A model generated the notes under the pieces. It made no database searches and had not been told where the DNA came from. It saw only the letters and a program-made list of their open reading frames with translations. Both the position numbers and the translations under genes were made by a program. This document shows, in pieces, positions 1 through 64,000 of a DNA stretch of 64,000 nucleotides (within the stretch, counting starts at the first letter, position 1; each line of letters opens with the position of its first letter). This stretch comes from an uncultured Holophagales bacterium. Lineage in GTDB: Bacteria; Acidobacteriota; Thermoanaerobaculia; Multivoradales; UBA5704. The stretch is from contig CAWJGT010000003.1 of NCBI GenBank assembly GCA_963842525.1, forward strand, positions 704,001 to 768,000. Direction: 5' to 3'.

Positions 1-256
1 AGGCAGCGGCCGGGGGAACCCCCCCAGGTACTCCCACCGCTTCTCGGGACTGGCGAGGGCTGCGGATCTCCTTCAGTCGCGGATCGGTTTTTTCCTCTTT
101 GGCGGTGGTGACATCTTTGATCTTCGCCAGGGCGAGTTCGGCCTCGTCGAGGCTGGTCGCCAGGTTCTCGAACGCCGATGCCGCTGACGAGTTCTCCGCA
201 CAACCCCTCGATCGCGTTCGCCTGACAGTCGCGCATCATCGATCCCTGCCGCGGAA

Positions 257-1515
257 TCAAGGTGAGTTTGCGCTCGCGCAAGGCGCTCTCGATCGATGCT
301 TTGGCCTCTTCGCACGTTTTCGCGAACCAGCGATGGGAACGAGGCAGCGGTCCGTCGGATAGGGTCCGCAGAACTGCGTCGGCAGTCGATTCTCGTCGCA
401 GATCGGTGCCGAGCGCGGGCTGGCGGCGAGAAACGCCACCGGGTCGAGATTGGGGGCGAAGGGCCCGGGAGGTTTCGACAAGAGATAGAACGGAACATCG
501 AAGGGCAAGGACTCGGTGATCCTGCCCCGCTGGAGGTTGATCTCCACCACCGTGCCAGGATCCCAGCCCTCCCACTCATTGTCTTTCCCGATCACGACAG
601 GCACCACGATCCCGGCCAATCCAATGAGCGCAATCAAAGCCAAGATGAGGATCTTCGGATTCTGATACCACCTCCCGGGTGGCGCGTAGAGATGGCCGTC
701 CGGGGTGCGCATGAAGACCACCGGTGTTGCCCATTCGAAGCCTTCCGGGTCCATCGAATGCACCGCCTGCCGCGCTTCGGTGACCGCGAGATCCACCGGG
801 TCACCGGCCACCAGCCCGCGATAGAACGTCCGACTGAAGACGATCGCCGCCTGATCGGAGATCGGCGTCCGCATTGCGGCCACGGCGGGCAGCCCTCCCA
901 GCACCAGGGATGCCGCGACTCCCGCAAAAAGGCCGGCTCCTCCCGTACTTCCCGAATCACAGCGCGTTGAGCACGGCGAGACGCAGGGACGGGATGTCCG
1001 CAAGCTTGTTAGCCAGATCCTCACCCCGGATCGGGTCGCCACCTCGGTCCGGGCGCTCGAACCAGAGGAGGCTCCCTTCGGCCGCCGCGAAGTCGCCATG
1101 GCCCATGAAAGGGAGGATGTGGCACTCCCTCTCGAGCAGGGCGGGACCGCCAGATATCGGACGAAGAGGCGACGCCGGCTGAGCGCCAGGAATTCCGGGG
1201 TGCCCGGCTGCCGCATGAGCCCCAGGGCAGATCCTGCAAGGGAGCGACTTGGGGCTCACGCGGGTCGATCATCAGCTTGATCCGCAAACCGAGATCCGGC
1301 TGGCCCTCGATCTGGTCCAGACAACGCTCGTAAAGGCGCAGAACCTCGCCGGAAAAGAGGGCCTCGAAGAGCTCTTCGCCGATCCCCCGGTGGGCTTCCA
1401 GTCGCCCTCCCTCCTTGTGCACAGTTAGATGCCGCCAGCCGGCGATAGCCTCCGAAAGGCCGGCGCGCTGCCTCGTGGCGACATCGAACGGCAGCCCGAA
1501 ATCCAGGTAGGTCAT
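257..1515 (-). pseudogene. CHAT (caspase-like) domain protein with a downstream TM segment; frameshifted, may extend beyond the window edge
   Basis: Pieces in three frames: IGEELFEALFSGEV..LRIKLMID..LQDLPW (1021..1593), HILPFMGHG..LRLAVLNA (957..1259), CDSG..GVAASLVLGGLPAVAAMRTPISDQAAIVFSRTFY..WATPVVF (257..1216). His and Cys motif regions are typical of CHAT domains. Confidence 0.75.
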
Positions 1516-1620
1516 GAGCGCGGGCGCGGAAGCGCGCCCTTCAGGTAAGACACCACCTGGAGATGACCGGGTGAGGAAACCGGAGCACGGCAAGGCCGGT
1601 TCGGGACCCTAGATCCGTCA

Positions 1621-1660
1621 TGTCATCTTGAGCGTAGCAAAGGATCTGGGGGCAGGGAGG
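1621..1660. repeat. Dispersed REP-like element, copy 1 (TGTCATC/TTGAGCG..AAGGATCTGGGGG type)
   Basis: Near-identical to 29000..29039. Confidence 0.7.
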
Positions 1661-1667
1661 TTGCACG

Positions 1668-2045
1668 CCGCGGGACCATTGCGCGGCCCCGCGGGAAATG
1701 TCCACGGTCCTGCGGTGAACCTTGCCGCTGCCGCGGGACCACTGGGAGCCACTGCAGGGAATGTCCATGGTCCCGTGGTGAACCTTGCTGTGTCCTGCGG
1801 GACCACTGGGAGCCACTGCGGGGAATGTCCATGGTCCCGTGGTGAACCACCGCCGGTACGGTGGAACCTTGCCGCTGTCGCGGGACCACTGGGAGCCACT
1901 GCGGGGAATGTCCACGGTCCCGTGGTGACGGCCACCGTCGGTGCGGTGAAACCTGCCGGTCCCGCGGGACCACTGCGAGTCACCGGGAACGTCCATGGTC
2001 CCGTGGTGGAAACCTGCCGGTCCGCGGGACCGCTGCGAGTCCCTA
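1668..2045. repeat. Degenerate tandem array of about 6 palindromic units
   Basis: Unit core GCGGGACCACTGGGAGCCACTGCGGGGAATGTCCATGGTCCCGTGGTGAACC starts near 1670, 1733, 1797, 1880, 1964 and 2024 (partial); GGGACCA/TGGTCCC is self-complementary. Confidence 0.85.
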
Positions 2046-2055
2046 CTTTAGGGAC

Positions 2056-3798
2056 CTACGGCAGCTCGATCTCCCAGGTCTCCTTCCGCACGTTCCCCAC
2101 CAGGTCGGCTACCTCGAGATCCAGGGCGATCCTCCGGCCGTCCCGCCTGGACCGGAAGGTGAGATAGAAGATGCGGGCACCGGAGTCCTCGGGGAGGATA
2201 CGCAGCATCTGGCCGGCCCCCAGGACGACATTGCGTCCGCCGGCCGAGAGCCGGGCTCCCGGCGCATGGAGGTAGAGCCGCGGCAGGTCGGCCTCGATCC
2301 GGAGGGCTTCGACCGGCAGGTCCGTCCAGCGCACCCCGCCCGACACGCTGATCGGGCCGGACTGGCCGCGTTTTCCCTTGGGGTTGCGGTACCCTCCAAA
2401 GGGTTGGTAGTCGCCGAGGTCCCAGCGCAGGTCCGGGGGTGTGTCATCCAAGGTCACCCGGATGGGTGCGAATGTCCCCCGGTTGCCGCAACGGTCGACG
2501 GCCACGGCGCCGATCTCCAGCGGCCCGGCGGGGAGCCGCGCGATCGGCCCTGCGGCCTCCTGCCCCTGGACGACCGGCAGCCAGAGGGCCACGCCGCTCC
2601 CGGCGTCGGCCGCCGCCAGCTCGGGCCGGACGTCCGGGCCGGCGAAGAGGACGTCCCCCAGCAGGACCTGCGGACCGGCGAGCGAGAGGGTGCCGGCCGG
2701 CGGCTCGAGGTCGGCCTGCTGCGAGGTGACCGCGAGCTTCGCCGGCTCGCCCGGATAGCCGTCGAGCCCCGAGCGGCTGCGGGCCGTGGCGCGCCAGAAC
2801 AGCTCGCCGGCGGGCAGCGACGAGGGCCGCCACGAGGTGCCGGAGAGCGCGGTCACGCGCTCCACCAGGGCGCCGCAGGCGGGGTCGCGGCAGACCTCCA
2901 CGGTGTAGGAGACCGCGTCCGCGACCGGCTGCCAGGTGAGGACCGGGTTCGAGCATGCCACCTCGGCCCCGGGCGCCGGCGCGAGCGGTTGCGGAGCGGC
3001 GAGCAGCTTCTCGGGCGGTGCAGGCGGGCCCGAGGCCGCCACCGCGGTGCCCATCCCTTCGGGCACCCGGACCTTCGTGCCTCCCGCCTCGACCTCGCCC
3101 TCGCCGCCGTAGATCATGATCCGGGCGCCGCCCTCTTCGGCCTTGCGGGCGCGGCTGCGGGCCTTACCGGCGGCATCCGGCCGCGCTGTCGTGCGGCTCC
3201 CGCCGAGCACGATCTCGACCTCGGGCCGACGCCCGGCCCGACCCGCCTGGGGCAGGACCTCGAGGTCCGCCTGTCCCTCGACGATCTCCACCGACTTGCG
3301 CTCGACACCGCGCAGCGCGCCCTGGACCTTCTGCAGGAAGACCAGCGAGTCTTCGGTCACCCGCAGGAGGGTACCGTCGAGGAACTCCATCTCGGCGGAC
3401 GACCTGGGGTAGGTCCGCAGCCCGTCGCGCTCCACCAGGAGGTCGCCGAGCTGCGCAGCGGACCATGGGATCGGCCGGGGCAGCGCCTCGACCTTGCGCG
3501 ACAGCCGCGAGAGCTGGGCCGCGGAGGAAGGGCCGCGGGGGACGAAGATGTGGATCCGCTGCCCCGGCACGAGCCGGTTCGGATCGCGGATCTCCGGGTT
3601 CAGCCGTGCGAACGCGGGCCAGAGCCTCTCGGCGCCGAGGTACGACTTCGCGAGCCCCTCGAGGGTGTCGCCTGGACGCACGATGTGCGATCCCGGCTCG
3701 GTGCCCTCGGGCACCTGGGCTGGTGCGGGCCCGGCGCGGAGAGCGCAGAGGATGGCGAGGATCAATCCGGAGGCTGAGCGGCGGCCAATTCGGGGCAT
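2056..3798 (-). CDS. Secreted LysM + FecR-domain protein with FN3-like/Ig-like C-terminus
   Basis: Signal peptide; LysM motif HIVRPGDTLEGLAK..NPEIRDPNRLVPGQRI; FecR-like DGLRTYPRSSAEMEFLDGTLLRVTEDS; AGGAG RBS upstream of ATG 3798. Confidence 0.85.
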   Translation of the reverse strand: MPRIGRRSASGLILAILCALRAGPAPAQVPEGTEPGSHIVRPGDTLEGLAKSYLGAERLWPAFARLNPEIRDPNRLVPGQRIHIFVPRGPSSAAQLSRLSRKVEALPRPIPWSAAQLGDLLVERDGLRTYPRSSAEMEFLDGTLLRVTEDSLVFLQKVQGALRGVERKSVEIVEGQADLEVLPQAGRAGRRPEVEIVLGGSRTTARPDAAGKARSRARKAEEGGARIMIYGGEGEVEAGGTKVRVPEGMGTAVAASGPPAPPEKLLAAPQPLAPAPGAEVACSNPVLTWQPVADAVSYTVEVCRDPACGALVERVTALSGTSWRPSSLPAGELFWRATARSRSGLDGYPGEPAKLAVTSQQADLEPPAGTLSLAGPQVLLGDVLFAGPDVRPELAAADAGSGVALWLPVVQGQEAAGPIARLPAGPLEIGAVAVDRCGNRGTFAPIRVTLDDTPPDLRWDLGDYQPFGGYRNPKGKRGQSGPISVSGGVRWTDLPVEALRIEADLPRLYLHAPGARLSAGGRNVVLGAGQMLRILPEDSGARIFYLTFRSRRDGRRIALDLEVADLVGNVRKETWEIELP

Positions 3799-3927
3799 CG
3801 GTTCTCTCCTTGTCCCAACATTCTGCACCGGATGACCTTAGGCGCGCCATCACGTTGACGCCCCGCCGCTTTCCGGGCAGACTGCGGGGCCTGTGCCGCG
3901 GCTGCGGACGCGGGGAGGCGTAGCGCG

Positions 3928-5067
3928 ATGAAGAAGATCCTGGTGGTGGACGACGAGCCCGCGGTGCTCTTCGCCCTCTCGGAAGCCCTCACCGACAAGC
4001 GGCGCGGTCTCAAGGTGGTCACCGCCCGCGACGGCCGGGAGGCGATGGCAATCCTGGACTCCGACCGCATCCACCTGGTGGTTACGGACCTGCGGATGCC
4101 CGAGGTGGACGGCTTCGAGCTGCTCGCCCACCTGCGCCGCACGCGGCCCGAGCTGCCGGTGATCGTCATGACGGCGCTCGGCTCGGCCGAGACCTCCGGC
4201 CGGCTCGAGCCGGAGGGCGTGCTGGAATGCCTCAGCAAGCCGTTCGACATCGCCGTCCTGCAGCAGAAGATCCACGAAAAGCTGGCGCAGCGGGTCACCG
4301 GCCGCGTCGAGAACATCAGCCTCGCCTCGTTCCTCCAGCTCCTGGAGATGGAGCGCAAGACCTGCACGCTGAGCATCACCGCGGCCGAGCGCAGCGGCCG
4401 GCTCTACTTCCGGAGCGGCAAGCTGGTCGGCGCCGAGACCGCCGACCTCGCGGCCTCGGAGGCGGCCCTGGAGGTCGTCACCTGGGAGCACGCGGACATC
4501 GAGATCTCGGAGGCCTGCCCCGTGGAGGGACCGCCCCTGCCAGGCGGCCTGCCGTTCCTCCTCCTCGAGGCGATGCGGCTCAAGGACGAACGGTTGCGGG
4601 CCGGCGGGGCCGACGACGAGGCCGAGATCGACGCCCTGCTCTTCGCGCCGATCCCCGCCGCGGTGGCGCCGCCCGCGGCCCATCCCTCCGATCCTTCCGG
4701 GCAGGTCCGCGAGGCCCTCGACCGGGGGAGGGGGATCGAAGGGGCCCTCGCCACCCTGCTCGCCTCGACCGCGGGCACCGTCCTGGCCGCCGCCATCGGT
4801 ACGAAGTCGGTGGACCTGGAGGGGGCCGCCGCGGCCGCCGCGGCGCTACTGCGCCGCAAGGAGGAGATCGAGGACAGACTGGGCCGGCGCGAAACGGTCG
4901 AGGAGCTGCTGCTCGCCACGGCCCGGCGCTGGTACCTGGTGCGCCCCGTCGGCGCGGCGGAGGACCGGTTCCTGCTGCTGATCCTCGACCGCCGGAAGGC
5001 CGACCTCGCCCTCGCCCAGGCCGAGCTGGCCGCCATTGCCCGCGACCTGTTGGAGCCGGAGCGGTGA
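3928..5067 (+). CDS. Response regulator: REC + DUF4388-like + Roadblock/LC7-like domains
   Basis: ILVVDDE..VVTDLRMPEVDG..KPF receiver; GRVENISLASFLQLLEMERKTCTL..GRLYFRSGKLV; C-terminal EELLLAT..YLVRPV..FLLLILDR..ADLALA. Confidence 0.85.
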   Translation: MKKILVVDDEPAVLFALSEALTDKRRGLKVVTARDGREAMAILDSDRIHLVVTDLRMPEVDGFELLAHLRRTRPELPVIVMTALGSAETSGRLEPEGVLECLSKPFDIAVLQQKIHEKLAQRVTGRVENISLASFLQLLEMERKTCTLSITAAERSGRLYFRSGKLVGAETADLAASEAALEVVTWEHADIEISEACPVEGPPLPGGLPFLLLEAMRLKDERLRAGGADDEAEIDALLFAPIPAAVAPPAAHPSDPSGQVREALDRGRGIEGALATLLASTAGTVLAAAIGTKSVDLEGAAAAAAALLRRKEEIEDRLGRRETVEELLLATARRWYLVRPVGAAEDRFLLLILDRRKADLALAQAELAAIARDLLEPER

Positions 5068-5073
5068 ACGGAC

Positions 5074-5102
5074 AAAAAAAGAGGGACGGTCACTCCGTCC
5101 CT
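5074..5102 (-). terminator. Rho-independent terminator (minus strand)
   Basis: Minus strand reads AGGGACGG-AGTGA-CCGTCCCT-C-TTTTTTT. Confidence 0.8.
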
Positions 5103-5141
5103 GAGGAGGCGCCGCCATTGAGGCGGTCGTTGTCGCCAACC
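5074..5141 (-). ncRNA. Candidate sigma54-dependent small RNA (~68 nt, three hairpins)
   Basis: Lies between a sigma54 consensus promoter and a minus-strand intrinsic terminator; hairpins GUUG-GCGA-CAAC, CCGCC-UCAAU-GGCGG and the terminator stem. Confidence 0.6.
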
Positions 5142-5151
5142 AAGTGTCTTT

Positions 5152-5167
5152 CGCAAGGCGGATGCCA
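5152..5167 (-). promoter_or_regulatory. Sigma54 (-24/-12) promoter
   Basis: Minus strand TGGCATCCGCCTTGCG: GG-N10-GC with TGGCA and TTGC matching the RpoN consensus; divergent from a sigma54 activator gene. Confidence 0.7.
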
Positions 5168-5309
5168 GCCCCGCCGCCGCCGAAGAAATTTCGGCAAGCC
5201 GTTCTGATTCAGAGAGTTGCGAGACGCGGCGCGAATTCGAGGCCGGCGGGAATGGTCCGGCCTTCGGGTACGTTTGCCATAATGTCGAGGTGAAAAGACC
5301 ATAGAGATC

Positions 5310-6836
<1,527 letters not shown>

Positions 6837-6840
6837 GGCC

Positions 6841-8325
6841 CTACTCCTTCGCGGCGAGGATCCGGGATTCGCGTCGCGCCCGGAGGTCGCGGAGCGCGCG
6901 GAGCATGTCCGCCTCCCGGTCGCGGATTCCCAGCTTGCGGAATTTCTCCAGGGCCTGCTCGTAGGCCTCCTCGGCGGAGGCGAGATTGCCGGCGTGCCGG
7001 TCGATGTCGGCGAGGCCCGCGAGGCCGTTCGCGATGCCCTCTTCGTCTCCCATCTCGCTAGAGATCTCAAGGGCTGCCCGGTACGCGGCGCGGGCGTTGT
7101 CGAGATGGCCCCGCGCGAGCTCCAGCCTGCCGATCTCGCCCTGCAGTGCGGCGATCTTGCGCCCATCGCCCTCGCCTTCGCTGCACTTTGCATCCAGGGC
7201 CTGCCTGTAGCCCTCCAGCGCCCGCGGCAGGTCGCCCGCCAGCTCCGCGAGCTGTGCCGTCTTCATGAGCGCCTGCGATGTACCCTGCGCCTCGGTCCGC
7301 GGTCCGACTTCGACGCGCGGGTACACGAGGGCGAGGGCGCCGGCGAGGACGAAGAGCAGGAGCGCGGCCACGCTGGTCCACCGCGTGGACCGCCCCCACC
7401 ACAGCGTCTCCGGCTCCCGTGACGGGGCGTCCGGGGTCCCCCCTTCCAGCGCGCGGACGATCTCGCCGAGGTCCGTGAAGCGACCCGCCGGCTCGCGTTC
7501 CAGGCAACGCAGGATGACCGACTCCCAGGCCGGATCGAGCTCGGGAACCAGCGCGCGGGGTGCGGGCGGGTCCTCCTGAAGGCGTTTGAGGGCGGTGTAG
7601 AAGGCGCTCTTGCCGAGGAACGGCAGCTCGCCCGTGACCATCTCGTAGAGGACCACGCCCAGCGCGTAGACGTCGGCTGCCGGGGTCGCCTTTTCGCCGC
7701 GCACCTGCTCGGGAGCCATGTACGCGGGCGATCCGATCAGCTCGCCGGTCGCGGTGAGGGTCTCCGACGAGCCCTCCTCCTGCTCCAGGTTCCAGGCGAA
7801 GCCGAAATCGGTGACCACCGCGCGCGCCCCTCCCGAGCCCGCGGTGCCGACCAGGAACACGTTCGAGCTCTTGAGGTCCCGATGGACGATCCCGGCGGCG
7901 TGGGCGGCCGCGAGGGCCGCGACGATCTGCCGCACGATGGGCAGCGCCTCGGCCGGGGTCAGCCGGCACCGGTGGGCCAGCCGCTCCTCCAGCGTCTCGC
8001 CGCGGAGGAGCTCCAGGGTCAGGAACACCCGGGTCCCCCGCGGGTCGCGGTGGTGGACCAGATCGTAGGTGCGGCAGAGGCTCGGGTGGCTCACCCGCCG
8101 CGCGAGCTGGATCTCCTGCTGGAACCGGCGCAGGATCCGCTCGTCGTCCGTGATGTCGGGGCGCAGGACCTTGACCGCGATCCGCTTGCCGAGCTCCAGG
8201 TCCTCCGCCTCGTACACCTCGCCCACCGAGCCCTGCCCCAGGCACGAGACGATCCTGTAGCGTTCGGCCAGGACCTCGCCGTCACAGAGTGTCGGAGGCG
8301 GCGGTTCCACGGGTGGGGTGACCAT
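6841..8325 (-). CDS. Membrane Ser/Thr protein kinase with C-terminal TPRs
   Basis: LGQGSVGEVY, AVK, HRDLKSSN, DFG, YMAPE, DVYALG; one TM helix; TPR-like repeats. Confidence 0.93.
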   Translation of the reverse strand: MVTPPVEPPPPTLCDGEVLAERYRIVSCLGQGSVGEVYEAEDLELGKRIAVKVLRPDITDDERILRRFQQEIQLARRVSHPSLCRTYDLVHHRDPRGTRVFLTLELLRGETLEERLAHRCRLTPAEALPIVRQIVAALAAAHAAGIVHRDLKSSNVFLVGTAGSGGARAVVTDFGFAWNLEQEEGSSETLTATGELIGSPAYMAPEQVRGEKATPAADVYALGVVLYEMVTGELPFLGKSAFYTALKRLQEDPPAPRALVPELDPAWESVILRCLEREPAGRFTDLGEIVRALEGGTPDAPSREPETLWWGRSTRWTSVAALLLFVLAGALALVYPRVEVGPRTEAQGTSQALMKTAQLAELAGDLPRALEGYRQALDAKCSEGEGDGRKIAALQGEIGRLELARGHLDNARAAYRAALEISSEMGDEEGIANGLAGLADIDRHAGNLASAEEAYEQALEKFRKLGIRDREADMLRALRDLRARRESRILAAKE

Positions 8326-8542
8326 AGAGCTATTGTACCGCGTTCATCCCTGCATTCCCTGCTACGAGATGGTTCAGAAGGCAGAGAAATAGGATGGAAA
8401 TGAATCAGAAATGAGTCAGAAAAGAATTCACTTCGAAATGCTGGCAGACTGCGCCCGCAGTTTGAAATAGCGATCCATCGATATTTCGTTCTCTCCGCTT
8501 GCGGGCTCGTGAAGACGCCTCCAGGACACTTCCGTTTCAGAG

Positions 8543-10078
8543 ATGACCGAGCACACGGACATTCCGCTCTCCTACGGCCAGCGCGCCCTCTGGTTCGTCC
8601 AGCGGCTGGCGCCGGATGCGACCGCCTACAACGTGAGCCTGCCGGCGCGGGCCCGCGGCCTCGACACTGCCGCTTTCCGCACGGCGTGGCAGGCGCTGAC
8701 TGACCGCCACCCGGCCCTGCGCACGACCTTCCCCGCTCCGGCCGGGCAGGCAGTCGGGAGGGTCTTTCCGCGCCTGGAGGTCGACTTTGCGGAGGAGGAT
8801 GCCTCGGGCTGGAGCGCGGCGACGGTCGAGCAACGGCTCGGGGACGAGGCGCACCGCCCGTTCGACCTCCAGCAGGCACCGGCCCTGCGCCTGCGGATCT
8901 TCCACCTCGCCGGAGGGGAAACCCTGTCGCTCCTCTCCCTGCATCATCTGCGCATCGATCTCTCGTCGCTCGCCGTCCTGGTCGACGAGCTCGGGGCCGC
9001 CTATGCAGCGGCGCTCGCAGGAGCACCTCTCGTGCTGCCGGCCCCCCCGGCCCCTCCGGGACCTTCCGCGACCTATGAGGAGTTCGTCCACTGGCAGGCG
9101 GAGACGCTCGCCGGAGCCCCCGGCGAGGAGCTGTGGTCCTTCTGGCGTGGGCGCCTGGCCGGGTCGCCTCCCGCGCTCGCGCTGCCGGCGGACCGTCCCC
9201 GGCCGCGCGTTCAGACCTTCCGCGGCGGCGCGCGGGAGGTCGTTTTGGGACCAGGGCTGACCCGGCCGCTCAAGGCGCTGGCCGCGTCCGAGGGGGTGAG
9301 CCTGAGCACGCTCCTCCTCGCCGCGTTCCAGGCCCTCCTGCACCGCTATAGCGGGCAGCAGGACGTCCTGGTCGGCTGCCCGGTCCCGGGTCGCGGGCTG
9401 CCTGATTTCCGGGACGTCGTGGGTTACTTCGTCAATACCGTCGTGGTCCGCGGTGACTTCGCGGGCCGGCCCGGGTTCCGCGAGGTGCTGCGGCGCGTAC
9501 ATCGCCGGGTGGAGGAGGCCCTGGAGCACCAGGACTATCCGTTCCCGCTGCTCGTCGAGCGCCTGCGTCCGCCGCGGGACCCGGGGTGTCCGCCGCTGTT
9601 CCAGGTTCTGTACGCGCTCTACCAGGGCGAAGAGGAGCGGGTGAGCCGGCTCCTCATGGGACAGGCGGGCGACGCGCTGGACCTCGGTGGCGGCCTCGTG
9701 CTCGAGCCCTGGCCGCTGCCCGGCCGGTCGGCGATGCTCGACCTGGCGCTGCTGATGAGCGACGCGGGGGACCGGATCGCGGCGAGCTTCCAGTACAATG
9801 CGGACCTCTTCGAGGCCGCTACGGTCGCCCGCCTGGCGAGCGACTTCGAGGCGGTGCTGGCGGCCGTCCTGGACGATCCCGACCGGGCGGTCGCGAGCCT
9901 GCCGGCCTCGTTGGGCGAGGCGTGCCGGAGCGCCCCGCCGCAGTCACCGCAATTACCGCAGGTCCCGCCGCCGCCCGCGTTCCCCGCCGAAAGGGCCGAC
10001 GAGAGGGCCGAGACCCGTCGCGCTCTTCTCGAGCGCCAGAAGCGCGCGCGCAGCGCCGTATCCAGGAGCCGTCCATGA
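8543..10078 (+). CDS. Stand-alone NRPS condensation-domain protein
   Basis: PLSYGQRALWF, RHPALRTTF, HHLRIDLSS active-site variant, GYFVNT, HQDYPF; no A or PCP domain; ATGA overlap with the next gene. Confidence 0.88.
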   Translation: MTEHTDIPLSYGQRALWFVQRLAPDATAYNVSLPARARGLDTAAFRTAWQALTDRHPALRTTFPAPAGQAVGRVFPRLEVDFAEEDASGWSAATVEQRLGDEAHRPFDLQQAPALRLRIFHLAGGETLSLLSLHHLRIDLSSLAVLVDELGAAYAAALAGAPLVLPAPPAPPGPSATYEEFVHWQAETLAGAPGEELWSFWRGRLAGSPPALALPADRPRPRVQTFRGGAREVVLGPGLTRPLKALAASEGVSLSTLLLAAFQALLHRYSGQQDVLVGCPVPGRGLPDFRDVVGYFVNTVVVRGDFAGRPGFREVLRRVHRRVEEALEHQDYPFPLLVERLRPPRDPGCPPLFQVLYALYQGEEERVSRLLMGQAGDALDLGGGLVLEPWPLPGRSAMLDLALLMSDAGDRIAASFQYNADLFEAATVARLASDFEAVLAAVLDDPDRAVASLPASLGEACRSAPPQSPQLPQVPPPPAFPAERADERAETRRALLERQKRARSAVSRSRP

Positions 10079-13000
10079 GCCATCCTCCCGCCGCCGAGCT
10101 CGATTCCCTGGAGAATGCCATCGCCGTCCTCGGCCTGGCCGGGCGCTTCCCGCAGGCTCGCACCCTCGACGAGCTCTGGGAGAACCTGCGCAACGGCGTC
10201 GAGTCGATCCGCGTCCTGACCGAACCGGAGCTGCTCGCCGCGGGCGTCCTCGCCTCGACCCTGCGCGACCCGAGCTACGTCCGCGCCGCGGGGGTGGTCG
10301 AGGGGATCGACCTCTTCGACGCTCCCTTCTTCGGCTTCAGCGCCCGCGAGGCGGCGTTCCTCGACCCACAGCAACGGCTGTTCCTGGAGTGCGCCTGGGA
10401 GGCCCTGGAGTCGGCCGGCTACGACGCGCTGCGCATCCCGGGCCCGGTGGGCGTCTACGGCGGCACCAGCGCGAACAGCTATTACCTCTTCTACCTCTTT
10501 TCGCGCGCCGACATGCTCAACTCGCCGTCGGCCGGCCAGAGCTTCCTGGGCGGGGACAAGGACTTCCTCTGCACCCGGACCAGCTACAAGCTGGGCCTGC
10601 GGGGTCCCAGTCTCGGCGTCCAGACCGCCTGCTCGACCTCGCTCGTCGCGGTCCACCTGGCCTGCCAGAGCCTGCTCAATGGCGAGTGCGACATGGCGAT
10701 CGCGGGCGGCGCCTCGCTCAGGGTCCCGCAGACGACCGGCTATTTCTGGCAGCCCGGCGGCATCCTGGCGGCGGACGGCCATTGCCGCGCCTTCGACGCC
10801 GAGGCCGGCGGCTCGGTCCCGGGCAGCGGCGTAGGCGTTGTGGTCCTGAAGCGCCTGGAGGACGCTCTCGCCGACGGCGACACGGTGCGGGCGGTGATCC
10901 GCGGCTCGGCGATCAACAACGACGGAGCCCTGCGGGTCGGCTTCACCGCACCCAGTGTCGAAGGGCAGGCCGCTGTCATCGCCGAGGCCCTAGCTCTCGC
11001 CCGGGTCGACCCGGCGACCATCGGCTACGTCGAGGCCCACGGCAGCGGCACTCCCTTGGGCGATCCGATCGAGATGGCTGCGCTCACCCGCGCCTTCGAG
11101 AGCGACCGCACGCGCCGTGGCGCCTGCGCCGTGGGCTCGATCAAGACCAACCTCGGCCACCTGGACGCGGCGGCAGGCATCACCGGCCTGATCAAGGCCG
11201 TTCTGGCGCTGGAGCATCGCGAGATCCCACCCAGCCTGCATTTCCGGACGCCGAACCCGAACGCCGGCTTCGCGGACAGCCCGTTCTACGTCAACACCCA
11301 GCTCCAGGAGTGGACGACGGACGGCGCTCCGCGGCGGGCGGGCGTCAGCTCGTTCGGCATGGGCGGGACGAACGCGCACGTGGTCCTGGAAGAGGCCCCG
11401 GAGCCCGAGCCTTCAGGGGTGTCCTCCGGGGCGCGCCCCTGGCAGCTCCTCCTCCTCTCGGCGGTGACCCGCACGGCCCTGGAGGCCGCCACGGACAACC
11501 TGACCGCGCACCTGGAGAAGCACTCCGGGCAGCCTTTCGCGGATGTCGCGTACACGCTCCAGGCCGGCCGCCGCGTCTTCGCCTATCGGCGGGCCCTTGT
11601 CTGTAGGGACGGAGAGGATACGCGACGGGCCCTGGCGGAGCGCGATCCCGCGCGGCTGCTGGAGGGCTTCGAGGAGCGGACGGACCGCACCGTCGCCTTC
11701 CTTCTCCCTGGCCTTGGGGATCAGTACGACGGCATGGCGCGCGGCCTCTACGAGGGCGAGCCCGTCTTCCGCGACGAGGTGGACCGATGTTGCGAGATCC
11801 TGCGGCCGATCCTGGGGATGGATCTGCGGGAGGTGCTGTTCGCGGGAGGGGAGGAGGGAGACGGGGACGGTCCCGACCTCCGTGCCCTCCTCGGCCGGAG
11901 GAAGGAAACCGGCCGCTCCGACCGCACCGCGATCGCTCAGCCGGCCCTGTTCGTCGTCGAGGTCGCCCTGGCGCGGCTCCTCCGGGAGTGGGGGATCGAG
12001 CCGCGGGCTCTCCTCGGCTACAGCCTGGGCGAGTACGTGGCCGCCCACCTCGCGGGTGTGATGACCCTGGAAGACGCCCTGCGGGTCGTGGCACTTCGCG
12101 CGCGGCTGATCGAGGAGCTGCCCGGCCGGCGCCATGCTGGCCGTGCCGCTGTCCGAGGCCGAGGCCGCCGGTCTGCTCGGCGAGGAGCTGTCCATCGCCG
12201 CGGTGAACGGCCCGGAGCTGTGCGTGGTGGCCGGTCCGGTCGACGCGGTGGCGACGCTGGAGCGGCAGCTCGGGGAGCGCGGCTTGTCCGTACGGCGCCT
12301 CGCGACCTCGCACGCCTTCCACTCGAAGATGATGACACCGGTGGCCGCTGCCTTCGAGCGGGTGCTGCGGGAGGTCGACCTCCGCGCCCCTGAGATGCCC
12401 TACATCTCGAATGTGACCGGCACCTGGATCACGCCGGCCGAGGCCACCGATCCGGCGTACTGGGTGCGCCACCTTCTGGAGCCGGTGCGCTTCGGCGCCG
12501 GGCTGGCGGAGCTGGGGCGCGAGGCCGGGCGGGTGCTGCTGGAAGTCGGCCCCGGCCAGAGCCTGAGCAGCCTGTCTCTCCAGAGGGTGTTTCGAGATCC
12601 TCCCCCTGGGAGCGCCGACGCTCCCAGGGAGGAGGGACGGACCGCTCTTCCGACCCTGCGGCCGTCCTGGGAGCGGCGGCCGGACCAAGCCTTCCTCTTG
12701 GGCACCCTCGGCCGCCTCTGGCTCGCGGGTGTTTCGGTCGACTGGGCCGGCTTCGCGAAGGAGGAACGCCGGCGGCGCGTTCCGCTGCCGACCTATCCCT
12801 TCGAGCGGAAACGGTACTGGATTGAGAGTCCGGTCTCCGAGGTATCCGAGGCCGTGGGACCTCACCCCCGGCCCCTCTCCCATCTCCCTTCCACCCGCCC
12901 GCCGGGAGAGGGGGGAGCGCTGACCGACAGCTCCCAGGCTTTCCAAGGTCTTTCTCCCCTCTCCCGGGGAGGGGAAGGGTGGGAGATGGGAGAGGGGCCG

Positions 13001-16000
13001 GGGGTGAGGTCCATCGCCACCACCACCCACGGCCGTCCCGGGCTCGCCACGCCCTACGTCGCTCCCACGACTCCGACCGAGGCGGCGTTGGCCGAGGTCT
13101 GGCAGGAGCTGCTGGGTGTCGCGCCGGTGGGCATCCATGACAGCTTTTTCGACCTCGGCGGCCACTCGCTGATGGCGTCGCAGCTCGTGGCCCGCCTCTC
13201 CGCGCGCTTCGGCGCCGAGGTGCCGCTCGTTGCGCTCTTCGAGGCCCCGACCGTCGCGGCGCTCGCCGTGCGGCTTCACGGCGCGCCGGAGGCTCAGCTC
13301 GAGACAGCCCTGCCGCGCCGGCCTCAGCGGGATCGCGCTCCGCTCTCCTTCGCCCAGCAGCGCCTCTGGTTCGTGCACCACCTCGCGCCCGAGAGCAGCG
13401 CCTACAACAACCCGGTCGCGATGCGCCTGCGCGGCCCGCTCGATCTTGCGGCGCTGACCGAAGCCCTGGCCGAGATCGAGCGGCGGCACGAGGTCCTGCG
13501 CACCCGCTTCCCCGTCGAGGACGGCGAGCCGGTGCAGCTCATCGAGGACCCGAGGCCGGTCGAGCTTCAGCGGATCGACCTCTCGCATCTGGCAGGGGAG
13601 GAAGGCGAGGCCGCGGCCCGGAGCGCCCTCTGGAGCTTCGTCGAGCCTCCCTTCGACCTCGCCCGCCGGCCGCCCGTGCGCCACCTGCTGGCCCGGCTTA
13701 CGGAGGAGGACCCGGAAGAAGACCACCTCTTCGTCACCGCCATGCACCACATCCTGTGGGACGAGTGGTCGCAGGGGATCTTCGTGCGCGAGCTCGCCAC
13801 CCTCTACGAGGCGTTCCGCGACGGCCAACCCTCGCCGCTCCCCGAGCTGCCGATCCAGTACGGCGACTGGGCCCTGTGGCAGCGCGAGCACCTGCAAGGT
13901 GAGGTCCTGGAAGAGCACCTGTCGTATTGGCGGGCGCGGCTCGACGGCGCGCCGCGCCTGCTCGCCCTGCCCACCGACCGGCCGCGCCCGCCGGTCCAGA
14001 CCTTCCGCGGCGCGACCCGCGCCTTCGCCGTCTCCGAGGAGCTGCAGCGGAGCCTCCATGCAGTCTCCCAACGACAGGGCTCCACCCTCTTCATGACCCT
14101 CCTGGCGACGTTCCAGGCCCTCCTCGGCCGCTATGCGGGCCAGGAGGACGTGGTCGTCAGCACCGGCACCGGCGGTCGCGACCGGGTCGAGGCCGAGAGT
14201 CTGATCGGCTGTTTCATCAACATCCTCCTGCTGCGCGCCGACCTCGGCGGCGGCGTCTCGTTCGACGAGCTCCTGGCGCGCACCCGCGAGAGCACCCTCG
14301 GCGCTTTCGCCCACCAGGACGTCCCCTTCGAGCTGCTGGTCGACGCTCTGCAGATCGAACGCGACCCGAGCACCACGCCGTTCGCCCAGGCCATGCTCGT
14401 CCTGCTCAACGTGCCGCCCGTGGACCTGGAGCTGCGCGGATTGGAGGTCAAGGGGGTGAGGATCGACCGCCAGGTCTCGCAATTCGACCTTGTCCTCTAC
14501 CTCACGGAAGAAGGGGGCCGGCTCGGTGGCCAGCTCGAATACAACGTCGACCTCTTCGACGAGGCCACGGTCGACCGCCTGCTCGGTCACTACCGCAACC
14601 TGATGGAGCGGGCCGCCGCCGACCCTGGCCGCCGGATCGCGGAGATCTCGTTGCTCTCCGAGGCCGAGCGGCGGCAGGCGGTCGAGGAGTGGAACGCCAC
14701 CGCTGAGGCCTTCCCGCGCGATGCCTGCCTGCACGAGCTGTTCGACGCCTGGGCGGACAAACAGCCCGAGGCCACGGGGCTGATCTTCGGCGACGAGCCC
14801 TTCACCTACGCCGAGCTGAGCCGCCGGGCGAACCGCCTGGCCCACCACCTGATGAGGCTCGGCGTCCGCCGGGGCGACCGCGTGGGCGTCTCCCTGGAGC
14901 ACGCGCCCGAGGTGGTGGTCTCCCTGCTCGCCGTGCTCAAGGCGGGCGGCGCCTACATGCCGCTCGACCCCGGGTACCCGCAGGAGCGGCTCGCCGCCAT
15001 GCTGGAGGAAGCCGGTCTGAGCGCCCTCCTCACGCAGAAACGCCTGGCACCTCGTTTTTCTGACGTCCCGACGGTGCTCGTTGATCAGGATTTCGCCGGC
15101 GCAGGAGACGAAAGCCCGCGGACCGGCGTGGGGCCGGAGGACATGGTCTACATGATCTTCACCTCCGGATCGACCGGCCGTCCCAAGGGCGTGCTGCTCG
15201 ACCATCGCGGCCGGGTCAACAACTTCACCGATTTCAACCGCCGCTTCCGCATCGGACCGGGCGACGCCGTGCTCGCCCTTTCGTCGCTGAGCTTCGACAT
15301 GTCGGCCTACGATGTCCTGGGCACCCTCGCGGGAGGCGGCACGATCGTCCTGCCGCGCCTCGAGGAGCTGCGGGAGCCGTCGCGCTGGGCCGGACTGATG
15401 ACCCGCCATCGGGTCACGATCTGGCACTCCGTCCCGGCCATGCTGGAGATGCTGGTGGACAGCCTGGAGCCGCGGCCCGAGGCGGCGCCGCGCTCCCTCC
15501 GCCTGGTCCTCCTGGGCGGCGACTGGATCCCGGTGACGCTGCCGGACCGCCTGCGCGCGCTCGTTCCGGAAGCCGAGGTGATCAGCCTGGGCGGCGCCAC
15601 CGAGGTCTCGATGGATTCGACGATCTTTTCCGTCAGCGCGATCGATCCGGCCTGGAAGAGCATTCCCTACGGCGTGCCCATGGCCAACCAACTCGCCTAC
15701 ATTCTTGGGCCGGACGGCGGCCCCAACCCGGCCGGCGTGGCGGGCGAGCTCTGCCTGGGCGGCGTGGGGGTCGGCGCCGGCTATTTCGGCCGGCCGGAGC
15801 TGACGGCGGCGAAATTCGTGCCCGATCCGTTCGGGTCGGGCGACCGCCTCTACCGCACGGGCGACCTGGCGCGCTGGCGGTCGGACGGCGTCCTGGAGCT
15901 GCTCGGCCGCATGGACTTCCAGGTCAAGGTCCGCGGCTTCCGCATCGAGCCCGGGGAGATCGTGAGCGCCCTGCGCCAGCACCCGGCCGTGGACGACGTC

Positions 16001-16569
16001 GTGGTCCTGGCGCGGGAGGACCAGCCGGGCGCGAAACGTCTGGTGGCCTACCTGGTGCCGGCCCCGGGAGTTGCGGTCGACGTGGACGAGGTGCGGGAGC
16101 TGGCGCGGCGCCTGCTGCCGGGCTACATGGTCCCGTCGGCGTTCGTGGTGATGGAGACCCTGCCGCTCACGCCCAACCGCAAGCTGGACCGCAAGGCCCT
16201 GCCGGTGCCGGAAGAAGCCGCGACCGAGCGCGAGCTGGTGCCGCCGCGCACCGCCCTGGAGCAGGTCCTGGCGGGGATCTGGCGCGACGTCCTGCGGGTT
16301 CCTGACGTGGGCGCCTTCGATCACTTCTTCGACCTGGGCGGGCATTCGCTGGCAGCCACCCGGGTGGTGACGCAGATCCAGGAGGTCTTCCTGCTGGAGG
16401 TGCCCCTGCGCCTGCTGTTCGAGTCGCCGGTGCTCGCCGAGCTGGCGGCCCGTCTGGAGGACCTGGCGGCGCGCGAGGGCGTGGACGCCGCCGGCATCGC
16501 CGAGGTGCTGGCGGACATCCAGGAGCTGCCCGAGGAGGAGGTGCATGCGCTGCTCGCGGAGGAGCCCGG

Positions 16570-16573
<4 letters not shown>
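10075..16573 (+). CDS. Hybrid PKS-NRPS (KS-AT-ACP-C-A-PCP), frameshift near 12128
   Basis: KS triad TACSTS/EAHGSGT/NLGHL; AT GYSLGE and HAFHS (malonyl type); GGHSL ACP; C HHILWDEWS; A-domain [11 protein letters not shown] and YRTGDL; GGHSL PCP. Joins ORFs 9586..12393 and 12134..16573. Confidence 0.92.
12857..13012. repeat. In-frame palindromic repeat (CCTCACCCCC..CCCTCTCCC / GGGAGAGGG..GGGGGTGAGG family) in the AT-ACP linker
   Basis: Terminal inverted repeats GGACCTCACCCCCGGCCCCTCTCCCATCTCCC and GGGAGATGGGAGAGGGGCCGGGGGTGAGGTCC; translated as PHPRPLSH..MGEGPGVRS. Confidence 0.9.
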
Positions 16574-26933
<10,360 letters not shown>

Positions 26934-27003
26934 AGCTCCTGGTCGCCAGCCTCACCTTCCGCCCCCTCGCGGAGACCGTGCGCGACACCTTTGAGGTCCG
27001 GGC

Positions 27004-27344
27004 TCAGCCCGGCAACAACTCCTCCAGGGCGAGGCGCGTCTTGGGGGGCAGTCGCTCCGCATCGAAGTAGCGGGTGACGACCTCCAGGGCCTCTTCGACG
27101 CTGGTCATGAGTCGTCTGGAACATCGGCCTGGGCGGCAACCCGACCGGCCGCCTGGCGTATTAATCCGGCGGGCCGGAAGTAGCCGTCCACATCGCGCGT
27201 CGCGTGCCGGGCGTCGAGGGCCAGGCACATCACCGCACCGCCCACCAGGTAGAGCTCGCCGTGCGTGTCCTCGGCGGCCAGCTCCGCGTTCAACAGATCG
27301 AACAACCGCAGCATGTCCGACCGGGTCAGGCGGGGGCCGGCCAT
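27004..27344 (-). pseudogene. Nucleotidyltransferase-like toxin (DUF6036/AbiEii-like), internally deleted
   Basis: LYLVGGAVMCL..RHATRDVD N-terminus (27105..27344) jumps out of frame to TSVEEALEVVTRYF..LPPKTRLALEEL (frame of 27004..27483). Confidence 0.7.
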
Positions 27345-27346
27345 CG

Positions 27347-27838
27347 TTACACGCGATCACCGATCGACGAGTCGATGAAGATGTTGCGGCGCTTGAAGGG
27401 GACTGGGGCCGTCCGCAGCAGGTGCAACCGCAGGCTCGCCAGGGGGGTGGCGAAGTGCGGGGTCGTCTCCAGAGGCTCGACATCGCGCACCCAGGCGGGG
27501 GGCGGTACGTCTCGCTGGTGGGCGGCTAGCTCCACCATGGCTGCCACATAGTTCCTGAGGTATGGGGTGAGCCCTGCCAGATCCGCGTGCTCCACGGCGC
27601 TGCACAGCTCTCCGGCAGCGAGGCCGGAAAGGAGGTCGTTGAGCTCCGCCAGCACGAAGCCGGGCTGGTCGTCGTCGCGCAACGCCTCCAAGAGCCGGGC
27701 GAACCGCATCCGGGCGTCGGGCAGTGCCCGGGACAGCACGTAGGCGGACATGTTCTACCCCGCCCTACGCGACAGGTACAGAATCTTTTTCTGGTCCGGC
27801 GCAATGCGGATCTGGAGCTGCGATGATCTGCTGGCCAT
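27347..27838 (-). pseudogene. Cognate antitoxin-like protein with N-terminal RHH-like segment; in-frame TAG at codon 28
   Basis: MASRSSQLQIRIAPDQKKIL..RAG*NMSAYVLSRAL..PPAW..PVPFKRRNIFID; directly upstream of the NTase gene. Confidence 0.65.
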
Positions 27839-28116
27839 GGACTCAGCGTCGCACACGGGCTAGGTGGCGTCAATACACTCGGATTGGCTGCACCGAGATG
27901 CGCTACCTGATAGAGCACTCTACGCAGTCGCGCGAGTGAAGGAGCGGCTCCCGGGGCCCCAGGCCGGACCGCTCCTCCGTCAACGCGTACATCGCTTGTC
28001 AAAGAACCCGTACTGCCAAATCCGCCACGGTGACCCTGCCTCGATGTGAATAAGATAGATGAAGTGTCTGGCATTGTCCAGATGCACTTGACAAACAGGC
28101 GACGCTAGTCCAACGT

Positions 28117-28494
28117 ATGCACATTCAGAGAGTGCACGGCGCCAATTCCGGCGCCGGATGCCTCCGCAAGGAGAGAAAGCCGTATCTGGCAGAGCCCGGC
28201 TCCCGCCTCAGCAACCTGCTCCAGCAGGCGAACGGCCTGAGCGCCGAGTACAGCGCCCTGACCGCGACCAAGCAGGACGTCGGGCAGAGGCTGCAGCAGA
28301 CGCTGCGGGAGGGAGACGCCCTGGCGGCCCTCCTGCGCAACGGGGCGCGCGAGCGCTTCGGCATCCGCAGTGAGCTGCTGGTCCAGTTCGGGCTGAAACC
28401 GTTCCGCGGCCGTCCCCGGCCGGCGGCGCCACCGTCGCCCGGGACGCCGGACCCGGAAACACCCGCTCCCTCTCCTTCTCCCGGGCCTGAGTAG
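28117..28494 (+). CDS. Small helical hypothetical protein with a Pro-rich tail (N-terminus uncertain, possibly truncated)
   Basis: Coding-like helical segment LSNLLQQA..LTATKQ..LREGDALAALLRNGARERFGIRSELLVQFGLKPFRGR. Confidence 0.6.
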   Translation: MHIQRVHGANSGAGCLRKERKPYLAEPGSRLSNLLQQANGLSAEYSALTATKQDVGQRLQQTLREGDALAALLRNGARERFGIRSELLVQFGLKPFRGRPRPAAPPSPGTPDPETPAPSPSPGPE

Positions 28495-28594
28495 GAGCCC
28501 ACCACTCCAAGGGGCGTGCGGTCCGCGCGCCCCCTTTCCTATCCCCGCAGGAACAACAATGAACCAGTGAGAAGGGCATCCGGTGCGGGTCGGA

Positions 28595-28865
28595 AGGCTT
28601 CGGAGCCGATCCGAAGCCCTGGAGAAACTTTTGGAAGGCTCCAGAAACTTTCCGAGGCCTTCCAGCAATTTTTCCAAGCGTCCAGAAGTTTTCTGGACGC
28701 CTTCCGATCCGATCCGAAGCCCTGGAAAAAATTTTGGAAGGCTCCAGAACTTTTTGGAAGGGCTGGAAAAACTTTTGGAGCCCTTCAGATTTTTTCGGAA
28801 GGCCTCCAGAACCGTCCGGAGGCCCGCCAAATCCTCTCGGAGCCCTCCTGGACTTCATTCCGACG
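28595..28865. repeat. Degenerate ~20-21 bp tandem repeat array (~13 units)
   Basis: Units such as CCCTGGAGAAACTTTTGGAAG, GCTCCAGAACTTTTTGGAAG and CGTCCAGAAGTTTTCTGGACG; CCGATCCGAAGCCCTGGA occurs twice. Confidence 0.8.
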
Positions 28866-28999
28866 CTTCGCCATCGCCCCGAAAGACGGAAAAAGATGCC
28901 GCGGCCCATCAAGTCGAGTTCCCGGGCTGTAGACCAATTCCGGTCAGCGAACGCCACGGCCGGGCCGTCAGGTTCTGTCTCGGGCACTCGGCCCCGTCG

Positions 29000-29039
29000 T
29001 GTCATTCTGAGCGCAGCGAAGGATCTGGGGGAAGGGAGG
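29000..29039. repeat. Dispersed REP-like element, copy 2
   Basis: TGTCATTCTGAGCGCAGCGAAGGATCTGGGGGAAGGGAGG, matches 1621..1660. Confidence 0.7.
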
Positions 29040-29234
29040 TGTAGACGCCCGCCTTATTTCGTGACCGCCCCCTGAGTTTTTCCCGTCTTGCAGCGTGGTT
29101 GGATAGATTCGTCGGCGCGGTAGTGCGGGACGATCTTCCCTGTCGTGATCTCGGCAAGGCAAGCGAAGCCCGCCGGGCTCTCCTGCGGTCTTGGCGGACG
29201 GGGAAGATGCCCGACGGGCTTCCGAGAGGAGGCC

Positions 29235-30067
29235 ATGGTAAGCGTTGCTGGTTTGGGCTGCAAGCAGTATCGAGAGCGGATGGATGGAGGTGCGGTTCCT
29301 GAGTTGAGTTGCCCGGATCCGGAGTGTCTGACTCCGCTTCGGGGTCATGGCTGGTACAGCCGCTATCTGGGAGGAGAGCGGCAGCGGTTGCGTCGCGTGC
29401 GGTGTCCGCGTTTGTTACCGCTCACCTGAATCCGTAGAAATCTAATCACCTCGTCGCCCGGAGGGAGGGGTAGGGACCGCTGTTTGCGGCACGGCGAGCC
29501 CTGCGTGGGTCTGGGAGAATTTATCAATCTACCACATTCCTCCTCAGAAGTGAACATTGACCCCACTTAAATGCTGTTTTCACCCCCTTGCGGCCCTCTG
29601 CCACCACCGCGCTTCGCGCGGGATGATGCTGCTGCTCGATCTGATGATCAGATTTCTACGGATTCTGGTGATCGCCTACAGCGTTGCAGGGTCAGCCATG
29701 CGGTGTTGCCGGAGGATGTCTGCGCGTATCGCGATTTGACGTTTGGGGCCGTGGAGGCGGGCCTGGCCGCGGGGTCTCCCAGCGCGGGGGCGGAGGCTTC
29801 GGGGCAGATGGGCAGCCCGGGTGTGCGGCGGGTGCGCGGTTGGCTGCGCAGCGCGCAGGAGCCTTATGCCGCGAAGCTCCAGGGGCTTCTGGGACCGATC
29901 TCGGGTCCGTGTGGCGGGGGGTGCAGAAGGTGGTGGGCAAGGCGGCGGGTTGGCTGACGCAGTTGCGGCATTTTGTCTGGTCGAGCTTTCGGTACTTTCT
30001 CGGCGGGGTGAGCGGTCTTTTCCGCCACGGCCGGCCGGCTCCTCGGTCGCCCCGGGTCTCTCCATAG
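29235..30067 (+). pseudogene. DUF6431-like IS accessory Zn-ribbon/HTH protein, interrupted by a MITE and frameshifted near 29905
   Basis: GAGGAGG RBS; CPDPEC..LRGHGWYSR..RRVRCPR|CRVSHAVLP is restored exactly when 29413..29680 and one TSD copy are removed. Confidence 0.75.
29413..29680. mobile_element. 268-bp non-autonomous element (MITE) with TGT..ACA ends
   Basis: Imperfect 36-bp terminal inverted repeats TGTTACCGCTCACCTGAATCCGTAGAAATCTAATCA vs (reverse complement) TGTAGGCGATCACCAGAATCCGTAGAAATCTGATCA; 5-bp TSD GCGTT at 29408-29412 and 29681-29685. Confidence 0.92.
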
Positions 30068-30099
30068 TTTGGTAACTGGTCATCGGGAGGTTCCCAACT

Positions 30100-31511
30100 A
30101 AGTGCCAGCCGAATGTTAACCTTCTGAAGTGTCAATCGCACTTTCCCGTCTCGTTTTGGTGTGCAAACTGGTTGGTGAGTAGCATCTAAACCCGCCGCGA
30201 GGCTGTCGCTCACTCTTCGTGGGCGTTTTGGGCGGCTTGTACGACTTCTTTGGGGGTTGAAGGGTAAACCTCTCCCGATCCCGCGCGCAGGAAGTGGTCG
30301 GCGACCGGCTGTAAACTGCGAAGGCTGTCAGCGATCCAAAGGCCCCGAAAGCCTACCCGCTCACCCAGGGTAGGGCCGGCGGGAAGCTGCCTGCCGGGAA
30401 GACAACATCGCGCATCCCCGCCTTGAGCTTTTCCGCGGCTGTCCGGAAGGCGCCCAGGAATTCGCCATAGGCCCGGTAGAGCTCGAGACGGACCTTCTTG
30501 CTCGCAGCATGGAAGAGCGGAGCGGGCGACTTCTTGGGCTTGGCTGGCCGGTCGTGGCGCTTCTGGGCTCGGATCGCCTCGGGCCCGAGCACCGGCCGCC
30601 CCATGGCTTCCCGGACCTCCGCCGCCCGCGCCTCGATGCCGGCGACCAGGGCAGCGATCTGCTCCCGATATTGTTCCGGCGTGAGATGAGCCCAGCAGGG
30701 CAGGGGCTCAAGATGGAGGGTGTATTCGGTCGCGAAGTCGAGGTGGTGGAAGGACTCGCCCCTCTGGCGCGCGGCGTACTCGCGGGAGCGGTTGAACCAG
30801 TGGCCGACGAGGGGAGCACCGTCCAGCAGGGCGGGAATGACGCTGACGCCCGGCCAGTCCCGGAGCTTTTCCACAAGCCCTTCTTTGACCCCGTGGCTCA
30901 AAATGTACGCGAGACGCTCGATCTGGGCCTGAGGCTCGTCGCTGATCGGGATGGCCTGGAAGCGGCGGGACCAGAACTTCTCCCTCCAATCGGCCAGGCG
31001 CCCGGCTTCGCGGGCGAGGTTGGAGTTGAAGTGATTCATGAATGATGCGAGCTGGCGGGTGTCGGCGACCTGGAGGAGGAGGTGATAGTGCCCGGAGCAG
31101 AAGGCGAAGGCGACAAGGCGGACTGGGTAGAGCTCATGGGCGCGTCCAAGAGCACCGAGGATGATGTCGTTGAGCTCCGCTGAGGGAGCGAGCAGGAAGC
31201 GGCCGTGGACGGTCCGTGTGGTGACCTCGACGAGTCCGCTCCCCTCGGATGGCATGAAACGGAGTTTTCGGCTCATGCCCCTTAAAAAGACGTAAAACGG
31301 GTCGCGAATCTTGCATAACGAAGCAAAGTTCTTGTCGCGGACCGGGATTGAGCCCGAATTGTTGCTTAGACGTCAACAGAAGGACGTGCCTGATGGAAGG
31401 CCCGGAGGCTGTTCTATTCTGGTCCTGTTCGGCTGGCACTTCGGCCGCTTCGGCCGGCAGTCCTGTTCGGCTGGCACTTCTGCCGGCACTTCTGCCGGGC
31501 ACTTCCGCCGG
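30100..31511. mobile_element. HUH-transposase unit bounded by inverted AAGTGCCAGCCGAA end motifs
   Basis: AAGTGCCAGCCGAA at 30100-30113; its reverse complement TTCGGCTGGCACTT at ~31428 and ~31466, followed by GGCACTTC stutters. Confidence 0.6.
30353..31276 (-). CDS. rayT: REP-associated tyrosine transposase (RAYT, Y1 HUH family)
   Basis: VTTRT..F, AFAFCSGHYHLLL (HuH), FWSRRF, YILSHGV.EGLV..DWP pattern, with a C-terminal extension. Confidence 0.85.
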   Translation of the reverse strand: MSRKLRFMPSEGSGLVEVTTRTVHGRFLLAPSAELNDIILGALGRAHELYPVRLVAFAFCSGHYHLLLQVADTRQLASFMNHFNSNLAREAGRLADWREKFWSRRFQAIPISDEPQAQIERLAYILSHGVKEGLVEKLRDWPGVSVIPALLDGAPLVGHWFNRSREYAARQRGESFHHLDFATEYTLHLEPLPCWAHLTPEQYREQIAALVAGIEARAAEVREAMGRPVLGPEAIRAQKRHDRPAKPKKSPAPLFHAASKKVRLELYRAYGEFLGAFRTAAEKLKAGMRDVVFPAGSFPPALPWVSG

Positions 31512-31519
31512 TGGGAGCC

Positions 31520-31942
31520 GAACTGAGTGGGGAGCAATCCCTTCTGACCGCCGTGCAGAAGTCAGCAGAGGGCATAGTATATTAGAGGCGAGAGCCTCGA
31601 AGGTCCTGAACGGTGCCCCGGTCAGGACCGGGGTGAATGAGAGGAGAAGTCGCTTCGTGAGGAACCACGGCATTGCATCTGTCAAGCAGCGAAAGCTGCC
31701 TCTGGCTTGTCCGGAGGATGAAGCCGGGGTTAGGTCACGGGGGAGGACACTCCGGTTTGTCCCACGAACCGGCTGGAGCGGGAGTTGGAGCCATCCAATC
31801 CAACATCAGTTCCCGCGACGGCAGTTCGCCGAAGGGCGAATGGCAAGAGGGGCCGACCGAATCAGCCGAACCGCCGTGTACGTGACCCGTATGCACGGTG
31901 GTGTGGGAGGAGGGGGTCCGTGAGGGCCCCCCCTATCCCGAT
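31520..31942 (+). mobile_element. Group IIC intron remnant (DII-DIII, ORF-less DIV, DV-DVI; DI and RT missing)
   Basis: DIII-like CAGAAGTCAGCAGAGGGCATAGTA..GAAGGTCCTGAAC; DV GAACCGCCGTGTACGTGACCCGTATGCACGGTGGTGTGGGAGG; DVI GGGGGTCC-GTGA-GGGCCCCCCC ending TATCCCGAT. Confidence 0.88.
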
Positions 31943-31964
31943 TAGGCGGCAGGGGGAAACGCAC

Positions 31965-32330
31965 GTGACAACACAAACGCTATACCTGAGCAGAGCCTAT
32001 GCAGTGCTGGCCTGGTTTCTAGCCGCTCTCGCCGCCCTGCACATGGCCACCACATTTCGGCTCACCTCGGCAAGCGCCTTCACCAAGGTCTGGTTCTTCG
32101 GCGCTGGCGTCGCTATGGCTCAGACTGCCGCCCTCAACCTTCTTCATCGCGCGTACGGGCGAGCTGCTCTAGGTTGGGTTACGCGTGCGTCCAACGTCGT
32201 CATGCTCGCGCTTGCAGCCGTTGGGGGGTTTGTCACTGGCGCCAGTGCCACTGAGCTCGTCGTCATGCTCAGTGCACTTGCAACTCTCCTCGTGTTGTCA
32301 TTCGTCGACAGCGCGACCCGTTCCCGCTAA
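31965..32330 (+). CDS. Small 4-TM membrane protein, gene-cassette-like
   Basis: GTG start after a GGGGG RBS; four hydrophobic helices; lower GC than its neighbours; stop codon lies within CGCTAAC. Confidence 0.7.
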   Translation: MTTQTLYLSRAYAVLAWFLAALAALHMATTFRLTSASAFTKVWFFGAGVAMAQTAALNLLHRAYGRAALGWVTRASNVVMLALAAVGGFVTGASATELVVMLSALATLLVLSFVDSATRSR

Positions 32331-32456
32331 CCATCTACCCTCCGCATGGGCTTTGGCCCCAATAGGTGCCATGCGATTCTGGAGCCAGAACGATTCCGGT
32401 CTAGAATAGGTGCCAGAGGATTCTTGGGGCACTTCTGCCGGCGCAGGAGCGGAGCC

Positions 32457-32975
32457 ATGCTGTTCCACGTCAGCGAAGAATCCGGCATCGATCGGTTCGA
32501 GCCGCGGCCGTCGCCCTACGCCGATGAGCCCGTCGTGCGGGCCGTCGACGCGGACCGCCTGCGCAACTACCTGCTCCCGCGGGAGTGTCCCCGCGTCACG
32601 TACTACGCCGGGCCCGAGACCACCGCAACGGATGTGGAACGGTTCCTCGGATCCAGCCCGGCAGTCATCGCGGTCGAGAGCGCCTGGTTGGAACGCGTGC
32701 GGTCCTGTCGGGTGTACGGCTATCACCTGCCGCCGGAGACCTTCGAGTGTATGGACGAATGCGCCGGCTACTTCGTCAGCCGACGGCCCGTTGTTCCAAC
32801 GCGGGTTGAGGTCGTCGAGGACCTGGTGGCCGCGTTGCTGGGGCGCGGGGTTGAGCTGCGTTTCGTGCCGAACCTCTGGCCCCTCCGCGACGCAGTGGTC
32901 TCCTCCACGCTGTGGTTCTCTCTGATCCGCATGCGGAACGCCCTACCGAGGCCGTCGCCGAACGGGGAGGCATAG
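32457..32975 (+). CDS. DUF6886-like hypothetical protein
   Basis: MLFHVSEESGIDRFEPRP..NYLLPRECPRV..IAVESAW..AGYFVS..SLIRMRNA; AGGAG RBS. Confidence 0.75.
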   Translation: MLFHVSEESGIDRFEPRPSPYADEPVVRAVDADRLRNYLLPRECPRVTYYAGPETTATDVERFLGSSPAVIAVESAWLERVRSCRVYGYHLPPETFECMDECAGYFVSRRPVVPTRVEVVEDLVAALLGRGVELRFVPNLWPLRDAVVSSTLWFSLIRMRNALPRPSPNGEA

Positions 32976-33006
32976 GCGGAACGCGGGCACGGCTATACTC
33001 CGCTCC

Positions 33007-34215
33007 ATGTCCATGCGCGGCGGCTGGATCAATGTGTTCGTGGCGGCTGTCGTCATGCTGGCGACGCTGCCGGGACGGACACAGGGTCTTGGGCTCATCA
33101 CCGAGCCGATGCTGCTCGAGCTACGGCTCGATCGGGTCGGCTACGCCAACATCAATCTATGGGCGACGCTGCTCGGCGCGATTGTCTGCCTGCCGATCGG
33201 GCGGCTGTTCGACCGCGCCGGCCTGCGCAGCGCAACGTTTGTGCTGACCCTCGCGCTCGGCGGGGTGGTCTGGACCATGAGCCGCCTCGCCGGTGGCACC
33301 GTCCTCCTGTTCCTGCTGGTGCTGGCGACCCGCGCGCTCGGACAGAGCGCTCTCTCCGTGGCCAGCATCACGGCCGTTGGCAAGTCGTTCGGCCGCCGCG
33401 TCGGCGTCGCGATGGGCGTCTACTCGGTGCTGCTCAGCGTGTTCTTCGCGGCGGCGTTCGTCGGCGTCGGCAACGCGGTCCGCGTCAGCGGCTGGCGGAG
33501 CGCCTGGGGTTTTGTCGCCTACGGGCTGCTGCTTTTCGCCGCGCCGATCGTGCTGCTGCTCCGCGAGGGGCCGGCACAGACAGCCGATGCCGACGAGCAG
33601 GACGGCAGCGCCGGTCTGTCGCTGAGGGCGGCGCTCCGCACGCCGGCATTCTGGGTGTTCGCTGGCGGGACGTCTCTCTTCGGCCTCGTCTCGTCGGGCC
33701 TGGGATTGTTCAACCAGGCGATTCTCGCGGAACGAGGCTTCGACCAGCCCACCTACGTCAGGTTCCTCGCGGTGACATCGATCATCGCGCTCGCGGGCCA
33801 GGGACTGTGCGGCTGGCTGACGCTGCGATGGTCGATGCGGCAACTGCTGGGCCTCGCGCTGTTCCTCTACGCCGCGGCGCTGGCGGTGTTGCCGCTCCTG
33901 ACGACGCTGTCGCAACTGTGGATTTTCGCCGCCCTGATCGGACTCTCGGGAGGGATGATCACCGTCCTGTTCTTCGCGGTCTGGCGGCAGGCGTTCGGCA
34001 CCGCGCACCTCGGCCGGATTCAGGGCGCCGCGCAGATGCTGACCGTTCTGGCGTCTGCGATCGGACCGCTGGTTTTCGCGCAGTGCCAGGCGATGGCCGG
34101 TTCGTACACTCCGGCTCTCTGGACGCTGACGCCGTGCGTGTTCCTCCTGGGCCTGGCGGCGTTTCGCGTGCCAATGCCGAGCCCGCTCCCCGTTCCCGCA
34201 TCTTCACCCGTTTGA
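33007..34215 (+). CDS. MFS transporter
   Basis: About 12 hydrophobic helices; GRLFDRAGLR motif A. Confidence 0.9.
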   Translation: MSMRGGWINVFVAAVVMLATLPGRTQGLGLITEPMLLELRLDRVGYANINLWATLLGAIVCLPIGRLFDRAGLRSATFVLTLALGGVVWTMSRLAGGTVLLFLLVLATRALGQSALSVASITAVGKSFGRRVGVAMGVYSVLLSVFFAAAFVGVGNAVRVSGWRSAWGFVAYGLLLFAAPIVLLLREGPAQTADADEQDGSAGLSLRAALRTPAFWVFAGGTSLFGLVSSGLGLFNQAILAERGFDQPTYVRFLAVTSIIALAGQGLCGWLTLRWSMRQLLGLALFLYAAALAVLPLLTTLSQLWIFAALIGLSGGMITVLFFAVWRQAFGTAHLGRIQGAAQMLTVLASAIGPLVFAQCQAMAGSYTPALWTLTPCVFLLGLAAFRVPMPSPLPVPASSPV

Positions 34216-34225
34216 GGAGGTCGTC

Positions 34226-34729
34226 ATGGCGACTGTTCGACGCACGCTCGGCATCGCTCTGGTCGTCGTCCTGGTGTTGGCAATCTTCGGTGGTGGCTGG
34301 CTGATCGGACGGCTCGGCATCGGGTCGGTCGTCGATCCTGCGTCGCTCACCGGTGTCGAGCGCCAGTTCGCGGAGCGCATGCGTGACGTGACGCTCGTCG
34401 GGTCCTTTACGGTCGACGGGCGGGAGGACCGCGCGCCGCGGCCGGACCGCTACAAGATCGCCAGCGTCGAGAAGGTCGGCGACGACCTGTGGCGGTTCAA
34501 CGCGGAGTGCTGCGGTGTGAACGGTGCCGTTCCGTTCGTCGTGCCGATGCGGTTCAACGGCGACACGCCGGTGATCATGATGACCGAGACGAGCCTGCCC
34601 GGTCTCGGCACGTTCACCGTGCGCGTCTTCTTCTACGGCGACCGCTACGCGGGCACCTGGCAGCACGACGAGGTCGGCGGCCACATGTGGGGCCGCATCG
34701 AGAAAACGGTGGCTCCTGCTGCTCCATAG
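34226..34729 (+). CDS. Membrane-anchored hypothetical protein
   Basis: GAGGAGG RBS, N-terminal TM helix, beta-rich soluble domain. Confidence 0.75.
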   Translation: MATVRRTLGIALVVVLVLAIFGGGWLIGRLGIGSVVDPASLTGVERQFAERMRDVTLVGSFTVDGREDRAPRPDRYKIASVEKVGDDLWRFNAECCGVNGAVPFVVPMRFNGDTPVIMMTETSLPGLGTFTVRVFFYGDRYAGTWQHDEVGGHMWGRIEKTVAPAAP

Positions 34730-34796
34730 TCTTCTCGAGGTGCTAGAGTCCGCTCAATCCGCGGGGCTCACCCGCAAAGACTGAAAGGGGATCTCG

Positions 34797-35720
34797 ATGC
34801 GCAAGATCCATGTCTGGGCGACGTGCCTGCTGTGCGCGGCCTTGCCGCTCGGGGCACAGGAGCGGGACTTCTCGAAGGTGGAGGTCAAGGCGCAGCCGGT
34901 GTCCGGCAACATCCACATGCTCACGGGTGCCGGCGGCAACATCGGTGTGTCGGCGGGGAGCGACGGCATCCTGATCGTCGACGACCAGTTCGCGCCGCTG
35001 GCCGACAAGATCCGCGCCGCGCTCAAGGGCCTGGGCGACGGCAAGCTCAAGTTCGTCCTCAACACCCACTGGCACGGCGACCACACGGGCGGCAACGAGG
35101 CCTTCGGCCGCGAGGCGTCGATCATCGCCCACGACAACGTGCGCAAGCGGCTGGCGGCCGACCAGCAGGTCCGGGGCCAGAAGATCGCGGCCTCCCCGAA
35201 GGAGGCGCTGCCGGTGATCACCTTCGGCCAGTCCGTGTCGGTGCACTTCAACGGCGAGGAGATCCGGGTCATCCATTTCCCGCACGGCCACACCGACGGC
35301 GACAGCGTCATCTTCTTCACCAAGTCCAAAGTGGTGCACATGGGGGACGACTTCTTCGCCGGCGGCTTCCCCTTCGTCGATCTGGAGAGCGGCGGCAGCG
35401 TCCAGGGGCTGATCGCGAACATCGCGAAGGTCCTGGCGGAAATCCCCGCCGACACCAAGATCATCCCCGGCCACGGTCGGCTCTCGGCTCCGGCGGATCT
35501 CAAGGCCTATCACCGCATGCTGACCGAGACGACCCGGATCGTCGCGGACAAGACGAAGGCGGGCAAGAGCCTCGAAGCGATTCAGGCCGAAGGGCTGCCG
35601 GAGGAATGGAAGGAGTGGGGGAGCGGCTTCATCGACACGAAGAGTTGGATCGCGACGATCCACGCGAGCCTCTCCAAGGGCACGCACGATCACAACCCGG
35701 GGTCGGGAACACATCACTGA
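34797..35720 (+). CDS. Secreted MBL-fold metallo-hydrolase (cyclase-like)
   Basis: Signal peptide; [26 protein letters not shown]. Confidence 0.92.
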
Positions 35721-36734
35721 GCGGATAACCGCTGGACTGCCTCCACGAAGGCCTGCGCGTTCTCGACCGGGGTCATGGGCAGGATGCCATGGCCCAGGTT
35801 GGCGATGTGGCCGCCGCCGCGGCCGTCCGCGATCAGGCGCTCGACCCGGCGCTCGATCTCCGGGATCGGGGCGAGCAGGGCCGCCGGATCGAAATTCCCC
35901 TGGAGCGTGCGGTTCCCCACGACTCGGCGCACCTCCTGGAGCGGCTGGCGCCAGTCGACCGACAGCACGTCCACCGGCAGCTCCTGCATCCCGGCCAGGA
36001 GATGGCCGCCGCCGTTGACGTAGTAGATCAGCGGTACCTGCCCGCGGAGCGCCTCGGCGATCTTGCGCAACGGCGGCAGGGCGAGGGCGCGCCAACGTTC
36101 GAGATCGAGCAGACCCCCCCAGGTGTCGAACAGCTGGATGGCCTGGGCGCCGGCGGCGATCTGGCCGCGCAGATAGGCGATCGACGTGTCTGCGATGCGG
36201 TCGAGGAGCAGCGCGAGCCCCTCCGGGTCGCCGTAGCTCCAGGCCAGGAGCTGGGCGAAGTGTTTGGAGCCGCCGCCCTCGATCAGATAGGCGGCGAGCG
36301 TCCAGGGAGTGCCGCCGAAGCCGATCACCGGCACTTGACCGTCGAGCTCCCGGCGCACCAGGCGCAGGGCATCGAAGACATAGCCCAGGCTCTCCTCGAC
36401 GTTCGGCACCCGGAGCCGTTCCACGTCCTGGCGGCTGCGCACCGGCTGCGGGAACGTCGGGCCATCCCCTGGCGTGAAGACGCAGCTCGGCCCCCATGGC
36501 CTCCAGCGGCAGCAGGATGTCGGCGAAGAGGATGGCGGCGTCGACGCCGAGGCGGCGCACCGGCTGGATCGTCACCTCGGCGGCCAGCTCGGGGGTCTTA
36601 CAGAGCGTCAGGAAGTCCGTCTTCGCGCGCACGGCGCGGTATTCGGGAAGATAGCGCCCCGCCTGGCGCATCATCCACACCGGCAGGCGCTCCGTGGCCT
36701 CGCCACGGCAGGCGCGCAGGAAGAGGTCGTTCAT
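35714..36734 (-). CDS. hemE: Uroporphyrinogen decarboxylase (frameshift near 36480)
   Basis: [44 protein letters not shown]. Confidence 0.93.
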
Positions 36735-36775
36735 GGGCGCGGAGAATAACAGAGTCCTGAGTTACACTTGCGCCG

Positions 36776-38579
36776 ATGTTTCGACTCGTGGCGTACGCGC
36801 CGGATGGGGTCCGCCGCTTTCCCGTGCAGAAGAGCGAATCGCTGATCGGCAGCCAGGCCGATTGCGACATCGTCCTGCCCTACACGGGGGTGGCGCAGAA
36901 GCATGCCATCCTGCGCTTCGACGGCAGCGAGCTGCGGATCGAGGATCTGGGGAGCCGCAAGGGGATGCTGGTGAGCGGCCGCAAGGTCCGCGAGTCCGCT
37001 CTCGAGGTGCTGGACGAGGTCCGGCTGGGCGGCGTCACCCTGCTCGTCGAGGACGTCCTCCCGGAGCCGGAGAAGCCCGCGGCTTCGTCAGAGCCCTACC
37101 TGGCCGGCCCGCCGCGCAGCACGCCCGAGAGCCTGCTCGGGCACCTCGCGCGGATCAGCGAGTGGGTGCTCTCCGACACCGAGAGCCGCACCACCTCCGA
37201 GACCCTGGTTGACCGCGTCCTGACCGACTTCGGCGGCGGCGTCTTCCTGTTGCTCCAGGGCGAGCCCGACAAGGCCGGGGTCAAGCTAATCGTGAGCAGC
37301 GACCCTGCCCTGCTCGGCAGCGGCGAGGGCCTGCTGGACCAGCTCCTCTCCCACCGCGCGGCCACGGACCAGGCCTCCGCCAAACGCGGCGCCTTCGAGG
37401 GCGAGCTGGCCGGCGCACAAGCCTGGATCTGCCACCACACCTTCGGCGCCGTCGACCGCTCCTATACCCTGCTCGCGGCCCTGCCCGTCTTCCGTCCGGA
37501 CGACGCCTGGTCGCCCATCCCGTTTTTCCGCGCCCTCGGGCATCTGCTGGTGCTCGGGCTGGTCCATCACGTCGGATGGTACGAGCCGATCCTTCCGGGC
37601 CATCCCGGGCAGCAGGACCTGTCCCTCGACCCGGGGCTGCAGATCGGCCAGTCGCTGATCATGAAGCAGGTCATGGAGCAGCTCCGCGCCGCGGTGGACC
37701 CGGCCGTCCACGTCCTGCTGCGCGGCGAGCCCGGCGTCGGCAAGGAGATGTTTGCCCGCTCCCTCCACCTGTCGAGCGCGCGCCGCAACGGCCCTTTCAT
37801 CGTGGCGAGCTGCAGCGGCGCGCGGCCCCTCCAGATCGAGGCCGACCTGTTCGGCGCCGAGGTGGCCGGCAAGGGCGGGCCGGTGCGGCGCGAGGGCAAG
37901 CTCCTCCTCGCCCATGGCGGCACGCTGTTCCTCGACGAGGTGGACCAGCTCCCTCTCGAAGTCCAGGCGCGGCTCGTGCGCTTCCTGCGCTCCGGCGAGG
38001 TCGAGCCCACGGGGAGCAATGCATCGCACAAGGTCGAGGTCCGCCTGATCGCCGGCAGCCGCAGCGTCCTCGAATCGGTGGTCGCACAGGACCTCTTCCG
38101 CGCCGACCTCGCCTACCGGCTGTCGCAGCTCACCATCGAGATCCCGCCGCTGCGCGAGCGGCGCGAGGACCTGCCGCTCCTCATCCAGTCCTGCATCAAC
38201 CGGTTCTGCCACGAGACGGGCAAGCGGATGCTGGGGATCACGGTCAAGGCGATGACCGCGCTGCTCAACTACGACTATCCGGGCAACCTCGCGGAAGCTC
38301 GAGAACATCGCCCGCCAGCTCGTCTATCTCGCCCCGCCGGCCCGTCCGGTGGAGATCAACCTGCTGCCCGAGCGGGTGCGCAACGGCACGCCGCTCGCAT
38401 CCCGTGTCGACCCAGGCTCCGACCTCGACCTGAGCCGTCTCGTCGGCACCTGCGAGCAGTCGGCCATCCGCGAAGCCCTGCGCCGCACCCAGGGCAACAA
38501 ATCCCAGGCCGCCCGCGTCCTCGGCCTCTCCCGCAACGGCCTCGCCATCAAGATGGAGCGGTACGGGCTGAAAGGGTGA
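36776..38579 (+). CDS. FHA-domain NtrC-type AAA+ regulator with Fis HTH, lacking GAFTGA (frameshift near 38295)
   Basis: FHA-like IGS..DIVL..VAQKHA..DLGSRKG; GEPGVGKE; LFLDEV; YPGN; HTH GNKSQAARVLGLSR in ORF 38349..38579. Confidence 0.88.
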
Positions 38580-38588
38580 GATGGACCC

Positions 38589-38774
38589 TCAGGGGCCTTC
38601 ACTGATCAGAGCGACTTGAGCCTCAGCGACCTCTGCCACCTCCAGGTCAGTGATCGCCGCAGCATCAAGATACTGTCGGATTGCTTCTTCCACGAGCTCA
38701 CTGATATCGCGGCTTTGGATTCCAGCAAGATAGCGTAATTCCTTCTCCATACGAGCTGTCAACTCAATCGTCAT
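38589..38774 (-). CDS. RHH/CopG-like small protein (orphan antitoxin, probably truncated)
   Basis: MTIELTARMEKELRYLA..ISELVEEAIRQYL; low-GC patch; no toxin gene follows. Confidence 0.55.
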   Translation of the reverse strand: MTIELTARMEKELRYLAGIQSRDISELVEEAIRQYLDAAAITDLEVAEVAEAQVALISEGP

Positions 38775-38828
38775 GCGAAGAGGCTAGGGCAGCGCGGGGA
38801 CGAAGGCAAGCCAAAGGCCCTGAGGAGC

Positions 38829-39914
38829 CTACAGCCCAATCTCCAACCAGTCCGCAATCGGCTCCGTCGAGCTGACCACGTGCATGCCGGCGGCGGCAAA
38901 GCGGTCGAGGGCCTCTTCGGCTTGTGGGGTGAAGTCGAAGAGGAATTCTCCCGGACGCTCCGGATCGGGGACCGCCACCGAAGACATGCAGTCGCGCAGG
39001 ACGTAGACCTTGCGGGCCAGCTTCTCGTTGCGCGTCAGGATCTCCCCCAGGAGGTCGTCGATCGTGCTTTTGACGCAGTGGCTCGATGCCTGGCCGGCGA
39101 TGATCACCGCGTCTGACTTGAGGAGGGTCTTAATAAAGCGCGCGTTGCGCTGGGCGAGCGGCCGGCCGTCGAAGCGGATCAGGACCTCCGGCGCCAGGAC
39201 CGAATAGTTTTCGGTCAGCGGGTGGTCACCCTTGCTCTCGATCCATCCCTTGGCGCCCCGCGCCCAGGTATGGAAGAGCCGTGCTTCGTGGATCACCCCC
39301 GCCAGCGGATGGCCGTCGCTCCCCAGGATGCAGTGCGGCGGCCAGAGATAGAGCTTGTACTTGCCTGCCTTCTCCAGCTCCTGGCAGTAGAACTCAACCT
39401 GCCGCTCCAGCCAGTCGCCGTCGCCGTCGCAGACCCACCAGGCAATGTCGGGGTTCGGCCACACCCGGCCGCTGCGGATCATGTCGACCGTGATCTCCTG
39501 GTGCGGCGCGAGAGGCTGGTCGTCCCCGCCCAGCCAGAAGGAGGGGAAGAAGATCTGGAACGGGAAATGGGTGTCCAGCGTACAGGTGACGTCGGTGACC
39601 AGCTCCAGGTTGCGATAGAGGAAGCGTGCGATGCGGTCGCTGTCGTCCATCGCCCCGGTGCCGCTCCGGCCGCCCACGTAGAGGGTGCCCTGGGGAAAGC
39701 AGAAGTCCTTCTGCAGGTCGATCAGCAGGAGCTGGATGCGCTTGCGGTCCTGGGACGACGGGCGGATGCCGTGCTCGCGCCGCCAGGCCTGGGCACTCAG
39801 GAAAAGCTGGTGCTGGTCCGGGGCATAGCTCCAGTCCCGGGCGCGCGCCGGATCGTAGAAGCCGGGGACGGGCAGCTCGCGCAGCTTGCGGTGGGCCTGG
39901 AGGATTGCGGTCAC
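38829..39914 (-). CDS. pncA: Nicotinamidase/isochorismatase-family hydrolase
   Basis: [29 protein letters not shown]; translationally coupled to pncB. Confidence 0.8.
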
Positions 39915-41413
39915 GGCGGGCTCCTTTCCTCAGCCCCCGGAGCATGCACGAGGCCGCGGGCCTCCAGGATCAGCCGGGTCTTCAGGTCGAACAGGCCGAG
40001 CTCGAGCCCGACCGGATAGAGGTGCGGGTTGACGAAGCGTTTGATCCCGGGGTGAAGGCTCTGGAGCTGCTCCTGCCCGCGCTGCCGCACCTCGGCGAGC
40101 GGCGGCGGATCGTAGACCCGCCGGCCGGCGCGGAAGACCGGCACCAGCAGGTCTTCCGACGGCATCCCCGCCGGGATCTCCTTGCGCCGGGTCAGGTCGC
40201 CGGGGTCGACGATCGTCGGGCTCGCGGGCGCTCCAAGCTCCTCGTCGAAGATCATGTCCGCCGCGAATTGGCCATGCGTGGAAAAGCGCCGGACCTGCTG
40301 GATCCCCGGCGTCGTGACCTTGACCGCCTGCTCGGACAGCTTGACCTTGTATTTCCATGGAGAGCCGGCGTCGCGCACCGCGGTCAGCTTGTAGACCCCG
40401 CCCAGGGCCGGATCGTCGTACGCGGTGGCCAGGCGGGTGCCCACACCCCAGACCGTGATCTTCGCTCCCTGGAGCTTGAGGCTCTCGGCCAGGTGCTCGT
40501 CGAGCTCGCTGCTCGCAACGATCTGTGCCTTGGGAAAGCCCCCCTCGTCGAGGATCTTCCGCGCCTCGATGCTCAGGTATGCGAGGTCGCCCGAGTCGAG
40601 GCGGATGCCCGTCATCTCGTGGCCGCGCTCGCGCAGCCGCCGGCCCACCTCGACGGCGTGGCGGACCCCCTGCAGACTGTCGTAGGTGTCGACCAGAAAA
40701 ATTGAATTATTGGGCATCGCCTCGGCCCAGGTCTCGAAGGCCTCCAGCTCGCTGTCGAACGAGAGCACCCAGCTATGGGCGTGAGTTCCCTTGACCGGAA
40801 TGCCGAAGAGCTTGCCGGCGAGGACGTTCGACGTCGCGGCGCACCCCCCGGCATAGGCGGCCCGGCTGGCGGAGATCCCGCCGTCGATCCCCTGCGCCCG
40901 GCGCAGCCCGAACTCCAGGACCGGCTCGCCCTGGGCCGCCAGGCAGACCCGCGCGGCCTTGGTCGCGATCAGGGTCTGGAAATTGATCACGTTGAGCAGC
41001 GCCGTCTCCAGGATCTGGCACTGGAGGATCGGGCCGCGCACCCGCACCAGCGGCTCATGGGGGAAAACCGCCGTTCCCTCCGGGATGGCGTCGACGTCGC
41101 AGGCGAGCTCCATCCGCCGCAGCATGTCCAGGAAAACCTTTTCGAAGAGCGGCGTGCCGTCGTCGGCCCGCAGGCCTGCGAGATAGGCGAGGTCGTCGTC
41201 CGCGAAGCGGAAACCCTCGATCAGCTCGATGGCCGGCGCCAGGCCGCAGGCGAGGGAGAAGCCGCTGCCGAACGGCGGTTTTCGGAAGTGGAGGTGAAAG
41301 ACCGCCTCCTTGTCCGCGGTCCCCGACTTCCAATAGGCATAGGCCATCGTGAGCTCATACAGGTCGGTCAGCAGCGCCAGCGACGGCCTGTAGATCTCGC
41401 TCAGGATGCCCAC
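39911..41413 (-). CDS. pncB: Nicotinate phosphoribosyltransferase
   Basis: [48 protein letters not shown]. Confidence 0.96.
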
Positions 41414-41427
41414 GCCGTGCTCCCTCG

Positions 41428-43569
41428 TTACTCGTTCACCGTGGCGACCACCAGCCGGATCAAGGCCTCGACGTCTCGCAGGTCAGACACCTCGACCGGC
41501 GAGTGCGAGCTGCGGCCCGGCCACGAGAAGGGGATCATCTCGGTCCCGTTCGGCAGGAAGGCCACGCCGTCGCTCGCGCCGCCGGTCATGCCGTACTGGA
41601 CCGGGATCCCTGCGCGCCCGGCGATCCCCAGGAAGCGGTCGATCAGCTCGCGCGGGAGCAGGGTGGCGTTGTCCATGGTGCGGAGAACGGCCCCCTTGCC
41701 CAGCGGCGCGTAGCCGAACTGGTGCGATTCGCGCGGCGTGTCTGAAGAGACGAAGGTGTCGACCGGATGGACCCGGTCCAGGTCCTTCAACCGGTCCGCG
41801 AGGTCCTGGGAGCCGTTGAGCCCGACCTCCTCCTCGACGACCCAGGCGAAGGTCACGCGCCGCTTCAGACGGGATGGATCGATCTGCCGCAGGGCGAGGA
41901 GGAGCGCCGTGCAGCCGTTCCTGTCGTCGAAGCCGCGCGCCAGGGCGCGGTGCCGGCCCATGCGGAACATCTGCTTGGGCATGGTGACCGTGCTCCCGGC
42001 GTGGATGCCGAGCCGCTCGACCTCCTCCTTGGAAACCGGGCCGAGCCAGACGGTCAAGGCACCTGACATCGCCCATTTTGTGGCCGTACGCCAGTCCTCG
42101 CGCGGCTCGAACACAGCGGGAACGGCGCCGCGATCGTTATCGCCGGGGTGGACCAGAGCAGCCTGCGCCTCCCAGGCGCCGCGGATGAGCCCGCCCCGGT
42201 TCTCGAGGCGAAGCCGGCCGTCCGGCAGAACCTCCGCCACCCGGAAGCCGACCTCGTCCATGTGGGCCACGAAGAGGATGTGCTCGTCCCCCTGCCCAAA
42301 GGTCACGGTGAGGTTGCCCTTGTCGTCGACCTCGGGCTTCGTCCAGGCGGGGAGATGGCGCCGGATCTCCTCGCGCACCGGCCCTTCGGCGCCGCTCACG
42401 CCATAGCGGGCGATGAGCGAGGAGAGCAGCTTGGCCGTCTCCGGATGCTCCTGATCCATCTCGAAGGCGGCCGGCGGGGGAGGGATCGGGGACGGCGTCC
42501 GGGACCGGGAGCTTCCGCCGGCAAAAGCGAGGATCGCGTCCGAGAGCCGCTGCACGTCGGCGGACGAGACGGTCTCGACCGGCGTGCCGGGGTAGCGGGC
42601 CGGCAGGCCGACCCAACCCAGGCGGGCCGCACCCCACGGCGGTGCCGCGCCGAAGCCGCCATCCGGCCGGACGTGTGGAGCCGTCCGCGTGCGGAGCGCC
42701 GCCGGGACCTCTCCCGCGCCGAGCGGGCCGGCGCCGGGCTCCGGCAGGCCCTCGAAGACGGGTCCGTCCTCGCCCTCCTTCCAGCCGAACGCCGGGCTCA
42801 CCCCGAGCACTTCGGCGAACGGTCCCTGCGTGCCCACCAGGTATCGCAATCCCGCGCCGTTGAGGAAGTCGCCTGCGGTCCACGCGAACACCACCGTCCC
42901 CGTGCCGGGCTTCGCGATGCGCGCCGCGGCGTCGACCTGGGCGATGCAGGCCGCCTTGAGAGCGGCGGACGGCCCGGCGAGGAGCCCGCCGGCGAGCCGG
43001 GACGGCCGGCGGATCAGGGCTACCGGATCGAGCAGGCGGATGCCCATCTCGCCTGCCTCGGCAGCCGACTCCGCCCCCACGTCGATCCAGATGTCGCGGG
43101 TCAGGAACGGCGGGCGCTCGACCGGCTCCGGTTCCTGCATCAGATGGACCGACCGGATCGTGACCCCGCCGGGCACCCATCCCCGGGACCCGCCGACCAT
43201 CACCACATTTCCCTCGTGCGACTGATCCCACAGCGCCCCCTGCAGCCCGCCGCCGGCCCGGAAGACGCGCACCCAGCCGTCAGGCTCGATGCCGGTGACT
43301 GCATACCCCGGCTCGCCGAGAGGGCACGCCACCAGCTTCCGCGGCTCCCCGGAGCCCACCGACAGGACCAGGTTGCCCGCCGCATCCTGCTTCACAGGCA
43401 GTCCCGGAAGCCGCTGGCGGACGAAGTCCCGCGCCGGCTCCTCGCGGCCGGCCACGGCGATGACGTTCAGGAATGCCTCGATTTCGTCGGCGAGGCCCGG
43501 GTTGTCCGCAGCCGCGGGCACGGCCCCGGCTGCGAGCAGGAAGAGGGGAAGAAGGGTTCGTAGGATCAC
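41428..43569 (-). CDS. Secreted M42-family aminopeptidase with tandem domains
   Basis: Signal peptide; C-terminal half has [17 protein letters not shown] and HSPVE; N-terminal half is homologous but lacks the metal ligands. Confidence 0.85.
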
Positions 43570-43635
43570 GGGCGAAGTCTATACCGCGGTCCGCTACCGG
43601 GTTCGGTGCTACGATTCCGGATACGGAGAAATGTA

Positions 43636-44118
43636 ATGGAACGAGCCCGCCTGGATTCCATCCGTATCGCGTCTCCATGCCCCGCGAAATGGGAGGAGAT
43701 GGCAGGGGATGACCGTGTCAGGTTCTGCGGTCTCTGCAAGAAGAACGTCTACGACCTGAGCGCGTTGACCCGTGGGGAAGCCGAACGGCTCCTCGGGGAG
43801 AAGGAGGGCAAGCTCTGCGCCCGGCTCTTCCGCCGCGCCGACGGCACTGTGCTCACCCGCGACTGCCCGGTGGGATTCCGCGCCCGCGTCCATCGCGCCG
43901 TAAGGCGCACCACGGCCGCCGTCGCCGCTCTGGCGGGTCTTTTCGTGCTCGCGCTGGACGCCCTCCTTCTGATCGCAGGGCGCGAAGCGCCTGATCAGTC
44001 TGCCAAGCCTCCAGCTCTGGGCCGAGAGGTGCAGCCAGCCCCGGCACAGAAGTCGCCGCCGGCAGTCCTCTCCGAGAAAGAAAGGGAGTTGCTCGGTTCG
44101 CTCGGATACGTCAACTGA
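43636..44118 (+). CDS. Hypothetical protein with an N-terminal Cys motif and a TM helix
   Basis: SPCPAKWEEMAGDDRVRFCGLCKKNVYDLS..LCAR..DGTVLTRDCP, followed by a hydrophobic helix. Confidence 0.75.
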   Translation: MERARLDSIRIASPCPAKWEEMAGDDRVRFCGLCKKNVYDLSALTRGEAERLLGEKEGKLCARLFRRADGTVLTRDCPVGFRARVHRAVRRTTAAVAALAGLFVLALDALLLIAGREAPDQSAKPPALGREVQPAPAQKSPPAVLSEKERELLGSLGYVN

Positions 44119-44160
44119 TCCATCGCTGATCCACGTCCTCCTCCGCGCCGCGCCCGCTCG

Positions 44161-44283
44161 CCCCGGGTTGACACCCGGGGCTACCCAGTTCCGCCCTCCG
44201 GGCTCTCGAATTCTGGGCACTTCGACCGCCATTCCGGCGAGCCCGGAGGGCGCCATTTGGTAGCCCAGGGTGTGAACCCTGGG
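44161..44283. repeat. GTAG-type REP inverted doublet (REPIN)
   Basis: CCCCGGGTTGACACCCGGGGCTAC..GCCCTCCGGGCT / AGCCCGGAGGGC..GTAGCCCAGGGTGTGAACCCTGGG. Confidence 0.85.
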
Positions 44284-44306
44284 CCAGGGGGCTTAGAATG
44301 CTCCCC

Positions 44307-46009
<1,703 letters not shown>

Positions 46010-46010
<1 letters not shown>

Positions 46011-49000
46011 TGCGCACCAAACTCCTCCCTCCCGCCCTCCTGCTCGGCACGCTGGGGGCGCTCTTCCTGCCGCTCCCCTGGTCCGGCCTCGCGTTGCTCG
46101 CTGTCCTCGGCCTCTGGCTGTGGATGCGGCCGCCCCGGCGCGAGGTGCTGGTCACGGTGCCGGCCTTGCTCGTGGCGCTCGCCGCCCTCGGCCTGCGGTG
46201 GGAGGCCGAGCTGCGGGCCCGCGCTCCGGGCGAGGGATGGATGGAGGAGGCCACCGGCAGGTACGAGCAGCTCTGGGAGGGCCTGCGGCAGGAGGCCCGC
46301 ACCGCCGCCGAGGCCCTCCAGACTCCACCCGCCTTCGTGCGCGCCCGCCTGGACGCGTTCCACCGCTTGCAGAGGATGAAGCCGTTGGTGGGCGGCGGGC
46401 GGCGCGCCTTCGTGCTGCTGGACCCGGACGGCGTCGCGGTCGCCTGGTCCGGCGAAGGGCTGCTCCACGAGCCCGACCCCGATCTGCCGCGCGCCGGGCT
46501 TCACTACCAGGCGAGCTTCAGCTCCGTCACGCTGCTCGCCATCGAGCCCCTCCCTTCGGACCGCAACGCGCGGCGGCCCTGGCGGGTGGTCTCCGGCGCC
46601 AGCTTCCCGACCGACGTCCTCCCGTTCCGGGTCGTGCCGCGCCGGCTGCGCTGGTCGATCCTCGATCCGCAGGCGGAGCCTCTGCCAGGCGAGATCGCCC
46701 TGCGGGTGCCCGGCGCGCCGATCCTGGTCGCCCAACGGCCGGCCGCGGGCGACCCGCTGGCGCGCGAGTGGGCCTTGCGCCTCGCCTGGTCCGGCATCGC
46801 CTTCGCCCTCCTCGCGCTGGCGGCGCTCCGCGGCTCGGGACTGCTGTTCCCCTTCGAGCCCCGGACCGGCCTCGACACCGGGCCGCGCCTCGGCCTCGCG
46901 CTCCTGTTCCTGGGCGGCATCTTCGCCGCTGGCATGGCGGCCTCCCTCACGCCTCTCACGCTGGCGCTTGTGACTGCGGGGCTGGGCTTCGCGGCGCTCG
47001 GGCTTGCGGTGCAGCGGTTGGCGGGACCTCACCCCCTGTCCCCCTCTCCCATCTCCCTTCCACCCCCCGCCGGGAGAGGGGGGACGCATCCGGAGCCGTT
47101 CGGCGAGCTCGCCACCGAGGCATCAACAACGTCCCCCCTCTCCCGGGGCAGGGAGGGTGGGAGATGGGAGAGGGGGACAGGGGGTGAGGTTCTCCGCATC
47201 GGCCTCCTCGGAGCCCTCGCCATCCTCCTGCTCCTCCTGGCCGCCTGGGCCGTACATCTCGGCGGGCCTCCCATCGACCTCGCCGCGGCCGTTCTGGACC
47301 GGCCGGAGGTTTTCGGGCTGCGGCTTGCCCTGGCTGCCGCCTCGTTCGGCTTGTTCTGCCTCGCCGGAGCCCTTCGTCGCGCAAGCCCGCCGCCGGGCGA
47401 CCGCTGGGCCTGGGGCGCGGCCCTCGCCCTGCTCGCTGGAGCGGCGCTGGCCGACAGCCCGTTCCTGGCCGTGCCCCTCTTCGCCGCCGGAGGAGCGGGA
47501 ATGGCCATCTATGCCGACCGCCGGCGGCTGCGCGAGGGGCTGGCTCTCGCCGGCCTCGCCCTGCTGGCGGTCCTGGTGGCCGGCGGCGCCTCCGAGGCCG
47601 CCTACCTCCTGCGGCTGCGCCACGATGCCGGGGACAAGCTCTTCGACAGGCTGCTCCCTCCCTCGCAACGGGAGCTGACCGCGGTCTCCGCCGAGCTGCG
47701 GAGGCACTTCGCGGCGAGCAATCTGGAGGAGCGGACGCCGCGCCCGCCGGCCGGCCTGGTGCGGCAGGACCTGGCCTATGCGCTCTGGCGGGGATCGCCG
47801 CTGGCTCGGCCCCATGCCCTGTCCGCCCTCGTCATCCAGCCGCACGAGGGGCCGGCCTCGTCCTTCTCGTTCGGCCTCCCCTCGATCCACGCGGGGCGGA
47901 TGGACTGGACTCCCGAGATCCGGGATGACCTCCGGCTCCCTCTCTGGGGGACCGTGACGGTAAGCGGCCGGGCAATGATCACCTTCGCCGGCCGGCCGTG
48001 GGCGATCGCACGGTGGTGGCTGATGCCGCGGCCCGGCTTCCGCGTCGGCGATCCGCGGCGCCTCACCGACATCGAAGCCGGCCTCCTGCGCGGCGGGCCG
48101 GCGCCCGGTCCGTTCGAGGACCTCCCCGGGCCCGTGCTCTACGCCCTCTACACGCCGAACGGGCGCCCCGCCCTCTCCCCCTGGGAGGAGGAGCCGCCCC
48201 TGCCGCAGCGCATGCGTATGCCGCCCGGCCAGCAAGGCTCGTTCACCGGCGTGGAGACCCCTTCCGGCACCGCCCGCGCCTGGGTCCGCTCCAGCCGCGC
48301 GGGCTGGGAAGTCGTCTATCTCCCCTATGAGACGCCGTTCACCGCCCTCGAACGGGTGGCCAGCTTCGCCGTCGGCGCCCTCTGCCTGCTCGCCCTCGCC
48401 ATTCCGGCCGTGCTCCTCCTCGGCCTGCCGCGCGCCGCCTTCCGGGACGTCCTGCGCCTCGCGGTGCGCTCCTACTCGAAGCGCCTGATCCTGGTCTACA
48501 CCTTCCTCCTCATCGTGCCGCTGGTGCTGCTCAACGTCGTCCTGGTGGGCGCCATGAAAGACCGGCTGACCCAGCAGCAGCTCGACGCCGGCAAGGCGGC
48601 CCTGACCGCCGCCCAGAAGGTCCTCGGCGAGCGGCTGCTCGAGCTGCCGCCGGGCTTCGGCGTCGATGCCACCCTCGGTGACCGGCTGCTCTCCGACGTC
48701 TCGGAGATCGTCCGCCACGAGATGAACCTCTACTACGGAAGCATCATCTACGCGTCGAGCAAGCACGAGCTGTTCACCGCCGGCCTGCTGCCCAACCGCA
48801 TCCCGGGCGAGATCTATTCAGAGCTGGCCCTCCTCGGCTACGGCCTGTCGTACCGGACCAACCGGGTCGGAGGGACGGAATACCTCGAGATCTATGCGCC
48901 GCTGCGCGTGCCCGGCGAGCCCAGCGGCGATGACAAGCTGGTCCTCTCCATGCCGCTCCTCGCTCAACAGGAGGAGACCGACCGCGAGCTGGCCCACCTG

Positions 49001-50251
49001 CGCCGGCGCGGTCTGATCGCCACCGTGACCCTTTTCCTTCTCCTCGTGGCCGTGGGCACGCGCCTCGCCCGCAACTTCACACGTCCGCTCATGCAGCTCG
49101 TCGCCGGGACCGAGCGGATCGCCGCGGGCGCCACCTCGCTCAACCTGAAGCCCACCGAGCTCGAGCTGGCGGCCCTGGTGGAAGCCGTGGACGAGATGGC
49201 GCGCCGCATCGCCGAAGGGCGCGAGCGGCTGGTGCGCGAAAAACAAGTCATAGAAAGAATGGTCGAGAACATCACCTCGGGTGTGGTCTCCCTCGACCAG
49301 GACGGCCGTGTGCTGATGCGCAACCGCGTGGCCGCCGAGCTCCTCGGCGCCGAGGTGGGCGAGCGGCTCGAACGTGTCGCGGCCGAAGAGCCGCGGCTCG
49401 CGCCCGTCGCCGCCTTCCTGCGCCGCGTCGATCAGGAGAGGGGCCTGGAGATGGAGCGCGAGACCGTGCGCCTGGCCGGTGCGGAAGGCGAGCGCGAATG
49501 GGCGCTCGTCTGGGTGCCGCTCCCCGGCGCGGGCGAGCCCGCGGCCCTACTCGTCGTCGAGGACGCCACCGAAGTGCTGCGCAACCAGCGCCTGCTCGCC
49601 TGGGCCGAGATGGCGCGCATCATCGCCCATGAGATCAAGAACCCGCTCACCCCCATCCGCCTCTCGGCCGAGCACATGCGCGAGGTCTGGCGGGCCGATC
49701 CCGAACATTTCGACCGGGTCTTCGAACGTTGCACCACCAACATCCTCACCCAGGTGGAAGAGCTGCGCACCATCGCCTCCGACTTCTCGTCCTACAGCGC
49801 CATCCTGCGCATCGAGCCCAAGCCAGGGGACCTCACCGCCGCTGTCTCCGACCTCGTCGAGGGCTACCAGGCCGCACCGCCGAACGGCATCCAGCTCGAC
49901 CTCGAAGCCGGCGGTCCGATTCCCGCGCGGTTCGACGGCAAGCTCCTCCAGCGCGCGCTCCGCAACCTCCTCGAAAACGCCCTGCGCGCCGCCGCCGCCG
50001 GGGGAGGCCACGTCTGGGTCCGGGTGGGGCAGGACGACGGCCACGCCCGAATCTCGGTCCTCGACAACGGCCCCGGCGTCCGCCCCGAAAACCTGCCGCG
50101 CATCTTCGACCCCTACTTCTCGACCCACGACACCGGCACCGGCCTCGGCCTCCCCATCGCCCGCCGCGTCGTCGAAGAGCATGGCGGACACATCGCCGCC
50201 CACAACCGCCCGGAAGGGGGGTTGGAGGTGACGATTACGCTGCCGGTGTGA
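46010..50251 (+). CDS. Large multi-TM NtrY-like sensor histidine kinase (HAMP-PAS-HisKA-HATPase)
   Basis: GTG start overlapping the hutU stop; many TM helices; [34 protein letters not shown]. Confidence 0.9.
47026..47190. repeat. In-frame palindromic repeat in an inter-helix loop of the sensor kinase
   Basis: ACCTCACCCCCTGTCCCCCTCTCCCATCTCCC..GGGAGATGGGAGAGGGGGACAGGGGGTGAGGT. Confidence 0.9.
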
Positions 50252-50503
50252 ACCTCACCCCCTGTCCCCCTCTCCCATCCGCCTGTAGGGGCAACCCTTG
50301 TGGTTGCCCCCGGCCTCGCCACGGCGGCCGATTCGCATTTCCTCACCACAGGGACAGACAGGCAAGGGCAACCACAAGGGTTGCCCCTACAGGCGGGCCG
50401 GGGGGACGCGAACGCCGCAAACGGCCTCCTCTACGTTCCCCCTCTCCCGTTCGGGGTGCGGGCCGGGGGGCCGCACGGGAGAGGGGGGCCAGGGGGAGAG
50501 GGC
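50252..50503. repeat. Intergenic palindromic repeat with a nested GTAG REPIN (50284..50391)
   Basis: CCTCACCCCCTGTCCCCCTCTCCC arm; TGTAGGGGCAACCCTTGTGGTTGCCC..GGGCAACCACAAGGGTTGCCCCTACA; then a CCCCCTCTCCCG..CGGGAGAGGGGGGCCAGGGGGAGAGGG arm. Confidence 0.88.
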
Positions 50504-50559
50504 TCCGGAACCTGCGCCGCCCCTCGAACGTATCCAGCCCGACACGTCCCTTTTCGAGG

Positions 50560-50945
50560 AGGAGACCCCATGGCGCGTACTGCGGAGAGGCCCCATGGGG
50601 CGGAACGGACCGCGAGGCGCGTCGGCTCCACCGGTGTCGGGGCCTCTGTGCTCGCGAGCCCCCGGTGCGGCCCCATGGTCCCAGTCACGCGGATCAAGCT
50701 CCCTGCCGCACGGACCGTGGTCCCGGTCATCGGACTCGCAAAGCGCGGCCCGGCCTTCCGCTCCGTGGTACCGGCATCGCGGTCCCTGCCATGCGGATCG
50801 TGGGGCCAGTCAGAGGGACCCCGCTGCCCCTCACCGGCACCACGGTCCCTGCGCAGGACTCGAGGTCCGCGTGGCACGCTTCGTGGTCCCGGTGACGCGG
50901 ACCGCGACTCCTGAGAGCGGCCTCGCGGTGCCGGTCGCGACCGGA
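50560..50945. repeat. Highly degenerate intergenic repeat tract (GGTCCC motifs)
   Basis: (T/C)GGTCCC recurs near 50676, 50718, 50780, 50843 and 50884, at spacings close to multiples of 21. Confidence 0.5.
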
Positions 50946-50971
50946 GGGAGTCGCGATACCATCTCGCGATC

Positions 50972-52228
50972 GTGGCCCGTATCGTCCTGACGACTTTCGG
51001 CTCTCTCGGGGACATCCACCCCTACCTTGGCCTCGGCAGCGGCTTGCGGGCCCGGGGACACCGCGTCGCGCTGGCGACGCACGGATTCTACCGGGCCAAG
51101 ATCGAGGCGGAAGGGATCGAATTCTTCTCTGTGCGGCCCGACGCGGACCCGGATGACCGCGCGCTGGTGGCCCTGGCCATGGACATCAAGAAGGGGCCGG
51201 AGCGCGTGTTGCGGGACATCGTGCTGCCGGTTCTGCGGGAGAGCTACGAGGATCTGCTCGCCGCGTCCCGCGGCGCCGATCTCGTGGTGGGGCATCCTCT
51301 CGCCTTCGCGGCCCCCTTGGTCGCCGGCGTGCTCGGCATCCGCTGGGCGTCGGCGGTCCTGTCTCCGATCGGATTTTTCTCCGCCTATGATCCGCCGGTT
51401 CTGCCGCCCTATCCGTGGCTGGCGCGGCTGCGCGTCCTGGGTCCGCGGGTGAATCGCTGGGTGATGGATTTCGGCCGGCGCTCCGTCCTCCCCTGGACGG
51501 AGCCGGTGCGCCGGTTGCGGGAAGAGCTGGGGCTGCCCCCTGGCGCGAACCCGATCTTCGAGGGGCAGCACTCGCCGTCTCTCGTGCTGGCCCTCTTCTC
51601 GTCGCTCCTTGGGGCGCGGCAGCCGGACTGGCCGCCGCAGACGGTCACCGCCGGCCAGATCTTCTACGATCGCCATGGTGAGTCGACCGGGCCGGCCGAG
51701 CTGTCAGCCGAGGTCGAGGACTTCCTGGCCGCCGGCGAGGCGCCGCTGGTCTTCACCCTGGGCTCCGCCGCCGTCCTGAATCCGGGCTCCTTCTTTGCGG
51801 AGAGCGCGGCGGCGGCGCAGAGCCTGGGCCGGCGGGCGGTGCTGGTGGGGGAAGAATCGCAGGACAGCCTGCCGGAGTCGATCCTGGCCGTCCAGTACGT
51901 TGCCTACTCGCGCCTTTTCCCACGCGCAACGGCGATCGTGCATCAAGGTGGCATCGGCACCGTGGGGCAGGCCCTGGCCGCAGGTCGTCCGATGCTCGTG
52001 GTGCCGTTCAGCCACGATCAGCCGGACAACGCCGCCCGTCTCGTCCGCCTCGGCGTCGCCCGCACCCTCGGCCGCGACCGCTATCGAGCCGCCCCGGCCG
52101 CCGCCGAGCTCCGGCAGCTCCTCTCCGATCCTGGCTACGCCGAGCGAGCCGCGCAGGCCGGAGAGCACGTCCGCCGCGAGACCGGTCTCGAGACGGCATG
52201 CGATGCGATCGAGCGGTTGCTCTACTGA
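50972..52228 (+). CDS. Family 1 glycosyltransferase
   Basis: GSLGDIHPYL, FTLGS, VHQGGIGT, PFSHDQPDNA. Confidence 0.93.
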   Translation: MARIVLTTFGSLGDIHPYLGLGSGLRARGHRVALATHGFYRAKIEAEGIEFFSVRPDADPDDRALVALAMDIKKGPERVLRDIVLPVLRESYEDLLAASRGADLVVGHPLAFAAPLVAGVLGIRWASAVLSPIGFFSAYDPPVLPPYPWLARLRVLGPRVNRWVMDFGRRSVLPWTEPVRRLREELGLPPGANPIFEGQHSPSLVLALFSSLLGARQPDWPPQTVTAGQIFYDRHGESTGPAELSAEVEDFLAAGEAPLVFTLGSAAVLNPGSFFAESAAAAQSLGRRAVLVGEESQDSLPESILAVQYVAYSRLFPRATAIVHQGGIGTVGQALAAGRPMLVVPFSHDQPDNAARLVRLGVARTLGRDRYRAAPAAAELRQLLSDPGYAERAAQAGEHVRRETGLETACDAIERLLY

Positions 52229-52263
52229 AGGCCTGCAGCCCGAGGGAGTGCTATCCTCGATCC

Positions 52264-52575
52264 ATGCATCCGCTGCTTCTACAACATAGGGCCGGCATCG
52301 ATACTCTCTGCCGTCGTTCTCACGTGCGGCGGTTGGAGGTATTCGGCTCGGCCGCTCGCGGAGAGGACTTCGACCCCCGGCACTCCGACATCGATTTTCT
52401 GGTGGAGTTCAACCGAACGCACATCACGCCGACGTTGGGTACCTTCCTCGAGCTGCGCGATCAGTTGGCCGCCCTGGTGGGGCGGCCCGTGGATCTGGTG
52501 ATGGCGGGAAGCATCCGGAATCCCTTCATCCAGGCCGACATCGAACGGTCGCGCGAGACGGTGTATGCGTCGTGA
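52264..52575 (+). CDS. mntA: MNT nucleotidyltransferase antitoxin
   Basis: VFGSAARG..SDIDFLV..GRPVDLV; overlaps the HEPN gene. Confidence 0.88.
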   Translation: MHPLLLQHRAGIDTLCRRSHVRRLEVFGSAARGEDFDPRHSDIDFLVEFNRTHITPTLGTFLELRDQLAALVGRPVDLVMAGSIRNPFIQADIERSRETVYAS

Positions 52576-52921
52576 GCCGCGTGCGTACCTCTGGGATGTG
52601 CGGGAGGCGGCGGACGCCATCCTGGAATTCACGCTCGGGCTTCGCCTCGACGACTATCTCGCCGACCGAATGCTGCGTTCCGCCGTCGAACGGCAGTTTG
52701 AGATCATCGGTGAGGCTCTGAACCAATTGTCCAAGGTGGCGCCGGAGATAGCCGCCAGAATTCCGGATCTTCCACAGATTGTCGCCTTTCGAAACCTGTT
52801 GATCCACGGCTACGCCACGGTGGATCATCCTACAGTTTGGGAGACGCTCCAATCACAGGTTCCGGCCTTGCGCAACTGCGTAGCAGAGCTGCTGGATGGG
52901 TATGGACCGGCTGGCGCCTGA
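52565..52921 (+). CDS. hepT: HEPN/DUF86 RNase toxin
   Basis: AVERQFEIIGEA, RNLLIHGY (Rx4HxY). Confidence 0.9.
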   Translation: MRREPRAYLWDVREAADAILEFTLGLRLDDYLADRMLRSAVERQFEIIGEALNQLSKVAPEIAARIPDLPQIVAFRNLLIHGYATVDHPTVWETLQSQVPALRNCVAELLDGYGPAGA

Positions 52922-53109
52922 CGATTGCCAGGAGCGCCGCGGTCCGGCTAGCCGGCGAGGAGCTGCTCCTCCAGCCGCCGGACGCTGCGTGGCCCTCGTG
53001 CCCCCTCCAAGCTGCTCGATTCGCCGCGCGATGCCGTAGAATCTCCCTGAAGTGTCCAGAGACCGAGTTCTTGCAGAGAAGGGTCTTTTTCAGAAAGAGA
53101 GGAGCGGAC

Positions 53110-53541
53110 ATGGGAATCAGATCACTCAGGATTGTCGCAGCATTGGTGGTGCTCGCCTTCGCGGCGATGGGGAGCTTGGCAAACGGGGAAGATCTTGAAA
53201 AAGCCATCTTCGGACAACCGGAGGCCCCTCGAGCTGAGGCGTCTCCCTTCGAAGCTTCTCCCCTGCTGTTTCTCGCCAGTTCCAGCTCCTGCTGGGCGGC
53301 TTTGAGCTGCGATGACGGCAGCGTCGTCAATTGCTCCTGTCCAGCGCCAGCCGGCGGGGTCTGTAACGACTATCCGACGGGCAGCCCCTGGGGTGGTTAT
53401 GTCCGCTGCCAGTGCACCGGCAGCCCATATGTCCAGGAGCACCACTGCAATGCGCCAACCTGCACACAGGCGTCCTGCAACAGCCAGTGTGGTGGCCCGG
53501 GAAGTGGCGTTTGCTCTGGAAATACCTGCTACTGCTACTGA
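53110..53541 (+). CDS. Secreted cysteine-rich (14 Cys) protein with a defensin-like C-terminal domain
   Basis: GAGGAG RBS; signal peptide; acidic pro-like spacer; ends CTQASCNSQCGGPGSGVCSGNTCYCY. Confidence 0.8.
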   Translation: MGIRSLRIVAALVVLAFAAMGSLANGEDLEKAIFGQPEAPRAEASPFEASPLLFLASSSSCWAALSCDDGSVVNCSCPAPAGGVCNDYPTGSPWGGYVRCQCTGSPYVQEHHCNAPTCTQASCNSQCGGPGSGVCSGNTCYCY

Positions 53542-53630
53542 GGACCGCTCCGTTGCCGAAGAGCCCGTAAGTCAGCTCGCCGAGATCAGGGCCGTGCTCT
53601 TCGGCACATTTGCATCCACGCTGCGGGATT

Positions 53631-54092
53631 TCAGGCTCGCGATGAGCCGGTGAGAACACCTCCATCAGGCCCCAGACGCGGCAGTACCATGGAGAAGCTC
53701 TTACCCTTCGACGAGCGGAAGACAGTGAAGCCTCGGTAGTCGAGCGTCAAGATCTCGAAGACGCCCAGACGCTCGGCGAGAAGCACCAGGGTTGCATCGG
53801 CGTAGTCCATCGGTATGTTTGCGTACTTCTCCATTCGGCGAGCGGCCTCGGCCAACGCTGCTGCCTCACTGAAGTCGAAGATTTGCAGCCCGCTTTGCGC
53901 GACGAACTCGGCCAAGAGGACGGGACCTCTGCGGTCTGCTGCCAAAAGGTGCATCGCCTCCGTGATGACGGCCGTGGTCGTGAGGAGCTGCCCGGAAAAA
54001 GCGTCGAGCCGAGCAGCGACTCGGGCGTGCTGCTTTTCCGATGCGTCGAGGTAGGCGACGATGGGGCCGGTGTCGAGAATCCAGGCTTTCAA
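53631..54092 (-). CDS. vapC: PIN-domain toxin
   Basis: ILDTGP, VITEA, MDYADA, TLD..F. Confidence 0.88.
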   Translation of the reverse strand: MKAWILDTGPIVAYLDASEKQHARVAARLDAFSGQLLTTTAVITEAMHLLAADRRGPVLLAEFVAQSGLQIFDFSEAAALAEAARRMEKYANIPMDYADATLVLLAERLGVFEILTLDYRGFTVFRSSKGKSFSMVLPRLGPDGGVLTGSSRA

Positions 54093-54328
54093 GACCGGAA
54101 GTTACTCTCGCGAAGGTGAGCGCGCCAGGGATCGGAGGCGTCTTTCTGGAGATGGAGCTGCCCTCGCAGATGGCCAACTCGCTTCGCCATTGAATGCTCT
54201 GCCACAGCCTCGCTGAGGATTTCCCGCGCCAGCTCCGGGACGGTCTTGCCCTGCATCGCCGCCCGCTCCTGGAGAGCTTCATGGAGCTTCTCATCCGTGG
54301 GGATGGTCAGGGTCAGCATCGTGCTCAT
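54089..54328 (-). CDS. RHH-type antitoxin
   Basis: TLTIPTDEKLHEALQERAAMQGKTVPELAREIL; overlaps vapC. Confidence 0.82.
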   Translation of the reverse strand: MSTMLTLTIPTDEKLHEALQERAAMQGKTVPELAREILSEAVAEHSMAKRVGHLRGQLHLQKDASDPWRAHLRESNFRS

Positions 54329-54380
54329 GAGAACAGTCTACTCCAAGCGCCAGCCGAGCCCGGCATCGCGGATTTGCATC

Positions 54381-55502
54381 TTACGCCGCCAGCACCTCCC
54401 CCAAAGCCGCCAGGAAGCGCTCCATCTGCGGCCGGGTGCCGACGGTCACCCGCAGGTGGGTGGGGAGCGCGGGGAAGCGGCGGCCGACCTGGACGCGCCG
54501 CTCACGCAGTTGATCGATCACCTTGCCGACGTCCTGCCGCAGATCGGTCATCAGGAAGTTAGTCTGCGAGGAGATGGACCGGTAGCCGCGGTTGGCGAGC
54601 TCGCCGGTCGCCCAATCCCTCGTCTCCCGATTGAGGCGCCGGCTTCGCTCCAGATGGGCGGTGTCGCTGAGGGCGGCCTGGGCGGCGGCCAGGGCCTGGA
54701 GGTTCAGGGTGTCCCAGGCCTGGTGGAAGCGCAGGCGGTCCAGCGTCTCGGGACGCGCCAGGGCGTAGCCGCAGCGCAGGCCGGCCATGCCGTAGATCTT
54801 CGAAAAGGTACGCGCCACCACCAGATTCGGATGCTCCGCCACCAACGGCACGACGGACTCGTAGCCGTCCCCGTTTGCATAGTGGTGATAGGCCTCGTCG
54901 ACCAGCGCGACCGTGCCGGCGGGCACGCGGGAGAGGAAGCCGCGCAGGTCCGGCGTCACGCTCCCCGTGGGGTTGTTCGGGTTGCAGATGTAGACCAGCC
55001 CGGCGAAGCGGGCCGCCTCGTGCATCTTCGCCAGGTCGTGCCGGTGGTCGGCGGTCAGCGCGGTCCGGATCACCTCCGCCCCGGCGGCGCGGGCATAGCG
55101 GCCGATGGCCTCGAAGGTGGGATCGGCCATCGCCACCGGGCGGCCGGGTCCGGTGAAGGCTGCGGCGCAGAGCTTGAGGATCTCGCCCGATCCGTTGCCC
55201 AGGAGCACGTGATCGCTCTCCACGCCGTGGAGCTTCGCGATCTCGTTGGTGAGGGCATCGGCGGCCTCGTCGGGATAGCGCCAGACCTGGTCGAACGCCT
55301 TGCGCATGGCGTCGAAAGCCGCGGGCGGCGGGCCGTACGGGTTCTCGTTGGAGCTCAGGCGGACGATGTCGTCCGGAACCGGGGGCGCCGTCTCGGTGCA
55401 AGACGCCGCAGGAAGGGGAGAGGGGCGCAGGGCCACCGAGGCGATCCCGGCCCCGAGGAGGCCGGCGAACCGCCGGCGCGAGATGGCAGTGACGAGCTCC
55501 AT
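54381..55502 (-). CDS. Histidinol-phosphate-type PLP aminotransferase with a Tat signal
   Basis: SRRRFAGLLG; LSSNENP, CNPNNPTG, DEAY, RTFSKIYGMAGLR.GY. Confidence 0.9.
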   Translation of the reverse strand: MELVTAISRRRFAGLLGAGIASVALRPSPLPAASCTETAPPVPDDIVRLSSNENPYGPPPAAFDAMRKAFDQVWRYPDEAADALTNEIAKLHGVESDHVLLGNGSGEILKLCAAAFTGPGRPVAMADPTFEAIGRYARAAGAEVIRTALTADHRHDLAKMHEAARFAGLVYICNPNNPTGSVTPDLRGFLSRVPAGTVALVDEAYHHYANGDGYESVVPLVAEHPNLVVARTFSKIYGMAGLRCGYALARPETLDRLRFHQAWDTLNLQALAAAQAALSDTAHLERSRRLNRETRDWATGELANRGYRSISSQTNFLMTDLRQDVGKVIDQLRERRVQVGRRFPALPTHLRVTVGTRPQMERFLAALGEVLAA

Positions 55503-55517
55503 GGCAAAACCTCCGGG

Positions 55518-55991
55518 TCACAGCCCCTTGAGCAGTACCTCCGCCGAGCTGACCTCGAAGCGGCCGGGCTGGTCGACCTTGAGGTCCTTGACGACGCAGT
55601 CCTCGATGAGGGCGGCGTAGCGGCGGGAGCGCATGCCGAGGCCGAAGGCGCGGGAGTCCATCTCCAGGCCCATGGCGCGGGCGAAGTCGCCGTTGCCGTC
55701 GGCCAGCATCAGGATCTTCTCGCCGACGCCCCGGGCGTTGCCCCAGGCCCCCATCACGAAATGGTCGTTGACGGCCACGCAGGCGATCGTGTCGATCCCC
55801 TTGGCCTTGAGGTCGTTCGCCCGTTCGACGAAGCTGGGCAGGTGCTGGTCGGAGCAGGTGGGGGTGAAGGCCCCGGGGACCGCGAAGAGGACGACCCGCT
55901 TGCCACGGCAGAGCTCGGTCGTGGAAATGTCCTTGCCGTCGGACGTCTTCAGCTTCACATCGGGGATCGTCTGACCGATCTCGATCGCCAT
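55518..55991 (-). CDS. Peroxiredoxin (Prx5 type)
   Basis: VPGAFTPTCSDQHLP, VNDHFVM.AW, RSRRYA. Confidence 0.93.
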   Translation of the reverse strand: MAIEIGQTIPDVKLKTSDGKDISTTELCRGKRVVLFAVPGAFTPTCSDQHLPSFVERANDLKAKGIDTIACVAVNDHFVMGAWGNARGVGEKILMLADGNGDFARAMGLEMDSRAFGLGMRSRRYAALIEDCVVKDLKVDQPGRFEVSSAEVLLKGL

Positions 55992-56070
55992 CGCTCTCTC
56001 CCTGGAAGGATTGCCGGCCGGACCCGTGCAAGAAGGTCCCGGCCGGAAGGATCGTATCTCCAAACGGGGC

Positions 56071-57423
56071 TCACTGGCAGGGGCGGAGGAGCTCCCGTTC
56101 GCGCAGCACGGCCCGGCGGAGGGCGTCCTCGCCGGTGAATCCGAGGGACCGGGCGTAGGTGTCGAGGTCGGCCGGCCGGGGTCGGCCGAGCCGCTCCTCG
56201 AAGAACCAGCGCCACAGCTCTTCGTCCGTGCATCCCGCATCGGCGAGGGAGGGGTTTTCGAGGCCCCTTGCCGCGACGAGGCGCTGTTTTTCCCGCGCCA
56301 GGGCTTGCAGGGCGCCCCAGGCCCCGGTCGTGCGCAGGTGGTCGCGCAGGTGGGGGTCGAGGTCGACCTCGATCATCTGGAGGACCTTGCCGATCAGCGC
56401 CTCGTCGCGCATCAGGAGGGCGAACGACTCCGGGCTCATCTCCTGATCGCCGAGCCAGCTTCGTAGCTCTCCCTCGTTGAACAGCCCGCGTTCGCGCCGG
56501 AACCTCTCCGCCGCCGCCTCCACTGCTGCGGAATCCACCCCGATGCCGAGCTGTGCGGCCAGCTCGAGGGCGAGGGCCCGGGCCCGGGCGGTTTCTCTGG
56601 ACCGCAGGCAGAGATCCCCCTGGAGGCCGAGCTCTTCGAGCGCCGCGTCGGCCAGCCGGTCGCGGCCGCCTGGATCGGGCTCTCGCTGCTGCGCCTCCCG
56701 GCGGAGCATCTCCCATTCCAGGGTGTGCTGGAAGCGGAAGCGCACCGGCTTCGGAGGCGTGCCGGCGTCCCGCCGCTCGCGGAGGTGGTGCAGCAGAGCG
56801 AGGGCATCGGCGCGTTTCTGGTCCACCCGGTTCCGCGGCAGCCAGGACTCCAGGGCGGCGAGCCTGTCCTGTGGAAGGCCTTCGCGGGCGGCGCGCCGGA
56901 GGAGGCCTGGAAAGGTGCGCTCGGGGTAATAGAGGCTTTTCGCGATGCCGATCAGCGCCTGCCGGACCTCTGGTGCGAGGACGCCCGCCGCTTCCGCCGC
57001 GGCGAGCGTCCAACGCACGTTGACCAGAGCCTCCGAGGCTGCCTGGAAGCCTGCCTCGGCGGGGCCGTGGACGACCGCCACCTCGTCGTCGTCGTCCAGC
57101 TCGCCGGCGCGGAATGCCGCGAACACCTCGCCCACGCCCTCCATGCCGAAGACCTCCAGCTCGGCTGCGCGGAGCGCCCCCATGCTGGCCGCTCCGACGA
57201 CGTGAACGCCCTCGGCCAGGGCCCAGAGGATCTCCTTGTGCAGGACCGCGGGGACCCGCTCGAAATAGCCGTCGACGAGGCCGATCGCCCAGGGGCGCCG
57301 GCGGGCCGCGCGGTAGACGTCCCCCCGCGCCGCCGGCGGGAGGTAGACGGCGTCGAGGTGCCGCCTCGCCTCGGCGACGGAGAGGGTGGGCCCGAGGAAG
57401 ACGACGATCTCAGGAGAGCTCAT
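56071..57423 (-). CDS. tfuA: TfuA-like protein with a C-terminal helical (SurA/PpiC-related-like) extension
   Basis: VVFLGPTL, PPAARGD, LVDGYF..VLHKEI, GAASMGALRAAEL, DDDEVAV.H, DQKRADA. Confidence 0.92.
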   Translation of the reverse strand: MSSPEIVVFLGPTLSVAEARRHLDAVYLPPAARGDVYRAARRRPWAIGLVDGYFERVPAVLHKEILWALAEGVHVVGAASMGALRAAELEVFGMEGVGEVFAAFRAGELDDDDEVAVVHGPAEAGFQAASEALVNVRWTLAAAEAAGVLAPEVRQALIGIAKSLYYPERTFPGLLRRAAREGLPQDRLAALESWLPRNRVDQKRADALALLHHLRERRDAGTPPKPVRFRFQHTLEWEMLRREAQQREPDPGGRDRLADAALEELGLQGDLCLRSRETARARALALELAAQLGIGVDSAAVEAAAERFRRERGLFNEGELRSWLGDQEMSPESFALLMRDEALIGKVLQMIEVDLDPHLRDHLRTTGAWGALQALAREKQRLVAARGLENPSLADAGCTDEELWRWFFEERLGRPRPADLDTYARSLGFTGEDALRRAVLRERELLRPCQ

Positions 57424-58654
57424 CCGAGGTGGCGGCCGCGCGGGCCCGCGGCCCAGGCAGATAGCCCGTCAGGTCGGCGTCGGTCTCCAGGCCGGGGACC
57501 ACGACGTGCACGACGGGAACCCCGAAGGCAGGGTGCGTCAGGTCGACGGCCACCGCCTGCCGCATCCCGGCTTCGGCAAGGCGTTCGAGGAGCCAGCCCA
57601 CGTCCTCGGCGAAGGTCTCGCTCTCCCGGGTCGGCGCCTCGCAGAAGCCGCGCAGCGGTCCCGTCGGCTCCACGTCCTCGGCGATGCGCTGCGCCTCGTC
57701 CGCGTCCCGCAGCCGCTCGTAGTGTTCCAGGCGCAGATCGTCCCGCGATCCGGCGATGGAGGTGAGGCGGGTCTGGGCCGCTTCGGTAAGGGCCCGCAGA
57801 AGCGCCACCTCGCGCGCCGGGTGGCACCCCAGGCCGGCGCCTGCGAAGAGCGGATGAAAGGGATCGGGATCGCGGTCGAGGATCGTGCAGCGGAAGGCCG
57901 GGACACCGAGGTCGCTCGTGAGGTCCCAGACTGCCACGGCGATGCCGGCGCGCTCGTAGAGGTCCAGGGCTTCGCGGCAGGCGGGATCGTCGACCGTCGC
58001 GAGGTCCACGCGCGTGCGCTGCTGGACGCCGGGCGGGCGCGCGAGCCAGAGCGCGTTCGCATCCCGCTCGATCACCTCGCAAAGGGCATGGGAGAGCGCC
58101 TCCAGAGGATGGTTGCCCGACGCCAGGCCGTTGGACGACGCGGCGAAGCAGCCGCTTCCCGGGGCCAGCGGCAGGGTGAGGTTCATGTGGACCATCTCGT
58201 AGGGGACCCAGACCGCGGTGTCGCCCAGCAGGTCGTGTCCCTCGATCCACAGCAGTTGCAGGTCGTCGTGAAAGAGGCTGGTGGACAGCCGCGGCAGGGC
58301 GGAGACCTCCGCCAGCGGATGAGTGAAGCGAAGCTCGTTGAAGCTGGCCAGCTTCAGCGGCTGCGTGATCCGCTCCGCATGGTACAGCTCGATCGCCTCC
58401 ATCAGGCCGGAGGCGCGGGCGGCGGCCAGGTCGAGCCCCTTGCCCTGGCTGACCGACAGCGAGCGGGCATTCGGGCGGCAGACCATCACGACCGGGAGCC
58501 CGATCCGGTCCAACCCGGTCACGTTGGCGACCCGGGTGATGCCCATCACAGGCGCCCAGCGCATCACCCGCTCGAGGGTCTGCTCCGGCGGCACCGCGCG
58601 GTGCGTGCCGGTGCGGAACGCCTTGACGCCCGGCTCTGCGGTCCCGGGAGTCAT
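57410..58654 (-). CDS. ycaO: YcaO-family protein (TfuA-associated, thioamide type)
   Basis: GITRVANVTGLDRIG.PV, SQGKG, MEAIE, SSNGLASGN, CEVIERD, TEAAQTR..GSRDD, VVVPGLE; no C-terminal PxP. Confidence 0.93.
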   Translation of the reverse strand: MTPGTAEPGVKAFRTGTHRAVPPEQTLERVMRWAPVMGITRVANVTGLDRIGLPVVMVCRPNARSLSVSQGKGLDLAAARASGLMEAIELYHAERITQPLKLASFNELRFTHPLAEVSALPRLSTSLFHDDLQLLWIEGHDLLGDTAVWVPYEMVHMNLTLPLAPGSGCFAASSNGLASGNHPLEALSHALCEVIERDANALWLARPPGVQQRTRVDLATVDDPACREALDLYERAGIAVAVWDLTSDLGVPAFRCTILDRDPDPFHPLFAGAGLGCHPAREVALLRALTEAAQTRLTSIAGSRDDLRLEHYERLRDADEAQRIAEDVEPTGPLRGFCEAPTRESETFAEDVGWLLERLAEAGMRQAVAVDLTHPAFGVPVVHVVVPGLETDADLTGYLPGPRARAAATSDELS

Positions 58655-58687
58655 CTCGAAGGACGCTCGAAAGGCGACGGCCGTGAG

Positions 58688-58942
58688 CTACTTCTTGGGA
58701 TCGCGGTACGCCTTCAGATTGAACAGATGACTGCCCTCATGATGCGACCCGATCGCGACGATCGGGTGAAGCTTCTTGGGTACGCTGTCCTTCGTGAGGA
58801 CCGCGTGGGCCACGCCCTGTTTGACCAGGTTCTCCACGAATTTCACGACCTCGGGATTGTCCGTCTTGTGAGGGGCGAGATCGGCATCCGTGACGGCATA
58901 GATGCTTCCGTCCTCGCCGACGATGAAAAATTTTCTCTCCAT
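58688..58942 (-). CDS. 84-aa small protein, candidate YcaO/TfuA substrate
   Basis: GGAGGG RBS; coding-like composition; sits 33 bp upstream of ycaO in the same orientation. Confidence 0.75.
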   Translation of the reverse strand: MERKFFIVGEDGSIYAVTDADLAPHKTDNPEVVKFVENLVKQGVAHAVLTKDSVPKKLHPIVAIGSHHEGSHLFNLKAYRDPKK

Positions 58943-58997
58943 GCCATCCCTCCGGTTCAGGCAGCTTCGGTGTTACGGATTGTCCTCGAAGACGGCT

Positions 58998-61900
58998 TCA
59001 GCGTACCACGGCGGGTCCGGCCGCCTCAATCCCGAGCGAGCCGAGCAGGGCCGCCGCGTCCTGGAGGTCGGGGGTGGCGAACCCTTCGGAGAAGGAGGCG
59101 TAGAGGGGGGCGAGGAGATTGCGGGCCTCCTCGTCCCGTCCCTGGCTGCGCCAGAGCCGCGCGAGGCTGGCGGCGGCGCGCAGCTCCAGGGCTTTCGATC
59201 CCAGGCGCCGGGCGAGGTCCAGGGCCTGCCGGAAGCGCTCGGCCGCTTCCTCGAGGCGGGCGTGTCCGCCGGGCTCCAGGAGCGCGAGCTCCCCCTCGAG
59301 CCGGTGGATCTCCGGCTGCCAGAAGAAGCGGTCCTCCAGGCCGGAGAGGAGCTCGCGGGCGCGGGCGGCCGTACGCCGGCCCTCTTCGATCCGGCCCAGC
59401 CGGATATAGCACTCGATCAGCAGCGACAGCGTGTTGAGCTCCGAGAGCCTGGCCCTGGAGGCGCCGAAGGCTTCGATGCCGCCCAGCACGCGCCGCAGCC
59501 CCTCGGCATGGAGAGACGGGTCGGGCCCATGGACCATGGCCCAGCCGAGCCGCATGTTGCCGTGCGCCGCCTCATGGAGGAAGCCCTTCTCCTCCGCCAG
59601 GGTGACGAGGCTCGCGGCCTGCTCCCGCACGGCGGAGGCCTCGCGCCGGAAATAGCGCAGCCAGGTCGCCATGCTGAGGGCGTCGGCCAGGCTGTATGGG
59701 TGGGCGATCTCGCGGGCCAGCACGATGGCCTGCTCGCTGCGCGCGAGGGCCTGATCCGGGAGGCCGAGCTGCCAGAGGACGAGCCCCAGGGTACCGATCG
59801 AGGTGGCGGCGATGTCGATGCCGGTGACGGACATGGTGGAGCGGTCCCGCTCGGGAGAGTCGAGGGAGATCCCGCGCTCCAGGAGCTCGCGTGCCAGCGC
59901 CGGCTCGCCTCGGAAGAGCTGCGGCAGCGCCGCGGCCAGGTGGGCTTCGAAGAGGAGCGTGCGGTCGCCGCTCGCGTCGGCGAGGCGCATCATGCTCCGG
60001 CCGAGCTCCAGGGCCTTCGGAAGCTCCGCCCGGATGAGATGGAACACCCAGAGACCGCGCAGGACCCAGAAGTGCTCCGGCGTCTCCCCCAGCCTGTTGC
60101 AGAGCTCCAGGGCGCGCGCATAGCACTGCTCGACCCCCTGAGTGGTGTAGCCCCGCGTGGCGATCAGCGCCGGCCCGAGAGCGGTGCGCAGAGCGAGCTC
60201 CTGGGAGTCCCGCTCCCGGCCTTCGGGCAGCGCATCGAGCAGCCCGAGGCCTTTCTCGAAGTGGCCGATCGCCTCGACGTGAGCCGACCGCTCGGCGGCG
60301 TGCCGCCCGGCCTCCAGCCAGCAGGGCAGGGCCTGCTCGTGCAGGCCGGCCTCGGTGAAGTGGTGGGCCACCACCTCGGGCCGCGCCGCGGCCTCGGCCG
60401 GGAACTGCTCCGTCAGGGCCGCGGCGATCCGCTGGTGGAGCTGCTGCCGGGTGCTGCGCAGGAGAGAGCCGTAGGCGGCCTCCTGGAGCAGGGCGTGTTT
60501 GAAAGTGTAGGACGCCGCGGGCGGCACGCCCCGCTGGTAGAGCAGATCGGCGTCGACGAGCCGCTCGAGCTCGCGGCGCAGCGTCTCTTCGGGGAGCGGG
60601 CAGACCGCGCGGATCATGCCCCAGGTGAGCTCCCGGCCGAGCACGGCGGCGATCTGCACGACTTCGCGGGTCCCCGACAGGCGGTCCAGGCGGGCCAGGA
60701 GGGAGTCCTCGAGCGTCGCCGGGATGGCGAGCGGCGGCAGCGGCGCGGTCAGGACATAGCGCTGCCCCTCCTCCCGCAGGAGTCCCGAGCCGAGGAGCAT
60801 CTTGGTCAGCTCCTCCACGAACAGGGGCACGCCGTCGGTCTTCGCCACGATCTGGAGGAGGACCTCCGGAGGCAGGGTGCGGCCGCCGGCCACGCCGCGC
60901 GCCAGCGCCTCCACCTCGCTCTCGCCGAGGTGGTCCAGCAGGATGTGGACGATCGCAGGGTGCCCTCCCCAGGCCGGACTGAACGACGGGCGGGAGGTGA
61001 GCAGCAGGAGGAGCCGCAGGCTCGGGCCCTGTCGCACCAGCAGCTTCAGGAACTCGAGCGTCGAAGGGTCCACCCAGTGCAGGTCCTCGATCGCCAGGAC
61101 CACCGGCCCGCGCTCCGCCAGGGCGGCGAGGATCCCGAGCAGCGCGCTCAGCGTCTTCTCCTTGCGCCGCTGCGGGGTCAGGCCGAGGGTCTCCCGGTCC
61201 TCTCCCGGCTCGAGGCCGAGGAGCCGGGCGAAGAGCTCCCTCTCCTCCGCCCCGGGAAACCCGAGCGCGACCAGCCCTTCCTGCAGCTTGCGGAGCCGGT
61301 CGGCCGCCGTGTCCTCGGGCCGTAGCCGGAGCAGATCCTGGAGAAGGTCGAGGACGGCGGAGAAGGCGCTGTTCTGCTGGAAGAGCGAGCAGCGGCAGAC
61401 GAGCCACCGGTGGACCTCGCCGGCGGCGCGCTCGCGGAACAGTTGGACCAGGCGCGACTTGCCGATCCCAGCATCGCCGGTGATGAGGACTGTCCGCCCG
61501 TGCCCCTCCTGGACCTTTTCCAGGCTGCGGAGCAGGGTTGCCAGCTCGTCCTGCCGTCCCACCGCCGGGCTCAGCCCGCGCGCCAGGGCCAGCTCGAAGG
61601 AGGTGCGCACTCCGCTCTGGCCCAGCACCTGGTGCACCTCGAGCGGCGCGGAGACCCCCTTGAGGACTCTGGGACCGAGCGACCGGCAGGCGAAGAACCC
61701 CTGGACGAGCGTCTGGGTCTGATCGCTGACCACGACGGTCCCCGGCTCGGCGAGCGCGCAGAGCCGGGCCGCGATGTTCGGCGTCTGCCCGATCGCGAGC
61801 CGCTCGCGCACCTCGCCGCTGCCGACCTCTCCGGCCACCGCGGAGCCGGTATGGATGCCGACGCGGACTCCCAGCCGGATCCCCTGCACCGCCTCCAGGC

Positions 61901-62360
61901 GCGGCGTGAGCCGCTCGATCGCCTCGATGATCCCCAGCCCGGCGTGCACCGCGCGCTGCGTGTCCTCCTCGTGCGCCACGGGATATCCGAAATAGGCGAG
62001 CAGGCCGTCTCCCAGACGCTGGGCCGTGTGCCCGCCAAAGCGGTCGACCACCTCCCCGGCGGCGTCCTGGCAGGTACGCAGGATCTCCAGGTACTCCTCG
62101 GGGTCGAGCCCCGCCGAGGTCGTCAGCGCGCAGAAGAGCACGCTGAGGCGGCGGCGCTCGGCCGCGGGCTCCTGGGCGGGCCACGCCGGCGCCGCGGCCT
62201 CAGCCGCCGATGCCAGCGGCCGGCCGCACCTGCCACAGAACTTGTGTCCGGGAGGGATCTCGAAACCGCACGCGGAGCAGACCTGCCGCAGAGGGCTGCC
62301 GCACTGGCCGCAGAACCGCATTCCTTCCGGATTGTTCGAGCCGCAGGTGGGGCAGAGCAT
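58998..62360 (-). CDS. Double Zn-ribbon + class III cyclase-like + AAA/STAND ATPase + TPR protein
   Basis: Four CxxC pairs; ERRRLSVLFC..GDG..RVGIHTG..PNIAARL; GDAGIGKS; IEDLHW; GVPLFVEE; FKHAL; C-terminal FSEGFATPDL. Confidence 0.92.
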   Translation of the reverse strand: MLCPTCGSNNPEGMRFCGQCGSPLRQVCSACGFEIPPGHKFCGRCGRPLASAAEAAAPAWPAQEPAAERRRLSVLFCALTTSAGLDPEEYLEILRTCQDAAGEVVDRFGGHTAQRLGDGLLAYFGYPVAHEEDTQRAVHAGLGIIEAIERLTPRLEAVQGIRLGVRVGIHTGSAVAGEVGSGEVRERLAIGQTPNIAARLCALAEPGTVVVSDQTQTLVQGFFACRSLGPRVLKGVSAPLEVHQVLGQSGVRTSFELALARGLSPAVGRQDELATLLRSLEKVQEGHGRTVLITGDAGIGKSRLVQLFRERAAGEVHRWLVCRCSLFQQNSAFSAVLDLLQDLLRLRPEDTAADRLRKLQEGLVALGFPGAEERELFARLLGLEPGEDRETLGLTPQRRKEKTLSALLGILAALAERGPVVLAIEDLHWVDPSTLEFLKLLVRQGPSLRLLLLLTSRPSFSPAWGGHPAIVHILLDHLGESEVEALARGVAGGRTLPPEVLLQIVAKTDGVPLFVEELTKMLLGSGLLREEGQRYVLTAPLPPLAIPATLEDSLLARLDRLSGTREVVQIAAVLGRELTWGMIRAVCPLPEETLRRELERLVDADLLYQRGVPPAASYTFKHALLQEAAYGSLLRSTRQQLHQRIAAALTEQFPAEAAARPEVVAHHFTEAGLHEQALPCWLEAGRHAAERSAHVEAIGHFEKGLGLLDALPEGRERDSQELALRTALGPALIATRGYTTQGVEQCYARALELCNRLGETPEHFWVLRGLWVFHLIRAELPKALELGRSMMRLADASGDRTLLFEAHLAAALPQLFRGEPALARELLERGISLDSPERDRSTMSVTGIDIAATSIGTLGLVLWQLGLPDQALARSEQAIVLAREIAHPYSLADALSMATWLRYFRREASAVREQAASLVTLAEEKGFLHEAAHGNMRLGWAMVHGPDPSLHAEGLRRVLGGIEAFGASRARLSELNTLSLLIECYIRLGRIEEGRRTAARARELLSGLEDRFFWQPEIHRLEGELALLEPGGHARLEEAAERFRQALDLARRLGSKALELRAAASLARLWRSQGRDEEARNLLAPLYASFSEGFATPDLQDAAALLGSLGIEAAGPAVVR

Positions 62361-62387
62361 CGGATCTCTTCGAAGAGCGGCGGCGCC

Positions 62388-64000
62388 CTATCGTGCTCCG
62401 AGGGCCTCTGCCGCCGGCCGGGCCTCCTGCCTGGTCGCAAGGCGAAGATATTCGTCGAGCGGAAAACTGTCCACCTGGACGGCGTCGGCCCGGGCCGCCG
62501 CGGCCTCGCGCACCAGGGCGGCCTCGTCCGGCGTGAGCAGGCCCGCGGCGAGCGCCGGCTCGACCAGGGCCTCCGGCGCTCCCGGCGGGGTTCGTCCCGG
62601 CGCGGGAGGCACGGGCGATCCGATCCAGCAGAGGAGCGCTGCGGGTGGCGAGAACGAAGGCGCGCTCCAGCCGGCCGAGGGCCTCCTGGGGACCGGCGGG
62701 GAGGAAGAGGCCGGCCGTCAGCCGGTCGCGCAGCTCTCCCGGCTGGCGGAGGACCGCGGCCACCTGCGACCCAAGCTGGTCGTCCGGCGGCCGGCCGAGA
62801 GGGTTGGCCCGGCACCACCACGCTCCGGCGCCGCGCAGGAGCCAAGCCAGCGGTCCCTCGAAATTCTGATAGATCCCCTCGAAGGCGGTCTGGATGCGGG
62901 CGAGGGCGTGCTCGACGGCCCAGCGCGCGAGCGGCAGGTCCTCGTCGCGCCGGCCCTCGGCCTCGAAACGGCGGAGGGCGCAGAAGCCCAGGTACATCCA
63001 CGACAGGACGTCGGCGAAACGGCCGCTCAGCTTCTCGCGGAATTTGAGCCGGCTCCCCAGGGAGAGGACCGCCAGGTCGGTCAGCACCGCGAAGCGGGCC
63101 GAGGCCCAGGAGAGCCTGCGGTAGTAGCGGGAGGTCGATCCGGGCACCGGAGAGCGGACGAGGCGTCCGCGGGTGAGGCCGAGGACGGCGGATCGGAGGA
63201 GATTGCGCAGGAAGAAGGCCGCATGGCCGCGCAGGGCACGCCGCAACGCCTTCGCATCCCCCTGCTCCAGGGCCCGCACCTCGGCCAGCGCCCAGGGGTG
63301 GCCGCGGAGAGCTCCCTGGCCGAAGATGATCAGCGTCCGGGTGAGGATGTTCGCCCCCTCGACCGTGATGCCGATGGGTGCGCCGGCGTGGCCGGCCGCG
63401 AGCAGGTTGCGCGGCCCGCGGCTGATCGCGGCGCCGCCCAGGATGTCCATGCCGTCCTGGACGAGGGAGCGCAGCAGCTCCGTCTGGTTGTACTTGGAGA
63501 CGGCCGAGAGCACGGCAGGCCGTTGGCCGGCGTCCACGGCGCCGCAGGTGTAGACCCGCGCTGCTTCCATGAGATAGGTCAGGCCGGCGATGCGGGCGAG
63601 CGGCTCCTCGATCCCCTCGAAGCGGCCGATCTCGACGCCGAACTGCCGGCGGACCATGCTGTACGCACCCGCCACCCGGGCCACGTACTTGGCGCCGCCG
63701 ACCGACTGGGCGGGGAGCGAGATCGCCCGGCCGGCCGAGAGTGCCTCCATCAGCATCTTCCACCCCTTGCCGGCCTGGCCGAGGCCGCCGAGGATCTGAT
63801 CGGCCGGGATGACCACGTCCCGTCCCTCGGTCGGGCCGTTGGGCATGGGCACGCCCATGGGGTCGTGCCGGTCGCCGATCTGTATGCCTGGCAGTTGAGT
63901 AGGGACGAGGGCCACGGTGATGCCCAGGTCGTCGGTTGCCTCGGCGCGTCCGAGAAGGTTCTCCGGGTCGCGCAGCCGGAAGGCGAGGCCGAGCAGGGTG
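62388..64000 (-). CDS. fadE: Acyl-CoA dehydrogenase (FadE type), 5'-partial, frameshift near 62610
   Basis: GWKMLMEALSAGRAISLP, RRQFG..IGRFEGIEE, MDILGG, ITVEGANILTR; C-terminus ..AVQVDSF in ORF 62388..62612. Confidence 0.92.

Follow-up and report, generated by a model that had tools for sequence, protein, structure and literature searches.

The genome of this uncultured acidobacterium carries a dispersed family of palindromic repeats. Its copies within genes keep the reading frame more often than chance, are absent from the same sites in most orthologues examined, are biased toward nonribosomal peptide synthetase (NRPS) hosts and gather at one hot spot immediately before the adenylation motif A3. 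These patterns are best explained, with a probability of about three in four, by a non-autonomous repeat whose copies land widely and of which selection spares the intergenic and the tolerated in-frame ones. Insertion followed by selection, translation of the copies and their tolerance by the host enzymes are what we infer from these patterns.

Repeat copies in the window

In the window (the whole 64-kb stretch of DNA analysed), a search with a profile made from genome copies locates eight repeat loci (Table 1). At the first seven the best coding frame is identical on both flanks and no internal stop is present, which bears out the count of eight copies, seven of them coding and in frame, made earlier from the sequence alone; the insert peptides quoted at that time are present in the translations. 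The coding calls are based on a home-made codon score with a cut of 12, used in place of a gene finder, and six of the seven coding loci lie above this cut, while the left flank of the copy at 17000 scores 9.1, yet is open and in frame.

Table 1. Repeat loci of the window, with the span matched by the profile and the full extent where it differs
Profile locus	Full extent	Form	Strand	Reading and context
12857-13012		inverted doublet	.	156 nt = 52 codons, in frame, ORF 12134-16573, residues ~242-293
17000-17145	16960-17190	long-form doublet	.	in frame inside second condensation domain; adds ~75 residues
20081-20214		long perfect hairpin unit, then second unit in same direction	.	in frame
22944-23004		solo unit	+	~20 codons in frame, C-terminal part of third adenylation domain (reference module 910-927)
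24679-24745	24679-24830	clear unit (24679-24745) and decayed partner	.	in frame (local frame 2)
25396-25452		solo unit	+	19 codons in frame, directly upstream of A3, fourth adenylation domain
47024-47192		inverted doublet	.	~55 codons in frame, 1814-residue sensor kinase ORF 44807-50251
50250-50299	50250-50501	intergenic copy; arms 50250-50299 (left) and 50438-50501 (right)	.	begins at kinase stop codon

Six of the copies lie in a PKS-NRPS cluster. The first doublet belongs to a PKS module, where it separates what is left of the acyltransferase from the carrier domain (Pfam AT 1-141, PP-binding 318-378). The long-form doublet at 17000 is made of the profile core and a 38-40 nt extension (...TCTGGAAATTCCTGCGCGAGCCCTG), and a subfamily with this extension exists. 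The copy at 20081 occupies a carrier-to-condensation linker (reference module position 1037, then 2) and its DNA fold reaches -33.8 kcal/mol (z -7.1). The 24679 copy adds 56-57 codons inside the fourth condensation domain, and the copy at 25396 (reference module 577, then 598) is located at the genome-wide hot spot. The extra length relative to sister modules is 222-234 nt for the 17000 copy, 51-63 nt for 22944 and 168-171 nt for 24679, all multiples of three.

The kinase copy, in our reading of the alignment, lies within a short loop that is bordered on each side by a hydrophobic stretch resembling a membrane helix, and it has an RNA fold of -152.9 kcal/mol (z -13.1). The right arm of the intergenic copy is a variant ending in GGGGGAGAGG, and an unrelated palindrome with 31-nt arms (50279-50396) is nested between the two arms of this copy.

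Repeat unit and comparison with known systems

The unit has the pattern CCCCTCTCCC-loop-GGGAGAGGGG-N2-3-GGGGGTGAGG with a first loop of 18-22 nt, or 27-28 nt in one subfamily, and its three blocks are visible in every window unit. With loop lengths left free, 276 strict three-block matches are found genome-wide, 200 of which have a first loop of 18-22 nt and 23 a loop of 3-6 nt; the loop length of exact-stem hairpins peaks at 18-21 nt. The gap between the G blocks is 2-3 nt for ten-base blocks (206 exact matches) and 3-5 nt for nine-base blocks, the register of the second loop being a function of how the G run is counted. The usual arrangement of the units is an inverted doublet of 145-170 nt, and nearly half of the loci are inverted doublets with a spacer, about 145-210 nt in length. 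Arms of 55-61 nt that are 87-90% complementary constitute terminal inverted repeats. The window contains 30 occurrences of CCCTCTCCC versus 2.7 expected (shuffle maximum 7), and 26 of CCTCACCCCC with at most one mismatch versus 13.4 expected. No Rfam family reaches its gathering score on the repeat.

Judged by its block pattern, the repeat is a long-first-loop doublet form of the BoxC/PIT/TMECO intrastrand triplex motif. As described by Holder 2015 (PMC4666352), this motif has the blocks CCCTCNCCC ... GGGNGAGGG ... GGGNGAGGG on one strand and a second loop of 3 nt, and an intrastrand triplex, by CD and NMR, is one of its defining features; its function and mobility are unexplained. Several properties are shared: the blocks CCCTCNCCC, GGGNGAGGG and GGGNGAGG(G), conserved blocks with variable loops, occurrence on both strands and in many phyla, some inverted pairs and no tie to known transposons. 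The differences lie in the first loop (18-22 nt, or 27-28 nt in the subfamily, here versus 3-6 nt there), in the hundreds of copies, nearly half of the loci being spaced inverted doublets, and in the location, as about one in six loci here lies inside ORFs, whereas for E. coli K-12 PMC4666352 describes TMECO as “always located intergenically”. Folding of the present repeat was computed as hairpins, and the long-loop unit could also adopt the triplex form. Neither the identity of the unit with this cross-phylum motif nor the five frame breaks in the PKS-NRPS (see below) had been noticed in the sequence-only reading.

The comparison with Rickettsia palindromic elements, proposed in that reading, is apt as far as the way of working is concerned. 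According to PMC10969869, those elements are palindromes of ~150 nt found in frame in unrelated genes, with the peptide at fold-compatible sites, and each family encodes a conserved peptide (Ogata 2000, 2002, summarised therein). The present repeat, likened to them by description only, belongs to a separate lineage, has no conserved peptide and shows a host bias toward megasynthases.

REPs carry a GTAG/CGTC tag, and REPINs, which are REP doublets, are mobilised by RAYT tyrosine transposases. The present repeat resembles REPINs in its short hairpin units, single or in inverted doublets that make a long hairpin, and in the absence of target duplications, but it has no Y1 transposase within 3 kb of its units and many copies are intragenic. 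MITEs and intragenic ERIC-type repeats are similarly small, with terminal inverted repeats and occasional in-frame fusions to host ORFs (PMC10969869); unlike MITEs, the present repeat has no target-site duplication, and the spacing of its units gives no clear sign of a parent insertion sequence bounded by matching ends. In the literature covered, to which the supplementary motif lists of PMC4666352 and the breakpoints of PMC8097286 did not belong, no triplex-type or palindromic repeat translated inside NRPS or PKS genes was found.

Genome-wide census and taxonomic spread

The profile search of the whole genome yields 814 units in 539 loci. Inverted doublets with outward termini account for 258 loci; two-unit loci with inward-facing termini are absent among the 539, and one locus is of the +-+ type. 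In the genus, exact matches number 116-295 in five of six genomes (G000 included) and 22 in the sixth. A second genus has 154, the rest of the family 0-21 and genomes outside the family 0-1, and the reversed-motif control gives 0 matches. This distribution suggests a patchy expansion centred on one acidobacterial genus.

Frame keeping

At 135 loci the DNA on either side of the repeat is coding on one strand, and in 93 of these cases the frame is the same before and after it (binomial versus 1/3, p 5.6e-17). At 32 of the 42 frame-shifted loci the upstream frame stops within or beside the repeat, which indicates gene junctions. Some of the loci counted as “in-frame”, among them the one in a topoisomerase/RecQ ORF and two situated where an ORF begins, may be junctions between genes across which the frame happens to stay open. 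The length of doublets modulo 3 is distributed 16/33/6 among in-frame loci versus 50/69/47 among intergenic-like loci. The repeat is read in three frames and in both orientations, as had been claimed for the reading in different frames, and because all three phases and two orientations are used, there is no conserved encoded peptide.

The larger part of the family lies outside genes. At 381 loci one flank or none is coding, and 89 loci (16.5%) are in frame inside ORFs, the remainder being mostly intergenic, while 42.5% of random places would be in frame, which amounts to a depletion of the repeat in genes. The description of the family as a protein-invading repeat thus stands in so far as copies have entered genes in frame, but it does not describe the 381 loci, nor does it agree with the depletion of in-frame copies.

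The proposed explanation begins with the unit, in which a C-rich stem pairs with a G-rich one and a further G-rich block might fold back onto the stem to give a purine-motif triplex; the inverted doublets of such units resemble REPINs or MITEs. Such a family would have expanded in the acidobacterial genus, its copies landing in many places and the survivors being sorted by selection, mostly to intergenic positions. Survival within a gene would require a frame-keeping length, avoidance of the TGA frame in GGTGAGG and a tolerant loop or linker. The translated repeat would then be a stretch of 19-57 (up to ~75) Pro/Gly/Ser/Arg-rich residues, for which multi-domain megasynthases would offer the most tolerant sites, above all the variable A2-A3 stretch.

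Empty sites and predicted structure

The kinase orthologues in related genomes lack the insert in eight of nine cases, and the ninth contains a doublet at the same site. The insert of the second condensation domain (C2) is missing from four sister condensation domains, in agreement with the earlier statement on sister modules, and also from the orthologues in two genomes of the same genus, so that comparison with insert-free orthologues defines empty sites for both copies.

In the predicted structure of C2, residues 91-163, which correspond to the insert, are the sole stretch of low confidence, although low pLDDT there is partly due to the scarcity of aligned sequences. The predicted folds are confident apart from the insert, and the inserted Pro/Gly/Ser/Arg-rich residues most likely form a disordered loop in these models. 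Together with the domain maps, this low-confidence stretch agrees with the placement of the inserts at linkers or loops proposed from the sequence.

Host genes and the NRPS hot spot

NRPS-like DNA, which makes up 9.8% of the genome, contains 41 of the 89 in-frame loci; further hosts are AcrB, the PBP1 transpeptidase, UvrD, CHAT and ABC proteins. Among 51 mapped copies, 23 are located at reference residues 560-605, immediately before A3. The A2-A3 distance is 49-116 residues in modules with the repeat versus a median of 67 without it, and in some modules the native ~45 residues between A2 and A3 are replaced by the repeat, where the activity of the adenylation domain may be lost.

Such a concentration could reflect the spread of coding copies by module duplication or gene conversion, the hot spot then being the result of shared descent or of conversion tracts. 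The hot-spot junctions are strikingly similar in several modules (VVLT|DPHP... and ...|AYVI), close kinship is seen in two of the 78 pairings of hot-spot modules (flank identity 84/87% and 66/87%), and natural NRPS recombination targets the A core, according to PMC8097286. The flanks of 13 hot-spot modules, on the other hand, have an identity of 0.44/0.33 versus 0.44/0.35 for random module pairs, and since they are as diverged as random pairs, most copies do not derive from one ancestral module. The other 76 pairs resemble random ones and identity does not jump across the repeat, so no recombination signature is present at the hot spot, and this single test, run on the 13 modules, does not support the suggestion that modules recombine with one another at the copies. 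Close sister modules carry unlike forms of the repeat, a solo unit of 55 nt and a doublet of 135 nt, and the non-NRPS hosts and the orthologous empty sites require true gain or loss. Spread by duplication or conversion is therefore unlikely as the general explanation.

It may also be asked whether the coding copies are kept for a function, as flexible spacers, as strong mRNA hairpins at which ribosomes pause while the giant enzymes fold, or as a swap sequence of the A core. The recurrence of copies at the site before A3 (23 of 51), the replacement of native residues with the frame intact, the very stable RNA hairpin of the kinase copy and the position of the hot spot where exchange units often start (PMC8097286) are in line with such a role. 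A conserved peptide is nevertheless absent, the insert appears dispensable in orthologues, in-frame copies are rarer than expected at random, and, besides the missing recombination signature, the repeat is absent from 190 of the 209 whole modules. Retention for a function is accordingly given little credence.

Frame breaks in the PKS-NRPS cluster

The frame of the PKS-NRPS is broken at five places (~12140; 22323-22368; 24442-24458; two within 25080-25115), spread over ~13 kb of the ~18-kb cluster and none of them at a repeat. As breaks lie near the 24679 copy, this copy is in frame with the true local frame and not with the long ORF 21915-26933.

The breaks raise the question of whether the hosts, at least the PKS-NRPS, are decaying pseudogenes in which the repeats are neutral debris and the frames leftover or a matter of chance, all the more as host expression is itself something we infer. 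The rate of breaks is, however, similar in all NRPS DNA, with 114 breaks genome-wide over matches that add up to ~935 kb, while as many as 209 modules are read from end to end in a single frame, and these figures fit assembly indels better than the decay of one cluster; the five breaks look like such indels, to judge from the sequence. The local frame is kept in all six cluster copies and at the 93 of 135 loci genome-wide, and the breaks are situated away from the repeats, all of which makes pseudogene decay a very improbable account. Given the many NRPS frame breaks in the assembly, some hosts could still be dead genes. In a search for sequencing runs, no RNA run was listed with the region, and of the words sampled 6% occurred in one DNA run. 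The short contigs of this run are uninformative on the five breaks, and the indels that it lists inside repeats may stem from other copies.

Mobility of the repeat

The genome contains 20 Y1-transposase (PF01797) matches, the nearest of which is 3.3 kb from a unit, and a RAYT link was rejected, as no Y1 match lies less than 3 kb from any unit. No target-site duplication is evident at the loci, 14 of 16 combinations of offset and length being without excess; the two combinations in which direct repeats at the flanks are in excess, 4 nt with offset 0 (18 versus 6.6) and 2 nt with offset 1 (29 versus 12.2), both fit, in our reading, a self-complementary palindrome that runs 4 nt further out.

An autonomous element between two units is likewise not supported: apart from the long doublets, the outward-facing arrangement is not clearly in excess among units 0.2-8 kb apart, and no parent transposon with the same two ends was found in the genome. 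A recurrent neighbour gene was sought among 959 neighbour ORFs and likewise discarded: the largest clusters have 12 members and are ordinary large families, for instance kinases, ABC ATPases, TPR proteins and sulfatases.

The search for a nuclease or transposase gene flanked by the repeat thus yielded none with matching ends, but it did reveal an integrase element with the unit at one end. The element is multi-copy and of P4 type, and in several species its end is formed by a solo unit. At five of the seven integrase loci of this genome the unit is positioned 937-945 nt before the catalytic match and 123 nt before the ORF, and the likeness between copies of the element starts exactly at the unit. 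No unit was found at the right end, and no tRNA gene is present at the five loci checked. The linkage recurs at 130-143 nt in three of four loci in three related genomes and at six of 11 named public loci, some of which may be the same DNA. A close integrase is present in four of six repeat-rich versus none of 25 repeat-poor genomes, the related genomes not being independent.

It is tentatively hypothesized, as a rather doubtful possibility, that the tyrosine recombinase of the P4-type element attaches to or recognises the solo unit as its site, and that this recombinase moves, or is aimed at, the triplex-type repeats.

Significance

Genomes of this kind call for a warning to gene callers and biosynthetic gene cluster tools, as they contain low-complexity inserts of 20-75 residues. 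The repeat also marks natural, reused permissive sites in the condensation, adenylation and carrier-linker regions of NRPS/PKS enzymes, and these sites, including the one before A3 where ~45 native residues are replaceable, are directly useful for NRPS/PKS engineering.

The integrase linkage provides a testable lead on the movement of the repeat. If that reading is true, it would be the first handle on the spread of BoxC/PIT/TMECO, a question open since the 1990s, and the in-frame megasynthase copies would be a by-product. In a free-living soil acidobacterium, a BoxC/PIT/TMECO-type motif acts in the manner of the Rickettsia palindromic elements and exceeds them in scale.

Structure of the repeat unit

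A single building block, consisting of CCCCTCTCCC, a loop of ~20 nt, GGGAGAGGGG, a gap of 2–3 nt and GGGGGTGAGG, can be read at all eight places in the window, where both motifs first noted from the sequence occur far above chance. The block is found alone or paired; in the paired facing copies CCTCACC...GGTGAGG is outermost and the spacer spans 36–76 nt. The arms of doublets are 55–61 nt long and 87–90% complementary. Folded as RNA, the kinase copy reaches -152.9 kcal/mol (z -13.1 against shuffles), and the solo units, treated as plain hairpins, are no better than shuffles (z about -1.4). A doublet subfamily carries a conserved one-sided extension of 38–40 nt (...GGGTGTCTGGAAATTCCTGCGCGAGCCCTG), present once in the window and at ~25 other loci of the genome.

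Coordinates of the features discussed (window positions unless a contig, C, of this assembly is named)
Feature	Coordinates	Form or match	Location or remark	Basis
Repeat copy	12857	paired facing blocks	between AT remnant and carrier domain	Pfam
Repeat copy	17000	paired facing blocks	within condensation domain	Pfam
Repeat copy	20081	one long perfect hairpin, then second unit	carrier-to-condensation linker	Pfam / reference module
Repeat copy	22944	solo block	C-terminal part of adenylation domain	Pfam / reference module
Repeat copy	24679		within condensation domain	Pfam
Repeat copy	25396	solo block	directly upstream of adenylation motif A3	Pfam / reference module
Repeat copy	47024	paired facing blocks	sensor kinase	
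Eighth copy			starts at kinase stop codon	sequence reading
Doublet extension	16960-17000	conserved, one-sided		
Nested palindrome	50279-50396	31-nt perfect arms, GGGGCAACC...GGTTGCCCC type	different palindrome, in intergenic doublet 3' of kinase gene	
Frame split	near 12140		PKS-NRPS, AT domain	
Frame split	between 22323 and 22368		PKS-NRPS, third A domain	
Frame split	24442-24458		PKS-NRPS, fourth C domain	
Two frame shifts	within 25080-25115		PKS-NRPS	
Integrase element	C23:154146-155662			
Integrase element	C27:60996-62512			
Integrase element	C25:171171-172682			
Integrase element	C23:423008-424523			
Integrase element	C4:1-1515			
XerC/D-like gene	C1:400805-402536		doublets on both sides	
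XerC/D-like gene	C23:50726-51771		doublet on 5' side	
Sister module	C18:21338-24523	55-nt solo		
Sister module	C19:506410-509637	135-nt doublet		
Inverted repeat	44152-44292	54-nt arms		
Acido-Lenti-1 RNA	44240-44283, minus strand	42.1 bits, gathering score 37	right arm of the inverted repeat	Rfam
ORF	30353-31605	weak IS200-type Y1 transposase match, 26.3 bits		
Group II intron D1-D4	31524-31605	41.4 bits	adjoins the weak Y1 match	
Tandem array	1654-2043	periods ~63-84 nt	GGGACCACTGGGAGCCAC... units	

Reading frame and empty sites

The window is identical to C3:704001-768000 of the assembly (9.95 Mb, 67.5% G+C, 34 contigs). A codon log-likelihood score was trained on 916 long ORFs, and a flank test assigned the best-fitting of the six frames to 240 nt on each side of every repeat locus. 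The flanks of all seven coding copies share the same absolute frame with no stop inside, which bears out the sequence-only reading of eight copies, seven of them coding with the frame preserved. None of the five frame breaks in the PKS-NRPS genes coincides with a repeat. Run on the whole genome, the same query returned 114 such breaks in NRPS matches summing to ~935 kb, so they are read as assembly indel errors; 209 complete C-A-T modules are readable in one frame genome-wide.

Insert-free orthologues define the empty sites. When nine orthologues of the sensor kinase from related genomes were aligned, eight lacked the insert and joined one membrane-helix-like stretch directly to the next, the stretches flanking the site appearing hydrophobic and membrane-helix-like in our reading of the alignment; one same-genus orthologue has a doublet at the same site. 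The gene starting at 16570 has orthologues in two same-genus genomes (68–73% identical and sharing its N-terminal docking stretch), and the ~75 insert residues in the second C domain of the PKS-NRPS are absent from both, as well as from four sister C domains, in agreement with the earlier observation that sister modules lack the insert. The predicted structure of this C domain is confident throughout (blocks of 84–98) except for residues 91–163, which are the insert, and that of an A domain with a doublet upstream of motif A3 is confident outside residues 116–145, the inserts having no aligned sequences, which alone lowers confidence there.

Genome-wide placement

A search of the genome with a unit profile (E ≤ 0.001) gave 814 units in 539 loci, of which 258 are doublets facing outward, 149 and 122 are solo units in one or the other direction, and 10 are arranged otherwise. 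Among these loci none is an inward-facing two-unit locus, and one is +-+. By the flank test, 89 loci lie in frame within an open frame, four share the frame but contain a stop, 42 have coding flanks in differing frames, 17 lie between opposite-strand genes, 238 have one coding flank, 143 have none and six are at contig ends. Length-matched random places score 42.5% "in frame" by the same test, hence the repeat is depleted inside genes. Where both flanks are coding on one strand, the frame is shared in 93 of 135 loci (p 5.6e-17 against one third); in 32 of the 42 shifted loci the frame coming from upstream terminates within the repeat or right next to it, which marks these as gene junctions. 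Measured from terminus to terminus, 33 of 55 in-frame doublets have a length of 1 modulo 3, with modes at 145 and 163 nt; intergenic-like doublets divide 50/69/47 by length modulo 3. All three phases and both orientations are read, and would yield Pro/Ser-rich or Gly/Arg/Glu-rich strings. The comparison with Rickettsia palindromic elements correctly describes the behaviour of the repeat.

Relation to known motifs

Holder et al. (2015; PMC4666352) give the pattern of the triplex motif TMECO as CCCTCNCCC N3-6 GGGNGAGGG N3 GGGNGAGGG, and describe it in E. coli K-12 as always intergenic, at times in inverted pairs and unlinked to mobile elements. The present unit matches this pattern apart from the first loop. 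Judged by its blocks, the repeat is of this known triplex-motif kind, but it differs in the length of its loop, in its doublet form and in lying within coding sequence.

When one genome was scanned for each species, the 3' half of the unit turned up in at least 120 stretches, which come from many phyla and mostly have loops of 4–8 nt; forms with a long loop, as here, were seen in metagenome genomes carrying the label Thermoanaerobaculia or Acidobacteriota. In a comparison of 30 relatives, exact matches to the pattern number 116–295 in four of five same-genus genomes, 22 in the fifth and 154 in a second genus of the same family; the pattern is abundant only in these two genera and nearly absent outside the family. 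A reversed control pattern had no match in any genome compared.

Mobility and the integrase element

No target duplications were found at repeat loci. The sequence-only reading had proposed looking for a nuclease or transposase gene flanked by the repeat; neither a RAYT near units nor an element bounded by two units was found in the genome. Tyrosine-recombinase matches number 22, eight with a repeat locus less than 1 kb away; the two best XerC/D-like genes each have a doublet on the 5' side. A P4-type integrase is found at seven loci, and in five a solo unit lies 937–945 nt before the catalytic match. This unit forms the left edge of the integrase element, 123 nt upstream of the integrase ORF, and the likeness among copies (88–94%) begins exactly at it and runs inward. 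Neither a unit at the right edge nor, at the five loci examined, a tRNA gene was found. The linkage recurs at three of four loci in related genomes and at six of 11 in named public genomes, some of which may be the same DNA. A close integrase is present in four of six repeat-rich and in none of 25 repeat-poor genomes, kin not being independent. REPs are reportedly targets for some insertion sequences, and by analogy the solo unit may be the target of the integrase island; alternatively, it may be the island's own recombination site.

Hosts and the site upstream of motif A3

Of the 89 in-frame loci, 41 fall in NRPS-like DNA, which covers ~0.98 Mb or 9.8% of the genome; host frames have a median length of 1624 residues. 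Mapped on a reference module, 23 of 51 placeable in-frame copies fall at residues 560–605, directly upstream of motif A3; another six map to 906–927, three to C-domain residues 156–173 and three or four to the linker between carrier and condensation domains. The A2-to-A3 distance is 46–131 residues (median 67) in 188 modules without the repeat and 49–116 in 13 modules with it, the repeat being extra in some and substituting a native stretch in others. The flanks of these 13 modules are as diverged as random module pairs, except for two related pairs, and identity shows no jump across the repeat, which favours several separate gains at a single site that tolerates the repeat. The suggestion that the repeats provide recombination points between modules finds no support in this comparison.

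Twenty other hosts were sampled, including AcrB, YfhO, UvrD, a CHAT-TPR protein, ABC proteins, a sulfatase, PKS modules and PBP1, where the repeat is within the transpeptidase domain; three of the 20 may reflect reading through a gene junction or an ORF start. Two sister modules on C18 and C19, with flanks 84–87% identical, carry a solo unit and a doublet, respectively, at the same site, and constitute a natural pair for repeat turnover.

Follow-up and report, generated by a model that had tools for sequence, protein, structure and literature searches.

A YcaO–TfuA cassette with a conserved small protein and a STAND-type partner in a Holophagales bacterium: a possible intracellular thioamide signal

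Introduction

The closest described relatives of the system considered here are enzymes that install backbone thioamides. In archaea, a YcaO–TfuA pair is reported to form the thioglycine (Gly465) of methyl-coenzyme M reductase McrA (PMC5589413), and in actinobacteria the RiPPs known as thioamitides (thioviridamide type) and thiovarsolins are described, in excerpts of two papers, as being thioamidated by YcaO–TfuA (PMC6511847, PMC8120280). According to an excerpt of a further paper, the YcaO of E. coli thioamidates ribosomal protein uL16 (PMC13063428).

Here we analyse a cassette in a 64,000-nucleotide stretch of DNA from an uncultured Holophagales bacterium (GCA_963842525.1, CAWJGT010000003.1:704001-768000; hereafter the window) in which genes for YcaO and TfuA are joined to those for a small protein and a STAND-type signalling protein. 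An earlier note on this DNA had proposed that the small protein is the substrate of the enzymes and that thioamidation is used in intracellular signalling or defence. In the literature that we searched, we found no description of the four-gene combination.

Results

Four genes in a recurring order

Translation of the window yielded, as the earlier note had described, four tightly spaced and co-oriented ORFs, all on the minus strand. These encode a STAND-type signalling protein of 1120 residues (P0001; 58998..62360), identified by Pfam and NCBIfam matches and by its orthologues, a small protein of 84 residues (P0002; 58688..58942), a YcaO of 414 residues (P0003; 57410..58654) and a TfuA of 450 residues (P0004; 56071..57423). 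Their boundaries and spacing were also as first described: 55 nt separate the STAND gene from the small ORF and 33 nt separate the small ORF from ycaO, while the ycaO and tfuA reading frames overlap by 14 nt. Inspection of the sequence revealed a Shine-Dalgarno element, GGAGGG (58948..58953, minus strand), 5 nt ahead of the ATG of the small ORF. A sigma-70-like promoter match, which is a consensus match only, precedes the STAND gene by ~85 nt (62445..62473, minus strand), and is the single match between positions 55300 and 63000, where 0.1 would be expected from shuffled sequences. The same order of STAND gene, small ORF(s), ycaO and tfuA is repeated in four related genomes of two other genera, and the arrangement exceeds chance; the four-gene combination is moreover retained in several bacterial phyla.

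Among the flanking ORFs of the window that were scanned with Pfam, none encodes a protease, an exporter, a LanD-like protein or a methyltransferase, in agreement with the earlier note. A gene for a Prx5-type peroxiredoxin, which that note had overlooked, lies 80 nt downstream of tfuA and is conserved in none of the related loci. Toxin–antitoxin pairs are found 2-4 kb from the cassette, within a stretch of lower GC. Thioamitide clusters carry tailoring genes for a LanD-like decarboxylase, a methyltransferase and a phosphotransferase/lyase pair; such genes were absent from the scanned flanks (Pfam), no cluster of this kind recurred in the 81 loci that we compared, and a thioamitide cluster was rejected as an identity for the locus.

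A small-protein family tied to ycaO

The 84-residue ORF is a real gene. Neither P0002 nor its 16 relatives could be assigned to a Pfam or NCBIfam family, and the alignments place P0002 in an unnamed family that is marked by three motifs: hhIxGDDGxhY in an N-terminal hairpin, G-h-h-h-A-x-h-P at the centre and (C)-Y-L-h-N-L-x-S-h-R at the C-terminus. The hairpin motif occurs across phyla; in P0002 it is FFIVGEDGSIYAV (residues 5-17; 58892..58930, minus strand), with Gly12 and Tyr15 invariant in one family alignment (A1). The translation likewise contains the C-terminal segment to which the earlier note had drawn attention, VAIGSHHEGSHLFNL, at residues 62-76. We propose as the region of modification the stretch SHLFNLKAYR (residues 71-80; 58703..58732, minus strand), which aligns with the C-terminal family motif. 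In the family alignment this motif is preceded by a G-x-G-(A/S)-(A/S) stretch, and in many members it is followed by a tail of just 3-10 residues. In the acidobacterial clade that includes the window the conserved Cys of the family is exchanged for His, Gly or Phe, so that the motif is looser there than in other phyla. Conservation extends over the whole domain of ~70 residues, not just one end.

A profile of the family matched P0002 in its own genome at 2e-13, as a single copy; of the 301 genomes from the phylum, only two gave a match. In the fetched loci, 48 of the 50 profile matches, from 39 of 40 sources, immediately precede ycaO in the same orientation, and the remaining two are a single two-domain ORF in locus L028; across 41 whole genomes, all eight matches lie upstream of ycaO, in five genomes with an orthologous YcaO. 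Two or three tandem copies of the small gene are present in some loci (L016, L017, L046, L056, L064 and L029). The family thus has traits of a RiPP precursor, namely a small gene beside a modifying enzyme, a conserved part and, in some genomes, multiple copies. The conservation of the small ORF beside ycaO–tfuA, on which the earlier note had made its proposal depend, was found across phyla and, together with the tandem copies, lends support to the view that P0002 is the substrate; P0002 also showed no likeness to thioviridamide precursors, as had been surmised. We consider it probable that the small protein is modified by YcaO and TfuA.

The enzyme pair

P0003 matched the Pfam YcaO profile over its full length (293 bits, positions 1-325 of 325). 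Its best NCBIfam match was TIGR03266, McrA-glycine thioamidation protein (222.1 bits), its closest solved chain was the thioamidating MJ1094 of M. jannaschii (6pe3; E 9e-37), and its match to the NCBIfam model YcaO_for_S12 was weak (1.5e-8). P0004 carries a TfuA catalytic domain at residues 1-220 (56764..57423, minus strand; Pfam TfuA, 160 bits), matched NCBIfam NF033432 with 228.6 bits, and gave a model that resembled TfuA of M. acetivorans (6xp8; Foldseek E 1e-18, TM(target) 0.92, 39% identity). Both scores fall below the equivalog cutoffs (365 for TIGR03266 and 235.2 for NF033432), and neither protein was assigned to these McrA-thioamidation equivalogs. Sequence and structure comparison identifies the pair as the bacterial kind nearest to the archaeal McrA-thioglycine enzymes. 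P0003 is 45-66% identical to 64 relatives across phyla and keeps all 45 columns that are invariant in the 65 aligned YcaO proteins; identity at this level across phyla fits a static substrate, as is argued for uL16 in the excerpt of PMC13063428.

Beyond its catalytic domain TfuA has a C-terminal helical extension of ~230 residues (residues 225-450 plus stop; 56071..56751, minus strand), which is conserved in 49 of 49 aligned relatives and was modelled with a pLDDT of 93.4. Its top fold matches (VIA) were SurA, PEB4/Cj1289, PrsA and trigger factor, with Z values of 5.0-7.1 (3rgc_B, 7.1; 8qpv_F, 6.4; 2pv3_B, 6.3; trigger factor 7zgi_B, 6.3; E. faecium PPIase 9ibn_B, 6.2), all below 8 and within the range that the tool calls common for helical models. 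Foldseek returned 2pv3_A with a probability of 0.99 but an E value of 0.42, and Pfam SurA_N_3 was matched at 6e-4 (20.1 bits, below the cutoff of 27.2). The model thus hints weakly at a resemblance to SurA-like chaperones.

A STAND protein with a degenerate cyclase domain

P0001 matched Pfam AAA_16 (2e-23, 84 bits), Guanylate_cyc (3e-13), DZR (8e-12) and TPR_12 (1e-8), and it has the make-up of a STAND protein: an AAA_16 P-loop NTPase followed by TPR-like repeats, with an output domain at the N-terminus. Encoded on the minus strand are, in turn, a double zinc-ribbon (residues 3-46; 62223..62354; Pfam DZR and Zn_Ribbon_1), which is kept at the N-terminus of the aligned orthologues, a degenerate cyclase-homology domain (residues 84-238; 61647..62111), the AAA_16 NTPase domain with the Walker A sequence GDAGIGKS (residues 267-452; 61005..61562; Pfam and alignment) and a C-terminal helical-repeat sensor region that contains the TPR_12 match (residues 1035-1083; 59112..59258). 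Alignment to CyaB (3r5g) and 14 relatives indicated that the first metal-binding Asp of the cyclase domain, present in 14 of 14 relatives, is replaced by Ala, with four residues deleted (LFCALTTSAG); the domain retains the second Asp as well as the Asn and the Arg. With Ala at the first of the two Asp positions, P0001 was rejected as an active class III nucleotide cyclase. The loss of one metal-binding Asp makes a cyclic-nucleotide output doubtful in the window, where the cyclase domain of P0001, judged by its residues, looks inactive.

TOMM kinase/cyclase fusion proteins, the subject of NCBIfam TIGR03903 (TOMM_kin_cyc), are reportedly neighbours of cyclodehydratase-type TOMM clusters. P0001 scored 541.1 bits against this model, below its cutoff of 705.75, and aligned to profile positions 271-1266; the alignment leaves out the kinase part, and Pfam detected no Pkinase domain in P0001. 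With its score under the cutoff and the N-terminal kinase absent, P0001 was not counted as a member.

At related loci, the corresponding position is taken by orthologues that share 48-57% identity with P0001. Its own genome also encodes three paralogues in unrelated contexts (40-50% identity), which are as close to P0001 as the cassette STANDs of other phyla (31-39%) or closer, so that the STAND family is not exclusive to the cassette. Matches to P0001 occur at ~8 places in this genome of 9.95 Mb, and a random 16-kb window would therefore hold one ~1% of the time.

Linkage, partners and distribution

In the 52 loci with 5 kb or more on each side, an AAA_16–TPR STAND protein is encoded near 26 of the 27 that bear the small protein versus 10 of the 25 that do not, a count that overstates the statistics because related genomes are not independent. 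The linkage of the STAND gene, the other point on which the earlier note had staked its proposal, is thus conserved, and it is very likely that the STAND protein is functionally coupled to the cassette. The 42 partner proteins comprise 23 with a kinase, 9 with an N-terminal cyclase, 2 with both kinase and cyclase, 3 with a C-terminal cyclase, 1 with a sigma-54/HTH output, 1 with AAA_16 only and 3 cyclase–TPR proteins without AAA_16; the outputs vary while the AAA_16–TPR core stays. The complete kinase–cyclase–AAA_16 form is found in the Sorangium partners (L044 and L031), and DNA-binding outputs are found in some STAND relatives (at locus L075, and in C34, a paralogue of P0001 with Trans_reg_C). 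A cluster that adjoins the cassette in 5 loci consists of FHA proteins, judged by the 3 members scanned, and a Crp-like or cNMP-binding protein is a neighbour in 2 loci; both are possible readers of the STAND output.

Apart from antisense shadows of ycaO and tfuA, every further gene cluster recurs in at most 10 of the 81 loci, which means that no protease or exporter is conserved; L050 is the sole locus in which we noted a C39-peptidase ABC exporter. Of 70 loci with at least 700 nt of upstream sequence, 33 have a member of the small-protein family and 37 gave no profile match, and 8 of 80 loci have, in the absence of the small hairpin protein, two conserved Pfam-less genes downstream of tfuA. 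Both observations suggest that YcaO and TfuA act on substrates of more than one type. The cassette represented in the window is accessory and patchy in its distribution, and none of the five other genomes of the same genus has it.

Discussion

The reading that we favour, and to which we give slightly less than an even chance, is that YcaO and TfuA thioamidate the small protein and that the STAND protein is a dedicated signalling partner of the cassette. An enzyme pair of the McrA-thioglycine type would swap a backbone oxygen for sulfur, using ATP and a sulfide equivalent. We guess the site to lie in the conserved motif near the C-terminus of the small protein, SHLFNLKAYR in the window, and the SurA-like extension of TfuA would probably hold the substrate. 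The repeat region of the STAND protein may then bind the small protein once it is modified, or a fragment of it, and turn on whichever output domain the lineage carries, a Ser/Thr kinase, a nucleotide cyclase or a sigma-54 activator, so that the thioamidated product would act within the cell and not as an exported antibiotic. That the STAND protein senses the product, instead of merely regulating the operon, is the more tentative part, and we put it somewhat below even. The signalling half of the earlier proposal is favoured indirectly by the swappable outputs, by the FHA and cNMP-binding neighbours in some loci and by the lack of a conserved exporter or protease; the defence half found no support, PADLOC having returned generic cyclase similarity only.

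LAL, SARP/AfsR and MalT-type regulators, which combine AAA and TPR regions, sit beside biosynthetic genes, and a STAND protein acting as an ordinary cluster-situated regulator is a live rival. The locus would then be a thioamide RiPP cluster: its precursor would have a long leader and a short, thioamidated C-terminal core, and a protease encoded at another locus would release this core for export as an antibiotic or a metal-binder. We regard this as unlikely, yet it accounts for a good deal: known thioamide RiPP clusters, in the excerpts cited (PMC8120280, PMC6511847), likewise have a small ORF ahead of ycaO and tfuA, and they often have no transporters (PMC8120280); RiPP precursors typically come in tandem copies, as the small gene does here in some loci; and the G-x-G-(A/S)-(A/S) stretch could, in our reading, serve as a double-glycine-type cut site. 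The exporter of L050 fits as well, and the DNA-binding outputs of some STAND relatives would suit a plain regulator equally well. Against these points, the presumed core has not diversified but is conserved between phyla, no protease or exporter recurs in the 81 loci, most partner STANDs have kinase or cyclase outputs and not DNA-binding domains, and the short tail after the C-terminal motif leaves many members with only 3-10 residues there.

The small protein might instead serve the STAND protein or YcaO/TfuA as adaptor, chaperone or regulator, and the enzymes would modify another protein, perhaps the STAND protein itself or one encoded elsewhere. McrA and uL16 are encoded away from ycaO and are not small neighbours, according to the excerpts of PMC5589413 and PMC13063428; conservation over the entire domain and the occurrence of the enzyme pair without the small-protein family also fit. 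We nonetheless find this improbable given the strict position just upstream of ycaO, the tandem arrays and the lack of any profile match elsewhere in the 41 whole genomes; loci without the family, moreover, carry other candidate substrates. Very improbable, in our estimation, is an NLR-like anti-phage system in which the STAND protein senses infection and a thioamidated protein or cyclic nucleotide triggers growth arrest. The STAND architecture, the patchy distribution and the toxin–antitoxin pairs nearby would accord with such a system, as would the PycC match of the P0001 cyclase in PADLOC (4e-13), a generic class III likeness to Pycsar cyclases. In PADLOC-DB 2.0, however, P0001 gave only this generic PycC-type similarity and weak SngB and SspF matches, and P0002-P0004 matched no model; a known anti-phage defence system was accordingly rejected. 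Furthermore, the outputs of the 42 partner STANDs are kinases, cyclases or a sigma-54 activator, with no toxic effector domain among them, the scanned flanks contain no phage or mobile-element genes, and the cyclase domain of the window is degenerate.

In its boldest form, which we consider rather unlikely, the favoured signalling reading would make the backbone thioamide a purpose-made intracellular signal: YcaO–TfuA would mark a dedicated protein of ~70 residues with sulfur, and an NLR-like STAND ATPase would read the mark with its repeat region and fire a kinase, cyclase or transcriptional output. If so, the cassette would unite the writer, substrate and reader of a post-translational modification that is not known to convey information, and the mark might report sulfur, redox or metal status.

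The cassette resembles the McrA pair in its best NCBIfam models and closest solved structures, and in the overlap of the ycaO stop with the tfuA start, as an excerpt of PMC5589413 describes; the McrA site there, FFG*FDLQ, also offers a weak analogy to the C-terminal motif of the small protein (h-h-X-h-(N/D)-L-polar). It differs in its bacterial host, in having a dedicated small protein next door as candidate substrate, in the extra domain of 230 residues on TfuA and in the linked STAND gene. With the thioamitides and thiovarsolins, as excerpted, it shares the succession of small ORF, ycaO and tfuA and, in some cases, multicopy precursors; their precursors, however, have no sequence similarity to P0002, and, unlike in thioamitides, the core motif of the cassette is conserved across phyla, genes for export or cleavage do not recur and a STAND protein is coupled. 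Backbone thioamidation of a conserved, non-diversifying target by a strongly conserved enzyme would be common to the cassette and to E. coli YcaO, which, in the excerpt of PMC13063428, is by contrast independent of TfuA, dimerises through a TPR domain of its own and modifies a housekeeping protein. Finally, like the TIGR03903 system, the cassette places a YcaO-type peptide-modifying system beside this kind of STAND protein, and P0001 aligns with the TIGR03903 protein over cyclase, NTPase and repeats; P0001 differs in carrying a zinc-ribbon in place of the kinase domain, and its neighbour is a thioamide-type YcaO–TfuA pair, not an azoline-forming cyclodehydratase fusion.

Organization of the four-gene cassette

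Translation and Pfam searches recovered the four open reading frames that the earlier note had joined into one cassette, together with the gaps and the overlap it described. These encode a STAND-type protein, P0001 (58998–62360, minus strand; 1120 aa, with Pfam double Zn-ribbon, Guanylate_cyc, AAA_16 and TPR_12 domains), a small protein, P0002 (58688–58942, minus strand; 84 aa, with no Pfam match), a YcaO protein, P0003 (57410–58654, minus strand; 414 aa, 293 bits over the full Pfam YcaO profile), and a TfuA protein, P0004 (56071–57423, minus strand; 450 aa, 160 bits to Pfam TfuA plus a sub-threshold match to SurA_N_3). The genes are separated by 55 nt and 33 nt and then overlap by 14 nt. A GGAGGG ribosome-binding site lies 5 nt ahead of the ATG of the small ORF, and both segments previously quoted from the 84-aa protein are present in its translation. 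The G+C content is ~72% in the cassette region and falls to 66% around the small ORF. Our search of sequencing runs returned one soil DNA run (share 0.07) and no RNA run among those listed.

A gene for a Prx5-type peroxiredoxin (55518–55990, minus strand; Redoxin, 123 bits) follows tfuA at a distance of 80 nt and in the same orientation, its true start being MAIEIGQ at 55990, with a GGGAGAG site. This gene is missing from all 85 of the other cassette loci that we fetched (L014–L098), which speaks against a fifth cassette member and makes it probably a mere neighbour. A FadE-type acyl-CoA dehydrogenase ORF (62200–63999, minus strand) passes the STAND start codon by ~160 nt in another frame; the Pfam ACDH_C match of this ORF stops ~130 residues short of its end, so either read-through or an indel in the assembly may account for the tail. 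Elsewhere in the window, a stretch of lower G+C content (52198–54328; 0.61–0.66 vs 0.71) contains two toxin–antitoxin-like pairs, one consisting of a nucleotidyltransferase (MNT, 52198–52575) and a HepT-like RNase (52565–52921), the other of a PIN protein (53631–54092, minus strand) and a FitA-like RHH antitoxin (54089–54328, minus strand). A HAMP-PAS histidine kinase of 1814 aa is encoded at 44807–50251 on the plus strand, and its ~1400 N-terminal residues have no Pfam match.

The small protein defines a conserved family encoded next to ycaO

Searches with P0002 as a single sequence returned only P0002 itself from a word index and no usable match from the ESM Atlas. With phmmer, among 1.84 billion representatives, the one match besides itself was P0005, a 1020-aa Big_2 repeat protein with six repeats matching the P0002 hairpin, which we judged to be a chance or low-information match. 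Orthologues of the YcaO protein (62–68% identity) were found in four genomes from two other genera of the same family, and a fifth on a cut contig, and in none of the five other genomes of the window's genus. All four genomes keep the order STAND, small ORF(s), YcaO and TfuA, with STAND and TfuA proteins 48–55% and 49–55% identical, respectively, to those of the window. Between the STAND gene and ycaO lie one, two or three small ORFs, whose products have in common the N-terminal hairpin hhIVGDDGxhYxh and, C-terminally, an h-h-N-L motif.

To survey the cassette more broadly, we scanned 185,579 species genomes with an alignment of long TfuA proteins (those with a C-terminal helical extension), and at least 551 of at least 599 pattern matches were confirmed. 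The best 80 of these loci come from Acidobacteriota (the closest), Myxococcota (Archangium, Corallococcus, Myxococcus and Sorangium), Chloroflexota, Alpha-, Beta- and Gammaproteobacteria, Gemmatimonadales, Acidimicrobiia, Nitrospiraceae, Methylomirabilis and Cyanobacteria, and in every one that has upstream sequence ycaO lies directly upstream of tfuA. Cultivated carriers include several myxobacteria and one Azospirillum.

A profile of the small protein, iterated over all six-frame segments of the fetched loci, converged at 50 domains from 40 sources. Forty-eight directly precede ycaO and share its strand; the remaining two form a single tandem two-domain ORF (L028 14164–14898) beyond the kinase-STAND gene that follows tfuA. 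Among the best 80 of the at least 551 loci, 70 have at least 700 nt upstream, and 33 of these contain a family member. Against 41 whole genomes the profile gave eight matches, all upstream of ycaO, in the five genomes with an orthologous YcaO, and across 301 genomes of the phylum it matched in two. The profile is specific, and on these counts the view that the small ORF is a conserved neighbour of ycaO was borne out.

The family consensus consists of a hairpin, D-L-h-I-x-x-D-D-G-x-h-Y-x-h, a central L-h-x-x-G-h-h-h-A-x-h-P and, past a G-x-G stretch, the motif (A/S)-C-(Y/F)-L-h-(N/D)-L-x-S-h-(R/K), behind which comes a short tail of variable sequence. The corresponding motifs read GVAHAVLT and SHLFNLKAYR in P0002, and GVSHAVLP and PHLLNLKSFR in its nearest relative, from locus L019; the family Cys is replaced in the acidobacterial clade to which P0002 belongs. 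None of 16 diverse members belongs to a Pfam or NCBIfam family, and each of the 43 database proteins retrieved by the profile is annotated as hypothetical or uncharacterised, none with a Pfam domain. Members of the Myxococcus type (P0019–P0021, P0036 and P0043, from Myxococcus and Corallococcus) are 214–236 aa long, contain an extra N-terminal region and have no obvious signal peptide. This myxococcal region is conserved and β-rich, and spans ~100 residues (ILEGFTTxLxVxGVP...). The small protein thus represents a real, conserved gene family that has no name. Eight of the best 80 loci (L071, L078, L079, L082, L088, L094, L096 and L098), which are without this family, have directly downstream of tfuA two conserved genes (~450 aa and ~200 aa, no Pfam match) that probably encode another type of substrate.

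The TfuA protein carries a helical extension

The best NCBIfam match of P0003 is the McrA-glycine thioamidation YcaO (TIGR03266; 222 bits, cutoff 365), and that of P0004 is its TfuA partner (NF033432; 228.6 bits, cutoff 235.2). Because both scores fall under the cutoffs, both enzymes are near, yet outside, the archaeal equivalogs. The closest solved YcaO is MJ1094 of M. jannaschii (E 9e-37). An AlphaFold model of P0004 built from a 50-row alignment (pLDDT 93) resembles M. acetivorans TfuA (6xp8) over residues 1–220 or so (Foldseek E 1e-18, 39% identity; TM 0.92 on the target). Since the search with the whole protein matched this N-terminal domain only, we folded and searched the C-terminal part separately. 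Residues 225–450 form an all-helical extension that is absent from the 217-residue archaeal protein and was modelled alone with a pLDDT of 93.4. The top fold matches are SurA-type chaperone modules (Foldseek 2pv3_A, prob 0.99, E 0.42). VIA-align returned 3rgc_B (Z 7.1), SurA 8qpv_F (6.4), 2pv3_B (6.3), trigger factor 7zgi_B (6.3) and E. faecium PPIase 9ibn_B (6.2), all Z values in the range that the tool flags as common for helical models. From these models it is reasonable to regard the extension as a candidate peptide-holding domain. A complex prediction of YcaO, TfuA and the small protein (948 residues, own alignments, without controls) gave a score of 0.00 against a mark of 0.32 and returned no verdict in either direction.

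The STAND protein is a conserved partner with interchangeable outputs

Matches to P0001 were detected by tblastn in 52 of the best 80 loci, and ORF clustering recovered a STAND-like protein (~1100 aa) from 56 of 81 loci; with antisense shadows of ycaO and tfuA set aside, no further ORF cluster occurred in more than 10 of the 81. Matches covering the NTPase were present in 45 of 80 loci and in 36 of the 52 flanked by 5 kb or more on each side, lying within 1.5 kb of the unit in 25 of the latter. The 52 full-flank loci divide into 26 with both the small protein and the STAND protein, one with the small protein and no STAND (L054, a partial match), 10 with STAND and no small protein, and 15 with neither, a cross-tabulation that is a description and no test because the relatives are not independent. 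The STAND linkage posited earlier is conserved, with 26 of 27 small-protein-bearing loci having the partner among these non-independent relatives.

Pfam searches of 42 partner proteins identified Pkinase-AAA_16(-TPR) in 23, an N-terminal cyclase followed by AAA_16 in nine (some preceded by a Zn-ribbon or SAM domain), AAA_16-TPR with a C-terminal cyclase in three, cyclase-TPR without AAA_16 in three, and kinase-cyclase-AAA_16 of the TIGR03903 form in two (Sorangium sp. So ce176, L044, and a Polyangia MAG, L031); one further protein combines a sigma-54 activator, HTH_8 and AAA_16, and one has AAA_16 only. Thus, the coupling to a STAND protein is conserved while the output domain is swapped between lineages. 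A search of solved structures found no sequence relative of the C-terminal 820 residues of P0001. Matches to the sigma-54 promoter consensus in locus L075 numbered four, against 3.75 expected, and so gave no signal. In an alignment of the P0001 cyclase domain with P. aeruginosa CyaB (3r5g) and 14 relatives, the first metal-binding Asp, kept in all 14 relatives, is replaced by Ala in P0001 beside a 4-residue deletion; loss of this residue makes cyclic-nucleotide output from P0001 appear doubtful.

Additional genes flank the unit in some loci. FHA-domain proteins cluster in five loci (three members scanned) and NmrA-like proteins in 10 (four members scanned). Six loci from acidobacterial relatives have a second Ser/Thr kinase-TPR gene (765–772 aa; three members scanned) directly upstream of the cyclase-STAND gene (L021 516–2819, L046 155–2458 and L056 120–2414, and also L022, L023 and L064); in the window, which is without it, FadE occupies that place. 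We also noted a Crp-like cNMP-binding regulator immediately after a cyclase-type STAND gene (L049 12563–13255), an ABC transporter with a cNMP-binding domain (L072 913–3822) and a C39-peptidase ABC exporter pair (L050 3351–8544).

A model for the cassette and its alternatives

YcaO proteins use ATP to activate the backbone amide, and TfuA supplies sulfide from a thiocarboxylated ThiS-type carrier (PMC8939145, PMC13063428). Given these activities, the cassette pair should thioamidate the peptide backbone of a substrate, for which the small protein appears the best candidate by its position, copy number and exclusive co-occurrence. We would place the thioamide in the C-terminal motif, because conservation near the end of the protein is highest there, because the tail beyond it is often only 3–10 residues, and because its pattern, hydrophobic-hydrophobic-X-hydrophobic-(D/N)-L-polar, is reminiscent of the McrA thioamidation site, 461-LGFFG*FDLQ (PMC5589413). 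By this analogy the modified residue might, tentatively, be the one two before the N/D, which is Leu73 in P0002.

What the STAND protein senses can be read in two ways. The classic STAND layout comprises a sensor, a switch and an effector, and the constant AAA_16-TPR core with interchangeable outputs suggests that the repeat region is the part that contacts the cassette. The modified small protein may then be the ligand bound by this region, a reading that we hold with somewhat less than even confidence. In the 9.95-Mb genome of the window, matches to P0001 fall at ~8 places. The protein has three paralogues there (40–50% identity), none near a YcaO: one intact and adjoining a TonB receptor (C9:497083–500487), one intact with a Trans_reg_C DNA-binding domain and an amidase nearby (C34:381925–385467), and one split between two frames (C3:1244911–1248262, L101; 50% identity over residues 1–466, 39% over 458–1117) that is probably a frameshifted pseudogene. 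No other peptide-modifying neighbours were seen around the paralogues in this genome. Cassette STAND proteins of other phyla are 31–39% identical to P0001; the own-genome paralogues are as close or closer, which indicates that the STAND family is broader than the cassette. A role for the STAND protein as a cluster-situated regulator with some other input has about as much support as the ligand reading. For the defence role that the earlier note had also entertained, we found no positive evidence: PADLOC returned generic cyclase similarity only, and the 42 partners contain no toxic effector domains.

The cassette pattern provides a directly testable hypothesis for the purpose of a thioamide, which could serve as a signal that a sensor ATPase detects. 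Were the ligand reading true, the small protein would also be a candidate for the natural ligand of many bacterial proteins of the kinase, cyclase and STAND types, which form a large class.

Comparison with known systems

Known backbone thioamides are limited to a few natural products and to the proteins McrA and uL16. To our knowledge, the substrates of most bacterial YcaO–TfuA pairs are still unknown. Full-text literature searches, at the level of listings, abstracts and selected passages, turned up no description of the small-protein family, the TfuA extension or the STAND link, and the terms cyclase, AAA, TPR, ATPase and myxo do not appear in the main text of a global survey (PMC8120280); the supplementary tables of that survey (613 cluster families, 797 precursor families) and of PMC6511847, which lie beyond this scope, may list these loci as unnamed families.

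Judged from sequence, the cassette would resemble the McrA and uL16 systems in working as protein thioamidation, but its enzymes fail the equivalog cutoffs of the McrA YcaO–TfuA pair. It resembles thioamide RiPP clusters in gene order, yet has none of the tailoring genes of thioamitide clusters, and P0001 differs from TIGR03903 proteins in scoring under the cutoff and in being without a kinase. We class the chemistry and the enzymes as known, and the substrate family, the enzyme domain and the conserved coupling to a signalling ATPase as new: the likely substrate of a bacterial YcaO–TfuA pair is pinned to a conserved small-protein family, and TfuA has a previously unremarked domain that may, on reasonable grounds from its model, hold the substrate.
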